Below, piece after piece: positions 1 to 64,000 of a stretch of 64,000 nt of DNA; within the stretch, counting starts at the first letter, position 1; every line of letters starts with the position of its first letter. This DNA comes from Deltaproteobacteria bacterium. Its GTDB lineage: Bacteria > SAR324 > NAC60-12. The stretch is taken from the NCBI GenBank assembly GCA_038150265.1, contig JAYOTF010000003.1, positions 1-64,000 on the forward strand, read 5' to 3'. The position numbers and the translations under genes were made by a program. Under the pieces are notes generated by a model, which was not told where the DNA came from, made no database searches, and was given only the letters and a program-made list of their open reading frames with translations.

Positions 1-1144
1 AACTCCGGAGGCGCTGCACGGTTTCAATCAGACGACGGGTCGCATAAGCGACTTCTTCAGCTGTTGTGAAGCGCCCAATGCTGAGCCGCACGGAGGCCCT
101 CGCCAGTGCTTCGGAGCGACCAATCGCCTGCAGGACGTAAGACGGCCCAATGTCCGCAGAGGTGCAGGCGGATCCAGACGCCACGGCCAACTCGCTGATG
201 CCCAGCAGCAGGGCCTCGCCGTCTACACCTTCCACACTGAAGTTGAGGTTGTTGGGCAGCCGCTGTTCCGGACCGTTGAGCAGCACGCCCCCGAGCTGCG
301 CCTGCAGGGAAGCAAGGAGCTGGCTCAGCAACAACCGCTGACGTTCCCCCTCGGGCTTCCAATCGCTGGCACACAGTTCGGCGGCCACCCCCATGCCAAT
401 GATGCCGGGGACGTTCAAGGTACCGGAGCGCAAACCCGACTCGTGCCCACCCCCCAGCAGAAGAGGCGAAATGCAGGGTTCGCCCGCCACCGACCTCACC
501 AACAGCCCCCCGGCCCCCTTGGGACCATAAAACTTGTGGGCACTGAACGAGAGCAGGTCCACCTTCAGGTCTCGGGCACTCAGGGGAAGCTTCCCGACTG
601 CCTGGGTCGCGTCTGTGTGCAGCAATGCCCCGGCGTGGTGCGTCAGCTGGCTCACTTCCTCAAGCGGGTAAAGTGTGCCCAGTTCGTTGTGGGCCGCCAT
701 CAGCGACACCAGCACCGTGTCCGGACGCAACGCCTGTTCCAGCTCCTTCAGGTCGATCTGCCCCTCGGCATCCACCGAGAGGTAGGTCACTTCCCAGCCT
801 TGCTGCTCCAGCCTCCGGACCGGATCCAGCACCGCCTTGTGTTCAATCGGGGTGGTGATCAGGTGCCGTCCCTTGTGCTTCCAGCGCTCGGCCACCCCGA
901 AGAGGGCGGTGTTGCACGACTCCGTGGCGCCGCTGGTCCACACCAGCTCCCTGGGGTTGGCCTTCAGCAGCGCCGCGACCTTCTCCCGAGCGCCTTCCAC
1001 TGCTCGCTCAGCAGTCCACCCAAACGAATGGTTGCGGCTTGCCGCGTTTCCAAACCACTCCGTGAAGTAGGGGAGCATCTTCTCCACCACCCGAGGATCC
1101 ACTGGAGTCGTGGCATTGTAATCGAGGTAAATCGGCAGTTTCAC
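1..1144 (-). CDS. iscS: Cysteine desulfurase (IscS/NifS group I), runs off the left edge
   Basis: Not in the ORF track because there is no stop in the window. Manual translation from GTG at 1144 gives (M)KLPIYLDYNATTPVDPRV...TSGATES...SAHKFYGPKG (PLP lysine)...SGSACTS (catalytic Cys)...RLSIGRFTT. Confidence 0.95.
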   Translation of the reverse strand, partial: MKLPIYLDYNATTPVDPRVVEKMLPYFTEWFGNAASRNHSFGWTAERAVEGAREKVAALLKANPRELVWTSGATESCNTALFGVAERWKHKGRHLITTPIEHKAVLDPVRRLEQQGWEVTYLSVDAEGQIDLKELEQALRPDTVLVSLMAAHNELGTLYPLEEVSQLTHHAGALLHTDATQAVGKLPLSARDLKVDLLSFSAHKFYGPKGAGGLLVRSVAGEPCISPLLLGGGHESGLRSGTLNVPGIIGMGVAAELCASDWKPEGERQRLLLSQLLASLQAQLGGVLLNGPEQRLPNNLNFSVEGVDGEALLLGISELAVASGSACTSADIGPSYVLQAIGRSEALARASVRLSIGRFTTAEEVAYATRRLIETVQRLRS

Positions 1145-1284
1145 CGAGCATCCGGGCACAGGTTGAAAAAATAATATGGTACCCGGAAGCAGAATTTTCT
1201 AAAATGATCAGTTGACTTCCTTGGTTCCGGGAAGGTCCTCCACAAAGCCTTCCCCTCCCGATCACTGATTCCGAGCACACAAAC

Positions 1285-3186
1285 ATGTCCACGGCAATGC
1301 AATACGACGTGCTGGTCATTGGGGCAGGTCATGCCGGGTGCGAAGCCGCGCTGGCCGCCGCTCGCATGGGCGTCCGAACGGCGCTGGTGACCATGTCTCG
1401 CGACACCATCGCAGAGATGTCCTGCAACCCCGCGATTGGCGGCATCGGGAAGGGGCACCTGGTGAAGGAGATTGATGCCCTCGGGGGAGAGATGGGGAAG
1501 GTGGCCGACGCCACCGGCATCCAGTTCCGGGTCCTCAATGCCTCACGCGGTCCGGCCACCTGGGGATCGCGCTGCCAGTCGGAGATGCATGAGTACAAGA
1601 AGGAAATGCGCCATGTGCTGGAGCAGCAGGACGGTTTGACGATTCTGGAGGGGTTGGTGGAAGACCTGCTCTTCGAAGGCGACCGCGCCGTTGGGGTCCG
1701 GACCTCAACCGCCGAGTACTTCAGCCAAACCGTGGTTGTCACCACCGGCACCTTCCTCAATGGCCTCATCCACCGTGGAGATGAGCGCGAGGAAGCCGGA
1801 CGGGTGGGCGAGCCACCGTCCAAGAACCTGTCCCTCTCCCTTGCTGGCCGGAACCTCGTCCTCGGACGCATGAAGACCGGGACGCCGGCACGGGTCAACA
1901 AGCACACCATCGACTGGGATCGGTTGGAGGTGCAGCCCGGAGACACGCCTCCACGGCGGTTCTCGTTCTGGGACACCGAAATCAAGCTCCCGCAGGTGCC
2001 CTGCCACATCGCCTACACCAACAAGCGGACCCACGCGATCATTCAGGAAAACCTCAGCCGCTCTGCTCTCTACGGAGGCCAGATCAAAGGCGTCGGCCCC
2101 CGGTACTGTCCCTCGATTGAGGACAAGATCGTCAAGTTTGCCGACAAGGACCGGCACCAGATCTTCATGGAACCCACGGGTCTGGCAGAAGACAACCTGA
2201 TGATCTACCCCAACGGACTGTCCACCAGCCTGCCCGCAGACGTTCAGTTTCAGTTCCTGCGGACCATTGAAGGGCTGGAGGCGGTGGAGATCATCCGGCC
2301 GGGCTATGCCATTGAGTACGACCACATTGATCCGACTCAGCTGAAGCCGACCCTGGAGCTGAAAGGCGTCGCGTGCCTCTACCTGGCCGGGCAGATCAAC
2401 GGCACCACCGGATACGAAGAAGCGGCAGCACAGGGGCTGATGGCCGGCATCAACGCCGCCCTGCAGGTGCAGCAGCGCCCTGCCTTCACCCTCGCACGCA
2501 ACGAGGCGTATATCGGCGTGCTCATTGACGACCTCATCACCAAGGGCGTCACGGAGCCTTACCGGATGTTTACCTCACGGGCGGAGCACCGCCTGCAACT
2601 GCGGGAAGACAATGCGGACCTCCGGCTTTGTGAAAAGGGGCACACCCTCGGCCTCCTTTCCGACTCCTGCTGGCAGCAGTTTGAAGAAAAGCGCACCCAG
2701 ATCCTGGCCCTCAGTCAGGCCCTGCAGGAACAGCGGATTCTTCCCAACGCCAACGTTCAGGCAGAGCTGGAGAAACTGGACGAGCCCCCTCTCAAGCACC
2801 CGGTTACCTTTGTGGAGCTCCTCAAGCGTCCGCGCCTCAACATTGCGCGCCTCATCCCCACCCCACTCGCGGAGGGCGTGGACTGGAACGCGTTTCCGGA
2901 GGCGGTCCGGCATCAGGTGGAAGTGGAGTCCAAGTACGAAGGGTACCTGGTTCGGCAGGCGCAGGAGCTGAAGCACCTTGAGGAAATGGACCGCATCCTC
3001 ATTCCGGAGGATTTTTCGCCACAGGGCATTTCCGGATTGTCTCGGGAGGTGGTGGAGAAGCTGGAGAAGGTCCGGCCGGTTTCCCTGGGGCAGGCCAGCC
3101 GCATTGATGGGCTGACCCCAGCGGCAATTGCGATCCTGCGGGTGCAGCTCAAGGCGCATCACGCCCGAAAAGCCGCCGCCGCATAG
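1285..3186 (+). CDS. mnmG: tRNA uridine 5-carboxymethylaminomethyl modification enzyme MnmG (GidA)
   Basis: [13 protein letters not shown] motif, [48 protein letters not shown]. Confidence 0.97.
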
Positions 3187-3197
3187 ACCACGCGGAA

Positions 3198-3223
3198 GCT
3201 CCCGGGCGGGAGCCTCCGGAGGC
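3198..3223. terminator. GC-rich hairpin(s) between convergent mnmG and prpE
   Basis: GCTCCC-GGGC-GGGAGC at 3198-3213 overlapping the perfect palindrome GCCTCCGGAGGC at 3212-3223; no U-tract. Confidence 0.35.
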
Positions 3224-3227
3224 GAGT

Positions 3228-5132
3228 TCAGCCTTCGCCGTATTGACCAATGCCACACTCCTGCATGGCCTCGGTGATCTCATCCAGAATCGCCGGGTCG
3301 TCAATGGTCGGAGGAACCGGGACGTCCTGCTCTGCGGCCAGTTGCCGCAGCGTCTTGCGCAGAATCTTGCCAGACCGCGTCTTGGGCAGACGCTTGACGA
3401 TTGCCGAGTGCCGGAAGTAGGCCACGGCGCCAATTTCCCGCCGGATGATGGCGACCAGCTCTTCCTGCATCTCTGCCTGCGTCTTCTCCTGCCCATCCTT
3501 GAGGACCACGAAGCCCACCGGAATCTGTCCCCGGAGTTCATCATCAATTCCCACCACCGCACACTCGGCCACCGAGGCGTGCCCGCCGATCAGCTCTTCC
3601 ATCTCTCCGGTGGAAAGCCGGTGCCCGGCCACGTTGATGACGTCGTCAATGCGGCCCATCACAAACAGGTAGCCGTCTTCGTCCTTCATCCCGCCGTCTC
3701 CGGTCAGGTAGTAGCCCGGGAAGGTTTCGAGGTACCCCTTCCGGAAGCGCTCATTGTTGCCCCAGAGGGTGGGGAGGCAGCTGGGAGGAAGCGGGAGCTT
3801 GACGACGATGTTGCCCGTCTCGCCGGGCTGGCACTCCAGGCCTCCGTCGTCGAGGATCCGGACATCGTAGCCGGGCATCGGCAGGGCGGGAGAACCGGTT
3901 TTCGGAGGATGCGGTTCAATGCCCATCGGGTTGGCACAGATCGCCCACCCGGTTTCGGTTTGCCACCAGTGGTCGATCACCGGCACCTCCAGGATGCTCA
4001 TGAGCCAGTCATAGGTCGGTGGGTCCAGGCGTTCTCCGGCAAGGTAGAGGGTCCGGAGCGAGCTGATGTCGTACTTTGCCAGCTCCCTGGCTTCCGGATC
4101 TTCCTTCTTGACGGCACGGAAGGCGGTGGGAGCCGTAAAGAAGGTGTTGATCCTGTGTTCCTCAATCATCCGCCAGAAGGCGCCGGCATCCGGAGTCTTG
4201 ACGGGCTTTCCTTCATAGACGATGGTGGTGCACCCCTGCAGCAACGGAGCATAGACGATGTAGGAGTGGCCCACCACCCACCCCACATCCGAGGCGGCCC
4301 AGAAGACGTCTCCGGGGTCGGTGTTGTACACCGCCTTCATGCTGTACTTCAGGGCCACCGCGTGCCCGCCGTTGTCTCGGATCACGCCTTTCGGCAACCC
4401 GGTGGTTCCGGAGGTATAAAGCACATAAAGCGGATCGGTCGCATCAACCGGCACCGGATCCACCGGCTTGGCCTGAGCCACCTGTTCCTGCCAGTCGAAA
4501 TCCCGTCCCGCCTGCAGGGAGGCTTCAGCTTGCGGGCGCTGCAGCAGCACCACGGCTTCGGGGGGCGTCTTTGCCAGCTCCAGGGCCTTGTCCACCAGGG
4601 GCTTGTACTCAATGACCCGGTTGACCTCAATTCCGCAGCTTGCGGTCACCAGCGCCTTGGGCTGGGCGTCGTCAATGCGGACCGCCAGCTCATGCGGAGC
4701 AAAGCCTCCAAAGACCACGGAGTGAATGGCGCCGATCCGGGCACAGGCCAGCATGGCCACTACGGCTTCGACCATCATGGGCATGTAGATCACCACCCGA
4801 TCGCCCTTCTCCACGCCGAGCCCCTGAAGCACGCCGGCAAAGGTTGCCACCTCGTGCTGCAGCTCCCGGTAGGTCACCGTCCGCTGGGTATCGGTGACGG
4901 GAGAGTCGTAGATGAGGGCCGGCTGGTCTGCCCGTCCGTTTTCGACATGGTAGTCAACAGCGAGGTAGCAGGTGTTGAGCTTCCCGCCCTTGAACCAGCG
5001 GTAGAAGCCTTCTTCGTCTTGAGAGAGGATGGTGGAGGGGAATTCGTACCAGTCCAGTTGCTCGGCCTGCTGGCGCCAGAAGGCTTCCGGCTGTTCGAGG
5101 GATTGCTGGTACTGGTCCCGATAGGCTGTCAT
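3228..5132 (-). CDS. prpE: Propionyl-CoA synthetase (acyl-CoA synthetase, PrpE-like)
   Basis: [41 protein letters not shown]. Start moved to ATG 5132 (MTAYRDQY), preceded by AGGAG. Confidence 0.88.
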   Translation of the reverse strand: MTAYRDQYQQSLEQPEAFWRQQAEQLDWYEFPSTILSQDEEGFYRWFKGGKLNTCYLAVDYHVENGRADQPALIYDSPVTDTQRTVTYRELQHEVATFAGVLQGLGVEKGDRVVIYMPMMVEAVVAMLACARIGAIHSVVFGGFAPHELAVRIDDAQPKALVTASCGIEVNRVIEYKPLVDKALELAKTPPEAVVLLQRPQAEASLQAGRDFDWQEQVAQAKPVDPVPVDATDPLYVLYTSGTTGLPKGVIRDNGGHAVALKYSMKAVYNTDPGDVFWAASDVGWVVGHSYIVYAPLLQGCTTIVYEGKPVKTPDAGAFWRMIEEHRINTFFTAPTAFRAVKKEDPEARELAKYDISSLRTLYLAGERLDPPTYDWLMSILEVPVIDHWWQTETGWAICANPMGIEPHPPKTGSPALPMPGYDVRILDDGGLECQPGETGNIVVKLPLPPSCLPTLWGNNERFRKGYLETFPGYYLTGDGGMKDEDGYLFVMGRIDDVINVAGHRLSTGEMEELIGGHASVAECAVVGIDDELRGQIPVGFVVLKDGQEKTQAEMQEELVAIIRREIGAVAYFRHSAIVKRLPKTRSGKILRKTLRQLAAEQDVPVPPTIDDPAILDEITEAMQECGIGQYGEG

Positions 5133-5188
5133 GTGTTGTCTCCTGCTTGAAGGGGTAGAGTGGATCACTTAAGGTGCAGACCACGGGG

Positions 5189-5617
5189 TCAGTTCATCAT
5201 CATGTCTCGCATGAAGGGAATCAGGCGCATCACCCAGTCCGGATGCTGCTTCCAGCTGGACATGTCGTAGTTCGGATTGAAGTAGTCCAGAAATCCGACC
5301 AACTCCTGACTGGTGAGGTCTGATGCGGGTCGAAACGCCATGGCCCATCCGGCAAAGTAGCGCTCGTCCAGTTCCCCCTGGTCAAAGACCGAGATGAACT
5401 CGTGACGGGAGTCCTTTTCGATGTGCTGGTAGAGTTCCTGAACCGCCGGTTGGGGGCCTTCAATGAACTGAAAGAAGCGTTCGTTTCCGTAAAAAAGAAC
5501 CCCGGTGATGCCGGCACGTTCATTATGAACCCGAGCCAGGCTGAGCATGGACGCCAGTTCGGCATCTGACATCGGGTGCGTCGAAAAACTGCCGTAGGCC
5601 ATGTAAAACAAGCTCAT
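5189..5617 (-). CDS. Stand-alone BLUF-domain blue-light photoreceptor
   Basis: BLUF pattern: Y-x-S (AYGS), ARVHN..GITGVL, FFQFIEG, IEKDSRH, RYFAGWAM. The photoactive Tyr, Gln and Met are present. Start ATG 5617 or TTG 5629. Confidence 0.9.
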   Translation of the reverse strand: MSLFYMAYGSFSTHPMSDAELASMLSLARVHNERAGITGVLFYGNERFFQFIEGPQPAVQELYQHIEKDSRHEFISVFDQGELDERYFAGWAMAFRPASDLTSQELVGFLDYFNPNYDMSSWKQHPDWVMRLIPFMRDMMMN

Positions 5618-5700
5618 GATGCTTCTCAACTGGACACCTGGCGGGCTGCGGTGTGAGGTCGTGTTTGACAGCGCGACCCGTGAGGGTCACGCCAGGGGCA

Positions 5701-5723
5701 GGGACCGGAGGGTGCCCGGTCCC
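5701..5723 (-). other. Stem-loop just downstream of the phaC stop
   Basis: GGGACCGG-N7-CCGGTCCC, an 8-bp perfect stem with no U-tract. Confidence 0.35.
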
Positions 5724-5732
5724 CTTGGGTGC

Positions 5733-7457
5733 TCAGGGCTCCAGCACGTAGGTGCCGGGAGCCTCCGCCAGGGGCTTGTGCTTGGGGCTTCCCATCTTGG
5801 GAGGCGCCACCATCTTGCCTGCGCGCTCGCTCAGCCAGGCCGTCCAGTCATTCCACCACGTGTCGTTGGTTTTCTGCTGCTTGGACTGCCAGGACTCAGG
5901 AGAGCTTCCGGAATCGCCTTCACCCGCCCAGAAGCTGCGCTTGGGAGGATCAACCGGGGGGTTGACGACTCCGGCGATGTGCCCGGACGTGGAGAGGGAA
6001 AACCGAACCGGCCCCTTGACGAGGTTATTGATCCGGTACACCTGCTTCCACGGGGTGATGTGATCTTCTTCCGCAGCGACGCAGTACAGCGGCTCCGTGA
6101 TGCGGCGAAGGTCAATCGGCTGCCCGGCCAGGGTCACTCCGTCCTTTTCCTTCAGCTTGTTGTGAAGGTAGTACTCACGGAGGTAGAACTTGTGCATCGC
6201 CTCGGGCATGCGCGTGGAGTCATCATTCCAGTAGAGCATGTCGATGGGCGGAGGCTGCTTCCCGTAGAGGTAGTTGTTGATGAAGTAGTGCCAGATCAGG
6301 CCATCCGGACGGAGCATGCGCATGGTTGTGCCCATCTGCTTGCCATCGAGGTAGCCCTGCTCGGCCATGGTCTTCTCGAGGTCCTTGAGGGAATCTTCGT
6401 TGATGAAGACCCCGAGGTCGCCCGGATGCTCAAAGTCCACCAGCGTGGTCAGGAGCGTCCAGTCTTCCACCGGGTTGGCCTTGCGGTTCTTCGGGCTGCT
6501 GTACCAGGCCATGGTGGAGGCCAGCAGGGTGCCGCCAATGCAGTAGCCCACGGCATGGAGCTTCTTGGCACCTGTGATCTGCTGCGCCACCTCGAAGGCC
6601 GTGATGGGGCCTTGCTGGAGGTAGTCATCCATCCCGACGTTCCGCATCTCCTTGGTCGGATTCTTCCAGCTGATGACAAAGGTCGTGAAGCCCTTGGACA
6701 CCAGGTTCCGGATGAAGCTCTTCTTTGGCGCCAGGTCGAGGATGTAGAACTTGTTGATCCACGGCGGGGTGATCACCACCGGCTTCTCATGCACCTCTTC
6801 CGTTGTCGGCGAGTACTGGATCAGCTCCATCAGGTCGTTGCGGAAGACCACCTTTCCCGGGGTGCTGGCCAGGTTCTCTCCCACCTTGAACGGCGACTTG
6901 TCCACCGTCTCCGGCAGGCCATCGCCGCTGCTGATGTCCTTGAGCCAGTTCTGCAGCCCCTGACGCAGGCTCTCGCCCTTGGTCTCCACAAACTGGTTGA
7001 TGGCGTTCGGATTCGTCCAGAAGTAGTTGTCGGGCGAAAGGGCGCTCAGCATTTGCTTCGACCAGAAGGTCGCGTCTCGCTTCACGTTCTCTTCCACCGG
7101 CGCATTCTGGATGTTCTGCTCCATCCACCCGGAATAGGTCTGGTAGTACTCCCGGATCCACTTGAAGTACGGGAGTTTGGACCAGTCCGCCTTGCCTTCG
7201 GCATCCGGAGGCTCCGGCTTCTGGTTGAGGAAGTCCTGCCACACCTGCTGGTTGGTTTCTGTGATGCGTTCCGACCAGGACCGCATCGCTTCCCCGAGCT
7301 CCTGGGGATTCTGGGCCCAGGCTTCAGCCACCTGCTGCAGGGACTTCATGGCGCCCATCGGATCGGCATTGGACGGAGGCGCTCCCATGTTTGAGGCCAT
7401 CTGTCCCATCATTTCCTGAAACCAATCCTGCGGCTGTTTGTCCTTGGAGTCTGCCAT
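5733..7457 (-). CDS. phaC: Polyhydroxyalkanoate synthase, class I
   Basis: PPWINKFYILDL, lipase-like box GYCIGG (catalytic Cys), LYWNDD, EEDHI (Asp), SGHIAG (His), C-terminal APGTYV; 574 aa single subunit. Confidence 0.95.
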   Translation of the reverse strand: MADSKDKQPQDWFQEMMGQMASNMGAPPSNADPMGAMKSLQQVAEAWAQNPQELGEAMRSWSERITETNQQVWQDFLNQKPEPPDAEGKADWSKLPYFKWIREYYQTYSGWMEQNIQNAPVEENVKRDATFWSKQMLSALSPDNYFWTNPNAINQFVETKGESLRQGLQNWLKDISSGDGLPETVDKSPFKVGENLASTPGKVVFRNDLMELIQYSPTTEEVHEKPVVITPPWINKFYILDLAPKKSFIRNLVSKGFTTFVISWKNPTKEMRNVGMDDYLQQGPITAFEVAQQITGAKKLHAVGYCIGGTLLASTMAWYSSPKNRKANPVEDWTLLTTLVDFEHPGDLGVFINEDSLKDLEKTMAEQGYLDGKQMGTTMRMLRPDGLIWHYFINNYLYGKQPPPIDMLYWNDDSTRMPEAMHKFYLREYYLHNKLKEKDGVTLAGQPIDLRRITEPLYCVAAEEDHITPWKQVYRINNLVKGPVRFSLSTSGHIAGVVNPPVDPPKRSFWAGEGDSGSSPESWQSKQQKTNDTWWNDWTAWLSERAGKMVAPPKMGSPKHKPLAEAPGTYVLEP

Positions 7458-7488
7458 TCGGCTCCTCTTGCAAAGGTTGAGAAATCAG

Positions 7489-8247
7489 TTAGATGCGCAG
7501 CCCACCGTCACACTCGATCACCCGACCGGTGAAGTAGTCATTCTCCAGGATGTACATCGCGGAGTGGCTGATCTCGCTCGGATCGCCGAGGCGCTTCAGC
7601 GGCACCTGATCAATGATCTTCTGCTTCACGTCATCCCGGATGGCCGCCACCATTTCGGTGTTGATGTAGCCCGGAGCAATGGCGCCCACACGGATGCCGT
7701 ACCGAGACAGCTCCTTGGCCCAGGTGACCGTCATTTCGGCAACACCGGCCTTGGTTGCCGTGTAGTTCGTCTGCCCCATGTTTCCGCTTCGGGAGATGCT
7801 GGAGATGTTGATGCAGACGCCCGCCTTGTCTTGCTCGAGGAGCTTGCCGAAGAACTCTCGGGCGCAGAGGAAGACGCCGGTGAGGTTCACGTCAATGACG
7901 AGCTGCCAGTTGGCCAGGGACATCTTCTGAACCACCCCATCCTTCTTGCGGACGAGCAGGCCGTCCCGGGTGATGCCGGCATTGTTGATGAGCGCGTCCA
8001 CGGTTCCGAAGTCTGCCACGATGTCAGCGAAGAGCTTCTCGACTTCGTCTTCCTTCGAGACATTGGTGACGTAGGTTTTCACTTCCACGCCCTTGGCAGC
8101 ACAGCTGGCCTGGACATTGGCCAGGTCGTCAGCATTCAGGTCCACCAGCGCCAGCTTGGCACCACGGTCGGCCAGGTCGTTGGCAAAGGCTTTGCCCAGT
8201 CCGCGTCCGCCACCGGTCACAACAATCACTTTATCTTTGATTTCCAT
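7489..8247 (-). CDS. SDR oxidoreductase (FabG-like 3-ketoacyl reductase) in the phaB position; probable acetoacetyl-CoA reductase
   Basis: TGGGRGLG, NNAGITRD, S..YTATK catalytic motif. Start ATG 8247 (MEIKDKV). Lies between phaA and phaC. Confidence 0.85.
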   Translation of the reverse strand: MEIKDKVIVVTGGGRGLGKAFANDLADRGAKLALVDLNADDLANVQASCAAKGVEVKTYVTNVSKEDEVEKLFADIVADFGTVDALINNAGITRDGLLVRKKDGVVQKMSLANWQLVIDVNLTGVFLCAREFFGKLLEQDKAGVCINISSISRSGNMGQTNYTATKAGVAEMTVTWAKELSRYGIRVGAIAPGYINTEMVAAIRDDVKQKIIDQVPLKRLGDPSEISHSAMYILENDYFTGRVIECDGGLRI

Positions 8248-8305
8248 GAGTCTGTTCCATTTGTTGAGTGTGTGAAAGAACCCCTGTTTTGTTGTGTTCC
8301 GTGGC

Positions 8306-9487
8306 TTAGCGCTCCACGGCCAGCGCCACGCCCTGTCCCCCACCAATGCAGAGGGTGGCCACGCCTTTCTTGGCGTCCCGCTTCTGCATCTCGTGCAGGA
8401 GGGTCACCAGAATCCGGGCCCCTGAGGCGCCGATCGGGTGACCAATGGCAATGGCTCCACCGTTGACGTTGACCTTGTCGGTGTCCCACCCGAGGTCCCG
8501 GTTCACTGAAATCGACTGAGCCGCAAAGGCTTCGTTGGACTCCACGAGGTCGAGGTCATTGACGGTCCAGCCAGCCTTGTCGAGGCACTTCCGGGTGGCG
8601 GGAATGGGTCCGGTTCCCATGATGGCCGGGTCCACTCCGGCATTGGAGTAGGCCTTGATCGTCGCCAGTGGCGTCAGGCCGAGTTCCTTGGCCTTGGAGG
8701 CCGACATCACCACCACAGCGGCGGCGCCGTCGTTCAGGCCAGAAGCGTTTCCTGCCGTCACGCTCCCTTCCTTCGAGAAAGCCGGCCGGAGCTTGGACAT
8801 GTCTTCCAGCTGGGCGCCCTTGCGGATGTACTCATCCTTCTGGAACACCACCGGATCGCCCTTGCGCTGAGGAATTTCCACCGGTGTGATCTCCGCATCG
8901 AAGCGTCCGGATTCCTGAGCCGCTTCCGCCTTGTTCTGAGAGCGATAGGCAAACTCATCCTGCTCGTTGCGGTCAATGCCGTACTTGTCAGCAACATTCT
9001 CAGCGGTGGTGCCCATGTGGTAGTTGTTGGTGGCACACCAGAGGCCGTCTTTGATCATGGTGTCCACGAGCTTCCAGTCCCCCATGCGCTGGCCATCTCG
9101 CGAACCCGGGAGGACGTGCGCCGCGCGGCTCATGTTCTCCTGTCCTCCAGCAATCACCACCTCGGCATCGCCACACCGGATCGCTTGAGCGGCCAGGTGG
9201 ACCGCCTTCAGTCCACTTCCGCAGACTTTGTTGATGGTCATGGCGGGGACTTCATGAGGAAGGCCGGCGATCAAGGAAGCCTGACGGGCCGGGTTCTGAC
9301 CGTCTCCTGCGGCCAGCACCTGGCCGAGGATGACTTCGTTGACCTGCTCAGGCTTCAGGTTCGCCTGCTTCAGGAGGCTCCGGATGACCGTTGCTCCTAA
9401 TTCTGCTGCCGGCAGAGAACTCAGGCTGCCGCCGAATTTTCCAACAGCGGTGCGGGTTGCCGCGACAATGACCACTTCTTCTGACAT
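8306..9487 (-). CDS. phaA: Acetyl-CoA C-acetyltransferase (beta-ketothiolase)
   Basis: [29 protein letters not shown]. Start ATG 9487 with AAGGAG RBS. Confidence 0.94.
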
Positions 9488-9535
9488 TTGCTCCTTGTTG
9501 AGATGCCTCCGGAGTCCGGAGAGGGGGGTAAAATG

Positions 9536-9571
9536 AAAAAGGCGCCCCACAGACGAGTCCGGAGGCGCCTT
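9536..9571 (-). terminator. Intrinsic terminator after acs
   Basis: Minus strand reads AAGGCGCCTCCGGAC-TC-GTCTGTGGGGCGCCTT then TTTCATTTT, immediately after the acs stop. Confidence 0.7.
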
Positions 9572-9577
9572 CTTCCA

Positions 9578-11512
9578 TCAGGTTGCTGGGCGGTTGGAGA
9601 TGAGGTCTTCGACCACCGAGGGATCGGCTAGCGTCGAGGTGTCTCCCAGGCTTCCCAGTTCGTTTTCCGCAATCTTGCGCAAAATCCGCCGCATGATCTT
9701 GCCGGAACGGGTCTTGGGCAGCCCCGGCGCCCACTGCATGACATCAATCGTCGCAATGGGGCCAATTTCAGTCCGGACCAGCTTGACGAGTTCCTTCTTG
9801 AGGTCATCGCTCGGCTCCACCCCGGTGTTGAGGGTGACGTAGGCATAGATGCCCTGGCCCTTGATTTCGTGAGGGTAGCCCACCACAGCAGCTTCCGCGA
9901 CACTCTCGTGCAGCACCAGTGCTGACTCGACTTCCGCGGTTCCCATCCGGTGTCCGGACACGTTGATGACGTCGTCCACACGGCCGGTGATCCAGTAGTA
10001 GCCGTCTGCGTCGCGGCGGCATCCGTCACCGGTGAAGTAGTACCCCTTGTAGGTACTGAAGTAGGTCTGGTAGAAGCGTTCCTGGTCCCCATAGACGGTC
10101 CGCATCTGCCCTGGCCAGGACTGCTTGATGCAGAGGTTCCCTTCGGTCGCGCCTTCCAGCTCGTTGCCTTCCGCATCGACCAGCACCGGCTGCACGCCAA
10201 AGAACGGGCGGGTTGCCGAACCCGGCTTCAGCGGAGTCGCTCCCGGAAGCGGTGTGATGAGGATGCCGCCGGTTTCTGTCTGCCACCAGGTGTCAACAAT
10301 CGGGCAGTTGCCCTTTCCCACAACGTTGTAGTACCAGAGCCAGGCTTCCGGATTGATCGGCTCTCCCACGGAACCCAGGACCCGCAGACTGGAGAGGTCT
10401 CGCTTGTTGACCAGTTCGTCTCCTTCCTTGGCGATCGCGCGGATGGCGGTCGGGGCGGTGTAGAAGATATTGACCTGGTGCTTGTCGATCACATCCCAGA
10501 AGCGGCCATAGTCCGGGTAGTTCGGAATGCCCTCGAACATCAACGTGGTGGCCCCGTTGGCAAGCGGGCCATAGACAATGTAGCTGTGCCCAGTCACCCA
10601 GCCGACGTCGGCGGTGCACCAGTAGATGTCGCCCTCCTGATAGTCGAAGACGTACTGATGCGTGATGGAGGCATAAAGCAGGTAGCCTCCGGACGTGTGA
10701 AGCACGCCCTTGGGCTTTCCGGTGGAACCGGAGGTGTAGAGGATGAAGAGCGGATCTTCGGCATCGTGGGCTTCTGCCGGGCAATCGGCTGACGCCTGCG
10801 CCATTTCTTCATGATACCAGCAGTCACGCTCGGCATCCCACTCCACCGGATCACCTCCACGCTGCACCACGACCACGGCCTCAATGCTGGGTGTGGACTC
10901 ACACGCCTTGTCCGCATTGGTCTTCAGCGGCACCTTGCGTCCTCCCCGGAGGCTCTGGTCTGCCGTGACCAGCACCTTGCAGGCAGAGTCATTGATGCGG
11001 TCCTTGAGGGCGTCCGGAGAGAAGCCGCCAAAGACGATGGAGTGAACGGCCCCCACTCGGGCACAGGCCAGCATGGCCACGGCCGCTTCCGGAATCATCG
11101 GCATGTACAGGCACACGCGGTCGCCCTTCTCCACTCCCTTCGACTTGAGGACATTGGAGAACTTGCAGACTTCCTCGTGCAACTCCCGGTAGGTGATCTT
11201 GCGGTCCAGATTCGGGTCGTCGCTTTCCCAGATGATCGCCACCTGATCGCCACGCGTCTCCAGGTGACGGTCCAGGCAGTTGTAGGCCACGTTCAGCTTC
11301 CCGCCGTCAAACCAGCGGATGTGCGCCTTGGTGTAGTCCACGTCCATCACCTTGTCCCAGGGCTTCTCCCAGTGGAGGCGCTCCTCAGCCTGCTTGCCCC
11401 AGAAGCCCTCCGGGTCCTTGACCGACTCCTCGTACATCTTGAGGTAGGTCTCGTTGTCAATCAAAGCCTTGCCGTCAAACGACGCCGGGACGTCAAAAAT
11501 CTGCTCGCTCAT
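9578..11512 (-). CDS. acs: Acetyl-CoA synthetase (AMP-forming)
   Basis: [44 protein letters not shown]. Start ATG 11512 with AGGAG RBS. Confidence 0.96.
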
Positions 11513-11561
11513 TGTTTTCTCCTGTTGGGAAAGTGCCTTGGGAGTCACGCGTAAAGGGCTG

Positions 11562-11590
11562 ACTCTAACATAAAATTAAATAATTGACAA
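11562..11590 (-). promoter_or_regulatory. Sigma70-type promoter for acs
   Basis: Minus strand TTGTCA-N17-TAGAGT with an extended -10 TG, in an AT-rich island with an A/T tract upstream. Confidence 0.6.
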
Positions 11591-11655
11591 TTTTAACAGT
11601 ATTTTTTCACTTAACTTTGGATTTTGAGTTTCTGGCGAAACTCGTTGGCCAAGAA

Positions 11656-13356
11656 TCAGTGAGCCTGTGCCGTTCCGGCTCCTTTGGGAATCCGGATGTT
11701 GTCAATCATCTCCTGAACGTCTTCCGGAACTTCCTTGGTAAAGAGGGAAACCCCATAGGCCACCACGAAGTTCACAATCATGCCAATGGTTCCAATTCCT
11801 TCTGGGGAGGTGGAGAACCACCAGTTTTCCGCCGTATTGGCCTCTGGGTTCATGAACTTGAAGTAGACGATGTACCCGGTGGTGAGGGCAATGCCAGCGA
11901 TCATTCCAGCAATCGCGCCTTCCTTCGTGGTGCGTTTGCTGAAGATGCCCAAGATGATAACCGGGAAGAAGGAGGACGCCGCAAGTCCAAACGCAAAGGC
12001 GACCACCTGCGCCACAAATCCGGGTGGGTTGATTCCGAAGTATCCGGCAATGACCACCGCGGCGCCCGCGGCACCCCGCGCGTACCACAACTCGGCCTGC
12101 TCGCTCAGGTCCGGATTCACCGTCCGCTTCATCAAGTCATGCGAGATGGAGGTGGAGATCACCAGCAGCAACCCGGCAGCCGTTGAAAGGGCTGCGGCAA
12201 GGCCTCCTGCGGCAACGAGTCCAATCACCCACGAAGGCAGACCGGCAATCTCCGGGTTGGCCAGCACCATGATGTCCCGGTCCACCGTCAGCTCGTTCGC
12301 CAAGCCGTCCGGCGCCTGGGGCCCCCGGTACTGAATGACCCCGTCGCCGTTCCTGTCCTCCCACTTGATCAGGCCGGTTTGCTCCCAGGTCTTCACCCAC
12401 TGTGGCGCCTGCGTCTCATAGACCTTGCCGTTGACCGTCTCGATCATGTTGTAACGGGCAAAGGCCCCAATGGCCGGAGCGGTGGTGTAGAGCAGGGCAA
12501 TGAAGATCAGGGCCCATCCGGCCGAGGTCCGGGCGTCGGCAACTTTCGGGACGGTGAAGAAGCGGATGATGACGTGCGGCAGCCCGGCGGTTCCCACCAT
12601 CAGCGCAACGGTGATCATGAACAGGTCGGTCATCGACTTCGAGTTCGACGTGTACTCGGCAAAGCCCAGCTCCCGGTGAAGGCCGTTGAGCTTGTCGATC
12701 AGCCCGCCTTCACTCAACGCCGAGATGAACCCCAGCTGCGGCAAGAAGCTGTCGGTGAGCTGGATGGAGAGGAAAAACGCGGGGACCATGTAGGCAAACA
12801 TCATCACGCAGTACTGCGCCACCTGCGTGTAGGTGATGCCCTTCATGCCCCCAAGAGTGGCATAGAAGAACACCAGGATCATGCCGATCACCACCCCAGT
12901 CTCGACGCTGGTCTCCAGAAAACGGGAGAAGACCACCCCCACGCCCCGCATCTGCCCGGCAACGTAGGTGAACGAAACGAAGATGGCACAGATCAGCGCA
13001 ACCGTCCGGGCGGCACTGGAGTAGTACCGGGTGCCAACAAAATCCGGGACCGTGAACTGGCCAAACTTGCGCAGGTAAGGCGCCAGCAGCAACGCCAGCA
13101 GCACGTATCCGCCCGTCCAGCCCATCAGGTACATCGAACCCGTGTACCCCAGGAACGAGATCAGGCCGGCCATGGAAATGTAAGACGCCGCTGACATCCA
13201 ATCGGCGGCCGTCGCCATGCCGTTTGCAATCGGAGGCACCCCGCCTCCGGCCACATAAAACTCACTCGTGGACCCGGCACGGGACCAGATGGCAATGGCA
13301 ATGTAGACGCCGAAGGTGACAAAGACGAAGATGTAAGTCCAGGTTTGGATATCCAT
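11656..13356 (-). CDS. actP: Cation/acetate symporter ActP-like (sodium:solute symporter family)
   Basis: About 13 hydrophobic helices; NGMATAADWMSAAS, GGMKGITYTQVAQY, GTAGLPHV, AAALSTAAGLL; adjacent to acs. Confidence 0.85.
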   Translation of the reverse strand: MDIQTWTYIFVFVTFGVYIAIAIWSRAGSTSEFYVAGGGVPPIANGMATAADWMSAASYISMAGLISFLGYTGSMYLMGWTGGYVLLALLLAPYLRKFGQFTVPDFVGTRYYSSAARTVALICAIFVSFTYVAGQMRGVGVVFSRFLETSVETGVVIGMILVFFYATLGGMKGITYTQVAQYCVMMFAYMVPAFFLSIQLTDSFLPQLGFISALSEGGLIDKLNGLHRELGFAEYTSNSKSMTDLFMITVALMVGTAGLPHVIIRFFTVPKVADARTSAGWALIFIALLYTTAPAIGAFARYNMIETVNGKVYETQAPQWVKTWEQTGLIKWEDRNGDGVIQYRGPQAPDGLANELTVDRDIMVLANPEIAGLPSWVIGLVAAGGLAAALSTAAGLLLVISTSISHDLMKRTVNPDLSEQAELWYARGAAGAAVVIAGYFGINPPGFVAQVVAFAFGLAASSFFPVIILGIFSKRTTKEGAIAGMIAGIALTTGYIVYFKFMNPEANTAENWWFSTSPEGIGTIGMIVNFVVAYGVSLFTKEVPEDVQEMIDNIRIPKGAGTAQAH

Positions 13357-13412
13357 TTAGTAGTTCCGTGAAGAAGTGGGGGGATCGACCTCAGAGGCAG
13401 ATGGCATGCGGA

Positions 13413-13649
13413 TCAGTCCTCCGCAACATCAAACTCCCGGTCCAGCTTGTTCATCTGAGCGACGTACACCCAGATCAAGACCACGAACACATAAATGGAC
13501 CCCTGCTGCGCAAACCAGAATCCCAGCTTTCCCAACCCGGGGGCAAAGAGAATGCCGGCTCCGTAAGAGCCCAGGAACCAGATGATGAGCAGGTTCCTCA
13601 TGATGCCGACGTTGCGTCGCCAGTATTCTTGCAATCGTGCTTTATCCAT
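13413..13649 (-). CDS. Small membrane partner of ActP (DUF4212/DUF485-like)
   Basis: YWRRN...IWF...LGFWFAQQGSIYVFV...MNKLDREFDV; directly upstream of actP. Confidence 0.85.
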   Translation of the reverse strand: MDKARLQEYWRRNVGIMRNLLIIWFLGSYGAGILFAPGLGKLGFWFAQQGSIYVFVVLIWVYVAQMNKLDREFDVAED

Positions 13650-13856
13650 AGGCCTCCGGATTGAGGGTAGAGAAGTGAGGGGGATTTCAGGATGCCCACC
13701 TTAGATGAGAGGACGGGCTTTTATATCCGAAATCAGGCTCATAATCAATAATTATCTTGATCATCTGCCCTTTTCTGATCTAAAAAGCACTCCCTTTGTG
13801 AGGAATCTCTTTTGATAATTTTGTCCCCTGGCCAGCAGGGAGCGCGGAGAAGCAGC

Positions 13857-14069
13857 ATGCGATTTCAACGCTTGACGGGAATGAGTTTAACCGGAGGGCT
13901 GGTGTTAAATTATCCGGTAATTTCCGTATTCAGCCACCTCGACTTTTCCGGAACCTTCCCGCCGCTCTACCTGTTTCTCTTCGGAGTCTGGGGCGTCTTG
14001 ATTGGGCTGACGGCTTTTCTGATGGAGCGACATGGCCGCGTGGCGGCGCCACCTGAGGACGGCTCATGA
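13857..14069 (+). CDS. Small two-helix membrane protein coupled to the SLC5 kinase
   Basis: MRFQRLTGMSLTGGLVLNYPVISVF...PPLYLFLFGVWGVLIGL; GGAG upstream; ATGA overlap with the kinase start. Confidence 0.7.
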   Translation: MRFQRLTGMSLTGGLVLNYPVISVFSHLDFSGTFPPLYLFLFGVWGVLIGLTAFLMERHGRVAAPPEDGS

Positions 14070-16846
14070 TGGCCAACGCCTGGCTCCTGCTGACGGCCTT
14101 TGTGTACCTGGCCTTGCTTTTTGGCATCGCCTACCGGACCGACCGGTTCCGGGAAAGTGGCAAGAGCTGGATCAACAACGCCAACGTCTACTCGCTGTCC
14201 CTGGCCGTCTACTGCACGGCGTGGACGTTTTATGGAAGCGTGGGGCTCGCGGCCAGCCAGGGCTTCATGTTCCTCCCCATCTACCTCGGCCCCACCTTGC
14301 TGGCGCTGCTCTGGAGTGGGGTGCTCCGGAAGATCATCCGCATTGCCAAGCGCTACGCCCTCACCTCGCTGGCGGACTTCCTGTCGGTCCGTTACGGCAA
14401 CGCGACCTTCCTCGGTGGGCTGGTCACCTTTGTCGCGTTTGTCGGCATCCTCCCCTACATCTCGCTGCAGATCAAGGCCATCGGTTTTGGGTTTGAGCTG
14501 TTGGTGGAAGCGCCCGACCAACTTTCCACAGGCAGCACCTCTGACTCGACCACCTTCTTTGTCACCCTCGTTCTGGTCGCCTTCACCATTCTGTTCGGAG
14601 TCCGGCACCTGGATGCCACCGAACGGCACGAGGGCATGGTGGCCGCCATTGCCTTCGAGTCGCTCATCAAGCTTGTGGCCTTTCTGGCCTGTGGGGTCTT
14701 TGTGGTCTATGGGGTGTACAACGGCTTTGCGGACCTCTTTCAGAAGGCATCGGCCTTTCCGGAGCTGGCCCAGCTCTGGACACTCGGACACGACGGCGAG
14801 TACGAGGAGTGGTTCTTCCTGAACCTGTTGGCCATGCTGGCGATCCTCCTCCTGCCTCGGCAGTTTCAGGTGGCTGTTGTGGAGAACGTCAATGAGCGGC
14901 ACGTGGACCGAGCCTCATGGCTCTTTCCGCTTTACCTCCTGCTCATCAACATCTTTGTGCTGCCCATTGCCCTGGCCGGGCGCCTTGAGTTTCCAGACGG
15001 GCAGATTGATGCCGACACCTTCATGCTGACGCTTCCGGTGCACCTGGAGAATGGCTGGATCGCCTGGCTCGTCTTCCTCGGAGGCCTTTCGGCAGCCACC
15101 AGCATGATCGTCGTGGAATCGGTCGCGCTGAGCAACATGATCTGCAACTCGCTGGTGATGCCGATCCTCATCCGGATCCCCTTCGTCAACCTCAAGGAGG
15201 GCAAGGGCCTGAACCGGGTCCTACTCTTCATCCGGCGCGCCAGCGTGGCGCTCGTGCTCTTCACCAGCTACGCCTACTTCCAGACCGTCAGCAGCGCCTA
15301 CTCCCTGGTCTCCATTGGGCTGATCTCCTTCCTCGCCGTGGCCCAGTTTGCCCCCGCCTTGCTTGGGGGACTCTACTGGCGAAACGGCAACCGCACCGGC
15401 GCTCTGCTTGGCCTCAGCACCGGCTTTGCCGTCTGGGCCTACACCCTCCCGTTTGGTCAGATGATCCAGGCCGGCTGGTTCGAGGCCTCCCTGCTCACCG
15501 AAGGTCCGGGCGGCATCGACTGGCTCCGGCCAATCGCCCTGTTCGGATTTGAAGGCGCCAAGCCCATTGTGCAGGCCACCTTCTGGAGCCTCCTGCTCAA
15601 CACCCTCGCTTACGTCGGAGGGTCGCTCCTGACCACGCCCTCGCGGCTGGAACGCCAGCAGGCCCGGCTGTTTGTCGGCGCCATGAGCTTTTCGGAACAC
15701 AGCAACAGCCTCCAGACCTGGCAGGGCACGGCCACGCCCATCCAGCTTCAGCGCCTGCTGGAACGCTTCCTGGGCAAGGACCACACACGGCAGGCCCTCG
15801 CACGCTATGCCACCTCTCACCACACCAGCTTTGCCGACCTCCTTGCCGCGGATGTTGCCGAAGCCGGCCTGATTCAGCACACCGAAAAGCTCCTTTCCGG
15901 AAGCATTGGCTCCGTCTCCGCCCGCATCATGGTGGCCTCGGTTGTTGAAGAGGAGCCCCTCGGCATGGACGCCGTCATGGACCTGCTTGATGCCACCCAG
16001 CAAGCCATTGCCTACGGCCAGCAGCTTGAAGAGAAGTCGAAGGAGCTTCAGAAGGTCACCGATGACCTTCAAAGCGCCAACCTCCGGCTTCAGGAGCTGG
16101 ACCGGCTCAAGGACGACTTCATCTCCACCATCACCCACGAGCTCCGGACCCCCCTCACCTCCATCCGCGCCTTCTCGGAAATCCTGCACGACACCCCCGG
16201 ACTTCCGGAAGAGAAGCAGCGTGAATTCCTGGGCATCATCATCAAGGAAAGCGAACGCCTCACCCGCCTCATCGGCCAGATCCTCGACTTTGAGAAACTC
16301 GAGTCGGGCAAGATGGACTGGAACCCCCAACCCCTTGAGCTGCAAGCCCTCTGCGAAGATGCCCTCGCCTCGCTGGGACAGCTGCTGCGCGACCAGCAGA
16401 TCCGGGTGGAGACCCACTTTCCAGAAACCGCTGTGCAGGTGGAAGGAGACTACGATCGCCTCCTGCAGGTTCTCCTGAACCTCCTCTCCAATGCGGTCAA
16501 ATTTTGTCCCAAACAGGCCGGACGCATTGAGGTTTCCGTGAAAAGGCTTGAAGAACATGCCGAAATCCGTGTAAAAGACAACGGAATCGGCATTCCTGAA
16601 AAGGAGAGAAACGCGGTTTTCGAAAAATTCCGTCAGGTGCAAAGCACCAATGAGGGAAAGCCCGCGGGGACCGGCCTGGGCCTGTCGATCAGCAAGAACA
16701 TTGTGGAGCACCACGGCGGTACCATTGGCGTGGCCCCCGGAAGCGAATACGGCGCCATCTTCTTCTTCACCATCCCGCTGCTTCCGGAAACTCCCGCTCT
16801 TCCCAACCTGCAAGGAGGTTATGTCCCAGAAGATCCTGATCGTTGA
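14066..16846 (+). CDS. SLC5 (sodium:solute symporter)-STAC-histidine kinase, CrbS-like, without PAS or receiver domain
   Basis: N-terminal YSLSLAVYCTAWTFYGSVG...LPRQFQV...GGLSAATSM transporter-like domain; H-box ITHELRTPL; NLLSNAVKF, DNGIGI, GTGLGL. Confidence 0.9.
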   Translation: MMANAWLLLTAFVYLALLFGIAYRTDRFRESGKSWINNANVYSLSLAVYCTAWTFYGSVGLAASQGFMFLPIYLGPTLLALLWSGVLRKIIRIAKRYALTSLADFLSVRYGNATFLGGLVTFVAFVGILPYISLQIKAIGFGFELLVEAPDQLSTGSTSDSTTFFVTLVLVAFTILFGVRHLDATERHEGMVAAIAFESLIKLVAFLACGVFVVYGVYNGFADLFQKASAFPELAQLWTLGHDGEYEEWFFLNLLAMLAILLLPRQFQVAVVENVNERHVDRASWLFPLYLLLINIFVLPIALAGRLEFPDGQIDADTFMLTLPVHLENGWIAWLVFLGGLSAATSMIVVESVALSNMICNSLVMPILIRIPFVNLKEGKGLNRVLLFIRRASVALVLFTSYAYFQTVSSAYSLVSIGLISFLAVAQFAPALLGGLYWRNGNRTGALLGLSTGFAVWAYTLPFGQMIQAGWFEASLLTEGPGGIDWLRPIALFGFEGAKPIVQATFWSLLLNTLAYVGGSLLTTPSRLERQQARLFVGAMSFSEHSNSLQTWQGTATPIQLQRLLERFLGKDHTRQALARYATSHHTSFADLLAADVAEAGLIQHTEKLLSGSIGSVSARIMVASVVEEEPLGMDAVMDLLDATQQAIAYGQQLEEKSKELQKVTDDLQSANLRLQELDRLKDDFISTITHELRTPLTSIRAFSEILHDTPGLPEEKQREFLGIIIKESERLTRLIGQILDFEKLESGKMDWNPQPLELQALCEDALASLGQLLRDQQIRVETHFPETAVQVEGDYDRLLQVLLNLLSNAVKFCPKQAGRIEVSVKRLEEHAEIRVKDNGIGIPEKERNAVFEKFRQVQSTNEGKPAGTGLGLSISKNIVEHHGGTIGVAPGSEYGAIFFFTIPLLPETPALPNLQGGYVPEDPDR

Positions 16847-17204
16847 AGACGACCCTGCCATTGTCGTCTCCCTGGAATTCCTCATGGGACAGCATGGCTA
16901 TGACGTCCGGGTGGCCCAGAACGGAGAAGATGGCGAAAACCTGGCCCGGGAGTTCCGTCCGGACCTGATCCTGCTCGATGTCAACCTGCCCCTGAAGTCC
17001 GGATTCGAAATCTGCCAGCAGCTGCGGTCTGAGCCCGACTTTGACCGCACCTACATCCTCCTCCTCACCGCCAAGGGCCGGGAGGTGGACATTGAAAAAG
17101 GCACGGCGCTGGGAGCCGATGCTTACGTCACCAAGCCCTTCTCCACTCGCGAACTCATCCCCCAGGTTCAGCGCCTCCTGACTGAGCCCCGATCTCCCTC
17201 ATGA
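16821..17204 (+). CDS. Single-domain response regulator (receiver only)
   Basis: MSQKILIVEDD...LLDVNLP...LLTAKG...YVTKPF; 127 aa with no output domain; GGAGG RBS before ATG 16821. Confidence 0.9.
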   Translation: MSQKILIVEDDPAIVVSLEFLMGQHGYDVRVAQNGEDGENLAREFRPDLILLDVNLPLKSGFEICQQLRSEPDFDRTYILLLTAKGREVDIEKGTALGADAYVTKPFSTRELIPQVQRLLTEPRSPS

Positions 17205-19318
17205 AACGGCAGCAACGCATCCTCCTCCTCTGGTTTGGCAGCGTCCTGCTCCTCATCGCCTTTGCGGCAGTGCCCTTCCTCTACCTTCAGGCGCAGCTCA
17301 CTCCCGAGCAGCACCGCCTCATCTTCGAGTGGCTGGGCGATTCCCGCTACCTGCTGGCGGTTCCGGTGGTGGGACTGCTGGCGCTGGTCATCTTCGGGTC
17401 CCGCTGGCTCCTGGAGCAACTCTGGAGCCCACTGGGGCAACTGAGCGAATCGCTCCAAACCGCGCTGGAAAATCCTTCCGGCCCGCCCATTCACGTCACG
17501 GGCGCTCCTGCTCTGGTGACGCTGGGGACGCTGCTGAACCGTCAGGTTGAACGGACCGCTCACCTGCAGGCCCAGGTCGAGGCTCAAATTGCCGAAGCCA
17601 AGGAAACGCTTGAGCGCGAGAAGAACGTGCTGGCAGCGCTCGTGGAAGAGCTCCGGGAAGGCGTGGTCGTTTGCAACAAGGAGGGGCTCGTCCTGCTCTA
17701 CAACCGGGCCGCCCGGCGCCTCCTCAGCGAAGAGGCAACCACGCCACTTGGACTCGGACGCTCCATCAAGGAGGTCATGCAGACCCCGCTGCTCGACTAC
17801 ACCCTGAGCGAGTTGCAGGACCGGCAGAGTTCCGGAAGCGCCAACCTCACCCAGCCCTTTTCCTTCTGGCAGGGCGCCCGGATGCTCCGGGTGCAGACCC
17901 TCGGCATCCTCGACCCCAACCGAGAGCTGAGCGGCTTCGTCTTTGTCTGTGAAGACCTCTCTCCCCGTCCGGAATCACACCCCTTCAGCGTCTTTGAGCA
18001 GCAACAGAAGGAAAAACGCCGGACCAGCATTGCCAACGTCCGGGCCTCTGTTGAGATGATCCTCGACTATCCGGACATTCCTCCAGAGAAACAGCGCGTG
18101 TTTCTCGAGGCCATTCACAGCAACGCCGTTCAGCTTTCAGAGCTGCTGGAGGTCACCCCGTCGCAGTCGGCAGAACAACTCCGGCAGCACTGCCCGCTGG
18201 AGCCCGTTCCGGCTCAGGAATGGCTGTCGGGCTTTCTGCGAGGCCACAAGGGCGCTCCCGAGCTGGTGCCCCACACCGAAGGCTCCCTGGCTGATTGTGG
18301 GCTTCGGGTAAACGCCTACCTCTTCAACCGGATGCTGGAGTTTTTCTTTGGGCAGCTGCAGCGGGTGCTCGAGGTTGCCACCCTCCGCTACGACCTCCAG
18401 CAGCAGGGGCGCTTTGTGCTCCTTGACTTCAACTGGCAGGGCAAGGAGCTCCCGGCCAACGCGCTCCGGCAGCTGCTGGAAGAGCGGGTGGAGAGCAGCG
18501 ACGGCACCCCCCTGACGATCTCGGAAATCCTTCAGCGGCATGATGCCGAGGTCTGGTTTCAGGGAGGCGCTGACAGCTCGGAACACGGCCTGCGCTTCTT
18601 CCTCCCTGCCGAGTTCCAGCTGGCGCCCCGTGATCAGGCGCACCTTTCCCTGGAAAGCCGCCCCGTCTTTTACGACTTTGACCTCTTCAACAAGACCTCC
18701 CTGCCTCCGGAACTCAAGGACGTCCCCCTCCGGGAACTCCGCTACACTGTCTTTGATACGGAAACCACCGGGCTCAACCCAAGCGCCGGGGACGAGATCA
18801 TCTCCATTGGCGCCTACCGCATTGTCAACGGGAAGCTCCTGGAAAACGAAACCTTCCAGCAGCTCATTGACCCTCAGCGTGCCATCTCCGACGCCTCCAT
18901 TGCCGTCCATGGCATCACACCGGAACAGGTGGCCGGGCAACCGCTGATCACCGAGGTCCTCCCCCGCTTCCAGCGCTTTACCGAGGGTTCCGTCCTGGTG
19001 GCCCACAATGCCGCCTTCGACCTGCGCTTCCTCGAGCTGAAGGAGCGCGCCAGCAAGGTGCGGTTTACGCAACCGGTGCTGGACACCCTGCTGCTCTCTG
19101 CGGTCGCTCAGCCCAAGCAGAACCTTCACAGCCTGGATGAGATTGCCCAGCGCTTTGGCATCAGGGTCGAAGACCGACACTCCGCCATGGGCGACGCCTG
19201 GGTGACGGCCCAGGTCTTCCTCCGTTTGGTTCCCCTGCTTGAGGAAAAAGGCATCCAGACCCTGGAGCAGGCGCAAAATGCGGCCAAAGAGACCTACTAC
19301 GCCAAGCTGAAGTACTGA
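17201..19318 (+). CDS. Membrane-anchored PAS / degenerate histidine-kinase / DEDDh 3'-5' exonuclease (DnaQ-like) fusion
   Basis: Two N-terminal TM helices, coiled coil, PAS-like EGVVVCNKEGLVLLYNRAA, His-less DHp-like segment, then ExoI VFDTETTG, ExoII AHNAAFD, ExoIII HSAMGDA. ATGA overlap with the receiver gene. Confidence 0.85.
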   Translation: MKRQQRILLLWFGSVLLLIAFAAVPFLYLQAQLTPEQHRLIFEWLGDSRYLLAVPVVGLLALVIFGSRWLLEQLWSPLGQLSESLQTALENPSGPPIHVTGAPALVTLGTLLNRQVERTAHLQAQVEAQIAEAKETLEREKNVLAALVEELREGVVVCNKEGLVLLYNRAARRLLSEEATTPLGLGRSIKEVMQTPLLDYTLSELQDRQSSGSANLTQPFSFWQGARMLRVQTLGILDPNRELSGFVFVCEDLSPRPESHPFSVFEQQQKEKRRTSIANVRASVEMILDYPDIPPEKQRVFLEAIHSNAVQLSELLEVTPSQSAEQLRQHCPLEPVPAQEWLSGFLRGHKGAPELVPHTEGSLADCGLRVNAYLFNRMLEFFFGQLQRVLEVATLRYDLQQQGRFVLLDFNWQGKELPANALRQLLEERVESSDGTPLTISEILQRHDAEVWFQGGADSSEHGLRFFLPAEFQLAPRDQAHLSLESRPVFYDFDLFNKTSLPPELKDVPLRELRYTVFDTETTGLNPSAGDEIISIGAYRIVNGKLLENETFQQLIDPQRAISDASIAVHGITPEQVAGQPLITEVLPRFQRFTEGSVLVAHNAAFDLRFLELKERASKVRFTQPVLDTLLLSAVAQPKQNLHSLDEIAQRFGIRVEDRHSAMGDAWVTAQVFLRLVPLLEEKGIQTLEQAQNAAKETYYAKLKY

Positions 19319-19432
19319 TGTTTTGCAATTTGTGGCGTAATCTGACAGTTTGATTGGTTTACTAGAAGCGGACCCATCGCTTCTGATCGATCCGGTTTCG
19401 GACCTCTGCCCTCTTTGCTGGGACGCCATCCC

Positions 19433-20875
19433 ATGCCACTGCAGCTACACAATTCCCTCACCGACCAGCTGGAACCCTTCCAGCCGCTTCAGCCTGGACG
19501 GGCCACCCTCTATGTCTGCGGTCCCACCGTTTACAGCGACAGTCACCTCGGCCACGCCAAGACCTACGTCAGCTTCGACGTCATGCTCCGCTGGCTCCGG
19601 ACCCTTGGGCTCAAGACCTTCTACGTCCAGAACATCACCGATGTCGGGCACCTGCTGGGAGACACCGACGATGGAGACGACAAGCTCCTCAAGCGGGCTC
19701 GGGAGCTGGACCAGGAACCCATGGCGGTGGCCGAGACCTACACCCGGGAGCACTTTGCGGCCATGGACCAACTCGGCGTGATTCGGCCCGACATTTCTCC
19801 TCGCGCCACGGGGCACATTCCGGAACAACTGGAAGCCATTGCAGAATTAATTGAGCGCGGTTTTGCCTATGAGGCCAACGGGTCCGTCTACTTCAGTGTG
19901 AGTCAGGACCCGCAGTACGGCGAGCTTTCGAACCGGACCCTTGAGGAGCTGCAGGAAAGCGGGCGCGTCGAGTCTCGCAGCGAAAAGCGCGACCCCCGAG
20001 ACTTTGCCCTCTGGAAGCGCGCGGAGCCTGGACACCTGATGCGCTGGCGTGATCCGTACAGTGGCTGGGGCTACCCCGGTTGGCACACCGAGTGTGTGGT
20101 CATGAGCACCCGCTACCTGGGGGACGCCTTTGACATTCACGGCGGAGGCATGGACCTCAAGTTCCCGCACCACGAGTGCGAAATTGCACAGGCCCGGAAC
20201 CTCGGCAAGCCCTTTGCAAACTACTGGTTACACAGCAACATGCTCACCATCGACGGACAGAAGATGAGCAAGTCTGCTGGGAACTTTGTCACCATCCGGG
20301 ACGCCTTTGCGGAATACGACCCGCTGGTGGTGCGGTACTTTGTGGCAGCCAGCCACTACCGGTCGGTGGTCGACTACAGTGCCGCGGCGCTTCAAGGCGC
20401 GCGTCAGGCCCTGCGACGCCTGCACCAGACCGTCCGGGCGCTCCGGGCGCTCCTGCCTCCGACTCCGGAGGGGGCTCCAGCCGGGCGCTTCTTTGAGAAA
20501 CAGCGTCAGGCCTTTGAGTCGGCCATGAATGACGACTTCAGCACCCCACAGGCCCTCGCGGCCCTCTTTGACCTGAGCCATGAAGCCAATCGGCTGCTCA
20601 GCAACGCGGAGCCCGATCCGGAAGCCGTCCAGGAAGCCGAACAGCTCTTCCGGACGCTCGGAGGCGACGTGCTGGGGCTCATTCCCGAAGACCTGGGGGC
20701 CGCTGATGCTTCCGGACAGCTCGACGGTGTCATGGACCTGGTCATCGACCTCCGGACCCAATTCCGAGCGGAAAAGGATTACGCTCGCTCCGACCTCATC
20801 CGAGATCGCTTGAAGGATGCGGGAATTTTACTCAAAGACTCCAAGGAAGGAACCACCTGGGAGCCCGAACCCTAA
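19433..20875 (+). CDS. cysS: Cysteine--tRNA ligase
   Basis: [12 protein letters not shown] (HIGH), [35 protein letters not shown]. Confidence 0.96.
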
Positions 20876-20892
20876 CCTCAGCGGGAAACTCG

Positions 20893-22683
20893 ATGCCCGA
20901 AGAATCGGAACTTTCCAACAAGGTCCTCCTCCGTCGCCTGGGCAAGCTGATCTGGCCCTACAAGGGCTGGATCCTCTTCAGCCTCATCTGCATGGTCGGC
21001 TTCAACCTCTTCACTGCGGCGCCGGCCTACTACGCCAAAGACATCGTTGACACCATCACCTACGGAGACGACCCGGGGCTGCAGCAGTACTTCCTGGTCG
21101 GGCTGGGGCTGATCATCGTCTTCACCCTCAAGGGCCTCTGCTTCTTTGGCAACAACTACAGCGTCGGCTTCATCGTTCAGCGCATGGTGGCCGAGCTGCG
21201 CCAGAGCCTCTTTGGGCACCTCATCAACCTCTCCTTCTCGTTCTTTTCCAAGTCCAAGACGGGCGACCTCATTTCCCGGTTCACCAACGACCTGCATGTG
21301 CTGCAGAGCACCCTCCAGATTGGCGTCAATGGGCCCTTCCGGGACATCCCTCAGTTCTTCCTGCTGCTCGGCATCATGATTTACCGCAGCTGGGACCTGG
21401 CCCTGGTCACCTTCACGATCATTCCGGTGGCCCTCTTCTTCATCCGGATGTTTGGCCGCAGCAACAAGAAGGCGGTCAGCAAGCGGCAGATCAGCTTCGG
21501 CGGCCTCAGCAGCTTGCTGGTCGAGACCATCTCCGGCATCCGGGTGGTCAAGGCTTTTGGCTTGGAATCTTTTGAAAACGACCGGTTCCGCAAGGCCAAC
21601 GAGCGCCTCTACCGCAACCACATGCGCTCCATCCTCATCGACTCCTACTCCACCCCGGTCATTGAGGTCATCGGCGCTGCTGCTGGAGCCACGATCGTCA
21701 TTTACGGGGGCTACCTGATCATTCAGGGCTCAATCACCCCGGGCGATTTCACGTCGTTCATCCTGAGCTTCTTCATGCTCAACGACCCGGTCAAGAAGCT
21801 CAACGGGTTCAACCTCAAGCTGCAGGAAGGCCTCGTTGCCCTGCGGCGCATCTTTGTCGTTCTCGATGAAGCGCCCGACATCGTCTCACCGCCCAATGCC
21901 GTCAAGCTCGACGGCTTGAACCAGAGCATCGACATCGACATCCGGACCTTCAACTATCCGGGGAAGCTGGAACCCGCGCTGCAGGACATCAAGCTCCGAC
22001 TGCCCAAGGGGCAGGCACTGGCGCTCGTTGGCAGCAGCGGCTCCGGAAAGACCACCCTCGCCAACCTCATCCCGCGTTTCTTTGACATTGATGAGGGGCG
22101 CATCAGCATTGACGGGCACGACCTCCGGGAGCTGGACCTCCACACGCTGCGCCGGAACATTGCCATCGTCACGCAGGACACGGTGCTGTTCAATGACAGC
22201 ATTGCCAATAACATCGCCTATGGCGACCCCGGCTGCTCCACCGAACGCATGATTGCGGCAGCCAGGGCAGCAAACGCCCATGAGTTCATCATGCAGCAGC
22301 CACAGGGCTACGACACCATGATCGGAGAAAAAGGCGTCCGCCTCTCCGGAGGTCAACGCCAGCGCCTCGCCATCGCCCGCGCATTGGTCAAGGATGCCCC
22401 GATCCTCATTTTGGACGAAGCCACCTCGGCGCTCGATTCCGAGTCCGAGATCGAGGTGCAGCAGGCCATTGAGTACCTCATGTCAAACCGCACGACCCTG
22501 GTCATTGCCCACCGCCTTTCGACCATCCGGAACGCCCACCGCATCTGTGTCCTCGAAGGAGGGCGGATGGTGGAATATGGGGCCCACAGCGAGCTGCTGC
22601 AACGCAAGGGACGCTACTACCAGCTCCACGCCATGCAGTTCCGGGATCTCCCCCAAACGCTCCCTCACGCTGCCGCTTCGTAA
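20893..22683 (+). CDS. ABC exporter, fused TMD-NBD (MsbA-like lipid A flippase)
   Basis: Six-TM domain; GSSGSGKT, LSGGQRQR, ILILDEATS, IAHRLST. Confidence 0.85.
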   Translation: MPEESELSNKVLLRRLGKLIWPYKGWILFSLICMVGFNLFTAAPAYYAKDIVDTITYGDDPGLQQYFLVGLGLIIVFTLKGLCFFGNNYSVGFIVQRMVAELRQSLFGHLINLSFSFFSKSKTGDLISRFTNDLHVLQSTLQIGVNGPFRDIPQFFLLLGIMIYRSWDLALVTFTIIPVALFFIRMFGRSNKKAVSKRQISFGGLSSLLVETISGIRVVKAFGLESFENDRFRKANERLYRNHMRSILIDSYSTPVIEVIGAAAGATIVIYGGYLIIQGSITPGDFTSFILSFFMLNDPVKKLNGFNLKLQEGLVALRRIFVVLDEAPDIVSPPNAVKLDGLNQSIDIDIRTFNYPGKLEPALQDIKLRLPKGQALALVGSSGSGKTTLANLIPRFFDIDEGRISIDGHDLRELDLHTLRRNIAIVTQDTVLFNDSIANNIAYGDPGCSTERMIAAARAANAHEFIMQQPQGYDTMIGEKGVRLSGGQRQRLAIARALVKDAPILILDEATSALDSESEIEVQQAIEYLMSNRTTLVIAHRLSTIRNAHRICVLEGGRMVEYGAHSELLQRKGRYYQLHAMQFRDLPQTLPHAAAS

Positions 22684-22842
22684 CAAAGCTTCTCAAGGAG
22701 TCGGCACTCAACGGCTCCTTCCCCATTTTCCTCCGCGTTTTCGGAAACGACTCGTTGCAAAATACCGTTGGCGCTTCGTCCTTTTCCTCCCTAAACTATT
22801 GATCCGAACCGGATTACCCTCAACCTTCTCATTGAGACTGTC

Positions 22843-24348
22843 ATGAATTATCGTTCATTCTGTCTGCTTCTCTCCTTCCTCCTGCTGCTGCCGCTGGTGA
22901 CGTTTGCCCAAACCAGCAGCGAGTTGGAACAGCTCATTCGGGAGTCCAAGACCCGGGCCAAGCTGGTCCAACGCGTCCAGCAAGCCGTCGTCCACATCAA
23001 GGTCGAAAAGATCCTCCGCGATGCCCAGGGTCAGCCACTCAACAACCCTTTCGATCTTTACAACGACGAGTTCCTTGACCGGTTCTTTCCCGGCATCCGC
23101 CCTCCTCGAGATCGCCAGCAGCGCAACCAGCCTCAGCGCCAGCAGCCCCGGGACTTCCGGCAAGAGGGCATGGGGTCCGGCTCGATCATCAACCAGGACG
23201 GCTACATCCTCACCAACCACCACGTTGTTGGTGAAGCCGATGTCATCATGGTGAAGCTCTACGACGGCCGGGAATTTGAGGCCAAGCTGGTGGGAACGGA
23301 TCCGGAATCCGACATTGCCGTGGTCAAGATTGATGCGCCCGACCTCCCCGTCCTGCCCACCGGAAACTCCGATGAGGTGGAAGTGGGAGAATCGGTTATT
23401 GCCGTGGGGAACCCGTTTGGCCTGACCCAGACCGTGACCTACGGAATCGTCAGCGCCAAGGGCCGCTCCAACGTGGGCATCACCGAGTATGAAAACTTCA
23501 TCCAGACCGATGCGGCCATCAACCCCGGAAACAGCGGCGGTCCCCTGATCAGCCTGCGTGGAGAAATCATCGGCGTCAACACCGCCATCTACACCCGTAA
23601 CGGGGGCTACCAGGGCATCGGCTTTGCCGTCCCCATCAACATGGCCCGGGGCATCATGAACGACCTCATCAGCGATGGTCGGGTGGCCCGGGGCTGGCTC
23701 GGGGTGGGCATTCAGGACCTCAACAGCGACCTGGCCCAGGCCTTCAACCTGAACAACACCAAGGGCTCCCTCGTCACTGGCGTCATGGAAGGCACCCCGG
23801 CAGAACGAGCCGGCCTGAAGAAAGGCGACGTGGTTGTTGAGCTGAACGGACGAACCGTGCAGGACAGCAACTACTTCCGGAACGAGATTGCCAATGCACG
23901 CGCCAATGCCACCGTCTCGCTCAAGATCCTCCGCAACAACGATGGCGGTACCCCGCGCGAGCTGACCTTCGATGTCCTGCTCGATGAGCGTCCCAAGGAA
24001 CTGTCGGCCGCTCGGCGAGAACTCCTCCAACAGCAGCAACCGCAAGAGCCTGACACCGAATCCGTGATGGGGTTCACCACTCAGGAACTCAATGCGGACC
24101 TCGCCCAGGAGTTTCAACTGGACGACACCACAGGTCTGGTGGTCACCGAAGTCGAGCCTCGCTCTCCTGCTGAAGACGCGGGTTTGCGTCCGGGCATGAT
24201 CCTCCTTGAAGTCAACCGGCAGCGGGTCAATGACCTGGCCGCCCTCCGGAACCTCTTGAATGCGACCGACTTGAAACAGGAAGGGCTCCTGCTCTATGTT
24301 TCCGGAGCCGGAGGCGAGCGGTACATTGCCGTCCGCGAGGGTCGTTGA
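22843..24348 (+). CDS. Periplasmic serine protease DegP/DegQ (HtrA) with two PDZ domains
   Basis: Signal peptide; TNHHV (His), ESDIA (Asp), TDAAINPGNSGG (Ser); RGWLGV PDZ1 and a second PDZ. Confidence 0.94.
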   Translation: MNYRSFCLLLSFLLLLPLVTFAQTSSELEQLIRESKTRAKLVQRVQQAVVHIKVEKILRDAQGQPLNNPFDLYNDEFLDRFFPGIRPPRDRQQRNQPQRQQPRDFRQEGMGSGSIINQDGYILTNHHVVGEADVIMVKLYDGREFEAKLVGTDPESDIAVVKIDAPDLPVLPTGNSDEVEVGESVIAVGNPFGLTQTVTYGIVSAKGRSNVGITEYENFIQTDAAINPGNSGGPLISLRGEIIGVNTAIYTRNGGYQGIGFAVPINMARGIMNDLISDGRVARGWLGVGIQDLNSDLAQAFNLNNTKGSLVTGVMEGTPAERAGLKKGDVVVELNGRTVQDSNYFRNEIANARANATVSLKILRNNDGGTPRELTFDVLLDERPKELSAARRELLQQQQPQEPDTESVMGFTTQELNADLAQEFQLDDTTGLVVTEVEPRSPAEDAGLRPGMILLEVNRQRVNDLAALRNLLNATDLKQEGLLLYVSGAGGERYIAVREGR

Positions 24349-24542
24349 GCGACGCGGTCCCGCCGAAAAAGCTGCACCTTGATCAGCTGATCCGGGACAT
24401 GGCCGCCCGTTTTGACGCGCACGGCCCTCAGGACTTTCTGCCGTTGCTGGAGCAGATGGCAGCTGACTACGGCACCAGCTCCGAGTACCTCCTCAGCCGA
24501 GGCTTCCGCAAGGCCTATCGGCAGCTCATTGAAGGCGTGTGA
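24345..24542 (+). CDS. Small hypothetical protein (65 aa)
   Basis: TTG start overlaps the degP TGA; its stop overlaps the next ATG; fills the operon gap exactly. Confidence 0.55.
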   Translation: MSDAVPPKKLHLDQLIRDMAARFDAHGPQDFLPLLEQMAADYGTSSEYLLSRGFRKAYRQLIEGV

Positions 24543-24871
24543 TGCTGAACGGACTCCTCCTCCTGGTTGGTCTGCCCTCGCTGGTGCTGGCATTCTGGAC
24601 GCTTTACGGGCTGGCGACTCGGGGTCGCCGTCCGGAGGCACCGCCCCGCAAGGGGAGGCTGCTGGGGGTGGCGGCTGACTACGCCCACGTCGTCGGCATG
24701 CCCGTCTGGCTGGTCCGGAGCTTCCTCGTGTTTTACGGATTGATGGGGGTCGGGTTCATCTTTTACGGGCTCTACTACCTCGTGATGCGCACCCGTCCGG
24801 CTCCGATCCTGGAGCCTCCGGAGGCGTCCCCTCCTCCAACCATTACCAAAATCGAAAGTCACTACCGCTAG
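24542..24871 (+). CDS. PspC-domain membrane protein with an extra N-terminal TM helix
   Basis: RKGRLLGVAADYAHVVGMPVWLVR followed by a TM segment ending YGLYYLVM resembles the PspC domain pattern. Confidence 0.6.
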   Translation: MLNGLLLLVGLPSLVLAFWTLYGLATRGRRPEAPPRKGRLLGVAADYAHVVGMPVWLVRSFLVFYGLMGVGFIFYGLYYLVMRTRPAPILEPPEASPPPTITKIESHYR

Positions 24872-25633
24872 ATGCCCCTCTCCGGCAAGACGGTACTGGT
24901 CACCCGCAACGAGTCCCCAGACGGGAAACTCACCCAGCTGCTGCTCCAGCATCAGGCCACCGTCCGGAACCTCCCCACCATTGAGCTGCTGGCCCCTGCA
25001 TCCTGGGACGCCTTTGATGCGGTCGCGGCCCGCCTTCCGGAAGTCGACTGGATCTGCTTCACCAGTCCGGCAGCCGTTTCCTGGACCCTCACCCGGCTTC
25101 GGGAATTGGGACGTCCGCTGCCTGAAACCGTTTCCATCGCGGCGGTGGGTTCAGAGACCGGGCAGGAACTCGAAGCTGCAGGAAGTCCCCCAGCCCTGGT
25201 TCCGGAACACTACCAGGGTCACTCCCTTGCCGAGGCCTTGCGCCTGCGTGCCCCTGCTTCTGCGACCTGCTGGCTTCCTCAGTCGGAAATCGCCCTTCCG
25301 CGCCTTCGTGACGCGCTCACCGACCAGGGCTTCACCGTGTGGAGCACCCCCGCTTACGCGAACCACCGGCGCCCTCCGGATGCCACTGAGCTGGAGCAGC
25401 TGGTCGCCTCCGGACTCGACTGGGTGACCTTTGCGAGCCCGTCTGCCGCTCAGGCCTTCTTTGCCTCCGGTTACTTTGCCCGCCAGCCGGTTCCCCTCTT
25501 GCGTTATGCCTGCATAGGTGAGACAACGGCACAGGCCCTTCGGGACCAGGGGATCACGCCTCAGGCCGTTGGTGATCCGCAAACCCTTGCCGGGATGGTT
25601 GCGGCCATCGTACACGCGGAGCAGAGCCGCTGA
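24872..25633 (+). CDS. hemD: Uroporphyrinogen-III synthase
   Basis: PLSGKTVLVTR, LPTIE, WICFTSPAAV, AAVGSETG, VTFASPSA, ACIGETTA. Confidence 0.88.
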   Translation: MPLSGKTVLVTRNESPDGKLTQLLLQHQATVRNLPTIELLAPASWDAFDAVAARLPEVDWICFTSPAAVSWTLTRLRELGRPLPETVSIAAVGSETGQELEAAGSPPALVPEHYQGHSLAEALRLRAPASATCWLPQSEIALPRLRDALTDQGFTVWSTPAYANHRRPPDATELEQLVASGLDWVTFASPSAAQAFFASGYFARQPVPLLRYACIGETTAQALRDQGITPQAVGDPQTLAGMVAAIVHAEQSR

Positions 25634-25664
25634 GTTCTGCTGCATCTTTTCATCTTCTTGCTCC

Positions 25665-26843
25665 ATGCCTCAACACGTCATCAGCTTTCACGGTGAGCAG
25701 CTTGCTCCCGTGCTCACCCCCCTGCTCCAGGTTTTGGGAGCACATGAGGCCCGCCTCCTCGACCTCCGGCACCTCCGCCTCTCCGGAAACCTGTCGCTGA
25801 TGGCCGTGGTCGAGTATGCCACGGCTCAGGAGTCCAAGCTGCTGGAAGCCGTTCAGCAGTTGGCTGCCGAACTTGGCGTGCAGGCGCACCTCAACTCCCC
25901 TCACCCAACGGCTCCGCCGGCTTACCGCTACATCCTCACCATGCTCGGGGCCAACCTGGAGCCCCACGTGCTGCACCCCATCAGCCGCTACCTCAACGAA
26001 CGCGGCCTGCATGTGATGGGCGTCGCCCCCCTTGAAGCAGAGGGCTTGCAGGTCTACGAGTTCCGGCTTGCCTCCGAATTTCCGATTGAGCGGGAGCCCT
26101 TCATGATTGAGCTGCTGGACCTCCGGCTCACCTCTCAGACCGATTTTGCTCTGCAGGTGGATGATGCCTTCCGGCGGCACAAGCGCCTGATCGTCTTTGA
26201 CGCGGACATGACCTTCATTCAGTGCGAAGTCATTGACGAACTGGGCCGCCTGGCCGGGGCCGAGGAAGCGATTCAAGCCATCACCCACCAGGCGATGGAA
26301 GGGACCCTCGACTTTCAGCAGGCCCTCCGGGAGCGCGTTCGCTTGCTCAAGGGACTGCCGGTGGAAGAGCTGCACCAGCTGGCGCAGCGGCTGCCCTACA
26401 CGCCAGGGGTCCAGCGGTTGGTCCACATCCTCAAAACGCTGGGGTACCAGGTCGCTCTCATCAGCGGCGGCTTCGACCTCATCATTCAGCACATTGTCGA
26501 CCAGTTTCAGCTCGATTACGGCTTTGCGAACCAACTGGAGGTTCAAAACGGACGCCTCACCGGCGAGGTCCAGGGGGCAATCGTCGATGGAGCCCGCAAG
26601 GCGGCGCTCATTGAGACGATCCGGAAGCAAGAGGGGCTGCAGCCGGAACAGGTCATTGCCGTAGGAGACGGAGCCAACGACCTGCAGATGCTCACTCAGG
26701 CAGGACTCGGCATTGCGTTCAACGCCAAGCGCTTCCTCCGGGAACGCGTTTCCAGCAGCCTCACGCAACCCAACCTTGACGCCATTCTCTACTTCCTCGG
26801 CTTTTCCCGACACGAACTGGAGGCCCTGCAAAAAGATGTCTGA
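25665..26843 (+). CDS. serB: Phosphoserine phosphatase with N-terminal ACT-like domains
   Basis: HAD motif I FDADMT, EVIDELG, ISGGF, GDGAND, GLGIAFNAK. Confidence 0.9.
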   Translation: MPQHVISFHGEQLAPVLTPLLQVLGAHEARLLDLRHLRLSGNLSLMAVVEYATAQESKLLEAVQQLAAELGVQAHLNSPHPTAPPAYRYILTMLGANLEPHVLHPISRYLNERGLHVMGVAPLEAEGLQVYEFRLASEFPIEREPFMIELLDLRLTSQTDFALQVDDAFRRHKRLIVFDADMTFIQCEVIDELGRLAGAEEAIQAITHQAMEGTLDFQQALRERVRLLKGLPVEELHQLAQRLPYTPGVQRLVHILKTLGYQVALISGGFDLIIQHIVDQFQLDYGFANQLEVQNGRLTGEVQGAIVDGARKAALIETIRKQEGLQPEQVIAVGDGANDLQMLTQAGLGIAFNAKRFLRERVSSSLTQPNLDAILYFLGFSRHELEALQKDV

Positions 26844-28104
26844 CTCCACCTACTACTCCTCTTCCGAGCTCCGCTCCCTCACGGAACGGGGCGTCACGCT
26901 GCATGCACCCGAGCAGACCTTCATCCGCCGCGATGTCGATCTCAACCAGCTTGCCTCCGGAGCCGAACTCTTCCCCGGTACCCGGTTGGAAGGCGCAGGA
27001 ACGCGCCTCTTCCCTGGCGCCCAGATTGGTCGACGGGGTCCGGCTCACCTCGAAGACAGCCTCGTGGGGTCCGGAGCCACGGTCGGTTCACTGGGACCTG
27101 TGACCCTGGTCCGGACAACCGTCGGGCCCGCCTCGATCCTTGGGTCCGGAGTCGCGGAGGACGCTGTGTTTCTTGGGAAGGAAACGATGGAGAACGACTT
27201 CACCACCGGGGCCGGGTTTCGGGTCCGGAAGGGGTCCCTTTATGAGGAAGACGCCTCCACAGCGCAGCACACCGACACCAAGATGACGATCCTCTTTCCG
27301 TGGGTCACGCTGGGAAGCAACCTGAACTTCTGCGAGGTCTTGGTCTCCGGGGGCACCGGCCCGGAATTGGGTGCCTTCAGCGAGGTGGGAAGCGGCACCA
27401 TTCACTTCAACTTCACGGCTCGAGGAGACAAGGCGACCGCGTCGCTCCTGGGAGAGGTGACACGGGGCCTGCTGCTGAATCAGCCCCGGCTCTTTATCGG
27501 AGGCAACTGCAGCCTGATCGGCCCGCTATCGGCTGACTTCGGGACCATCATTGGCGCAGGCTCGCGCATCACCGGCTCCCTTGCCAGCGGCGTCCATGTG
27601 GCGGTGCCCCGGAACGCCCAGCGCGACGCGCTGCCTCCCACGGGAGTCCACAAGGCAGAGTGGATCTTCCGCTCCCAGTTGCGCTTCATTGAGCAGATGC
27701 TGCTGCTGGAGTGGTGGTACCGACACGTTCGCCTCCGGCTCTTTCCAGCCTCAGAGGAGCAACGGATCGTCTATCAGCGTGGGCAAGCGGTGGTCGCTCG
27801 GAACCTTCAGGAGCGGGTGGCTCGGCTGGAAGACTGGGTGCAGCAAACCCGGGAAGAGGCACCGCTGAGCCTGGAGGGAATTGGGAAGGAATGGAGGGCG
27901 CAGCTGGCACAGCAGCAAGAGGACAGTGCGCAGCTGGAGGTGCCTGCTGAAGGGGAAGCTGAGCTAATGGCTTCGGAAGGGCGGTCAGCGGCTTCCTCCT
28001 ACACGGCGTTTGTCCAAAATCCTCAGGTCAGACCACACCTGCAGAAGCTGATTGCACGGTGGACTGAGGTCAATGAACGAGCCCGCTCTCGCTGCTGTCC
28101 GTAA
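26836..28104 (+). CDS. GlmU C-terminal-like left-handed beta-helix (acetyltransferase-like) protein lacking the uridyltransferase domain
   Basis: Begins LTERGVTLHAPEQTFIRRDV (like the GlmU linker); hexapeptide-like repeats; EVGSGTIHFNF, FIGGNCSLIGP, IIGAGS; helical C-terminal extension. ATG 26836 overlaps the serB end. Confidence 0.6.
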   Translation: MSDSTYYSSSELRSLTERGVTLHAPEQTFIRRDVDLNQLASGAELFPGTRLEGAGTRLFPGAQIGRRGPAHLEDSLVGSGATVGSLGPVTLVRTTVGPASILGSGVAEDAVFLGKETMENDFTTGAGFRVRKGSLYEEDASTAQHTDTKMTILFPWVTLGSNLNFCEVLVSGGTGPELGAFSEVGSGTIHFNFTARGDKATASLLGEVTRGLLLNQPRLFIGGNCSLIGPLSADFGTIIGAGSRITGSLASGVHVAVPRNAQRDALPPTGVHKAEWIFRSQLRFIEQMLLLEWWYRHVRLRLFPASEEQRIVYQRGQAVVARNLQERVARLEDWVQQTREEAPLSLEGIGKEWRAQLAQQQEDSAQLEVPAEGEAELMASEGRSAASSYTAFVQNPQVRPHLQKLIARWTEVNERARSRCCP

Positions 28105-28480
28105 AGAAGTGCTGCTCGTAAAAGGTCGTCAGGAGTTCGTCAAACTGCACCCGAAACTCCGGATCATCCAGGTTTTCCATCAGGTGGGAGCAGAACGGCT
28201 TCAGCTTGAGGGGGGACTCGGCACACTGGCGGATGAACTGATTGGCAAACACCTGAAGTTCCCAGAGGAACTCGTCCTCCGTCATCTCCATCATCAGGTG
28301 ATCATGGGGCCGCTGCTCCTGAAGATCCTGGGCAATGCGGTCCACCAGATTGAAGAAGTCCGGACCCAGCACGCGGAGGGAATGAATTTCCCGGGCGGAC
28401 ATGCGGCGGGCCAGGTTTTCCTGGAAGGTGCGGTAAGCGCGAAACCCGGAGGCTTCGGAGTAATTGATTTCTTCAGTCAT
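28070..28480 (-). CDS. Hypothetical acidic helical protein
   Basis: Protein-like ORF with GGAG upstream of ATG 28480 (alternative start 28516); co-oriented downstream of the atp operon. Confidence 0.6.
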   Translation of the reverse strand: MTEEINYSEASGFRAYRTFQENLARRMSAREIHSLRVLGPDFFNLVDRIAQDLQEQRPHDHLMMEMTEDEFLWELQVFANQFIRQCAESPLKLKPFCSHLMENLDDPEFRVQFDELLTTFYEQHFFTDSSESGLVH

Positions 28481-28528
28481 GCCCTCTCTCCGATTTAGAT
28501 TGGTCTCACCTGTCATGCAAGGAGCATG

Positions 28529-28786
28529 TCACTCGCTGAGGAGCACCTCAATCGATTCCGAAACCAGCAAAATGGGGAGGCCATCGCGGACAGGATAGAG
28601 CCGGGTTCCAGCGGAGTTGATCCATCCGGACTCAATGGGATCCCGCACGACTGCACCTGAGGGAGTGGTCAGAGTCCCTGCTTCAATTCCCTGGTTGACC
28701 TGGACCACCTGTTCCGGGGAAGCCACCTGTAGGGGCTCATGAGCTTGAGGACAAACGAGGGGGCTCACCAATGGGGAAGTCAGCAT
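28529..28786 (-). CDS. Trm112/YcaR-like small protein
   Basis: LVCPQAHEPL...RLYPVRDGLPILL matches the Trm112-like signature. Confidence 0.75.
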   Translation of the reverse strand: MLTSPLVSPLVCPQAHEPLQVASPEQVVQVNQGIEAGTLTTPSGAVVRDPIESGWINSAGTRLYPVRDGLPILLVSESIEVLLSE

Positions 28787-28846
28787 ATCGTTTGTGAGGA
28801 AGGGGAGAGTTGGACCCTGAACGAAGCCTCAGGGCCCAAGAGGAGG

Positions 28847-29275
28847 TCAGCGGACCTGGGCCACCTGCTGGCGGACCAAAGCGCGCTTGAGCTTGGCATC
28901 GTACTTCGCAAGGCGTTGGCTTTCCGCCTCCCAGTCCTTTGCCGACAGGTTGATGTGCGAAAGCACCTCGCGGGCTTTCGTCTCGGCCTGCTTGGCGCGG
29001 TCGAGGTTGATGTTCTCTGCAGTCTCAGCGAGTTCAGCCAGCACCGAGATCCGGTTGGCATCCACCTGGGCGTATCCCCAGTGAACCGCCAGCGCATGCA
29101 CCTTCCCGTTGAGGGTGTAGGTCAGCACCCCGGTGTCCAGGGTGGTCACCAGCGGAACGTGCTCCGGAAGGATTCCCAGTTGCCCCACCGAGCCGGGCAG
29201 GGTCACTGAATCGGCCGCCGTTTCCAGCAAGCGCTTGCTGGGAGTGACGACCTCGAGTTTCAATTGATTGGGCAT
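28847..29275 (-). CDS. atpC: ATP synthase F1 epsilon subunit
   Basis: LEVVTP, LPGSVGQLGILPEHVPL, VLAELAE, C-terminal helical hairpin. Confidence 0.95.
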   Translation of the reverse strand: MPNQLKLEVVTPSKRLLETAADSVTLPGSVGQLGILPEHVPLVTTLDTGVLTYTLNGKVHALAVHWGYAQVDANRISVLAELAETAENINLDRAKQAETKAREVLSHINLSAKDWEAESQRLAKYDAKLKRALVRQQVAQVR

Positions 29276-29290
29276 GAATTCCTCTCAGTC

Positions 29291-31574
<2,284 letters not shown>

Positions 31575-31592
31575 CCGTCTCTTTCAGTACGT

Positions 31593-31610
31593 TCGAGGCC
31601 GAAGCCTCGA
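31593..31610 (-). promoter_or_regulatory. cUUCGg tetraloop hairpin between atpA and atpG
   Basis: mRNA reads UCGAGGC-UUCG-GCCUCGA, a 7-bp perfect stem. Confidence 0.6.
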
Positions 31611-31619
31611 CGAAGTTCG

Positions 31620-33134
<1,515 letters not shown>

Positions 33135-33677
33135 TCAACCTTGGATGATGGATTGGCGCACTCGATTCAGCTGATTGCGGAGGCTGCCGTCAATGACGGT
33201 GGAACCGATGCGGGTAACAACACCGCCAATGATGGACGGATCGATTTTTACAGTGACCGACACCTCCTTGCCAGAGGTTTGGGACAGTTGGGACTGGAGG
33301 CTCTGAACCAGCTCGGCAGAGGGTTCCTGGGCCACCGTGACTTCAGCCTCGACCTTGCCCATCGACGCCTTGACGAGTGCATCAAAGGCAATCGCGATGT
33401 CCGGCGCCAGCGCAATGCGGCGCTTGGACAAAAGAAAACGAAGGAAGGTGTGCACGCGGGCGCCGGTGCCCAGCTTCTCCAGCACCGCCACCAGAATGCT
33501 TTCCTTTGCGGTTCCGGACACTCGGGACGAGCTGAGGCTCTCGCGCAGGTCCTCACTGAGGGCGTAGGCCTCGGCAAAATCCTGGAGGTCCTGAACAACG
33601 GTCTCGAGGCTCTTCTCCGGTTGGGCTAGTGCCAGCAGCGCCTTGGCATACCGGCGGGCGATCACAGCTTGGCTCAC
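33135..33677 (-). CDS. atpH: ATP synthase delta subunit
   Basis: IARRYAKAL, DPSIIGGVVTRIGSTVIDGS. Confidence 0.95.
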   Translation of the reverse strand: MSQAVIARRYAKALLALAQPEKSLETVVQDLQDFAEAYALSEDLRESLSSSRVSGTAKESILVAVLEKLGTGARVHTFLRFLLSKRRIALAPDIAIAFDALVKASMGKVEAEVTVAQEPSAELVQSLQSQLSQTSGKEVSVTVKIDPSIIGGVVTRIGSTVIDGSLRNQLNRVRQSIIQG

Positions 33678-34249
33678 AGGGCCTCCTTCGTTTTCAGGTC
33701 TTGCACAAAGGACTGCATCAGCTCTTCCTGCTTCTTCCCATTGAGCTGGGCGGTGATTTTTTCTTCAGCGAGCTTGACGGACTCTTCCGCCATCCAGGCG
33801 CGCAGTTCCATTTCCGCTTTGCGACGCTCTCGTTGCAGAGCCACCTTGGCCTGCTCGGCCATGTGCTCCACTTCCGCCTTGCCCATCTCCACAATGCGCT
33901 GTCGTTCGGCTTCAGCTTCGGTCCGGGCTCGCTCCACCATTGAGGCGGCTTCCTGCTCGAGCTGGGCCACCTTGGCACGGAGCTCCACGAGCTCGCTGTC
34001 GGCCCGCTTTTCGGCTTCCCGGGCTTCTTCGAGGTTCTGCCGAGCTTGCTGAGCCGAGCCGTTCAGGGCTGCGCTGATCGGGGCCTTCCCAAAGCGATAG
34101 AGGATGAAGATCAGGACGGCAAAGTTGACGACCTTCCAGAGGAAGTCCAGGGAGCTGGAGCCTCCTTCGGCGCCCGCAGCCCAGACAAGGGGGGCCGTCG
34201 CGAGCAACAAGCCGGCACTGGCCAGTCCCGCAGTAAACTTGAGTTTCAT
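33674..34249 (-). CDS. atpF: ATP synthase F0 subunit b
   Basis: Signal-like N-terminus, WKVVNFAVLIFILY TM segment, long coiled coil; GTGA overlap with atpH. Confidence 0.88.
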   Translation of the reverse strand: MKLKFTAGLASAGLLLATAPLVWAAGAEGGSSSLDFLWKVVNFAVLIFILYRFGKAPISAALNGSAQQARQNLEEAREAEKRADSELVELRAKVAQLEQEAASMVERARTEAEAERQRIVEMGKAEVEHMAEQAKVALQRERRKAEMELRAWMAEESVKLAEEKITAQLNGKKQEELMQSFVQDLKTKEAL

Positions 34250-34284
34250 GGTGGCTTGAGTGTGGGTTTCAGTGGGCGGGTTGA

Positions 34285-34764
34285 TTAACTCAACAAGCGA
34301 GAGACGGTCGCCGTGGCAACCTGATCCTTCAGAGTCAACAGCTCCTTGTGGGCTTCATCCACTTCGGCAGCCAGCTCACCCCGAGACTTTTCCAGTAACT
34401 CCTCAACAATGACGCGCTCCTTGGCGATCATTTCCTCGCGTTCCTTGAAGCCGGTTTGCTGAATGCTCTGATGCAGGTCTCCCACCTCGGCATAGGCCTG
34501 CGCCAAGCGCGTCTCCACCTCGTGGCGGCTGGATTCGATTTCGGCTGAAATCTTCTGCACCTTCTCCTGAGAGGATTCCACTTCCTGGGCGCGGCTGTCC
34601 AGCGTTCGCAGGACCGGCTGAAACAGAAGCTTGTTGATCACAAAGATCATGACCAGAATGATCACCAGGGTGACCGTTGGGGTCGCCAGTTGCACGTGCA
34701 GGAGACCGAAGTCAGCATTGACTCCTCCCCATGCGTTCTCAACAAAGATCTCTTTGTAATCCAT
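34285..34764 (-). CDS. ATP synthase F0 subunit b'
   Basis: TM segment followed by NKLLFQPVLRTLDSR and a coiled coil; first gene of the operon. Confidence 0.85.
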   Translation of the reverse strand: MDYKEIFVENAWGGVNADFGLLHVQLATPTVTLVIILVMIFVINKLLFQPVLRTLDSRAQEVESSQEKVQKISAEIESSRHEVETRLAQAYAEVGDLHQSIQQTGFKEREEMIAKERVIVEELLEKSRGELAAEVDEAHKELLTLKDQVATATVSRLLS

Positions 34765-34885
34765 CTCAGCCCGAATGTAAGGTTTGTTAAGAAAAACGTA
34801 TTAAGTACCTATTTCTCATGAAAAATTCAAGCTCAAGCTTGCTTTAGCCCTCATTTTCGTTCATTTTTTATCGATTAACCTATTC

Positions 34886-35398
34886 ATGCCCCCACCCCCT
34901 CCTCTGCTGCCGTTTCGAATTGGCTCCGGATTTGATGTCCATGCCCTTGTTGAAAATCGCCCCCTGATCCTGGGAGGAATTTCGGTTCCGCATGAACGGG
35001 GCCTGCTCGGACACTCCGATGCCGATGTCCTCACGCATGCCTTGATGGACGCCCTGCTTGGCGCCCTGGCGCTCGGAGACCTCGGGCAGCACTTTCCCGA
35101 CACGGATCCCCGTTACCGTGGGGCCGATAGTGTAAGGCTCCTGGACCACGTCGTCCACCTCATTCAGCAAGAGGGGTATGTTTTGGGGAATGCCGACCTG
35201 ACGCTGATCGCCCAGCGCCCCAAACTCGCCCCGCACCTGCCTGCCATGCGCGAGAACCTGGCGGCGGCCCTCCAGGTGGAGCCCCCTCAGGTTTCCATCA
35301 AGGCCACCACCACCGAGAGGCTCGGGTTCACGGGCCGAGAAGAAGGAATTGCCGCGCAAGCCACCGTCCTCCTGCTCGCGGTAGCCAAAAAAGCTTGA
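34886..35398 (+). CDS. ispF: 2-C-methyl-D-erythritol 2,4-cyclodiphosphate synthase
   Basis: [45 protein letters not shown]. Confidence 0.96.
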
Positions 35399-35478
35399 AG
35401 CCCATGGCAAAGTCCGCTATTTTGGCGGATTATTCATTTTTTGTCTTTCAGCAGATCACCCTACAAAAGGCACGGAAC

Positions 35479-37584
35479 ATGGACGCTGCAGCGCAGAAAA
35501 TTCTGGAGTCCACTCGCAACATTGGTATTTCCGCACACATTGACAGTGGTAAGACCACCCTGACAGAACGCATCCTGTTCTACGCAGGGAAGATTCACAA
35601 AATTGAGGAAGTTCGGGGAGGTGGCTCCGGGGCAACCATGGACCACATGGACCTGGAGAAGGAAAAGGGCATCACCATCACCTCTGCCGCCACAACCGTT
35701 GGGTGGAAAGACAAGAAGATCAACATCATCGACACCCCTGGGCACGTGGACTTCACGGTTGAGGTGGAGCGTTCCCTGCGTGTGCTTGATGGTGCCATCC
35801 TCGTGCTCTGCGGCGTCGCCGGCGTCCAGTCTCAGTCCCTGACCGTTGACCGGCAGATGAAGCGCTACCGCGTGCCGCGCCTGGCCTTCATCAACAAGCT
35901 GGACCGCATGGGGGCGAACCCCTTCCGCGGCATCGAGGGCATCCGGGAGCAACTGGGCCTCAACGCCGTCGCCATGCAGCTGCCGATTGGACTGGAAGAC
36001 GAGCACAACGGCGTGGTCGACCTCGTTACCATGAAGGCCATCTTCTTCGACGGCGACCGCGGGGAAACCGTCCGCTTCGATGAAATTCCGGCGGACATGA
36101 AGGACGAGGCGGAAGAGAAGCGTCAGGAGATGCTCGAAGCCGTCTCCATGTTCGATGAGCAGATGATGGAAGACCTCCTTGAAGAGAAGGAGATTCCGGA
36201 AGAGGCCATCCACGCCGCCATCAAAAAGGGCGTCCAGAGCCTGGGCCTCTGCCCGGTGTACATGGGAAGTGCCTTCAAGAACAAAGGCGTTCAGGTGCTG
36301 CTTGATGCCATCACCCGCTACCTGCCTTCCCCACTGGAAGCAGAAAACATGCGGGCCATCAACCTGGAAGACGAGTCCACCATTCAGCTCAAGGCCGATC
36401 CGGACCTCCCCACGGTCGCCATGGCCTTCAAGCTGACCGAAGAGCAGTTTGGTCAGCTGACCTATACCCGCATCTACCAGGGTCGCCTCAACAAGGGAGA
36501 GCAGATCGTCAACGTCCGGACCGGCAAGAAGCTGCGGGTGGGACGCATGGTCCGCATGCACTCCAATGACCGCGAGAACATTGACACCGCAGAGGCCGGT
36601 GACATCATCGCCATGGTCGGCGTCGAGTGTGCCTCCGGTGATACCTTCTGCGGCGACGGCATCAAGGTGTCCTGCGAATCCATGTACGTCCCGGTCCCGG
36701 TGATTTCTCTCGCCGTGAAGGGCAAGGACAACGAGCACCAGATGCGCATGAGCAAGGCCCTGAGCCGCTTCATGCGGGAAGACCCGACCTTCCGGGTGTC
36801 GTCTGACGAAGAGTCCAAGGAGACCATCATCTCCGGAATGGGCGAGCTGCACCTCGAGATCTACATCGAGCGCATGCGCCGTGAGTACAATGCCGAGGTC
36901 ATCGTCGGAGCCCCGCAGGTCAACTACCGCGAAGCCATCACCACCCCAGCCAACTTCGACTACCTCCACAAGAAGCAGACCGGAGGCTCCGGACAGTTCG
37001 CTGGAGTTGCCGGCAGCATTGAGCCCCTGGAAGAAGGCGCCGAGGAGAACTTCGAGTTCGTCAACGCCATCTTCGGAGGATCCATCCCGGGCGAACACAT
37101 CCCGGCTTGTGAGAAGGGCTTCCAGGATGTCATGGAAAAAGGGCCGCTGGCCGCCTTCCCCATGGTGGGCGTCAAGGTGACCCTGAAGGATGGAAAGTAC
37201 CACGACGTGGACTCCAGTGACCTCGCTTACCGGATTGCCTCTCGCCAGGCGATGAAGCAGGCCGTCGCCAAGGCCCACCCGGTTCTGCTGGAGCCGATCA
37301 TGAAGGTGGAAGTGGAAACCCCAGCCGACTACCAGGGCTCGGTGATGGGAGACCTCAGCTCCCGCCGGGGCATGATCTACGGCTCTGAAGTCAAGGGAGA
37401 CGACACCGTGATCACCTGCGGAGTTCCGCTCGGCGAAATGTTCGGCTATGCCACCGAGCTTCGCTCCATGACCGCCGGTAAGGCTTCTTACTCCATGGAG
37501 TTTGAGAAGTATTCCGCCGCTCCCGCCTTCGTGCAGGAGAAGGTCATCAAGGAGCGCCAGGAGAAGCTCAAAGACGAAGATTGA
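35479..37584 (+). CDS. fusA: Elongation factor G (spdEFG1/mtEFG1-like), outside the str operon
   Basis: [54 protein letters not shown]. Start ATG 35479. Confidence 0.95.
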
Positions 37585-37595
37585 TCATCGTCTCC

Positions 37596-37623
37596 ACGGA
37601 CGTGGCCCTCGGGTCACGTCCGT
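37596..37623. terminator. Hairpin between convergent fusA and the dctD-like gene (probable bidirectional terminator)
   Basis: ACGGACGTGGCC-CTCG-GGTCACGTCCGT, a 12-bp stem with one G.U pair. Confidence 0.65.
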
Positions 37624-37633
37624 CCCCTCCTTC

Positions 37634-38998
37634 CTACAAGTAATCCTCTCGATCAATTCCGTAGTTCTGCATCTTCTGATTCAGAGTCCGGCGCGGAACG
37701 TCCAGCTCCTCCAGCACCGCCTTGATGCTCCCCTGATGTCGCTTCAGGGCCTGCTCAATGAGCCGTTTTTCATAATCGGCCACCTGCTCCGTCAGCGTCC
37801 GTTCCGGACGACCTGAAGCAGGTAGATTCATCCGGGAACGCAGCAGCACGTCCCACCCGGAAGTTCCGGAACTCAAGACAAAGCGCTCGGCCACATTTTT
37901 CAGCTCCCGGACATTTCCGGGCCACAGGTGCCGGGTCAGCACATCAATGTCGTGTCCGTTCCGCGGGCGGGCTTCTCGTCCATGTGCCGTTTGCGCCGCG
38001 CTGACAAAGTGCTCAAAGAGCAGCGGGATGTCCTCCTGACGGTCCCGGAGCGCCGGCAGAAACAGCTCGGCAACGGCCAACCGGTAGTAGAGGTCTTCCC
38101 GGAAGGTTCCGGACTCGCTGGCTTCCCGCAGATCCTGTTTGGTCGCTGCGGTCACTCGAATGTCCACGGCCTTGGCCCGGTTGGCTCCCACACGCAGCAC
38201 CTCGTGTTCCTGCAGCGTCCGGAGGAGCTTGATCTGCAGGCTCAGCGGCATGCCTTCAATCTCATCCAGCAGCACCGTCCCCCGGTCAGCAAACTCCAGG
38301 CGCCCGACCCGTGCCTTGGAGGCTCCCGTGAAGGCTCCGGACTCGTGGCCAAAGAGTTCGCTCTCAAACAGGTTCTCCGGAATCGCTCCGCAGTTGATCG
38401 GCACAAAAGCGTTCCGGACCCGAGGGCTGAAGTCGTGAAGGCACCGCGCCACCAGTTCCTTGCCGGTTCCCGTCTCACCATGAATCAGGACACTGGCGTT
38501 GGTTTCCGCGAGGTCCAGCACCTGCTGCCGCAGGCGTTCCATGGCTGGTGAGGTGCCCAGCAACCGAGCCTCAATGCGGTTCCGGTTTGAAAGCATCCGG
38601 CGCAGGGATTCGTTTTCCAGCACCAGCCGTCGCTGGCGGCACCCTCGCCGGACGGATTCCAGCAGGCGCTCCGGATCATAAGGCTTCTCAATGAAGTCAA
38701 AGGCGCCGCTCTGCATCGCCTGCACGGCCATGGCAATGTCGCCGTGCCCTGTCAGCAGGATCACCGGTAGATCCGGAAACGTTTCGTGGAGCTTCTGCAG
38801 GAGCTGCATCCCATCCATGCCGGGCATCCGGACGTCTGAAACCACCACCCCGGGGAAGTCCCAGTGAGCCTGCTCCAGAGCCTGAACCGCCGAAGCGCAC
38901 GGAGTGACCTCAAAGTCATAAAGCTCCAGCCACTGCTGTGCCGACTGGCGGACCGGTGCTTCATCATCAACAAACAGAACGTTTCGAACTTCACGCAT
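37634..38998 (-). CDS. dctD: Sigma54-dependent response regulator, DctD-like (REC-AAA-HTH)
   Basis: FVDDE, SDVRMPG, GETGTGKE, ESELFGHESGAFTGA, WPGNVREL, C-terminal Fis-type HTH. Start ATG 38998. Confidence 0.88.
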   Translation of the reverse strand: MREVRNVLFVDDEAPVRQSAQQWLELYDFEVTPCASAVQALEQAHWDFPGVVVSDVRMPGMDGMQLLQKLHETFPDLPVILLTGHGDIAMAVQAMQSGAFDFIEKPYDPERLLESVRRGCRQRRLVLENESLRRMLSNRNRIEARLLGTSPAMERLRQQVLDLAETNASVLIHGETGTGKELVARCLHDFSPRVRNAFVPINCGAIPENLFESELFGHESGAFTGASKARVGRLEFADRGTVLLDEIEGMPLSLQIKLLRTLQEHEVLRVGANRAKAVDIRVTAATKQDLREASESGTFREDLYYRLAVAELFLPALRDRQEDIPLLFEHFVSAAQTAHGREARPRNGHDIDVLTRHLWPGNVRELKNVAERFVLSSGTSGWDVLLRSRMNLPASGRPERTLTEQVADYEKRLIEQALKRHQGSIKAVLEELDVPRRTLNQKMQNYGIDREDYL

Positions 38999-40742
38999 AA
39001 GCAGCAAGAGGGAGGACAAGGATGAAAGCAGCGCCTCCGGAGTCTCGGTTGGCCGCCCGGATGTGTCCCCGGTGGGCCTGAGCGATGCCATAGGCGATGG
39101 AAAGCCCGAGCCCCAACCCCTGCCCATCTTGCTTGCGCGTGAAGAAGGGCTCAAAGAGGTGGGGCAGGTCTTCCGGATCAATGCCGGGGCCGGTGTCGAG
39201 GAACTCCACCTGAACCTGGTGCTCGTCCTGAGCCGCCCGGATGATGAGTTCCTGATGGGGAACCGCCTCCATCACATCCAGCGCATTGGAGATGAGGTTG
39301 ACAAAGAGCTGCTGGAGCTGAAGCGGGTCCCCAGTGACCTCAATCGGCTCCTCCCACCCTTCAGTCCGGATGCTCAGAGACGGATCTTCCCGGCGTTCCA
39401 CAAACAGGTCCAGCGCATACCGGAGGACCGCGTTGAGGTTGGCCTGAGTGGCGGTCTGTTCAGACTTGCGGGCAAAGACCTTGAGCTGCCGGGCAATCGC
39501 CGAGACGCTCTGAACCAGCGTCAGGAGGCGTTCGAGGTTTTCCTCAACGACCTCCACCCGCTTCTTCTGCAGCAGCAGCCGGGAGCTGGCCACAAAGGTC
39601 TGCATCGCCGTCAGGGGCTGGTTCAGCTCATGGGCAACGGCAGCAGACATCTGCCCCAGGGCAGCCAGCTTTCCTGCCTGAATCAGCTCCCGTTGCGTGG
39701 CCTGAAGCTCTCGGGTCCGCTCGTCCACACGCTGCTCCAGTTGGTCCCGAGACTCCTGAAGCGACCGCATCTTCGCCAGCCGTTCACGTTGAAACAGGGC
39801 CAGCGCGCTCAAGAGCCCGAGGATGCCCAGAGCCGCCAGCGCCGATTCTCCCGCTCGCTGCTGCACCGGTGTCAGGGGCGTCAGGTAGTAAAGGGTCCAG
39901 CCCAGCTCTTCCAGCGGCAGCTCCTGCACCATGTACTCTCCCACCGCATCTTCCGGAACCGTCAGCAGGCGTGAGGCAGACCACCAGGAGGGCTTCACCG
40001 CTCCGAGTGGTGCGAGGCTGACGCCTTCGTACTGGCGTTGCTGCTGAATGGAACGCTGGTCCTCTTCACTGAGGAGCCGGAGGGTCTGGAAGCGCCACTC
40101 CTTGCGACTCGAGAGGGCAATCACCCCACGGGCATCGGCCACCAACACGTTTTCCTGGGCGGTCGACCAGTCGGTCTGCAAGCCCTCCAGGCTGATCTTC
40201 ACCACTGTGACGCCAGCGACCGTGCTGCGGCGAGAGACCGAGTGAGAGATGTAGTAACCCGGCTGGCCCGTTGTGGTGCCAATGGCATAAAACCGACCTG
40301 TTCTCTGTGAGTAGGCCTGCTGAAAGTAAGGGCGGTACAGGAAGGACTTGCCAATCAGGGAATCAGCCGCCTCAAAGTTACTGGACGCGACGGTGGTGCC
40401 TTGATCATCGAGCACATAAAGCAGGGCGGCGCCCGAGCGCTCGGCCACCCGCTGGAGCTTGCGGCTCACATGAGCCTGCAGCGGTGCGCGCGTAAAGTCC
40501 TGACTCCGGAGCAGCGCCTGCACCGAAGGATCTTCTGAAAGGATAAAGGGCAGGTACTGGTACTGGGCAATGGCTCCGCGAAGGCTGCTTCCGTAAAGGC
40601 TGAGGCGCGAGGTCGCCTGCTCCTGAAGCTCGGCCTCAGCAGTCCGCCACCCCTGGTAGGCCGCCAGAGACGTCAGGCCTCCGACTCCGATGAGGAGCAG
40701 AAGGCCAATGAGGAAGCGTCGAGGAGGGACTTGCGAAACCAT
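38991..40742 (-). CDS. dctB: Cache-domain sensor histidine kinase, DctB-like
   Basis: TM, FLYRPYF and YAIGTTTGQPGYY (DctB dCache), TM, KLAALGQMSAAVAHELNQPL, DTGPGI, GLGLGL. Confidence 0.87.
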   Translation of the reverse strand: MVSQVPPRRFLIGLLLLIGVGGLTSLAAYQGWRTAEAELQEQATSRLSLYGSSLRGAIAQYQYLPFILSEDPSVQALLRSQDFTRAPLQAHVSRKLQRVAERSGAALLYVLDDQGTTVASSNFEAADSLIGKSFLYRPYFQQAYSQRTGRFYAIGTTTGQPGYYISHSVSRRSTVAGVTVVKISLEGLQTDWSTAQENVLVADARGVIALSSRKEWRFQTLRLLSEEDQRSIQQQRQYEGVSLAPLGAVKPSWWSASRLLTVPEDAVGEYMVQELPLEELGWTLYYLTPLTPVQQRAGESALAALGILGLLSALALFQRERLAKMRSLQESRDQLEQRVDERTRELQATQRELIQAGKLAALGQMSAAVAHELNQPLTAMQTFVASSRLLLQKKRVEVVEENLERLLTLVQSVSAIARQLKVFARKSEQTATQANLNAVLRYALDLFVERREDPSLSIRTEGWEEPIEVTGDPLQLQQLFVNLISNALDVMEAVPHQELIIRAAQDEHQVQVEFLDTGPGIDPEDLPHLFEPFFTRKQDGQGLGLGLSIAYGIAQAHRGHIRAANRDSGGAAFILVLPLAAYA

Positions 40743-40794
40743 TGGCCTTCTGGAAGGAGGGTCCTCCGGACAGAGGAATCCGGAGGTGGGTGCG

Positions 40795-41790
40795 TTACTG
40801 CTGCTCGCTATTCAGCGTCTTGCCATGCTCGGTCCAGAACTTCTTGGCGCCGTCGTGGACAGGCGTGACAATGCCGGTCAGGCCGGCATCAATGCTCATG
40901 GCCTTCGCCGTGGACTTCACCGAAACCAGGTACTTCAGGCCGGCATCCGCAAAGACCTGCTTGACGGCGTCATAGACAATGTCTTCCGAGACGTGGCGTC
41001 CAGCAGTCCACAGCGCTGAATCCTGCACGGTGACGACATCGTAGTCGACTCCCTGATAAGTTCCAGCAGGAATCACCACCTTCGAGTAGAAGGGGTAATC
41101 CTTGAAGAGCTTTCCGTTCTTCTCTGCTTCCGCATAGACCTGAATCAGGCGGATGGGATTGGAGGCCGCAGCCTGAATCACGGAAGAGTTCGGGAATCCG
41201 GCAAAGACCCAGAGGGCTGCTACCTGGTTGTCTCCCAACGCCGAGGCGCCCTGGTTGTAGCCGACAAACTGCGGGTCGATCTTGTCCCAGATGCCCACGC
41301 TCTCAAAGTACCGCTGAGCCGAGGCAGCCGCTCCGGAGCCAGCCGCCCCCACAGCCACCTTCTTGCCCACCAGTCCTTCAACGGTGGTGATGCCCGAGTT
41401 TTCCAGCACAATCAGGTGAGCCGGAGCACCGTAGAGGTAGGCCACCGCGTGAACGTTCCGGTACTTCTTCGTGTCCTTGGTCAAGCGTCCGTTGCGTCCC
41501 AGGTAGAGGTCTCCGGAGTAGGTGATGCCAAAGTCGGCATCCTTGGAATTCACCCGGCGCAGGTTTTCCACCGAGCCCGCAGAGGCCATGTTCGACACCT
41601 CAAGGTCCCCCATGTTCTTCGACAGGTAGGTGGACATGCCATTGGAGAAGTACTGGAAGGTCCCTCCGTCTGGGCCACCCGAGAAGGCCAGGTACTTTTG
41701 GGCGGAAGCCGGAGTGGCCAGCAGCAGGGCAGCTGCCAGGGTCGACGTCAGCGCCGAGGCCGTTTTGCGAAAGATGCGGTTCAGTTGCAT
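40795..41790 (-). CDS. TAXI-family TRAP solute-binding protein
   Basis: Signal peptide; GGPDGGTFQY, SAGSVENL, VGAAGSG, IPAGTY, PVHDGAKKF. Confidence 0.9.
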   Translation of the reverse strand: MQLNRIFRKTASALTSTLAAALLLATPASAQKYLAFSGGPDGGTFQYFSNGMSTYLSKNMGDLEVSNMASAGSVENLRRVNSKDADFGITYSGDLYLGRNGRLTKDTKKYRNVHAVAYLYGAPAHLIVLENSGITTVEGLVGKKVAVGAAGSGAAASAQRYFESVGIWDKIDPQFVGYNQGASALGDNQVAALWVFAGFPNSSVIQAAASNPIRLIQVYAEAEKNGKLFKDYPFYSKVVIPAGTYQGVDYDVVTVQDSALWTAGRHVSEDIVYDAVKQVFADAGLKYLVSVKSTAKAMSIDAGLTGIVTPVHDGAKKFWTEHGKTLNSEQQ

Positions 41791-41853
41791 GAGGTTCTCC
41801 TATTAGGTTAAACAAACGTCAGCACCCGGCGTTCCGGATGCCGCACACCCGGT

Positions 41854-42321
41854 TCACCCCTGCTCCCGGTGGGGGACAGCGGGACGGTGGGGCACCGTCA
41901 GAACCGGAATGGGCGAATTGCGGACCACCCGCTCCGCCGTTGAGCCAATCAGCACATGCTCCAGTGCCGAATGCCCCGTACTCCCCAAAATGATCAGATC
42001 GGCCTGCACGCGTTCGGCCTCAAGCAGAATCTCCCGGAACCCGACTCCGGCCAGAACCTGTGCCGTCCAGTGCTGTTCGGCAAAGTGCTGGTGGCAAAAG
42101 GCCTGAAGGTCTTCTTCTGCCACCCGAAGCACCTCATGGCTCAGGGACTGAAAGACCTCATCGGTCAGGCGCTTGCGTCGACGGTCCACCAGCTCGGTTA
42201 CCACATGAACAACATGCAGTTGAGCGCCAGTGAGCTTCAGCAGTTCGTGGACGTACTTACAGGTTTCCTCGGCTCCTTCAGAAAAATCTGTGGCCAGTAA
42301 CAGGGTTTGAAATTGAGTCAC
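41854..42321 (-). CDS. Universal stress protein (UspA family)
   Basis: LLATDFS, LHVVHV, DLIILGSTG, LIGSTAERVVRNSPIPVLTV. Confidence 0.92.
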   Translation of the reverse strand: MTQFQTLLLATDFSEGAEETCKYVHELLKLTGAQLHVVHVVTELVDRRRKRLTDEVFQSLSHEVLRVAEEDLQAFCHQHFAEQHWTAQVLAGVGFREILLEAERVQADLIILGSTGHSALEHVLIGSTAERVVRNSPIPVLTVPHRPAVPHREQG

Positions 42322-42340
42322 ACCTTCCTCGTGTCAGTCA

Positions 42341-44530
42341 TCAGGAAACGGCGGGAGAAGTCGCTTCGGCATCGCGCTGGATCCACCAAACGAGAGCCAC
42401 CAGCACGAGTCCAGCGGCATCGGTTTCAAAGGTTGGCCAGTACAGCAGGAAGGTGGCCACCCCCAGCACGATCCACTCATAAAGCCTGGTGCGCCTCCGG
42501 AAGAACCCCATGGAGAAGGCACTGAACGCGATGGTACCCAGTACTGCTGAGAGGAAGGCACTGAAGATTTCCAACGGGGAGCCCTCCAGCAACATGCCCG
42601 GGACGTAGGCAAAGAGCAGCGGCATCACGTAGAGCAGCTTGGCAAACTTGAAGGACGTCCACCCGGTCTTCCACGGGTCGGCTCCGGCAATCGCGGCTCC
42701 CGCATAGGCCGCCACACACACCGGAGGCGTGATGTTGGAGTCCTGCGAGAGCCAGTACACGATCATGTGCGCGGCAATAACCGAAACGCCATACTGCCCC
42801 AAAGCCGGAACCGCCAGGACCGCGACAATCAGGTACGCCGCTGTCACCGGAACCCCCATTCCCAGCACCAGAGAGGCAATCGCAATCAGCACCACCGCCA
42901 GCAGCAGGCTTTCGCCCGCCATCGAGATCACCAGGTCTGAAAACTTCAGGCCCATGCCGGTCAGCGAGATGGTTCCCACAATGACCCCAATCACCCCAAT
43001 GGTTGCGCCCACCACCAGTGTGCTGTCTGCGCCCTTGAGCACCGCATTCCAGACCTCTCTGGGGCCCATTCGGGTCTCTTTCTTGACCCAGCTGATCGCA
43101 ATGCAGGAGAGCGTGGCCCAGAAGGCCGCGTTTCCGGGAGACCGCCCCATGAACATCAGAACCGTGATGATGATCAGCGGCAGCGAGTAGTACCAGCCGT
43201 CCTTGAGGACCACCTTCCAGGGCGGCACCTCTTCCGAAAGGTCCAGCCCCCCCAGCCCTTGCTTCTTGGCCTCAAAGTGAATCATCCCAAACACGGAGAG
43301 GAAGTAGAGCAGCGCTGGTCCCACTGACATCAGCATGATGTTGGCGTAGGAAATACCGGTCAGCTCAGCCATCAGGAACCCTCCGGCGCCCATGATCGGG
43401 GGCAGAAACATGCCACCAATTGAGGCCGACGGCTCAATTGCTCCCGCAACATGGGGCTTGAAGCCCGCTCGTTTCATCAGTGGAATCGTGAAGGAGCCGG
43501 TCGAAACGGTGTTGGCAATGGCCGACCCGGACACGGAACCAAACAGCGCTGACGAAAGCACTGCGACCTTGGCCGGCCCGCCCGTTGCGCCTCCGGCAAT
43601 GGCCAGTGGGAGGTCAATGAAGAAGCGTCCGGCTCCGGAAGCCTGCAAGAAAGCCCCAAAGAAGATGAAGAGGATGACGTAGGTCGCCAGAACGTTGGCC
43701 ATGACCCCAAACACGCCGTTGGTGGTCAGAAACAGCGAGGTGGCCAAGCGCTCAAAGCGAAAGCCTCGGTGGGCCAGCAGGTCCGGAAGGTAGGGGCCAA
43801 AGAGCCCGAAGCAGATCATGCCAATGCCAATGAGGGTAATGGACCAGCCCAGCACGCGACGGCACACCTCAAGAGAAAGCAACAGCCCCACAATGCTGAC
43901 CAGCATGTCGACCTCATTTTCGGCACCCGCCCGGTAGTTCAGGTCTTCAAACTGGCTGATCCAGTACAGCACGGTGACCGCCATGCCCGTCGCCAGGATG
44001 TGGTCGCTGATGCTTGGGATGTTCCTGGAAACAGAAAGAAGCTTGCGATCCAGAAACGCCAGAGGCAGCGCCAGTACCGGAATCAGCAAGAGGGTGTAGA
44101 GGAGATTGCCCAGATCCTGCTCCAGGGCGAGGGAGAGGCCATCGTACTCCCAGGTTTCCTGGAAGAGGCCAATCTGCTGGTAGAAGCTGGTGAAGTCGTC
44201 AAAGAAAAGGCTTCCGGAAAGCAGCACCGCCAGCAAGGCACCGGCTGAAAGCGCCATCAGGTCATGCGCCAGCTTGCCTCCTGCGGGATAGAGCAAAAAG
44301 ACCAGGACACAGGTAATCAGTACGTAGATGCCCAGGTGATACTGCGTCCCAAGCGCCTGGAAGCCGGCTCCGTAAAAGTAGATCAGCACCAACGCTGCGG
44401 AAAGCCCTGAGGCTCCCCAACGCCAGATGCTGCCGAGTGAACGCTCCGTTTTGCTTTCCTGCTCCAGCAACGCCTGCAGGCGAGCCTCGTTTTCAGAATC
44501 CGGCTCAATGGCCTGGTTGCTCTCAATCAC
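42341..44530 (-). CDS. TRAP transporter fused DctQM permease (4TM/12TM, TAXI type)
   Basis: GGPAKVAV, GSAIANTVSTGSFTIPLMK, PPIMGAGGF, LGMGVP, ITPPVC. Start GTG 44530 preceded by AAGGAGG. Confidence 0.92.
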   Translation of the reverse strand: MIESNQAIEPDSENEARLQALLEQESKTERSLGSIWRWGASGLSAALVLIYFYGAGFQALGTQYHLGIYVLITCVLVFLLYPAGGKLAHDLMALSAGALLAVLLSGSLFFDDFTSFYQQIGLFQETWEYDGLSLALEQDLGNLLYTLLLIPVLALPLAFLDRKLLSVSRNIPSISDHILATGMAVTVLYWISQFEDLNYRAGAENEVDMLVSIVGLLLSLEVCRRVLGWSITLIGIGMICFGLFGPYLPDLLAHRGFRFERLATSLFLTTNGVFGVMANVLATYVILFIFFGAFLQASGAGRFFIDLPLAIAGGATGGPAKVAVLSSALFGSVSGSAIANTVSTGSFTIPLMKRAGFKPHVAGAIEPSASIGGMFLPPIMGAGGFLMAELTGISYANIMLMSVGPALLYFLSVFGMIHFEAKKQGLGGLDLSEEVPPWKVVLKDGWYYSLPLIIITVLMFMGRSPGNAAFWATLSCIAISWVKKETRMGPREVWNAVLKGADSTLVVGATIGVIGVIVGTISLTGMGLKFSDLVISMAGESLLLAVVLIAIASLVLGMGVPVTAAYLIVAVLAVPALGQYGVSVIAAHMIVYWLSQDSNITPPVCVAAYAGAAIAGADPWKTGWTSFKFAKLLYVMPLLFAYVPGMLLEGSPLEIFSAFLSAVLGTIAFSAFSMGFFRRRTRLYEWIVLGVATFLLYWPTFETDAAGLVLVALVWWIQRDAEATSPAVS

Positions 44531-44598
44531 GTTTGCCTCCTTAACCGCTTGCGCCCGTTGCGCTGTTCCCACTGCGGGATCCTTACCGCTTTCCTTTC

Positions 44599-44614
44599 AG
44601 CAAGCCGGAGACCA
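44599..44614 (-). promoter_or_regulatory. Sigma54 -24/-12 promoter of the TRAP operon
   Basis: Minus strand TGGTCTCCGGCTTGCT = GG-N10-GC with TTGC, about 70 bp upstream of the start codon; the operon encodes a sigma54 activator. Confidence 0.7.
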
Positions 44615-44668
44615 GATCGATTCTATTTTCAGAGTACTGTTTTTATGATTTATTTTAAAAGACCACCC

Positions 44669-44726
44669 TCCGGAATGAGCAAAAAATCGCTCATCAAACT
44701 TCCGGAATGAGCAAAAAATCGCTTAT
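44669..44726. promoter_or_regulatory. Tandem enhancer (UAS) sites for the DctD-like activator
   Basis: 23-bp direct repeat TCCGGAATGAGCAAAAAATCGCT at 44669 and 44701 (32-bp period), each containing the dyad ATGAGC-N8-GCTYAT. Confidence 0.75.
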
Positions 44727-44838
44727 TCACTTGGAAGCCCAGTAGGGCCCTGCGGCGTGCGCTTTGGAAAAAGAGAGGAACAGGGGGGAGACGCAAGGAA
44801 CCTCCGGAGTCAGGCGCTCCGGAGGCTGGGGTCACGGG

Positions 44839-46008
44839 TCAGACGCCGTAGAATTCAGCGACTTTGCGGGTAACGTACTGGAGGGCCTCATCGCTGACTC
44901 CGGGGTAGACCGGAAGGGAGAGGATCGACTGCGCGGCGGTGTTGGAGACCGGGAAGTCTTCCTCACGGTACCCCAGGGAGGCGAAGCATTCCTGCTTGTG
45001 GAAGGGCAGCGGGTAGTAGATCTCGGAAGCAATCCCTTCTTGCTGCAGGAAGTCCCGCAGCTCGTCTCGCTTCAGCGCCCGGACCATGAACTGGTTGTAG
45101 ATGTGCCGATGCGGAAGGGAGGCGTCGTGCACGGCTTCAGGCAAGCGCACAAACTCATTCAGGCCCGCTTGCTCAAACAGCTCCTGGTAGCGGTTGGCGT
45201 TGTGCTGGCGTTGCTCATGCCACTCGTCCAGGCGCTTCAGCTTCAGCCGCACCACCGTTGCTTGAATCGGATCCAGCCGGAAGTTTCCGCCAATGACCTT
45301 GTGGAAGTAGCGCTGTTCGCCACCATGAACACGCTTGATCCGCATCTTCTGAGCCAGCTCCGGATCATTGACGGAAATGATTCCACCGTCTCCGATGCCC
45401 CCCAGGTTTTTGGAAGGAAAGAAGGAAAAACACCCTGCTGCCCCCACGCTCCCGGCCCGGTGTTTTTTGCCCTGGTAGAGGCACTCGGCCCCAATCGCCT
45501 GCGCGGCATCTTCCACCACCGGGACCCCCAGTTCGGCCGCAATTTCCATGATGCCATCCATGTCGGCACACTGGCCATACAGGTGCACCGGCATGATCGC
45601 CTTCACGCGGCTTCGCTCTTCGGCACTCAGGCCCTGCAGCACCACACGGATCTGCTCCGGATCCAGGTTGAAGGTCACAGGATCAATGTCCACAAACACC
45701 GGACGCGCGTTGAGACGCGCAATCACGCCAGCAGTCGCAAAAAACGAGAAATCCGTGGTCAGCACCAGGTCGCCAGGGCCCACATCCAGGGCCATCAGGG
45801 CGAGCAGCAGCGCATCGGTGCCCGACGAGACCCCTACTGCATCAGCCGTCCCACAGTAGGCAGCAATCTCCTTTTCCAGCTCATCCACCTCCGGCCCCAT
45901 GATGTAGCGGGTCGAGTCGATCACCTGTGTTACGGCTTCCAGGATTTCTGCCCGCATCTCTTCCAGTTGCGGTTTCAGGTCAAGAAGCGGAATGGTCATT
46001 TCCGGCAT
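44839..46008 (-). CDS. DegT/DnrJ/EryC1/StrS family PLP aminotransferase (nucleotide-sugar)
   Basis: SSGTDAL, PVHLYGQ, EDAAQAIG, SFFPSKNLGGIGDGG, LSLPVYP. Confidence 0.93.
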   Translation of the reverse strand: MPEMTIPLLDLKPQLEEMRAEILEAVTQVIDSTRYIMGPEVDELEKEIAAYCGTADAVGVSSGTDALLLALMALDVGPGDLVLTTDFSFFATAGVIARLNARPVFVDIDPVTFNLDPEQIRVVLQGLSAEERSRVKAIMPVHLYGQCADMDGIMEIAAELGVPVVEDAAQAIGAECLYQGKKHRAGSVGAAGCFSFFPSKNLGGIGDGGIISVNDPELAQKMRIKRVHGGEQRYFHKVIGGNFRLDPIQATVVRLKLKRLDEWHEQRQHNANRYQELFEQAGLNEFVRLPEAVHDASLPHRHIYNQFMVRALKRDELRDFLQQEGIASEIYYPLPFHKQECFASLGYREEDFPVSNTAAQSILSLPVYPGVSDEALQYVTRKVAEFYGV

Positions 46009-46031
46009 GGGGCCCTCGTTCTAGCAAAGAG

Positions 46032-46730
46032 TTAAAGCAACACACGAATGTCATAAAACGCGTGCGTGTACGCTGCGGCAGCAAAGCCCCGGATGTAGTA
46101 CAGCACGGTAAACAGCAACCCGGCAATCCAGCGGAACAGAAAGCTGTAGAAGCTGAAGGTGTCGGCCATGTTGCCGACGTAGTGGCTCAGGGAGAACAGA
46201 AACGCGGCTACCGTGACTGCGATCAGGGCGGCCCAGAAGTCACTCCGCAACAGGGGCCGGAGCAGAAACAGCAAAAAGTTCAGCAGCAGCACCCGGAAGA
46301 AGAGTTCCTCAAACAGCCCGGCCCCCAGCGAAAGCGCAAGGTTCTGCAGCAGGCCCGAGCTTCCGTACGCGCCAACCGACAGCAGGATGGGACTGAGGAT
46401 CAGGTGGATCACCAGCCCAAACACCAGGCTATAGGCCAGGGATTCGAGCATCAGCAGGCCAATGTACTGGGCCCGGAGGGAAATGCCCTGCGACAGCATC
46501 TTGGCGGGAACCAGCAGGGCCAGGGCTCCCACAATCATCACAAAGGGGATCAGCGGCGGGCTGACTTCAAAAGCACGGAGGAAGAAACGAATCCAGACAT
46601 CGGCAGCATTCCGGACCGCCCAGTATCGGGTTTCCGTCAAGACGACCAGGACCTCGTACCCGACCAGGAGCGGGATGGCGAGGACAACCGAATAGAAAGG
46701 AGAGCGGGTGGCCTCCAGGTACTCACGCAT
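46032..46730 (-). CDS. CPBP (Abi/CAAX) family intramembrane metalloprotease
   Basis: Multi-TM; AGLFEELFFR, FSLSH, HAFYD motifs. Confidence 0.85.
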   Translation of the reverse strand: MREYLEATRSPFYSVVLAIPLLVGYEVLVVLTETRYWAVRNAADVWIRFFLRAFEVSPPLIPFVMIVGALALLVPAKMLSQGISLRAQYIGLLMLESLAYSLVFGLVIHLILSPILLSVGAYGSSGLLQNLALSLGAGLFEELFFRVLLLNFLLFLLRPLLRSDFWAALIAVTVAAFLFSLSHYVGNMADTFSFYSFLFRWIAGLLFTVLYYIRGFAAAAYTHAFYDIRVLL

Positions 46731-46738
46731 GTGAGGCG

Positions 46739-47425
46739 TCAGAGGCGGGTGATGTTGGCTTCGCTGACAAAGTTCAGGCGCTTGAGACGAGTGGCTTCCG
46801 AGTTGGCTTGGCCTCGGGTGAGTTTCCCAACGCGAACACGATACCAGACCTGACTGGTCTGGGAAACATACTTGTCCACATACGCCTCGCGGAACCCGTT
46901 CTCATTGAGCCGTGTGACCATGTCTTCTGCCATCTTCAGCACCCGGTAGGCGGCCACCTGAATGGTGTAGGTCCGGTCTGGCGCAGGTACCGGTTTTGGA
47001 GGAATGGGCTTGGGCTTTTCCGGAGCAGGGCTGGGCACCACGGCGACCGGCTTCGAGGGAGACGGCGGCGCTGGAACTCCGGCTTCTCCTGCCTGCGCAC
47101 TCACTTCCGCCTGGTTCACTTCGTCTGCCAGCACACTGGTGCGTTCCCGGAGTTTGCTCAGGTTTTCCAGGTCAATGGCCGGTTCATCGGCCGGCTCTTC
47201 TGCCAGCTGGAAGAACTGCATCTGTTCGGGGCTGACTTCCTCACCCGCCCCATCTTGAGGCAGGGGGGCCAGGAGGTCGGCTTCGGGACTGCGGAGGCTC
47301 TTGCCTGAGGTGAAGCCCAGATAAAACGCCAGCACCAGACTGAGGGTGCCAAGCGCTACCAATGAGGTCGCCTGAAGGGTGGTGAGCTTGAGGTTAATGA
47401 GCGGTTTTGGCTTCGATGCTGCCAT
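46739..47425 (-). CDS. SPOR-domain protein (FtsN/DedD-like)
   Basis: Single TM, Pro-rich linker, C-terminal YTIQVAAY...WYRVRVG. Confidence 0.85.
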   Translation of the reverse strand: MAASKPKPLINLKLTTLQATSLVALGTLSLVLAFYLGFTSGKSLRSPEADLLAPLPQDGAGEEVSPEQMQFFQLAEEPADEPAIDLENLSKLRERTSVLADEVNQAEVSAQAGEAGVPAPPSPSKPVAVVPSPAPEKPKPIPPKPVPAPDRTYTIQVAAYRVLKMAEDMVTRLNENGFREAYVDKYVSQTSQVWYRVRVGKLTRGQANSEATRLKRLNFVSEANITRL

Positions 47426-48119
47426 TACTGGATTTGGGAAACGTCCAAGGACCCTGAAGTGTCGGGAAGTTCAAGGCGTTCTGAAGCTGCAGAAGGAATT
47501 CGCCTCGCGACACCTCACGAGCGCCCATGCTTAACAGATGCGTCGTGGGCATCTGACAATCGATAAACTGCATTTGCAGGGAACGAGCCAACTCACTCAA
47601 TTTGGCCAACGCGACCTTGGAGGCATTGCTTTCAAGGCTAAACATCGACTCGCCAAAGAAGGCTCGCCCCAGAGAAACCCCATACAGCCCGCCCACCAGG
47701 CGTCCCTCGCGCCAGCATTCCACGGAATGAGCCAGGCCTTCCTGAAACAGTTCGGTGTAGGCCTCCTGCATCGAGTCGGTGATCCAGGTGCCCTTTCCTT
47801 CCTCCAGGCGCAGCTCCGCACAGTGCCCAATGACTTCCGCAAAGGCGGTGTCGACCCGCACCTCAAAGTACTCGCGGCGGAGCACCTTCCGGAGGCTCCG
47901 GGACACGCGGATCTCCTCGGGGTAGAGCAGCAGCCGAGGATCCGGACTCCACCAAAGCAGGGGCTGCCCCTCTTCATACCACGGGAAGATGCCGTTGCGG
48001 TAGGCTTCAATGAGCCGAGGGGTTGACAGGTCTCCGCCAATGGCCAACAGGCCATCCGGTTCCGCCTCATGGGGATCCGGAAACATGGGCAGATTCTTCA
48101 TCAACCGATAGACGGGCAT
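47394..48119 (-). CDS. aat: Leucyl/phenylalanyl-tRNA--protein transferase
   Basis: GLLAIGGDL, AYRNGIFPW, WWSPDPR, TWIT, GGLYGV, FFGESMFS, NASKVA. Confidence 0.96.
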   Translation of the reverse strand: MPVYRLMKNLPMFPDPHEAEPDGLLAIGGDLSTPRLIEAYRNGIFPWYEEGQPLLWWSPDPRLLLYPEEIRVSRSLRKVLRREYFEVRVDTAFAEVIGHCAELRLEEGKGTWITDSMQEAYTELFQEGLAHSVECWREGRLVGGLYGVSLGRAFFGESMFSLESNASKVALAKLSELARSLQMQFIDCQMPTTHLLSMGAREVSRGEFLLQLQNALNFPTLQGPWTFPKSSNGSIEAKTAH

Positions 48120-48176
48120 GGGAAAGGGGGAGTGACAGGAGTCCGGACCCAGCGGCCCGGACCAAGAGGCGGGTGA

Positions 48177-48755
<579 letters not shown>

Positions 48756-48840
48756 TTTGATCTCCTTGAATAAGAGGTTGGGTCGTGATCTTGGGGGTAA
48801 AGGTTCCATCCAAAAGGATAGCCACCAGCCGAGCAGGCTT

Positions 48841-49512
48841 TCAAGAGAAAACTTGGGCCACCTGCTGGGCCTGAGCCAGATGCAGAAGCTTTTCCGCATC
48901 AAATCCGGAGGTCCGTTGCGTCGGCAGGTCAATGACTGCATGGGCCAGCTCCTGGTAGCGTCGGCGACGTTCCGCCAGCAGCAGCGGGTAGCAGCGCCGC
49001 AGGGCCACGTCCGGTGCCTCTTCCGGCTGACGCTGGTAGGCGCCTCCCCAGATCACCGGTTTCGGATCCTCCAGGAAGGTCTGCAGCATCTGCTGATCCT
49101 GCTCGGGGGCACTGCTCAGGTAGATCATCAGCACCTGACTCCGGAGACGATCAATGGCTTCCGGAGGCAGGTAAATGAAACTCCCCGTGGTATCAATCAC
49201 CACCTTCTGGTCCGGAGCCAGTGTGTTCAGGCGTTCACAGAGGGTCTCGGTGACCCGCTCTTCCCAGCGCAGGTACGTGGCCTCGGCTTCTGGGTAACGG
49301 CGTTCATACGGGTGCCCCATCCAGCGGGCCAGGTCTCGGGTGGAGCGCAGGTCCAGAGACGCGTCCTGACCCAGCGCCTCAGCGATGAGCTCGTCGCAAC
49401 TCCAGCGCAAGAACCCCAGGGCCTCGAGGTGCTGCGACCAGTGAGACTTGCCCACTCCGGACATGCCCACCAGCGCAACACGCCCCGGTAACTCGGTTGG
49501 TTCCGAACTCAT
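48841..49512 (-). CDS. P-loop NTPase, shikimate-kinase-like fold
   Basis: ALVGMSGVGKS, SCDELI, VIDTTGS, ERRRRYQELA. Confidence 0.7.
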   Translation of the reverse strand: MSSEPTELPGRVALVGMSGVGKSHWSQHLEALGFLRWSCDELIAEALGQDASLDLRSTRDLARWMGHPYERRYPEAEATYLRWEERVTETLCERLNTLAPDQKVVIDTTGSFIYLPPEAIDRLRSQVLMIYLSSAPEQDQQMLQTFLEDPKPVIWGGAYQRQPEEAPDVALRRCYPLLLAERRRRYQELAHAVIDLPTQRTSGFDAEKLLHLAQAQQVAQVFS

Positions 49513-49527
49513 CAGAACGGCATTCGC

Positions 49528-49914
49528 TTAAACAAGAGGGATCTGCAAAATGTCGAGGTACTGTTCATCATCCAGACGAAACAGTCCCTGCACCTCGGAA
49601 GAAATGCTCACCCGCACTCGGTCGGGGTCCAGTCCGATGACGGTGTGGGTGTCCCCTTCAATCCGCAAGAAGTACAGCAGGGTCAGCCGATCCTGCATTT
49701 CTTCATAGTGGAAGCCAATTTTCAGGGATTCTTTTTGAATGAGCCGGGTGAGGAGGTGGGGAACCCGTTCATCGGTTTGGCCCGGGAGGGTCTTGAGAGC
49801 TTCGGTGTAGGGAAAGCTCCGAATGGCGTACTGAAGAATGACCTCTTCCAGTCCCTGATCCAGGCGGTGGTGGGCGGAAGCGGCGTTGGTCTGCAAAGCC
49901 TGTTCGGTACTCAT
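49528..49914 (-). CDS. Hypothetical protein (128 aa)
   Basis: ATG with AAGGAG RBS; protein-like composition; follows an AT-rich promoter region. Confidence 0.65.
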   Translation of the reverse strand: MSTEQALQTNAASAHHRLDQGLEEVILQYAIRSFPYTEALKTLPGQTDERVPHLLTRLIQKESLKIGFHYEEMQDRLTLLYFLRIEGDTHTVIGLDPDRVRVSISSEVQGLFRLDDEQYLDILQIPLV

Positions 49915-49970
49915 GAACTCCTTATCGGGAATGGTTCATGCCCCTCGTGATTTGAGGCTAATACTCCTAA

Positions 49971-50000
49971 AGTGTAACAGCATTTTTCAATTTTTAGCAA
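49971..50000 (-). promoter_or_regulatory. Candidate sigma70 promoter
   Basis: Minus strand TTGCTA-N18-TACACT with extended TG in an AT-rich intergenic region. Confidence 0.4.
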
Positions 50001-50084
50001 AACCAAATTTCAGGCATCAGTTCCGAAGAAACCCAAATGCCTCCTCAGGAGTTCCCCCAGTTGGGGCTCACTTCGTCCATGAAT

Positions 50085-52085
50085 TCAGGCCTCTGCAGCA
50101 GCATCCCCCGCTTTCATCCCCAACCAATTCCGGAGGGTCGCTTCGTCCAGCAGCGTGACGCCGAGTTGCTCGGCCTTGGTCCGCTTCGATCCGGCGTTGG
50201 CCCCCGCAAGCAGGAAGTCCGTCTTCTTGGAGACGCTTCCCGTCACGTTGGCGCCCGCCTCTTCCAGGCGCTGCTTCCAGACGTCTCGAGGCTCAGTCAG
50301 CGTGCCTGTGATGACGACCACCTTGCCTTCCAGCTCAGCCACCTTCTGCCCAGCCTGCTCGCTCGCCTGAGGTTCCACACCGTGTGCCAGCAAGCGGTCG
50401 ACAAACGCCTGCTGCTCTGGATTCCGGAAAAAGTCTGACACCGACTTCGCAATGATCGGCCCGACCTCACCGATGCGAGAGAGCTCTTCCTGAGAAGCCT
50501 CTCGAAGGGCCGTCAGGGTTCCCAGTCGGCGGGCCAACAGTTTGGCCGTCTTCTCTCCCACATGCGGAATGCCGAGCGCATGCAGGAACGCTCCAAGCGG
50601 ACGCTGCTTGGAGCCCTCAATGCCGGTGACCACGTTCTGTGCGGATTTGGGTCCCATCCGCTCCAGCTGCGCCAGGTCCTCCGCCTGCACGGAATACAGG
50701 TCGGCGGCATCTCCGATCAAGCCGGCGGCAAAGAGCTGCTCAACGAGCGCTGGGCCAATCGTCTCAATGTCCATCGCCTTGCGGGAGACGTAGTGAAGCA
50801 CCCGTTCGCGCTGCTGAGCAGGACACCCCAGGTTGGGGCACCGCCAATCGACCTCTCCGGAACCCTGCTCTGCCGGGGTGTCACAAACCGGACACGCCTG
50901 AGGCGGCAGCACCGGAACCGCCTGGGCCCAGCGTTGAGCCGCATCCACCGCCACCACCTTGGGAATGATCTCCCCGCCCTTCTCCAGCGTCACGGAATCG
51001 CCAAGGTGCAGGCCCAGGCGAGCCACCTGGTCGTAGTTGTGAAGCGTGGCGCGAGACACGATGGTGCCGTTCAGCGAGACGGGATCCAGGATCGCTACCG
51101 GGGTCAGGGAACCCGTCCGGCCCACGCCAATCTCCACAGCCCGCAAGACCGACGTCGCCTGCTCGGCTGTAAACTTGAACGCCCGGGCCCAGCGTGGGGA
51201 CTTGGCGGTGTAGCCGGCCTGTTCCTGCAGCGCCAGGGAGTTGACCTTCACCACCACCCCGTCAATTTCGTAAGGCAGGGCCTCATGGTGGTGCTCCCAG
51301 TGCTCACAAAACGCCACTACCTCGTCAATGGAAGACACCCGACGGGCTTCGGGGTTGGTGGGCAGCCCCCACTGTTCCAGTTGTTCCAGACACCCAAAGT
51401 GAGTCGCCGCCATGGGGCCCTCCACCTGATTGTACAGGAACAGGCTCAGGCGACGGCGACGGACCTCGCTGCTGTCCAGCATCCGCAAGGAACCTGCGGC
51501 CGCATTCCGAGGATTCTTGAAGGATGCCTCGCCTTGTGCTTCCCGGCGCTGGTTGAGTCGCTCAAAGTCGTCCCGCGCCAGGTACACCTCACCCCGGACT
51601 TCCAGGGTGAGCGGTTCCGGAAGTTGGTGGGGCAGGCCCTGGACGGTCTTCAGGTTGGGGGTCACCTCGTCCCCTTCGTTTCCATCTCCTCGCGTCACCC
51701 CCACCGTCAGGGCTCCGTTTTCGTACTGCACCGAAACCGCAAGGCCGTCGATTTTCAACTCGCAGACGTACTCCACCTCCGAGGTCCCCAGGAGCTTCTT
51801 CAGGTCAGCATCCCACTCCCGGATTTCTTCGAGCGAGTAGAGGTTGGAGAGGCTCAGCATCGGAATGCGGTGGGTCCGAGTGGGAAAGGACTGGAGGGGC
51901 TCTGCCGAAACCTGGGCCAGGGGAGAAGCGGCCTGGTCTTCAGGATGCTCCTGGAGCCACTGCTGGACCTGCGTGACCCGCTCATCGTAAACCGCATCCG
52001 AAACCAGAGGTTCGGCTTCGCAGTAGTAAGCGTGGCGGTAGCGGTGGAGTTCTTCGAAGAGGGAGGAGGGGGCAGTCATGATCAT
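50085..52085 (-). CDS. ligA: NAD-dependent DNA ligase
   Basis: MLSL, ELKIDG (adenylated Lys), TRGDG, NPRNAAAGS, C4 zinc finger, HhH repeats, BRCT (GSVSKKTD). Confidence 0.97.
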   Translation of the reverse strand: MIMTAPSSLFEELHRYRHAYYCEAEPLVSDAVYDERVTQVQQWLQEHPEDQAASPLAQVSAEPLQSFPTRTHRIPMLSLSNLYSLEEIREWDADLKKLLGTSEVEYVCELKIDGLAVSVQYENGALTVGVTRGDGNEGDEVTPNLKTVQGLPHQLPEPLTLEVRGEVYLARDDFERLNQRREAQGEASFKNPRNAAAGSLRMLDSSEVRRRRLSLFLYNQVEGPMAATHFGCLEQLEQWGLPTNPEARRVSSIDEVVAFCEHWEHHHEALPYEIDGVVVKVNSLALQEQAGYTAKSPRWARAFKFTAEQATSVLRAVEIGVGRTGSLTPVAILDPVSLNGTIVSRATLHNYDQVARLGLHLGDSVTLEKGGEIIPKVVAVDAAQRWAQAVPVLPPQACPVCDTPAEQGSGEVDWRCPNLGCPAQQRERVLHYVSRKAMDIETIGPALVEQLFAAGLIGDAADLYSVQAEDLAQLERMGPKSAQNVVTGIEGSKQRPLGAFLHALGIPHVGEKTAKLLARRLGTLTALREASQEELSRIGEVGPIIAKSVSDFFRNPEQQAFVDRLLAHGVEPQASEQAGQKVAELEGKVVVITGTLTEPRDVWKQRLEEAGANVTGSVSKKTDFLLAGANAGSKRTKAEQLGVTLLDEATLRNWLGMKAGDAAAEA

Positions 52086-52107
52086 TCTGGAAGTCTAGGG
52101 AGGGGGG

Positions 52108-53244
52108 CTACCCTCCAATTTCTTTGGTCAGACGACTCTGAAGCTGGGGCACTCCGGCTTGATTGGAGATGGACCGCAGGCGCTCCACCGCCTCCTTGAC
52201 CATGGCCTTGTGCTCCTCCGGAGGGTCGACCTTGAAGAGCCGGTAGGCGGCGGATTTCATTTGACAGAGTTGCCCGAACTTGAAGAGGATCGCGACCTCC
52301 ACCGGTTGCCGGGGCGTCGCTCCCACCTTCTTCATCGCTCGCTTGATGGCCGCAAGCGCCATTGCCGAGCTTTGCAGACCGTCGTGCTTGGCAGACTCGT
52401 CCTGACTCAACGAGCCCTGGAGGATCCGCAAGCGTGCCTGAATCTCGAGGATGCGAGCGTCGTGGTAGCCCGTGAGTGGATTGTTCCGCTCCAGTCGCTG
52501 CATCGGGTCCATGATGTTCCGGCGCGCTTTTTCCGCAGGAGGAATAAACGCCAGGGCTTTCAGCATCGGATCAACGCCATACTTGATGTCACCAAAGAGT
52601 ATTTTTCCCGACAGCATCAATTCCCGCGTATTCAATTCGTAGTCGTTTTCATCCTGCGGAACTTTCAACAATTGAGCGCATTCCTGCAGAAAGGAAACCC
52701 CACTTTTTGTTCGCTGAACCTGCTCCTTGATCATCGAGTCCGCGCCCCCGGACTGTAGCCGCATCAGGTCCCGCTTGAAGAACGCATACAGGCTGGCAAA
52801 GTAACGGAACTGCGCCTTCCCCGCCACCCGGATGCGCTGGAGGGTGAGGACGTCGCCATCCAGCTCCACGAGCGTCAGCAGGTAGGCGTCACGTGCCGCC
52901 ACCAGATCATCCTTGCGGCAGTTATCCAAAAAGTGCTGAACCAGCCCCAATCGCATCTCGGTGTTCCCCGGATCCGAAGCCAGTTTTTCGGAGTACGCGC
53001 GGGCCACATCATCCCCAATGATGGCAGCCAGGCGGCTACCGAAGGCATCCATTTCATTGGCCTGCCCTGACTTGCCTCCATGAACCGACAGCCCCTGCAA
53101 GACGCCGGAAACGATTCGACTCTTGCGGTGGCTCCGGACCTGAGACGCCGGTTTTTCGACGTCTTTACGGAGCGCCTCAAATACCGCAAATGGGGAGATG
53201 ACTTCAGGGAGTTCTCGAAGAGATGTTGCGATTTGCTCTGCCAA
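52108..53244 (-). CDS. Hypothetical alpha-helical protein (378 aa)
   Basis: Long ORF with TTG start filling the gap between the K+ channel and ligA; amphipathic helical composition; no recognised motif. Confidence 0.7.
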   Translation of the reverse strand: MAEQIATSLRELPEVISPFAVFEALRKDVEKPASQVRSHRKSRIVSGVLQGLSVHGGKSGQANEMDAFGSRLAAIIGDDVARAYSEKLASDPGNTEMRLGLVQHFLDNCRKDDLVAARDAYLLTLVELDGDVLTLQRIRVAGKAQFRYFASLYAFFKRDLMRLQSGGADSMIKEQVQRTKSGVSFLQECAQLLKVPQDENDYELNTRELMLSGKILFGDIKYGVDPMLKALAFIPPAEKARRNIMDPMQRLERNNPLTGYHDARILEIQARLRILQGSLSQDESAKHDGLQSSAMALAAIKRAMKKVGATPRQPVEVAILFKFGQLCQMKSAAYRLFKVDPPEEHKAMVKEAVERLRSISNQAGVPQLQSRLTKEIGG

Positions 53245-53350
53245 AATCTAACTCGTTGAGAGGACCGAATAAGCCAGAAGACGCTAAGGGAACTCTACCA
53301 GCTTTGCAAGTTGTTTACACCACTCGCAATCCGGAGAAACCCGGATTTCT

Positions 53351-54340
53351 TCACTCAGGAAGACAGGTTTCATGCAAGCGCGCCAGCTCCTTGCGTTTTC
53401 CCAGTACAATAACCGTATCCTGCTCCTGAAGAAAGGTCTCTCCACTCACATCAAAGTGCCGCTCGCCTTTCCGGATCACCGCCAGGATTTTGACAAAGCT
53501 GCTCAAATGCAGCTCGCTCAGTTTTTTCCCGGCAATGGCCGAACGGTCCGGAAGCTGGATCTGATCCAGCGCCCAGTCATCGTTGTCAATGTCGAGTGCA
53601 AAGCCGAGGAAGTCCATCACGTCCGGACGGAGCAGCGTGTGCACCACCTGGAAGCCTCCGAGCTCAAAGGGAGAGAGGACGCGGTTCGCTCCCGCGCGGA
53701 CCAGCTTCTTCTCCATCATGGGCTCAGAGGCCCACGCGACAATGTTGAGGCTCGGGTTCAGCTGCCGGGCCGAGAGCACCAAAAAGGCATTGTCGGCATC
53801 ATCCCCCAGGATCGCGATCAGCCCCTTCGCCTTGTCAATGCCCGCTTGCTCCAGGAAGTGGTCATCCGTCGCATCTCCATGAATGCTGAGCATCTCCAGC
53901 TCCTCAGCCACACCTACCCGCTCCGAGGCATTCTCAATGACGACAAAGGGGATCTTGTGATTCAGGAGCTGCCGGCACACCGCCCGTCCCTTGCGTCCCA
54001 GGCCGCAGACAATGTAGTGGCCCTGCAGTTGTTTCATGTACCGCTCCTTCTTGAGTTTCCGGACCAGCGTGTGGATGCCCCCCTCGGTGATGAAGGAAAA
54101 GACGGAGGCAATCGAGTAGGCCACCGTTCCCAAGCTAACAAAAATCAGGACAATGGTGAACATCCGTCCACCAAAGCTCAGGGGCTGAGTCTCTCCGTAC
54201 CCGACCGACGAGATGGTGATGATCGTCATGTAGAGCGCGTCCTGCCAGTCCCATCCCTCAATGAAGATGTATCCGATGGTACCGGTCAGCACCACAACCG
54301 GGGGCAACAGGGTCAGCCAGAGGAGTCGACCAAAAATCAT
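53351..54340 (-). CDS. Two-TM potassium channel with RCK (TrkA-N/TrkA-C) domains
   Basis: DALYMTIITISSVGYG pore, HYIVCGLGRKG, GDAT, AGANRVLSP. Start ATG 54340. Confidence 0.9.
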   Translation of the reverse strand: MIFGRLLWLTLLPPVVVLTGTIGYIFIEGWDWQDALYMTIITISSVGYGETQPLSFGGRMFTIVLIFVSLGTVAYSIASVFSFITEGGIHTLVRKLKKERYMKQLQGHYIVCGLGRKGRAVCRQLLNHKIPFVVIENASERVGVAEELEMLSIHGDATDDHFLEQAGIDKAKGLIAILGDDADNAFLVLSARQLNPSLNIVAWASEPMMEKKLVRAGANRVLSPFELGGFQVVHTLLRPDVMDFLGFALDIDNDDWALDQIQLPDRSAIAGKKLSELHLSSFVKILAVIRKGERHFDVSGETFLQEQDTVIVLGKRKELARLHETCLPE

Positions 54341-55266
54341 GGGCCCGTTCCTCGTTCCCAGCGCTCCAGCACCCGCCGTAGCTGTTCCGGAGGGCATTGA
54401 AACTGACGAGCCTTCGGCGGAACCAGCACCTCATGCCCGCGTCCTCCTGTGGCCTGCACCAGCTGTTCGTAACAGCCGCCCCCACTCTTGCGGACCGGGC
54501 GGATCTCCAGCACCCGTGTCTGCGGAGGCGCAAAGAGCAGGTTGGTCAGCCCGGCTCCATGCGGAGCCACCACCCACTCAGCCTGGCGAAACAGCGCCAC
54601 TTGCTCTGGAATTGAATGAGTTTCCAGCATCACCGGTTCCACACCAAAGGACTCCATGACAGGTAACAGTTCCGACTCATTGACCAGGTGCCGCCGCGTT
54701 GCCTGAGCCCGGGAAAGGTACACCCGCCGCCGACGTTTGAGGGGCTGAGGCGGCACCACCTCTTCAAAAAACCGCTGCAGCCGCTGAGCCTTGGCCACCG
54801 ACCACTCCTCCGCTTCATGCCCCGGAACCCAGAGCGCCTCCGGGACCCAGGCTCCCGGCTTCAGGCGCTGCACCGGCCATCCGGATGCCGTCAGGAAGGC
54901 TTCAAACGCCTGCGGCCAATCGGGACGAACCAGCACCGGAAGCCGGGGGGCCAGGAGCAGTTCCGGAAGCAGGTCGGTCAGCAGGTGGTAGTAACTGTTC
55001 AGGTGCGGGTGCAGCCCCCAGTGAAAGGTGCCGGAGAGTTCCTGGGCCTGCTCGAGCTGCGGCAACGCCTCACGCAGCCGCCACCCCATGTGCCGAAACG
55101 CCTTGCCCTGAGTCGGGTTTTCCTCCGGGTGGACCCGGCTCCAGCGAAAGCGCTGGAAGTGGAACCACAGCGCCTCGTCTGTCACCACCAGCCCATCCGG
55201 ACTGGAGACCAGGGGCTGCTTCAGCCTCAGCGTGCTTGCCTGCTTCATCCAGATTTTGCGTTGCAC
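54337..55266 (-). CDS. Glycosyltransferase family 61 (DUF563)-like protein
   Basis: SYYHLLTD, VYLSR...RRHLVNE, EQVALF, APHGAGLTNLLF, VLEI. Start uncertain (55266 or 55248). Confidence 0.8.
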   Translation of the reverse strand: MQRKIWMKQASTLRLKQPLVSSPDGLVVTDEALWFHFQRFRWSRVHPEENPTQGKAFRHMGWRLREALPQLEQAQELSGTFHWGLHPHLNSYYHLLTDLLPELLLAPRLPVLVRPDWPQAFEAFLTASGWPVQRLKPGAWVPEALWVPGHEAEEWSVAKAQRLQRFFEEVVPPQPLKRRRRVYLSRAQATRRHLVNESELLPVMESFGVEPVMLETHSIPEQVALFRQAEWVVAPHGAGLTNLLFAPPQTRVLEIRPVRKSGGGCYEQLVQATGGRGHEVLVPPKARQFQCPPEQLRRVLERWERGTGP

Positions 55267-55329
55267 CTCTGCTGAAAGTTCTGCACCCTGAGCCTGTTCC
55301 GCCCCTCACACCGGTCACCAGTCCATCCC

Positions 55330-55869
55330 ATGAGCGAAGTCATTCTCTACACGGCCGTCAGCCTTGATGGCTTCATTGCCCCCGAAGACGGATCCCTCGA
55401 CTGGCTGGAGTCTCCGGACTACCAGACCCCGGAGGTCCGCGAGGAAGACTTCGGCTACGGAAGCCTCCTCGAACAAACCCGGCTGCTGGCCGTTGGGCGC
55501 CTCACCTACGAGCAGATTGCCAGGCAAGGGCAGTGGAACTACCCTGGCCGGGAAACCGTGGTCTTTTCGAGCCAGACGCTCACCGCCCTTCCCGACTCCG
55601 TCACCCAGGCTTCCGGACCTCTGCCCCAGCAGGTTGCCGCCTGGAAGCAGCGACTGAACGGCAACATCTGGCTTGTCGGCGGTGGCGTCTTGAACGGCGC
55701 TTTTCTTCAGGAAGGCCTGATTGACCGCCTGATCCTGACCCTCCTGCCGGTCACCCTGGGTTCCGGAAGACCCCTGTTTGCCGGCGAGACGCGTCCGCAC
55801 CACTGGTCCCTCTGCCGCAATCAGGCGTGGCCCAACGGCTTCACCCAGCTGGAGTATGTACCGCGTTAG
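55330..55869 (+). CDS. Dihydrofolate reductase / RibD C-terminal family protein
   Basis: YTAVSLDGFIA, GRLTYE, IWLVGGG, LPVTLGSGRPLF. Confidence 0.88.
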   Translation: MSEVILYTAVSLDGFIAPEDGSLDWLESPDYQTPEVREEDFGYGSLLEQTRLLAVGRLTYEQIARQGQWNYPGRETVVFSSQTLTALPDSVTQASGPLPQQVAAWKQRLNGNIWLVGGGVLNGAFLQEGLIDRLILTLLPVTLGSGRPLFAGETRPHHWSLCRNQAWPNGFTQLEYVPR

Positions 55870-57466
55870 GCAACTCTGGGCCGCATTCGGGCTCCTGCTG
55901 CTGGGGGGAGTCACGGCTCAGGCCAACGGCCGAACGGCGCTTCAGGCAACGGCCTCTCCGTTTGTCATTCACGACCGGGCTCCCACCACCCCCGCTTCCG
56001 GAAGCGAGGCCACGCTCACACTTGTCCTGACGTCCGACCTCCACGGCTCGCTCCATTCGGCCTCGTCCCAAAAACCTCGGGGGCTGTTGCACCTTGCCCA
56101 GCCCCTGCAGCGCCTGAGGCGCGAGCATCCGGATCTGATTTTGCTGGATGGCGGAGACACCATTCAGGGGGGCCTGACGAACGCCTTCCTGGCCGCTCAC
56201 CCCCGCCAGCAGCTGCCGGTCATCACCCTCATGAATGCCTTGGGTTACGCGGCCACCGTGCTTGGGAACCACGACCTGGAGCCGCCTTCCGACCTGCTGC
56301 AGCACGCGATCCAGCAGTCACACTTTCCCTGGCTCGGGGCCAACGTTCAGGCGGTTGAGTCCGGGGAACCGCTGTTGCCGCCTTACCGGATCTTCGAGCG
56401 CCAGGGCGTCCGGATCGGCGTACTCGGCCTGACCACTCCGGGAATCCCGCTTTGGGTGGATCCGGAACAGTACGAGGGACTGGAGTTTGCGGACCTGCTC
56501 GTCAGCCTGAAGCCGTGGGTCACGGTACTACACGAACGAGAAAAGGTCGATGTCCTCATCGCGCTGCTGCACAGTGGCGACGAGGCCGACTACGACCACT
56601 GGGCAGCCCTCGGCGAGGGCCTCCCGGATCCCAATGCCGCCGGGTTGGTCGCCGACACCGTTGACGGTGTCGATGTCGTGGTCTCCGGACACGCCCACAA
56701 GCTCTTTCCACGCCAGGCCACGACGCGCCTGACGCGCTTCCGCAAGCCGGTCATTTCTCCGGGAAGCCGTGCGCTGGGGATGTCAGTGGTGACCCTCATG
56801 CTGCAGGCCTCGCAGCAGAGGTGGCACCTGGACCGGGTGCAAGCCTACTGGGAACCTGCTGCCGCGCGTCCGGATCCACACCTTCAGGCCAGGGTGCAGG
56901 CGGCTTTGGACCAGGCGGAGCAGTGGGCGCAGGAGCCCACCCGCTGGCGCTTCCGGAACCCTCCTGACCGAAACGAGCTGAATGCGTGCGGCACCTGGCT
57001 CCAGCACCGGGCGGTGGTGGGACCCTCCGGAGGAGCCAGCTTGCTGCCGGCCTGGTGGTTCTGGTTTCGCCTCTCAGCAGAAGCGCCTCACCCACTGGTC
57101 CGGAGGCGGCACCTGCTGCGCTGGATCCGGTACGACAACACGCTCGTGCAGGCGCGCCAGACACGACGGCAGCTGGAGCTTTGGCTCCAGCCCTACCAGC
57201 GTTGGAAAGCAGGGGAGCGGGTCCGGCTCAGCTCGGTTCTGGCACCACACGGGCTGGAGCTTCCGCCTCAGCAGGCTCAGCCGGTTTGGCTGACCAACTA
57301 CCACTGGAACGGCGGCGGTGGGCTGGGCGCCCAGACGTTGCGGCATCCGAGTCAGGTCCTGCAAAAAGACCCGACCCTACTCCGCGATCGCGTGTTTGCC
57401 CTGCTTCAGAATCCGGATTTGCGGCTGCCTCCGGCCTGCTCCTTTCTGGAGCCCGGGACGCCTTAG
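55856..57466 (+). CDS. Secreted calcineurin-like metallophosphoesterase (5'-nucleotidase/CpdB-like)
   Basis: Signal peptide from ATG 55856; TSDLHG, DGGDTIQG, GNHD, HSG, SGHAH. Confidence 0.82.
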   Translation: MYRVRQLWAAFGLLLLGGVTAQANGRTALQATASPFVIHDRAPTTPASGSEATLTLVLTSDLHGSLHSASSQKPRGLLHLAQPLQRLRREHPDLILLDGGDTIQGGLTNAFLAAHPRQQLPVITLMNALGYAATVLGNHDLEPPSDLLQHAIQQSHFPWLGANVQAVESGEPLLPPYRIFERQGVRIGVLGLTTPGIPLWVDPEQYEGLEFADLLVSLKPWVTVLHEREKVDVLIALLHSGDEADYDHWAALGEGLPDPNAAGLVADTVDGVDVVVSGHAHKLFPRQATTRLTRFRKPVISPGSRALGMSVVTLMLQASQQRWHLDRVQAYWEPAAARPDPHLQARVQAALDQAEQWAQEPTRWRFRNPPDRNELNACGTWLQHRAVVGPSGGASLLPAWWFWFRLSAEAPHPLVRRRHLLRWIRYDNTLVQARQTRRQLELWLQPYQRWKAGERVRLSSVLAPHGLELPPQQAQPVWLTNYHWNGGGGLGAQTLRHPSQVLQKDPTLLRDRVFALLQNPDLRLPPACSFLEPGTP

Positions 57467-57467
57467 C

Positions 57468-58658
57468 TCAGGTGGTGTAGTCCGCGTTGATGGCGACGTA
57501 CTCCCGGGAAAGGTCGCAGCCCCACACCACTTCCCGGTGGGCTCCGTTTCCGACCACCAACTCAATCGGCACATCTTCGTGCTTCAGCAGCGCTGTGACG
57601 CCGTCCAGGTCAGCCGTTCCGTCTTCCATGTTGGCGGCATCAATCACCAGTCGCTCCGCCCCTCTTCCAAAGTAAATCCTCAGTTCCTCACGCTGAACGG
57701 GGTAGTCAAACGCCTTGCCAATGGCCATCACAAAGCGCCCCCAGTTCGGGTCGGCTCCATGAATGGCGGTCTTGACGAGGGGCGAGTTGATGACGGTTTT
57801 GGCAAGGGTCAACGCCATCTCCGGGCTGTGGGCTCCGGAGACCGTCAGCTCAATGAGCTTGGTCGCGCCTTCACCGTCTCGTGCCAGCTTGCGGGCCAGG
57901 GTCTGGGCCAGGCCTTCGAGGGCCTGCTCAAATGCCTCCGGATCCACGGCTCCGGCCTGTCCGCTGGCCAGCAGGACCACGGTGTCGCTCGTCGAGGTGT
58001 CGGAGTCAACCGAGACGCGGTTGAAGCTCTTGTCCACCACCCGCTTGAGCAACGGCTGCAGGGCTCCTTCCGGAAGTGCGGCATCGGTCACGATGTAGCT
58101 GAGCATGGTGGCCATGTTGGGCTCAATCATCCCGGAGCCCTTGGCCACGCCCAGCACCGTCGCGTTTCCCACCTGAGCCACCGCCCATTTCGGAACCGTA
58201 TCCGTGGTCATGATGGCCCGGGCAAACTGCTCAATGTGCGCAGGCGTGCTTCCCAGGTTGTCTGCAATGCGGGTGAAGCCGCTCCGGATGCGTTCCATCG
58301 GGAGCCGCTTGCCAATCACTCCCGTCGACGAAGGCAGCACACACTCCGGAGCCAGCCCCAGCGCCTCACCAACGCCCCGGCACATTTCCCGAGCATCGGC
58401 GATGCCGCCCTGCCCCGTGGCCACATTGGCATTCTTGGAGTTCACCACCACCGCCTGTAGCCTTCCGGAAGCCACATGCTCACGTCCCACCAAAACCGGA
58501 GCCCCAGGCATGGTGCTTCGTGTGAAGACTGCTGCCGCCTGACACGGGACCTCTGCCGCCAGAACCCCAAAGTCGAGGGTCTGGTCCTTGATCCCCAAAT
58601 TTATTCCCATCCACTGAAAGCCTCGGACTTCTACCAGTGGCGAATTCTCCAAAAACAT
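57468..58658 (-). CDS. argJ: Ornithine acetyltransferase / N-acetylglutamate synthase
   Basis: NSKNANVATG, SSTGVIG, IMTTD, KGSGMIEPNMATML, DSDTSTSD, DGEGATK, DPNWGR, NADYTT. Start 58658 or 58676. Confidence 0.95.
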   Translation of the reverse strand: MFLENSPLVEVRGFQWMGINLGIKDQTLDFGVLAAEVPCQAAAVFTRSTMPGAPVLVGREHVASGRLQAVVVNSKNANVATGQGGIADAREMCRGVGEALGLAPECVLPSSTGVIGKRLPMERIRSGFTRIADNLGSTPAHIEQFARAIMTTDTVPKWAVAQVGNATVLGVAKGSGMIEPNMATMLSYIVTDAALPEGALQPLLKRVVDKSFNRVSVDSDTSTSDTVVLLASGQAGAVDPEAFEQALEGLAQTLARKLARDGEGATKLIELTVSGAHSPEMALTLAKTVINSPLVKTAIHGADPNWGRFVMAIGKAFDYPVQREELRIYFGRGAERLVIDAANMEDGTADLDGVTALLKHEDVPIELVVGNGAHREVVWGCDLSREYVAINADYTT

Positions 58659-58799
58659 GGCACCCTTGTGACGCATTGAGTGAGCAAACGAGAAAGGTTG
58701 GTCCCGGGCGGCGGGGACTCATGAAGGACCACCTGTTTTCCGATCCGCCCCACGGCTCCCAGCCTTTTCCTGAAACCGCACTGGCACCACGCTTCCAAC

Positions 58800-60029
58800 A
58801 TGGCCACACCCCTTCCCGAAGACCTCCAAACTTACGGCATTTCCGACAAACACTACAAGCGGAAGCTCAAGGAGATGACCAAAAAGGATGGGAAGGAGCC
58901 TGATCCGGACTCGGTCGTTGAGGCCCTCTTTCATGACCTCATCAAGGAGGCCCACAACTACGAGGTCCTGCAGGTGCTCTACTGGAACCTCGCCGTCTTC
59001 AAGGACTCCCGGGGCAAGGACTCCTGGAAGGAGCAGCAGCGCTCCCACCAGTGTCGCCTCAAGCAGCTGCAGGAATCGAACACGGAGAAGGTGAAGATCG
59101 TGGCCAGCGCCTGCTGCAACGAGTGCGCAAAGCTCCACAACCAGGTCATCAAGCTCGACAAGGCGCTCCGGACGCTCCCGGTGCCCTACCGGAAGTGTGA
59201 GGGGCACCTCAGCTCCGATCACCGTTGGTGCACCGCCCTCTACATGCCGGCTGAGCCCGACGCGCCTGAAAGCCCTCACCCACCTCCAGCAGATCCCGAT
59301 GTTCCGGAAGAGCCCGAGTTGGCCGATGACGGAGGAAAGAGCGAAAAGGCCGGCGCAGCAGACATCGCAGCCAGTGCCACGGAAGCCGCTCAGGCGGCAG
59401 CGCCGTATGCCCTCACTGCTGCCGGAGTCGCCGGAGGGGTGGCGCTGGCGTTGCTGATGCCGTTGGGCGTTGGGCTGATTCCGGGAATTGCCCTCGCGGT
59501 GTTGAGCCTGAGCTTCATGCCGCAGCTGTGGCGGCCGCTGGCGATGCGCTTTCCGGTGCTTCAGGGAGAGTGGACCCGCCGGGGGCTTTGGGCGCTGCTC
59601 TTGCTGTTACTGCTGCTGCTGGCGCTGCTGCTGCTTTTGCTGGAGGAACCCAAGAAGCCCTCCACCAACCTCAACACCCTTCCGAGCTACTCGGTCAGCA
59701 GCATGGAGGACCGGAGCGTCTCCACGCGAGCCCGCATGCAGGCCACCATTCAGGCTCCCGAGGCGGCCACTCCGCAGGAGTTTGCCCGACTCGCCGCCAA
59801 GGCGGCTCAGGATTTGGCCAACAAGCGAAACTCCGAGGGCAAGCCCTATGAATTTGTCACGGTTGTCCTGGAGGGTCCGGATGGGAAGCCGCTGGCCGTA
59901 GTGGATTATGCACCTGATGGCAAGGGTCGGGAAGGCATCATGAGCGACCGTCCGGAGAATCAGTTTCAGTGGGACATCCGGGTGGCTGACCCGAACACCG
60001 GACAGCTCAATCAGATGCTGAAGCGGTAG
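58800..60029 (+). CDS. Hypothetical membrane protein: Cys/His-rich N-domain, acidic Pro-rich linker, about 3 TM helices, extracytoplasmic C-domain
   Basis: CCNEC...LPVPYRKC...HRWC; PEPDAPESPHPPPADPD linker; Leu-rich TM; C-terminal LAVVDYAPDGKG...W (DUF4875-like, from memory). Confidence 0.7.
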   Translation: MATPLPEDLQTYGISDKHYKRKLKEMTKKDGKEPDPDSVVEALFHDLIKEAHNYEVLQVLYWNLAVFKDSRGKDSWKEQQRSHQCRLKQLQESNTEKVKIVASACCNECAKLHNQVIKLDKALRTLPVPYRKCEGHLSSDHRWCTALYMPAEPDAPESPHPPPADPDVPEEPELADDGGKSEKAGAADIAASATEAAQAAAPYALTAAGVAGGVALALLMPLGVGLIPGIALAVLSLSFMPQLWRPLAMRFPVLQGEWTRRGLWALLLLLLLLLALLLLLLEEPKKPSTNLNTLPSYSVSSMEDRSVSTRARMQATIQAPEAATPQEFARLAAKAAQDLANKRNSEGKPYEFVTVVLEGPDGKPLAVVDYAPDGKGREGIMSDRPENQFQWDIRVADPNTGQLNQMLKR

Positions 60030-60864
60030 CGTAGTAGTCCCTCAGTGGCAGGTCCGGACGCTGAAGCCAGTTCCAGTCCGGATACTCGGCATCGCCTTCA
60101 ATCACATGCAGGGTGTAGGCGTGCCGGGTGCGGGGAGACCGGTTGGCGTAGCTCAGGTGCGGCAATCGTCCGTGCAGCACCACCAGGGTGCCTTGCTCCA
60201 CCTCCAGCGGCACCAGCTGGTCCAGGTTCCAGGGGCTGGCATCCAGCACCTCCATGGACATGCCGCCCGCGGCGGCTCGCTTAAACAGCGACTTCAGGGG
60301 CGTTTGGTGTCCGCCCGGAATCGCCCACAGGCATCCGTTTTCCTGATCCGCTCGTTCCAGGGCAAACCAGAACCCGGTGACGCTGAGCGGGTCGGTGTAC
60401 AGAAAGGTCCCGTCCTGATGGCACGTCACCTCTCCGCCAATGAAGGGCTGCTTGAAGATGTACATCGATTGCAGCAGCTGCGGCCGCTTCAGTCCCAGCG
60501 CCTGCATCAGCTTCGCCAGCGGCTTCGTGTAGGAAAAACGCTCAAACTCCGGATCCAGGTCGTGCTGGGCGTGGCCGATTTTGTTGAGCGAGTGCTGCTT
60601 GTCCTGACGGAGGTGCTGCTGTTCGTCAAAGGCTTCTTCCTCAAAAAAGAAGCGGATCTGGTCGCCGGAACTGAGGAAGTAGTCATCCGCCCGGCGTGTC
60701 TGTTCGTTGGTGGTGAACAGGCTCCGGTGAGTGGTGGCGTCAAAGGCCTCAACGAGGGCTTCGGTGTGCGTCCGGAGGCGTTCACAGGCCTCCGGCGTCA
60801 CAAAGTTCGGCAGGACCAGGTAGCCTTGTTCGGCAAAGCGGGAAGCAGCATCTTGAGGAATCAT
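60007..60864 (-). CDS. Phytanoyl-CoA dioxygenase (PhyH/PHYHD1-like) Fe(II)/2-oxoglutarate oxygenase
   Basis: NKIGHAQHD, QSMYIFKQPFIGGEVTCHQD, ENGCLW, HGRLPHLSYANRS. Start ATG 60864. Confidence 0.9.
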   Translation of the reverse strand: MIPQDAASRFAEQGYLVLPNFVTPEACERLRTHTEALVEAFDATTHRSLFTTNEQTRRADDYFLSSGDQIRFFFEEEAFDEQQHLRQDKQHSLNKIGHAQHDLDPEFERFSYTKPLAKLMQALGLKRPQLLQSMYIFKQPFIGGEVTCHQDGTFLYTDPLSVTGFWFALERADQENGCLWAIPGGHQTPLKSLFKRAAAGGMSMEVLDASPWNLDQLVPLEVEQGTLVVLHGRLPHLSYANRSPRTRHAYTLHVIEGDAEYPDWNWLQRPDLPLRDYYATASASD

Positions 60865-61054
60865 GAAATCAGGCAACTTGAGTTCGGTGCGGGAGCCTTC
60901 GGGTCCCCTTACGAGTGTTTGCGGGTTTTCCGAGAATGTGGCAAGGTAAGGCCGCCATTTAATCGCAGTTGACGTCAGGACGCAAGGCTTCCGCCAACTG
61001 CTTTCTGTTCCACAACGGTTCTCCTGCCGAGCCGTTGGTACCATTCCGGACCGC

Positions 61055-61477
61055 ATGCTGGAAGAACGCACCCTGAGTGTCATTCATTACGAGTCTCAGA
61101 CGCAGCAGCACCCTGCTGAAATTCCCTGGAGAACGCAGCGGACGCGGCGTCCGGGAGAAGCCTTTCGGCTGGAGAGCACAGACGACCCCGTCTCGGATGC
61201 CATGGCCCGCAACGACTACTGTCCGATTGAGCTGGCGGCCTTTCACAGCCCCAACGAGGGCATGCTTTCCTTACGGGTGTTTGCCAGCGCCGTGGGTCGG
61301 ACGCCCCACAGCTACCTGGCCCTCCTGCGCCTGGGGGGGCAGCAACACATCTACTACTTCACCGGGCCGGTGGCGCTCATGGAGTTCATGCGCTACACCA
61401 TGGCAGGCATCAAGGCCATTGAGCCGCTGACGGATCCGGAGCAGTGGCCCCCCTGGTCCATTCCTTCACAGCTGTAA
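61055..61477 (+). CDS. Hypothetical protein (140 aa)
   Basis: Ends 9 bp before the MinD-like gene; protein-like C-terminal half; start uncertain. Confidence 0.5.
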   Translation: MLEERTLSVIHYESQTQQHPAEIPWRTQRTRRPGEAFRLESTDDPVSDAMARNDYCPIELAAFHSPNEGMLSLRVFASAVGRTPHSYLALLRLGGQQHIYYFTGPVALMEFMRYTMAGIKAIEPLTDPEQWPPWSIPSQL

Positions 61478-61486
61478 GACACGACC

Positions 61487-62479
61487 ATGACTGCAGAACG
61501 CATCCCCACGTTCATTCCGGTGGCCAGTGGCAAGGGAGGAGTTGGGAAGACCTTCCTGGCCGCCAACCTTGCAGCGGCGCTTGCCGAACTCGGCAAACAG
61601 GTCATTGCGGTCGATCTGGATCTCGGCGGTTCGAACCTCCACACCTACCTCGGCCTCGGCAACACCCACCCCGGCATTGGAGACTACCTCAACAGCGGAG
61701 GCAACCTCCAGGACCTGCTGGTCCCAACCGCGTGGGAAACCCTCCAGTTTCTGCCCGGAGACGGCCGGACCCCGTTCCTGGCCAACCTGCCGCACGCCCA
61801 GAAGCAGAAGCTCCTCCTCAACCTCTCTCGGCTGCAGGCCGATTTCGTCTTCCTCGACCTCGGAGCCGGAAGCAGCTACAACACGCTGGATTACTTTGGA
61901 TTGACCCCACAGGGGATGGTGGTCACCACTCCGGAGTACCCGGCTGTGATGAACATGATGACGTTTCTGAAGAACTTTACCTTCCGGACCATTGAGCGCG
62001 CCCTTCCGCCCAAATCGTACGTTCGGACCCAGGTCCAGCAGTGCCTCGCCAACCAGCAACCAGACGCCAACCTCACCGTCAGCCGCCTGATGGAAGTCAT
62101 TGCAGAAGCGGCTCCCGGCCTCCATGAGACGGTTCAGGCCCGCTGGGCCACCTTCCGGCCCCGGATCATCTTCAACCAGGGCACCGGTCCGGAAGACCTG
62201 GAGGCCCTGGAGCAGATCCAGAGTAGCCTGGAACAGACCCTGCGGCTCAAGGTCGATTTCTTTGGATTTGTGTTCTACGATCCCCTGGCCAAGGAGCTGA
62301 GCCGCAAGCGCGCCTCGTTGCTGCAGCATGCCCGAGACACAGAGATGGGGGCGGACATCCTTCGCCTGGCCGACCGCATTGTGCGGCTCTGGCCTCAGCC
62401 GATCCGCAACAGCGCGCCGCTCCTTCGGAACAACACCGAGGCCACGCTGGCCCAGCGCGAAGGACGAGGAGACGTTTAA
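61487..62479 (+). CDS. MinD/FlhG/ParA-family ATPase
   Basis: Deviant Walker A SGKGGVGKT, DLDLGGSNL, LDLGAG, VTTPE. Confidence 0.88.
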   Translation: MTAERIPTFIPVASGKGGVGKTFLAANLAAALAELGKQVIAVDLDLGGSNLHTYLGLGNTHPGIGDYLNSGGNLQDLLVPTAWETLQFLPGDGRTPFLANLPHAQKQKLLLNLSRLQADFVFLDLGAGSSYNTLDYFGLTPQGMVVTTPEYPAVMNMMTFLKNFTFRTIERALPPKSYVRTQVQQCLANQQPDANLTVSRLMEVIAEAAPGLHETVQARWATFRPRIIFNQGTGPEDLEALEQIQSSLEQTLRLKVDFFGFVFYDPLAKELSRKRASLLQHARDTEMGADILRLADRIVRLWPQPIRNSAPLLRNNTEATLAQREGRGDV

Positions 62480-62486
62480 GGCGGGG

Positions 62487-62714
62487 TTACTGCGCCGACA
62501 GCAGGGAAGCCGAAGGCAAGGGGGCGAGCTTCTGCAGCCGCACTGGCTCCACGGTCCACTGCGCCGATTTCTGAGTCCACTCCGACTGATGGTACACGGC
62601 CTCCACAGTCAGCATCTCGCCGTTGTCCTCCAGCACCACTTCCTCCATGTCTTCCTCTTCCGGGGCCAGCGGCACCAACTCATCGAGCAATTTCCGAAAC
62701 TCATGATCTGTCAT
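62487..62714 (-). CDS. Small acidic hypothetical protein
   Basis: MTDHEFRKLLDELVPLAPEEEDMEEVVLED; GGGAG upstream; convergent with the MinD-like gene. Confidence 0.45.
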   Translation of the reverse strand: MTDHEFRKLLDELVPLAPEEEDMEEVVLEDNGEMLTVEAVYHQSEWTQKSAQWTVEPVRLQKLAPLPSASLLSAQ

Positions 62715-62919
62715 TTTCTGAACTCCCTGCATCCGTTGGGGTGAATCCGGACCTGCGCCTTCCTGTCGCCAAGCCGGTGGGGTTTCATCAGGAAGTTGCA
62801 GCGCCTATGCCACCTTCCCGGCGTTTTTCGCGGGAAGCACTTGCAACTGCCCAGACCCCTCGCGCAGGATGTTGCGGTTTTGTGCCCGGCTCTTACCTCC
62901 TTTTTTCTGAAACCTACCG

Positions 62920-63942
62920 ATGACCGCTGAAGCCATTACTTACGATGACGTCCTCCTGGTTCCCTCATACAACCACTGGGAATCCCGCCGCATTGTGGAC
63001 ACCACCATGACTGACCGGAGCGGCAAGCTCACCCTCTCCCTGCCTGTCATGACGGCCAACATGGACACGGTCACCGAGGCCGCCATGGCCAACTTCATCG
63101 GCAGCCGCGGCGGCATCGGCGTCCTGCACCGGTTCATGTCCATTGACGACAACGTCCGGATCTTCAAGGCGTGTGAGTTTCCGGCGTTTGTTTCCATCGG
63201 CTGCGGCACCGCTGATCTCGAGCGTGCCGAGGCGCTGCACCAGGCAGGAGCCGACAAGTTCTGCATCGACGTCGCTCACGCTCACGCCAAGTACGTTGGC
63301 CGGACCCTGAAGGAAGCCCGGGACCTGTTGGGCAAGGATGCCTGCATCATGGTCGGAAACGTCGCCACCTACGCGGGGGCCGACTACCTCGCGTCGTGCG
63401 GGGCCGACGTCATCAAGGTGGGCATTGGTGGCGGGTCCGTTTGCACCACGCGCATCAAAACCGGCTTCGGCGTCCCCAACCTGACGGCCATCCGCGAATG
63501 CGCCCGGGTCGACCGCTCCATCGTGGCCGACGGCGGCATCCGGACGCCTGGAGACATCGTCAAGGCGCTCGCGTTTGGGGCAGACTTTGTGATGGTGGGC
63601 TCCATGCTCGCAGGAACGCGTCCCACGCCAGGGGAAGTCTTTGAGGAAGCGCAGGCAGACGGAAGCACCCGGCGCTTCAAGCGCTACCGGGGCATGGCCA
63701 GCCGCGAGGTGGCAGATGACTACCATGGCGGCTTGACCGAGTGGAAAACGGCGGAAGGGGTGGCCACCGAAGTCGGCTACCGTGAAGATGAGGAACACAT
63801 CGTTGCCGACATCATCGGCGGGCTCCGTTCCGGACTGACCTACGGCGGAGCCGCAACCATTCAGGAACTGCAGCGCAAGCTCGACTACGTCCGGGTCACG
63901 CCCGCCGGCCGCACCGAGAGCCTGCCACACCGCGTCCTCTGA
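62920..63942 (+). CDS. IMP dehydrogenase / GMP reductase family protein without CBS domains
   Basis: [70 protein letters not shown]; 340 aa. Confidence 0.9.
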
Positions 63943-64000
63943 TCAGGCGGCGCGCTGGGCAACGGTGAGCTGACTCAGTAGGGCAGCCCCACGTAGTTTT

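Follow-up and report, generated by a model that had tools for sequence, protein, structure and literature searches.

The closest described counterpart of the word reported here is HIP1 (GCGATCGC), besides which cyanobacteria carry alternate highly iterated palindromes such as rCCGGy of Oscillatoria PCC 10802 (Elhai, 2015, PMC4390886; Xu et al., 2018, PMC5861425). These accounts report a HIP1 periodicity of 18 to 94 kb (PMC4390886, PMC5861425), and recent work appears to tie HIP1 to transformation. The hexamer TCCGGA, from a member of a SAR324-type phylum, resembles HIP1 as portrayed there (PMC4390886, PMC5861425) in being a short palindrome, hyper-abundant beyond codon usage in both genic and intergenic DNA, and it is likewise lineage-bound with exceptions among close kin, has favoured one-off variants and is scarcer in highly expressed genes. 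Compared with the HIP1 of the same accounts, it belongs to another phylum, is a different word and a hexamer rather than an octamer, follows the 10.45-bp helical repeat instead of a period of 18 to 94 kb, appears to lack a cognate methyltransferase that tracks the trait, and seems to be conserved site by site only modestly better than control hexamers. The first-pass annotation of this DNA had called TCCGGA a HIP1-like highly iterated palindrome, and the label suits a short palindrome that lies far above codon-usage expectation in all frames and in intergenic DNA and is common to a lineage. Our literature search found no paper on a TCCGGA highly iterated palindrome. A second likeness is to the Dam/SeqA GATC system of Escherichia coli as described by Chung et al. 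(2009, PMC2691817), in that the lineage has an orphan methyltransferase and sites in the source genome are paired on one helix face (phase of 0.03 turns). Unlike that system, the spacing is by half turns in one genus (g12), and searches of the source genome revealed neither SeqA nor MutH. In E. coli, GATC is not known to be hyper-abundant.

An exact count gave 188 copies of TCCGGA in the window, that is, the whole 64-kb stretch of DNA analysed, the first at positions 4 to 9 and the last at 63829 to 63834. With a GC content of 60.8%, the zero-order expectation is 20.9 and the excess 9.0-fold. The earlier figures of at least ~185 copies, about one per 350 bp and roughly 9-fold more than some 20 expected were therefore accurate, and they extend to the 3.39-Mb genome, whose contigs measure at most 214 kb and which carries 9,711 copies (one per 349 bp). 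TCCGGA is its commonest hexamer, leading the next by almost 2-fold. The claim that sites occupy each of the three codon phases as well as DNA between genes also held, in the window and in the genome. With phases taken from our own gene calls (TCC GGA as 0, xTC CGG Axx as 1, xxT CCG GAx as 2), the window sites divide into 44, 50 and 73, and another 21 are intergenic or at gene edges. The three examples given previously, all on the forward strand, were correctly phased: a Ser-Gly site (phase 0) at 24301 to 24306 in an HtrA-like protease gene (22843 to 24348), and sites of phase 1 (1697 to 1702) and phase 2 (3003 to 3008) in mnmG/gidA (1285 to 3186), both genes being recognized with Pfam. Intergenic DNA of the genome holds 681 copies (1.89 per kb, observed/expected 6.3), where TCCGGA is again the commonest hexamer. 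Extension to an 8-bp palindrome was found at 65 of the 188 window sites, including the 6 of the first 20 noted before, and each flanking position adds at most 0.08 bit of information beyond the hexamer genome-wide.

The excess lies at the DNA level and is independent of protein sequence. Hexamers of the same composition, whose equal abundance had been proposed as grounds for rejecting the enrichment, are not equally frequent in the window (ACCGGT 25, AGGCCT 25 and TGGCCA 44, vs 188). Markov simulations of the window (40 per order) yielded on average 24.9 copies at order 1 (maximum 35), 45.6 at order 2 (maximum 66) and 73.8 at order 3 (maximum 94), and the genome-wide observed/expected ratio was 8.66 at zero order, 7.57 with dinucleotides, 3.95 with a trinucleotide Markov model and 2.39 at order 3. 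The maximal-order (pentamer) ratio was 1.22 genome-wide, pentamer-corrected values overall lying between 1.22 and 1.36. T precedes 44% of all CCGG and A follows symmetrically, and the two flanks combine near-multiplicatively (7,959 TCCGGA expected, 9,711 seen, 1.22-fold). Since each CCGG flank carries the signal almost independently, pentamers already contain it, and the pentamer correction is uninformative. The first-pass annotation had held that a fall to 1-2x after pentamer and dicodon correction would refute the motif; the pentamer value does fall in that zone but does not overturn the enrichment. As the proper control, we shuffled synonymous codons while keeping each protein and the codon counts of each gene (30 replicates); a shuffle that preserves dicodons would be circular for phase 0, TCC GGA being itself a dicodon. 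Genes contain 9,034 TCCGGA against 2,163 ± 35 in shuffled sequences, a 4.18-fold excess (z ~198) that is seen in phases 0, 1 and 2 alike (2,112, 2,442 and 4,480 observed vs 537, 757 and 870; raised 3.2- to 5.2-fold). Under the same shuffle, ACCGGT stood at 0.88x, AGGCCT at 1.18x and TGGCCA at 1.33x, and none of the one-off words was depleted (TCCAGA 1.22x, TCCGAA 1.05x, TCCGGG/CCCGGA 2.25x). Codon choice follows the word: 35% of Ser-Gly pairs are written TCC-GGA vs 8% expected, 70% of arginines flanked by xTC and Axx use CGG (baseline 33.5%), CCG makes up 79% of proline codons in the T|CCG|GA context (baseline 38%), and four-fold codons that precede CCG GAx end in T in 75% of cases (baseline 9.8%). 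T is also raised before CCH codons generally (28% vs 9.8%), partial contexts reaching 28 to 36%. Across the genome, 9,032 of the 21,461 TCCGGA sites permitted by the proteins (42%) are occupied.

TCCGGA sites are helically phased. Genome-wide, the distances between pairs of sites show a 10.45-bp oscillation that persists to ~300 bp, with an amplitude of 0.135 (noise median 0.017, noise maximum 0.039), while among the 39 other commonest hexamers this period stayed within noise, except in words overlapping TCCGGA. Occupied sites reach an amplitude of 0.168; permitted sites show no such period (0.0155), and co-occupancy of permitted pairs varies from 0.16x at 12 bp up to 1.4x at 42 bp. Permuting occupancy 300 times within gene and phase gave amplitudes of 0.033 on average and 0.066 at most, so that no permutation reached the observed 0.166 (z 11.4). 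The one-off words TCCGGG/CCCGGA share the phase of complete TCCGGA sites (amplitude 0.059, noise 0.01). Site strength is hence graded, with near-independent flanks and a one-off variant that is both enriched and phased. Within the window, 57 pairs lie at most 110 bp apart; 22 of them deviate by no more than 1.5 bp from a whole number of turns, and 6 by no more than 1.5 bp from a half turn. The four sites at 20617, 20649, 20711 and 20751 (20617 to 20756) illustrate this as a chain, with spacings of 32, 62, 40, 94 and 102 bp, which correspond to about 3, 6, 4, 9 and 10 helical turns at 10.45 bp each. The pairs with a spacing of 41-42 bp differ in sequence from one another and form no repeat family; one of them, with sites 41 bp or four turns apart in an acetyl-CoA-synthetase-like gene (4052 to 4098), encloses unique sequence with no repeat element. 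A dispersed element of the REP or MITE kind was rejected on these unique intervening sequences and the near-absence of flank information (at most 0.08 bit per position).

To place the trait phylogenetically, we compared 88 genomes of the phylum. Enrichment, with TCCGGA/AGGCCT ratios of 3.9 or more, was found in all three genomes each of g1, g12 and g4, in 15 of 18 in g11 and in none of the nine in g2; in family f7, 11 of 19 genomes (genera g33 and g35 to g37) were enriched 2.4- to 8-fold. TCCGGA was also the top hexamer in sampled stretches of G001, G002 and G013. Other genera of the phylum avoid it strongly, among them g40, g42 and g43 with 15 to 76 copies vs ~1,400 to 1,700 of the control word. 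Enrichment thus goes with lineage: four genera of the SAR324-type family show it, others lack it, and some avoid the word. TCCGGA is the BspEI/AccIII/Kpn2I site, and strong avoidance in such genera is as restriction pressure predicts; a role as restriction-modification target in the source genome was rejected, the word being enriched there 8.7-fold (~9-fold) rather than avoided, with no C5 methyltransferase found and no nuclease beside the conserved methyltransferase.

The phase, too, is heritable and lineage-specific, with whole turns in one genus and half turns in another. We summed by hand whole-genome gapped counts at 41-42 and 46-48 bp and expressed them as per-distance ratios. Thirteen g11 genomes gave 398 pairs at the shorter and 159 at the longer spacing (ratio 3.75), whereas all three g12 genomes together gave 14 and 148 (ratio 0.14). 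The 19 unenriched f2 genomes gave 17 vs 23 pairs (ratio 1.1). Those f7 genera that are enriched 3- to 8-fold gave 46 vs 56 (ratio 1.2) and did not clearly favour either spacing. Fits of the histograms placed the phase at 0.03 turns in both G018 (period 10.5, amplitude 0.67) and the source genome G000 (amplitude 0.195), at 0.05 turns in G002 (amplitude 0.34), at 0.48 turns in G013 (period 10.45, amplitude 0.28) and at 0.56 turns in G001 (period 10.9), the amplitudes of G002, G001 and G013 being only modestly above their own noise maxima.

Individual sites turn over fast, since only 569 of 1,242 source-genome sites (46%) are common to G002 at 82.7% DNA identity over 423 kb aligned. Sites found only in the source genome are mutually in phase (0.377 vs a noise maximum of 0.215), but not with those found only in G002 (0.103 vs a noise median of 0.094). 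Phasing is therefore confined to sites present together in the same genome. Over the first 120 kb, TCCGGA sites were 47% conserved, rank 124 of 867 hexamer classes and ~1 SD above the mean (median 33%; ACCGGT 16%, AGGCCT 33%, TGGCCA 38%), a modest excess that is compatible with recurrent gain. Sites with an in-phase neighbour were not better kept (87/215, 40%) than those with an out-of-phase neighbour (36/85, 42%) or none (359/743, 48%). Replacements between the two genomes hit all six TCCGGA positions, and their divergence fits selection and biased repair or conversion alike.

In this uncultured bacterium of marine type and in several related genera, an occupancy of about four in ten together with helix-step spacing suggests that a protein reads the chromosome through TCCGGA. 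The best reading, which we hold tentatively, is that of a multi-site-sensing protein combined with weak genome-wide selection. TCCGGA would then be a genome-wide recognition word, bound by an abundant, probably dimeric, sequence-specific protein or complex that senses at least two copies simultaneously. Thousands of synonymous and intergenic positions would be under weak selection, or under a fixation bias tied to this binding, which would keep ~42% of the permitted positions occupied and favour copies a fixed number of helical turns apart, with sites on opposite faces in g12 and G001. In a Dam/SeqA-like version, the orphan methyltransferase would write the mark and a separate reader would bind the phased pairs. 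We infer that the reader acts on chromosome organization and that the sites persist through selection and not through biased repair. Among the origins offered by the first-pass annotation, a chromosome-organizing protein fits best because of the helical phasing, although no such protein was found: SeqA (PF03925) and MutH (PF02976) had no match in the 97.8%-complete source genome, while the E. coli control did match, and no histone fold was found in that genome. Bolder, and on the doubtful side, is a sequence-addressed chromatin in which a dedicated reader, which could be the orphan methyltransferase, binds thousands of TCCGGA and links neighbours through the helix, its geometry having flipped between same-face (g11, G000, G002) and opposite-face (g12, G001) and synonymous sites having been rewritten to match.

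A single-site origin of the HIP1 type, in which an orphan methyltransferase marks TCCGGA and methylation-directed repair bias converts near-sites one at a time with no multi-site reader, appears unlikely. It draws on the HIP1-methyltransferase link and the ratchet proposed by Elhai (2015, PMC4390886), and on a predicted, weakly Dam-like orphan amino-methyltransferase that is order-wide and single-copy. The gene of this enzyme lies outside the window beside EamA, TerB-like and BacA genes, with no nuclease next to it. Its motif I (DPFMGGGT) is followed by an insertion and then by TSPPYPG, and the most enriched genera have the longest version of its charged repeat tail. The model (pLDDT 91.8) has E. 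coli Dam as its best structural match, a weak one (E 1.5e-5, TM 0.36-0.57), and Trm11-type tRNA methyltransferases score nearly as well; its substrate may be DNA or RNA. At E <= 1e-40 the enzyme was found in 48 of the 88 genomes (33/45 in f1, counting G000, and 15/19 in f2), with identity falling with kinship. It does not appear to track TCCGGA enrichment, being present in seven of nine g2 genomes, g5 and g9, all unenriched, while the 19 f7 genomes, 11 of them enriched, yielded no match. Neither a C5 methyltransferase (PF00145) nor Vsr (PF03852) was found in the source genome (97.8% complete), nor PF00145 in TCCGGA-rich G001, G013, G015 and G018. A ratchet should also consume one-off words, yet TCCAGA, TCCGAA and TCCGGG are undepleted, and G000 and G002 differ by replacements at each of the six positions. 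Finally, a single-site process predicts neither helical phasing nor a lineage-specific phase. The earlier suggestion of an orphan methyltransferase plus biased repair consequently lost ground on the missing families, the intact one-off neighbours and the distribution of the enzyme.

Intrinsic DNA mechanics, with TCCGGA as a bend or flexibility element and phased copies selected to tune curvature or supercoiling without any specific reader, is improbable. The period equals the B-DNA repeat, the signal decays over ~300 bp as on the length scale of DNA stiffness, and whole-turn spacing would give curved and half-turn spacing straight fibres. The physics is universal, yet the trait is limited to some genera and absent or reversed in close kin, and other palindromes of the same composition are neither enriched nor in clear phase with TCCGGA. 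Relative to it, GGCC, TGGCCA and GGATCC were near noise, and AGGCCT gave only a weak anti-phase signal (0.071 vs noise 0.029). AT/GC content around the sites has no accompanying 10.45-bp periodicity, and nothing therefore points to nucleosome-like wrapping.

DUS/USS, Chi and KOPS-type words are over-represented genome-wide and kept by a reading protein, and TCCGGA is like them a short word in genome-wide excess. To our knowledge, those words are non-palindromic, often strand-skewed and not known as helically phased, whereas TCCGGA is palindromic and phased. A signal for DNA uptake, recombination or self-marking, like DUS/USS or the proposed transformation role of HIP1, has in its favour a density of the right order (~1 per 350 bp), an even distribution (variance/mean 1.13 in 4-kb windows) and what recent HIP1 work appears to say on transformation; with no place in it for a lineage-specific phase switch, we regard it as quite improbable, and the uptake option raised by the first-pass annotation gained no support.

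Least probable is a compositional by-product, in which codon usage, dipeptides or a general bias in oligonucleotides, with T before CC or DNA rich in CCGG, yields the hexamer without function: the low pentamer-corrected ratios, the T elevated before CCH codons generally and the 1.37-fold CCGG speak for it, but it is contradicted by the synonymous shuffle with proteins and codon counts preserved, the first rank of TCCGGA in intergenic DNA too, the 75% T of the full-word context vs 28 to 36% in partial ones, the unphased permitted sites, the occupancy permutations and close relatives of similar GC without excess.

The motif is unequally dense among genes. Genome-wide, TCCGGA density falls along the quintiles of coding score, from 3.73 per kb to 2.42 per kb (rho -0.29). 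In the window, the stretch from 29501 to 36000, which Pfam assigns to ATP-synthase genes and the start of EF-G, is motif-poor, its 6.5 kb containing 5 sites (0.77 per kb), and these sparse sites fit the genome-wide drop in density in genes of strongest codon adaptation.

The hexamer TCCGGA occurs 188 times in the window (first copy at 4-9, last at 63829-63834), where it is the commonest hexamer, against a zero-order expectation of 20.9 at 60.8% GC. Windows simulated with Markov models of order 1, 2 and 3 contained 25, 46 and 74 copies, respectively, and at most 94 (40 simulations each). The first-pass annotation had named an equal frequency of same-composition palindromes as evidence against a special word, and these proved rare (ACCGGT 25, AGGCCT 25, TGGCCA 44). 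A recheck of the window also reproduced exactly its examples of TCCGGA in three codon phases and its 6 of 20 sites extending to 8-base palindromes. The assembly of the source genome, G000 (3.39 Mb, 87 contigs, 61.3% GC), contains 9,711 copies, or one every 349 bp; the next-commonest hexamer is about half as frequent, TCCGGA having almost twice its count. The observed-to-expected ratio (O/E) was 8.66 at zero order, 7.57 with dinucleotides, 3.95 with trinucleotides, 2.39 at order 3 and 1.22 with pentamers. This last value lies in the range that the first-pass annotation had set as counting against its claim, but we discarded the maximal-order correction as an uninformative test because the pentamers themselves carry the TCCGGA signal. 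Of 40,787 CCGG in G000, 44% have a 5' T and, by symmetry, 44% a 3' A, and TCCGGA outnumbers ACCGGT 13 to 1. Both sides of CCGG combine almost multiplicatively (7,959 TCCGGA expected, 9,711 seen), and positions outside the hexamer carry at most 0.08 bit each; the unit is therefore the hexamer, made of two nearly independent half-sites. A repeat element was rejected on account of these uninformative flanks and of the sequence between paired sites, which is unique.

Gene calling on G000, using a codon-usage model seeded on the Pfam-supported genes of the window, yielded 2,925 genes and 89% coding DNA. TCCGGA reaches 2.98 copies per kb in genes (O/E 8.9) and 1.89 per kb in intergenic DNA (O/E 6.3), where it is again the top hexamer, with 681 copies vs 89 of ACCGGT and 145 of AGGCCT. 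We also performed the synonymous shuffle proposed in the first-pass annotation, preserving every protein and the codon counts of each gene (30 replicates). Genes contain 9,034 copies vs 2,163 ± 35 after shuffling, a 4.18-fold excess that extends to all three codon phases, and the three control palindromes stayed at 0.88-1.33x. Codon choice around the word is strongly context-dependent: TCC-GGA encodes 35% of Ser-Gly pairs (8% expected), CGG accounts for 70% of Arg codons between xTC and Axx (baseline 33.5%), and CCG accounts for 79% of Pro codons in T|CCG|GA contexts (baseline 38%). Four-fold codons preceding CCG GAx end in T in 75% of cases vs a baseline of 9.8%, and the derived odds of T at such a site are raised about 27-fold. 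In total, TCCGGA occupies 9,032 of the 21,461 positions (42%) at which the protein sequence permits it. The force behind TCCGGA is strong and operates at the level of DNA rather than protein. Antisense "shadow" open reading frames (ORFs) are common in the window and nearly match the real genes in length (e.g., 3228-5168 on the minus strand vs 3243-5150 on the plus strand), so ORF length alone is no guide to genes; there are 75 ORFs of at least 200 aa vs about 57 called genes.

Along G000, counts per 4-kb window follow a nearly Poisson distribution (mean 11.6, variance 13.1, variance/mean 1.13) and revealed no large motif-free islands, which led us to drop the idea of foreign islands devoid of the motif. 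An association with promoters was likewise rejected, the sole signal being a dip in density from -40 to +20 of start codons. Density declines as coding score rises, with 3.73 copies per kb in the lowest quintile and 2.42 in the highest, and the ATP-synthase/EF-G stretch of the window (29501-36000) is among the poorest.

The distances between TCCGGA sites of G000 oscillate with a period of 10.45 bp. Peaks lie near 31, 41-42, 52, 62, 72, 83 and 93 bp, a deep trough spans 11-17 bp, and the oscillation decays by about 300 bp. Its relative amplitude is 0.135, compared with 0.017 (median) and 0.039 (maximum) for noise; among 39 other common hexamers, only words overlapping TCCGGA exceeded their own noise maximum. 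Of the 57 close pairs within the window, 22 are spaced by whole turns and six by half turns. At 10.45 bp the amplitude is 0.0155 for permitted sites and 0.168 for occupied ones, and co-occupancy relative to independence is only 0.16 at 12 bp but reaches 1.4 at 42 bp. When occupancy was permuted 300 times within genes and phases, the amplitude was 0.033 ± 0.012 (maximum 0.066), compared with an observed 0.166 that no permutation reached, even when each was given its best period in the 9.5-11.5 bp range. The phasing is not protein-encoded: protein periodicity from amphipathic helices was rejected as its cause, since permitted sites lack the 10.45-bp period and permuted amplitudes are too low. 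Among one-off variants, the most frequent, TCCGGG/CCCGGA, keeps phase with full sites (amplitude 0.059, noise 0.01), and the phasing of the others was at noise. A DNA-wrapping signal was also discarded, as no AT/GC periodicity was found around TCCGGA sites. Across G000, AGGCCT was weakly cross-correlated with TCCGGA at the 10.45-bp period, roughly in antiphase (4.3 bp); with an amplitude of 0.071 vs a noise median of 0.029, the signal is marginal.

G000 falls in the SAR324-type "Deltaproteobacteria" MAG group, judging by its AtpA relatives and by the source names attached to homologues. Among 80 AtpA-centred loci of other organisms, only L001 (83% AtpA identity) had TCCGGA as its top hexamer; at L026 (82% identity) another word ranked first. 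We then counted TCCGGA in 88 whole genomes of the phylum, with AGGCCT as the control word. Enrichment was found in 3/3 genomes of the source genus g1 (2,200-2,860 copies per Mb), 3/3 of genus g12 (ratio to AGGCCT 14-30), 15/18 of g11 (ratios 3.9-32; the other three, at a ratio of 1.6, are 51-57% complete) and, to a moderate degree, 3/3 of g4. It was weak in g3, g6 and g10 and absent from g2 (9/9 genomes), g5, g8, g9 and the family f2. In family f7, some genera are enriched 3-8x, and genera g38 and g40-43 strongly avoid the word (15-267 copies vs 1,435-1,882 of AGGCCT). The idea that each lineage has its own palindrome was rejected: in five genomes (G003, G006, G007, G010 and G027), sampled over 20-100 kb each in stretches with little or no TCCGGA excess, no palindromic hexamer exceeded 4.0x.

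To compare phase between lineages, we used whole-genome pair counts at 41-42 bp and at 46-48 bp, relative to n^2/L; for f7, the comparison covered these two spacings. The respective values were 1.78 and 0.62 in G000, 1.38 and 0.76 in its congener G002, 4.3 and 0.64 in G018, and 2.9 and 0.54 in G005. The order was reversed in G013 (0.26 and 1.31), G062 (0.24 and 1.48), G063 (0 and 1.42) and the third g1 genome, G001 (0.45 and 0.99). In each of the 14 g11 genomes that have 1,300 sites or more, pairs are more frequent per distance at 41-42 bp; one of these genomes, G040, contributes 1 + 1 pairs, and the remaining 13 sum to 398 pairs vs 159 at 46-48 bp. The corresponding sums are 14 vs 148 for the three g12 genomes and 17 vs 23 for 19 f2 genomes. 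Pair-distance spectra were taken for five enriched genomes, G000 included. Fits to pair histograms of sampled DNA gave a period of 10.5 bp, amplitude 0.67 and phase 0.03 turns for G018 (398 kb, GC 43%), where a phase near 0 places sites on the same helical face and one near 0.5 on opposite faces. The fits were 10.45 bp, 0.28 and 0.48 turns for G013 (590 kb), 10.45 bp, 0.34 and 0.05 turns for G002 (440 kb), and 10.9 bp, 0.18 and 0.56 turns for G001 (863 kb), the amplitudes of these three being only modestly above their own noise maxima; the 80 kb sampled from G005 were too small for a fit. The gapped whole-genome pair counts are the stronger evidence for a lineage phase. In our reading, the preferred helical face is heritable, with changes from one genus to another. 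Within g1, G001 differs from G000 and G002 in its half-turn phase and 10.9-bp period despite about 70-80% DNA identity.

Individual sites turn over quickly. Contig C1 of G002 aligns collinearly with 423 kb of G000 (82.7% identity); in this stretch 569 TCCGGA sites are shared, 673 are specific to G000 and 429 to G002. In the first 120 kb, where 62% of third codon positions are identical overall, 47% of TCCGGA sites are conserved vs a median of 33%, ranking 124 of 867 hexamer classes. Replacements between the two genomes hit all six positions, with CCCGGA as the commonest partner. G000-only sites are mutually in phase (0.377 vs a noise maximum of 0.215), and phasing between lineage-specific and shared sites is marginal (0.26-0.27, roughly at the noise maximum). 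G000-only and G002-only sites, which never coexist, showed no phasing (0.103). Better conservation of in-phase sites was not observed (40% with an in-phase neighbour vs 42% and 48%).

The first-pass annotation had suggested an orphan methyltransferase plus biased repair, which found no support in that form: PF00145 (C5 methyltransferase), PF03852 (Vsr) and PF02384 were not found in G000, nor was PF00145 in the TCCGGA-rich G001, G013, G015 and G018. G000 encodes two amino-methyltransferases, on contigs C45 and C51. The C45 enzyme was rejected as the TCCGGA enzyme, as it lies directly after a retron-type reverse transcriptase, had an ortholog that was found only in G001 (71%) and does not track the trait. 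It belongs to a three-gene island, probably a defence island (locus L081, 35-3159), comprising the reverse transcriptase (NF038233, E 3.9e-59, YADD motif), the 258-aa SPPY amino-methyltransferase and a 311-aa ORF without family match. The C51 enzyme is an orphan with motif I, an insertion and then TSPPYPG, encoded at 2-1387 of locus L082 (G000), at 451-2643 of L091 (G002, contig C16) and at 1408-3147, minus strand, of L093 (G013, contig C49), next to EamA, TerB-like or BacA genes. It was found in 48 of 88 genomes, all of families f1 or f2, with identity declining with kinship; 7/9 unenriched g2 genomes carry it, and 0/19 f7 genomes. Its structural model (pLDDT 91.8) is closest, weakly, to E. 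coli Dam, with Trm11-type tRNA methyltransferases scoring nearly as well; by sequence, DNA N4-cytosine methyltransferases are the best solved relatives, with the match confined to the SPPY stretch. In motif IV, G013 has TNPPY, and G000, G002, G012 and G014 have TSPPY. The charged, repetitive N-terminal tail is long (in the 730-aa G002 form, about 340 aa of RPRREDRPRYEDR-like repeats), and within f1 its length climbs with TCCGGA density, although kin in this trend are not independent. Stop-to-stop frames measure about 664-732 aa in g1, 558-614 in g12, 494-555 in g11, 483-507 in g4 and 433 in unenriched g2; f2 frames are long without enrichment.

In our reading, the force senses more than one site at once, through the helix, over the length scale of DNA stiffness; site strength is graded, additive over the two half-sites. 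Pure DNA mechanics would account for neither the close relatives without the pattern nor those with a reversed one. A mutational ratchet acting on single sites predicts none of the spacing facts. We therefore tentatively favour a protein that reads several sites together, perhaps with methylation as one component. Weighing against such a reader are that none was found and that sites turn over fast; nor do the divergence data distinguish selection from biased repair. HIP1 and the alternate iterated palindromes of cyanobacteria (PMC4390886, PMC5861425) are the closest known kind, alike in hyper-abundance, frame independence, patchy lineage distribution, tolerance of one-off variants and low density in highly expressed genes. 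TCCGGA differs in phylum and word, in having no methyltransferase that tracks the trait, and in its helical periodicity vs 18-94 kb for HIP1. The nearest mechanism to the phasing is that of SeqA, which reads same-face GATC pairs (PMC2691817); SeqA and MutH were not found in G000, nor was a histone fold. In the literature, with most subscription journals outside reach, we found no account of TCCGGA or of a helically phased iterated palindrome. Highly iterated palindromes have been without a mechanism for thirty years, and a word of the HIP1 kind is now found in an unrelated, globally abundant marine phylum. Its helical-repeat spacing, with a preferred face varying by genus, points to a physical mechanism and allows candidate readers to be assayed directly, since their binding or bridging should vary with spacing as each genome predicts. 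Enriched and unenriched genera, as well as whole-turn and half-turn lineages, provide natural contrasts for comparative genomics. In TCCGGA-rich genomes about one synonymous position per 350 bp is set by something other than translation, which matters for analyses of codon usage and selection in these organisms.

Strong avoidance of TCCGGA was observed in G021, G023 and G026 (f2) and in G081 and G083-G087 (f7), with 15-267 copies vs 151-1,882 of AGGCCT, as expected if TCCGGA/CCGG restriction systems circulate in the phylum. The C45 amino-methyltransferase query gave 16-18 matches in each of G021, G023 and G026. Small samples of 13-22 kb around atpA of unrelated organisms reached an O/E of 4.4 at L045 (a Planctomycetia MAG) and 3.6 at L017 (an uncultured proteobacterium). 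The small genome G066 (1.6 Mb), from a different family (f4), contains 357 TCCGGA vs 10 AGGCCT and could represent an independent case.

Follow-up and report, generated by a model that had tools for sequence, protein, structure and literature searches.

A lone receiver and a pseudokinase-exonuclease fusion in a SAR324 bacterium: a candidate phosphorelay-gated eraser of nucleotidyl marks

How a two-component pathway might act when its operon encodes no DNA-binding domain is the question raised by a locus of a Deltaproteobacteria bacterium (SAR324; assembly GCA_038150265.1), which lies in a window of 64,000 nucleotides (contig JAYOTF010000003.1, positions 1 to 64,000 of the forward strand). We propose, with a probability of roughly 45%, that the operon would encode a phosphorelay-gated eraser of a nucleotidyl mark controlling carboxylate uptake. 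The locus bears on the role of DUF294 nucleotidyltransferases and their exonuclease partners, whose function is stated to be open in recent Pseudomonas work (10.64898/2026.09.07.749794). No description of the four-gene operon was found in a literature search, although an earlier STAC paper (Korycinski 2015) may cover the neighbourhood.

Operon layout and neighbouring genes

All four overlapping genes claimed in the original prediction are present (Table 1). The small membrane ORF and the kinase gene, and likewise the receiver and fusion genes, are joined by ATGA overlaps, and the kinase and receiver genes share 26 nt; a Pfam scan of all four proteins found no DNA-binding domain, in agreement with the earlier claim. 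The small membrane ORF sits just left of position 14066, from which the locus had originally been drawn.

Table 1. Features of the operon and of the divergent genes, in window coordinates
Feature	Position	Strand	Basis
Small membrane protein, 70 aa, likely ATG start	13857..14069	+	ORF call
SLC5-STAC-HisKA-HATPase_c sensor kinase, 926 aa	14066..16846	+	Pfam, profile match, alignment
Single-domain receiver, 127 aa	16821..17204	+	Pfam (Response_reg only), alignment
705-aa fusion: 2 TM, HAMP-like/coiled coil, PAS, dead DHp-CA core, DEDDh 3'-5' exonuclease-fold domain	17201..19318	+	
Pseudo-histidine-kinase core, residues about 255-478	17963..18634	+	within 705-aa fusion
DEDDh domain (D519, E521, D607, H660, D665)	18749..19219	+	within 705-aa fusion
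DUF4212 small symporter subunit, divergent operon	13413..13649	-	TIGR03647
VC_2705-family solute:sodium symporter, candidate regulated target (role inferred)	11656..13356	-	TIGR03648
Acetyl-CoA synthetase acs, alternative candidate target	9578..11548	-	TIGR02188 above cut-off
Divergent intergenic region	13650..13856	.	between DUF4212 gene and small membrane ORF

The divergent operon had been described as DUF4212-actP-acs, of which DUF4212 and acs stand but actP does not. The transporter passes TIGR03648, the VC_2705 family, with 860 bits (cut-off 321), and as a candidate ActP it fails both TIGR02711 (135 vs 1099) and PRK09395 (179 vs 750). Characterised relatives of VC_2705-type symporters are tied to lactate and D-alanine use (10.1101/072470). 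Three genomes of the genus share, without a single difference, a 24-nt AT-rich block in the divergent intergenic region; no sigma-70 site was called in this region, and a promoter and terminator scan gave counts no higher than chance level.

The arrangement recurs well beyond this genome. The receiver gene lies directly upstream of the fusion in 65 of 71 scorable loci, indicating that the operon arrangement is not due to chance. An SLC5 kinase is encoded nearby in 47/58 loci, an SSS transporter in 40/55, and the small membrane gene was seen in 43 of the 58 loci having at least 4 kb upstream.

Sensor kinase, receiver and pseudokinase core

The original assignment of the kinase to the SLC5-STAC type was borne out by a profile match over positions 6-627 to PDB 10ed_A (E 1.7e-100), which we take for CbrA, as PMC13022988 mentions this code and the numbering of K196 agrees; the Pfam SSF model found no match in the protein. 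Both HisKA (682-748) and HATPase_c (794-905) are recognised by Pfam, and the kinase boxes are intact (H691, N805, G1 at 838, G2 at 868), with the H-box and G boxes kept in 58/58 homologues and the N box in 55/58. The STAC motif and the H-box are separated by 76 residues in 48 of these 58. Sensing of Na+, one of the signals first suggested, was not upheld, since the Na2 site of the kinase holds a lysine, as in proton-coupled CbrA: K202 aligns to the proton-coupling K196 of CbrA, the lysine is present in 22/22 sequences of one alignment, and the motif occurs in 51/58 homologues. Acetate, another suggested ligand, gained no support either.

This kinase resembles those of the CbrX-CbrA/CbrB and CrbS(MxtR)/CrbR(ErdR) systems in its SLC5-STAC-DHp-CA architecture, upstream overlapping two-helix peptide, Na2 lysine and acs/carboxylate-symporter neighbourhood. 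It differs in having, by Pfam scan, neither a PAS domain nor a C-terminal receiver; its partner is a bare receiver rather than a sigma-54 or LuxR activator, and what the pathway appears to control is an enzyme. CrbS/R of Pseudomonas regulates transcription of the exonuclease/nucleotidyltransferase pair, whereas here the exonuclease seems to be wired to the pathway by protein contact. The receiver retains D10, D53 and K105 (the latter two in 81/81 homologues) and has no LuxR-type DNA-binding partner domain; a regulator may be encoded elsewhere in the genome. The 70-aa protein matched no Pfam family but belongs to a conserved family of its own (50 homologues aligned), and by analogy with the system described in PMC13022988 it is probably a CbrX-like accessory subunit of the transporter-kinase.

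The fusion protein contains two hydrophobic segments (7-25 and 51-69), a PAS domain (145-252), a weak HisKA match (274-317) and an RNase_T domain (517-673). Its original description as a pseudokinase was confirmed: there is a profile match to VicK (4i5s) over residues 52-486, WalK and VicK head the Foldseek list, and the kinase motifs are lost, with E271 at the histidine site (His in 4/216 homologues) and GxGLG and NxxxNA motifs in 0/216. The AlphaFold model of the fusion (pLDDT 68, 40-60 in the exonuclease part) was used only for fold assignment. By whole-core profile, the operon's own kinase is the closest of the genome's kinases to the pseudokinase core (53 vs 38 bits); by the docking helix alone, it ranks third among 35.

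In five of five genomes the short form of the fusion, from which the pseudokinase core is deleted, occurs without the SLC5 kinase and without the cognate receiver, and 11 of 12 genomes with the full form have both; the exception (G063) is 88% complete, and one short form split across contigs (G031) was left out of the count. Monophyly of the short forms was rejected (p-AU 0.0009). This co-loss supports a DivL-like role for the core, which we consider likely to be the docking site for the receiver, and together with the conserved gene order it lends support to the relay from kinase through receiver to fusion that was originally suggested. In Caulobacter crescentus, DivL is a PAS-containing membrane pseudo-histidine kinase that reads DivK~P, a receiver phosphorylated by another kinase (PMC5361649). 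The fusion shares the PAS-containing membrane kinase fold without phospho-His or ATP motifs, and is proposed to read a receiver likewise; whereas DivL carries Tyr in place of the phospho-His and passes its signal to CckA, the fusion has Glu there, an enzyme of its own, and ATP-lid motifs lost throughout the family.

The exonuclease domain and its DUF294 partner

The DEDDh residues, previously noted as intact, are all present in 212 of 216 homologues, and the domain scores 125 bits against PF00929 (cut-off 24). In a quick tree, in which two alphaproteobacterial "short" rows are divergent forms and a further row (L161) is a truncated fusion, it groups in a separate clade that excludes PolC and the housekeeping DEDDh domains (support 99).

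It had been observed that no DUF294 gene lies in the window; this is true, but the gene is present on another contig (C9). Its product is a CBS-DUF294 protein without a cNMP domain, the model of which (pLDDT 91) best matches the GlnE N- and C-terminal domains and DrrA (Z 25-27), far above other nucleotidyltransferases. It has the Pol-beta fold, GS and DxD motifs and helical domain of the GlnE-like class, and its GSxxRxEQT...DQDN motif (G214, S215, D226, D228) is invariant in 20/20 sequences. On this model, the protein folds like the protein AMPylases GlnE and DrrA, and NMP transfer to a protein is predicted. No assay of such transfer by DUF294 was found in print, and since the top structural match is the adenylyl-removing domain of GlnE, DUF294 may not be the writer. 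The pairing of a writer with a phosphodiesterase eraser would parallel GlnE/GlnD. In GlnD, the eraser activity belongs to the HD domain. RNase Z offers a precedent for a nuclease as deAMPylase (PMC12663964), and the aryl ester pNP-TMP is a substrate of proofreading exonucleases (PMC7694242); our literature search found no DEDDh enzyme described as a protein de-nucleotidylase.

The proposed linkage of the exonuclease to DUF294 proteins held up. In a survey of 63 genomes of the phylum, which are related so that counts are not independent, 16 of the 17 with the exonuclease have DUF294_C, all 18 with DUF294 have either this exonuclease or an adjacent standalone DEDDh protein, and 44 have neither; the two genes are on different contigs in 8 genomes, and the one exonuclease without a detected DUF294 is in a genome 88% complete (G058). 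Among wider loci, DUF294 is encoded nearby in 38/55. No DEDDh-DUF294 fusion was found among the top 120 DUF294 homologues (265-846 aa) or in 80 loci. VC1291, which co-purifies with EIIA-Glc (PMC3509428), is presumably also a DUF294 protein and was left out of the argument. No symporter residue tracked the presence of DUF294 (44 vs 5 sequences); a Thr column (38/44 vs 0/5) was rejected as a modification site, being placed within a membrane helix and varying with lineage. Residues common to the DUF294-associated exonucleases were set aside, given how narrow the set compared was.

A close counterpart is the PP_0354/PP_0353 pair of P. putida KT2440 (Pflu5625; a cNMP-CBS-DUF294 protein and a standalone RNase_T-family exonuclease), which has the same two catalytic domains and is associated with an SSS carboxylate transporter. 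Here, however, the exonuclease is a membrane pseudokinase fusion of a separate clade, and the nucleotidyltransferase lacks cNMP and lies on another contig. According to two studies, which concern a standalone exonuclease from a sister clade, loss of PP_0353 harms growth on pyruvate as does loss of actP-I or yjcH, and loss of PP_0354 spares it (PMC9927547; 10.64898/2026.09.07.749794); in the latter, deletion of either gene reduces growth on propionate.

Proposed mechanism and competing explanations

In the proposed mechanism, the SLC5-STAC kinase and its small subunit, whose anatomy is seen directly, would sense or move a small solute, probably with proton coupling, and phosphorylate the lone receiver. 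The receiver would then likely bind the inactive DHp-CA core in the manner of DivK~P with DivL, a step suggested by the co-loss, and gate the DEDDh domain. That this domain works against the CBS-DUF294 nucleotidyltransferase seems highly probable as a functional coupling, and the chemistry we assign to it has about an even chance: DUF294, whose CBS pair probably puts it under adenine-nucleotide control, would place an NMP on a protein hydroxyl, and the DEDDh domain would hydrolyse the ester and free 5'-NMP, the bond having the geometry of a 3'-terminal nucleotide. The marked protein is, tentatively, the neighbouring symporter or its small subunit, active when unmarked, with Acs as a second candidate. 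The fullest version, a two-component pathway without a transcription factor in which the receiver switches a pseudokinase-gated DEDDh protein de-nucleotidylase that, with a DUF294 writer, turns the symporter on and off by reversible nucleotidylation, we put forward as a rather doubtful proposal from sequence.

The original prediction of a phosphodiesterase-type output acting after transcription is supported; of the three outputs that it offered, removal of a nucleotidyl mark is the best supported candidate. Against the eraser stand the low frequency of nearby acs (16/55 loci), the 17/55 loci without DUF294 nearby, and the propionate defect of both Pseudomonas deletions, which a simple on/off switch does not predict. 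Were it true, a function would be found for DUF294 and for the numerous adjacent proteins wrongly annotated as "epsilon subunits", DEDDh would be added to the deAMPylase folds, and a secondary transporter would be under covalent nucleotide control; a writer/eraser model would add a post-translational layer to carboxylate uptake and a second bacterial pseudokinase that reads a receiver.

Unlikely, in our estimation, is an output in which the pair, under the same relay, synthesises and degrades a small nucleotide messenger (a pAp-like molecule, a short oligonucleotide or an adduct of NMP with a small molecule) acting allosterically on uptake or activation enzymes. Such a signal would account for the co-occurrence without a protein target, and the propionate defects and the weak profile matches of the DEDDh domain to small-substrate nucleases, e.g. 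ancestral diDNase, are in its favour, as is an alternative partner of DUF294, a PHP phosphoesterase seen with 8 of 27 Cache-type DUF294 receptors (fused to 6 of them) and similar to the pAp phosphatase and RNase AM families, whose substrates are small nucleotides and RNA. None of the 27 has a DEDDh neighbour, 19 have neither partner by the queries used (10 of these with room on both sides), and PHP and DEDDh occur together in 0/80 loci. This alternation of PHP with DEDDh counts for the eraser as well, and the 19 receptors with neither count against it. The GlnE- and DrrA-like fold of DUF294 speaks against this signal, and the membrane anchor, retained even in short forms of the fusion, would suit a substrate in the membrane more than one that diffuses.

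We think it quite unlikely that kinase and receiver signal chiefly to a transcriptional branch, with the fusion co-transcribed but uncontrolled or acting as a receiver sink. DNA-binding regulators are the targets of every SLC5 kinase that has been characterised (PMC7918813), and in six same-family genomes the kinase or receiver gene stands beside that of a sensor-less HisKA_2 kinase, in five also with a REC-PAS-LuxR regulator; two genomes with the HisKA_2/LuxR arrangement (G019, G044) keep kinase and receiver and lack both exonuclease and DUF294. The case originally named as refuting the model, a kinase feeding a DNA-binding regulator, is partly seen in these relatives. A DNA-binding response regulator is also nearby in 6/80 wider loci. 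However, the HisKA_2/LuxR pair occurs in 0/80, the nearest such pair in the source genome is on another contig, 37-42% identical and equipped with its own PAS-PAS sensor, and loss of the pseudokinase core coincides exactly with absence of the kinase and receiver.

Improbable is a signal-gated RNA or DNA exonuclease trimming specific transcripts (e.g. those for transporters or the glyoxylate shunt), with DUF294 tailing or marking the same nucleic acids. The best family matches of the domain are PolC/DnaQ/DinG-type nucleases; the authors of PMC9927547 speculate on mRNA decay, and those of 10.1101/072470 on a part in symporter expression; the label of the latter's co-fit gene, "COG2905 (RNAse T domain protein)", could denote either partner. 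Yet the fusion carries no RNA-binding domain by Pfam scan, uptake-dependent growth falls rather than rises when the nuclease is lost, and RNA-tailing enzymes are absent among the matches listed for the DUF294 model.

A replicative proofreading epsilon subunit or housekeeping nuclease, already disfavoured originally, is very improbable: although the domain is the sole PF00929/TIGR00573 match in a genome 97.8% complete, in whose DnaE PHP domain several metal ligands seem to be missing at their expected positions, it scores 117 vs 222.7 with TIGR01406 and 113 vs 196 bits with PRK05711, sits in its separate clade behind two TM segments, has no match in 20/31 same-family genomes (5/5 tested, 92-99% complete, are without a PF00929 gene), and three family genomes without the fusion show the same degenerate PHP.

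Databases nevertheless name the homologues "DNA polymerase-3 subunit epsilon", and a widespread operon is filed under that function: the module was confirmed at no fewer than 559 loci, spread over hundreds of species or more, among them Accumulibacter, Zoogloea, Thauera, Cupriavidus, Desulfobacterales and Paracoccus. All five genes of the full operon stand together in Paracoccus denitrificans PD1222 (PDEN_RS25395-25415), which is tractable.

An operon encoding no recognised DNA-binding domain

The four overlapping genes of the original prediction are present and overlap as described (13857-19318), none of their products carries a DNA-binding domain in Pfam, and DUF4212, symporter and acs genes lie divergently from them. 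Of the predicted DUF4212-actP-acs neighbours, only actP did not stand: the symporter falls below the ActP models, and the protein, which passed TIGR03648, is of the VC_2705 type. Because characterised DUF4212 transporters have been linked to lactate and D-alanine (10.1101/072470), acetate as the ligand is a mere guess from acs. The divergent promoter region (13650-13856) contains an AT-rich block of 24 nt that includes a short inverted repeat, ATCAA-N8-TTGAT; the block is identical across three genomes of the genus and is a possible regulator site. Downstream of acs (3228-11548) are genes for a thiolase, a short-chain reductase, PhaC, a BLUF protein and a PrpE-like ligase, a set suggesting that imported carboxylates feed polyhydroxyalkanoate storage.

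Positions and product lengths of the operon genes
Gene	Product length (aa)	Positions
Small membrane ORF	70	13857-14069
SLC5-STAC kinase	926	14066-16846
Receiver	127	16821-17204
Fusion	705	17201-19318

The N-terminal 660 residues of the kinase match PDB 10ed_A (22-sequence profile, positions 6-627, E 1.7e-100), taken here to be the CbrA SLC5-STAC structure since the code occurs in PMC13022988 and the residue numbering fits. CbrA is a proton-coupled transceptor in which K196 fills the Na2 site (PMC13022988). Kinase K202 aligns to that residue, is lysine in 22/22 aligned sequences, and belongs to a motif found in 51 of 58 kinase homologues, making Na+, originally proposed as a signal, an unlikely one. 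The kinase retains intact H, N and G boxes but lacks the PAS and receiver domains of CbrA and CrbS (PMC7918813; PMC5715377). In position and size the small ORF resembles CbrX, the two-helix subunit of CbrA (PMC13022988), and may be its equivalent. A further SLC5 kinase with enzymatic output, a 1374-aa SLC5-STAC hybrid with a C-terminal receiver and a SpoIIE phosphatase domain, was seen at L244:1929-6050.

A dead kinase core missing where kinase and receiver are missing

The fusion model is of moderate confidence (pLDDT 68) and retrieved WalK and VicK first; a profile from 11 fusion homologues matches VicK over positions 52-486. Among 216 homologues, the phosphoacceptor position is histidine in 4 and glutamate in 130, and GxGLG and NxxxNA motifs occur in none, while all five DEDDh residues, originally read as intact here, are so in 212. 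Judged by these residues, the kinase core is dead and the hydrolase preserved family-wide. The dead helix retains R+3, R+10, A+11 and E+14, as in the cognate kinases; the cognate kinase ranks third among 35 genome kinases by docking helix only, and first with a whole-dead-core profile (53 versus 38 bits).

Five genomes (G015, G021, G035, G064, G066) encode a short form of 440-525 aa that keeps the TM and exonuclease regions without the pseudokinase core, PAS being clear in three and degenerate in two. All five short forms adjoin DUF294, the predicted nucleotidyltransferase gene. No SLC5 kinase and no cognate receiver was found in these five genomes, the best receiver match in G064 being 44% identical and located elsewhere. 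Kinase and receiver are both present in 11 of 12 full-form genomes; in the exception, G063 (88% complete), the dead core is degenerate, scoring 69 bits where G058 and G059 reach 190-193, all three outside the training set. In a tree of 21 fusions G015 and G021 group with full-length G005 (support 98), and a single origin of short forms is rejected (p-AU 0.0009, quick unrooted tree); in a tree lacking a root, the other short forms may or may not be losses. That the core is missing where kinase and receiver are missing is the best evidence that it exists to receive the receiver, a predicted docking like that by which DivL reads DivK~P (PMC5361649).

Probable partnership with a nucleotidyltransferase

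The genome has one DUF294 gene (CBS-CBS-DUF294-DUF294_C), outside the window as originally noted, mid-contig on C9 with no exonuclease gene adjoining it; the fusion is the sole PF00929 gene. At this locus (L125, G000:C9:56110-61522) the orphan gene is flanked by purA-like and homocysteine S-methyltransferase-like genes, followed by a pyruvate-kinase-like gene; the purA and pyk assignments are presumed from sequence. The C9 protein model is confident (pLDDT 91), its best matches being the two GlnE domains and DrrA (Z 27.2, 25.4, 24.9), and the GS and DxD motifs are invariant in 20 sequences. Of 63 genomes of the phylum with a completeness of at least 85%, 17 carry the exonuclease family, 18 DUF294_C, 16 both and 44 neither (these genomes are kin, and counts are given without a p-value); G058 alone has the exonuclease without DUF294_C. 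The two lie on separate contigs in 8 of the 16, so the pairing outlasts loss of synteny. In G025 and G040 the DUF294 gene has a standalone DEDDh gene next to it.

From the DUF294 side, the best 80 of 605 metagenome loci include 53 of non-Cache type, and 26 of these have a DEDDh neighbour (17 of the 22 with enough flank to either side). A DEDDh neighbour occurs at 0 of 27 membrane Cache-type receptors, 8 of which have a PHP phosphoesterase, fused in 6; 19 of the 27 have neither, and no locus of the 80 has both. The transferase is thus often accompanied by a phosphoesterase of one fold or the other. The 27 Cache-type proteins (L141, L144, L163, L165, L178, L193, L195 and others) are TM-sCache_2-PAS-CBS-DUF294 receptors, a one-component counterpart of the four-gene system, with PHP N-terminal or adjacent in some and SSS transporters often near.

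A DEDDh site frees a 5'-NMP from a hydroxyl. Proofreading exonucleases also hydrolyse the aryl ester pNP-TMP (PMC7694242, PMC4822814), and RNase Z is a nuclease able to act as a deAMPylase (PMC12663964). In P. putida, deletion of the standalone exonuclease PP_0353 impairs growth on pyruvate as does deletion of actP-I or yjcH, deletion of the transferase PP_0354 leaves it unimpaired, and on propionate both deletions lower growth (PMC9927547; 10.64898/2026.09.07.749794). An eraser that lifts an inhibitory mark from the transporter would predict the pyruvate pattern but not the propionate result. On these grounds we favour, at a probability of roughly 45%, the fusion being a phosphorelay-gated protein de-nucleotidylase. 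The sequence analysis establishes anatomy, conservation, co-occurrence and co-loss, from which ligand, receiver binding, direction of control, chemistry and target are inferred. If true, deAMPylation would be a reaction new to the DEDDh fold. A sequence search found no target residue in the symporter. Each part has precedent (CbrA/CrbS, DivL, GlnE, PP_0353/PP_0354), and a full-text literature search, covering few subscription papers, found no description of the operon or of a pseudokinase-exonuclease fusion.

Small-nucleotide turnover is an unlikely alternative. Somewhat less probable is a mainly transcriptional relay. In six same-family genomes a sensor-less HisKA_2 kinase adjoins the SLC5 kinase or receiver, with a REC-PAS-LuxR gene in five (for example L110:10322-12090, L112:463-2236, L106:14447-16620, L120, L243), which may also read that receiver, and G019 and G044 have the relay beside this branch without exonuclease or DUF294. 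In some relatives, then, the relay is able to feed a transcriptional branch, which speaks against exclusive wiring to the exonuclease. The nearest such pair in the genome under study is on C12, shares 37-42% identity and is equipped with PAS sensors of its own, and none of the best 80 of at least 559 wider loci was found to have the pair. In one same-family genome a receiver domain is fused to LpxC (L101:7554-8873). RNA trimming seems improbable; in the passages concerned, the P. putida authors speculate that the exonuclease acts in mRNA decay and the transferase in protein modification, leaving the two unpaired (PMC9927547; 10.64898/2026.09.07.749794).

A replicative epsilon subunit, already doubted originally, is barely credible. 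As the sole DnaQ-like gene of a genome whose DnaE PHP looks degenerate, the fusion suggests proofreading at first sight, but the DEDDh domain has no match in 20 of 31 same-family genomes, PF00929 is wholly absent from five tested, and three family genomes without the fusion also have a degenerate PHP. In the exonuclease tree a branch with support 99 separates the fused domains from PolC and housekeeping DEDDh proteins. Most standalone DUF294-adjacent exonucleases fall in a group separate from the fused domains. The DnaE PHP seems to lack several metal ligands, at what we take to be the ligand positions, in this genome (G000:C25:27567-28082) and four same-family genomes (L247-L250).

Distribution and order of the genes

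Scanning a genome collection confirmed at least 559 loci, the best 80 of which are chiefly from Betaproteobacteria and Desulfobacterales; for the middle region by itself there are 404 cluster representatives (E up to 1e-10). Linkage of the module is conserved: among those of the best 80 with enough flank, the receiver lies immediately upstream of the fusion at 65 of 71 loci, the SLC5 kinase is present at 47/58 and the small ORF at 43/58, DUF294 is nearby at 38/55, an SSS transporter at 40/55 and Acs at only 16/55. In Paracoccus denitrificans PD1222, DUF294, small ORF, kinase, receiver and fusion form one gene run. The module or parts of it are duplicated in L037, L056, L067, G008, G012 and G017, some copies at different transporters. 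In alphaproteobacterial variants DUF294 and the exonuclease are separated by a gene for a protein of 168-174 aa that belongs to no Pfam family (L234:6050-6556, L235:6452-6976), with a receiver upstream of the 650-aa form and none upstream of the 562-aa form.
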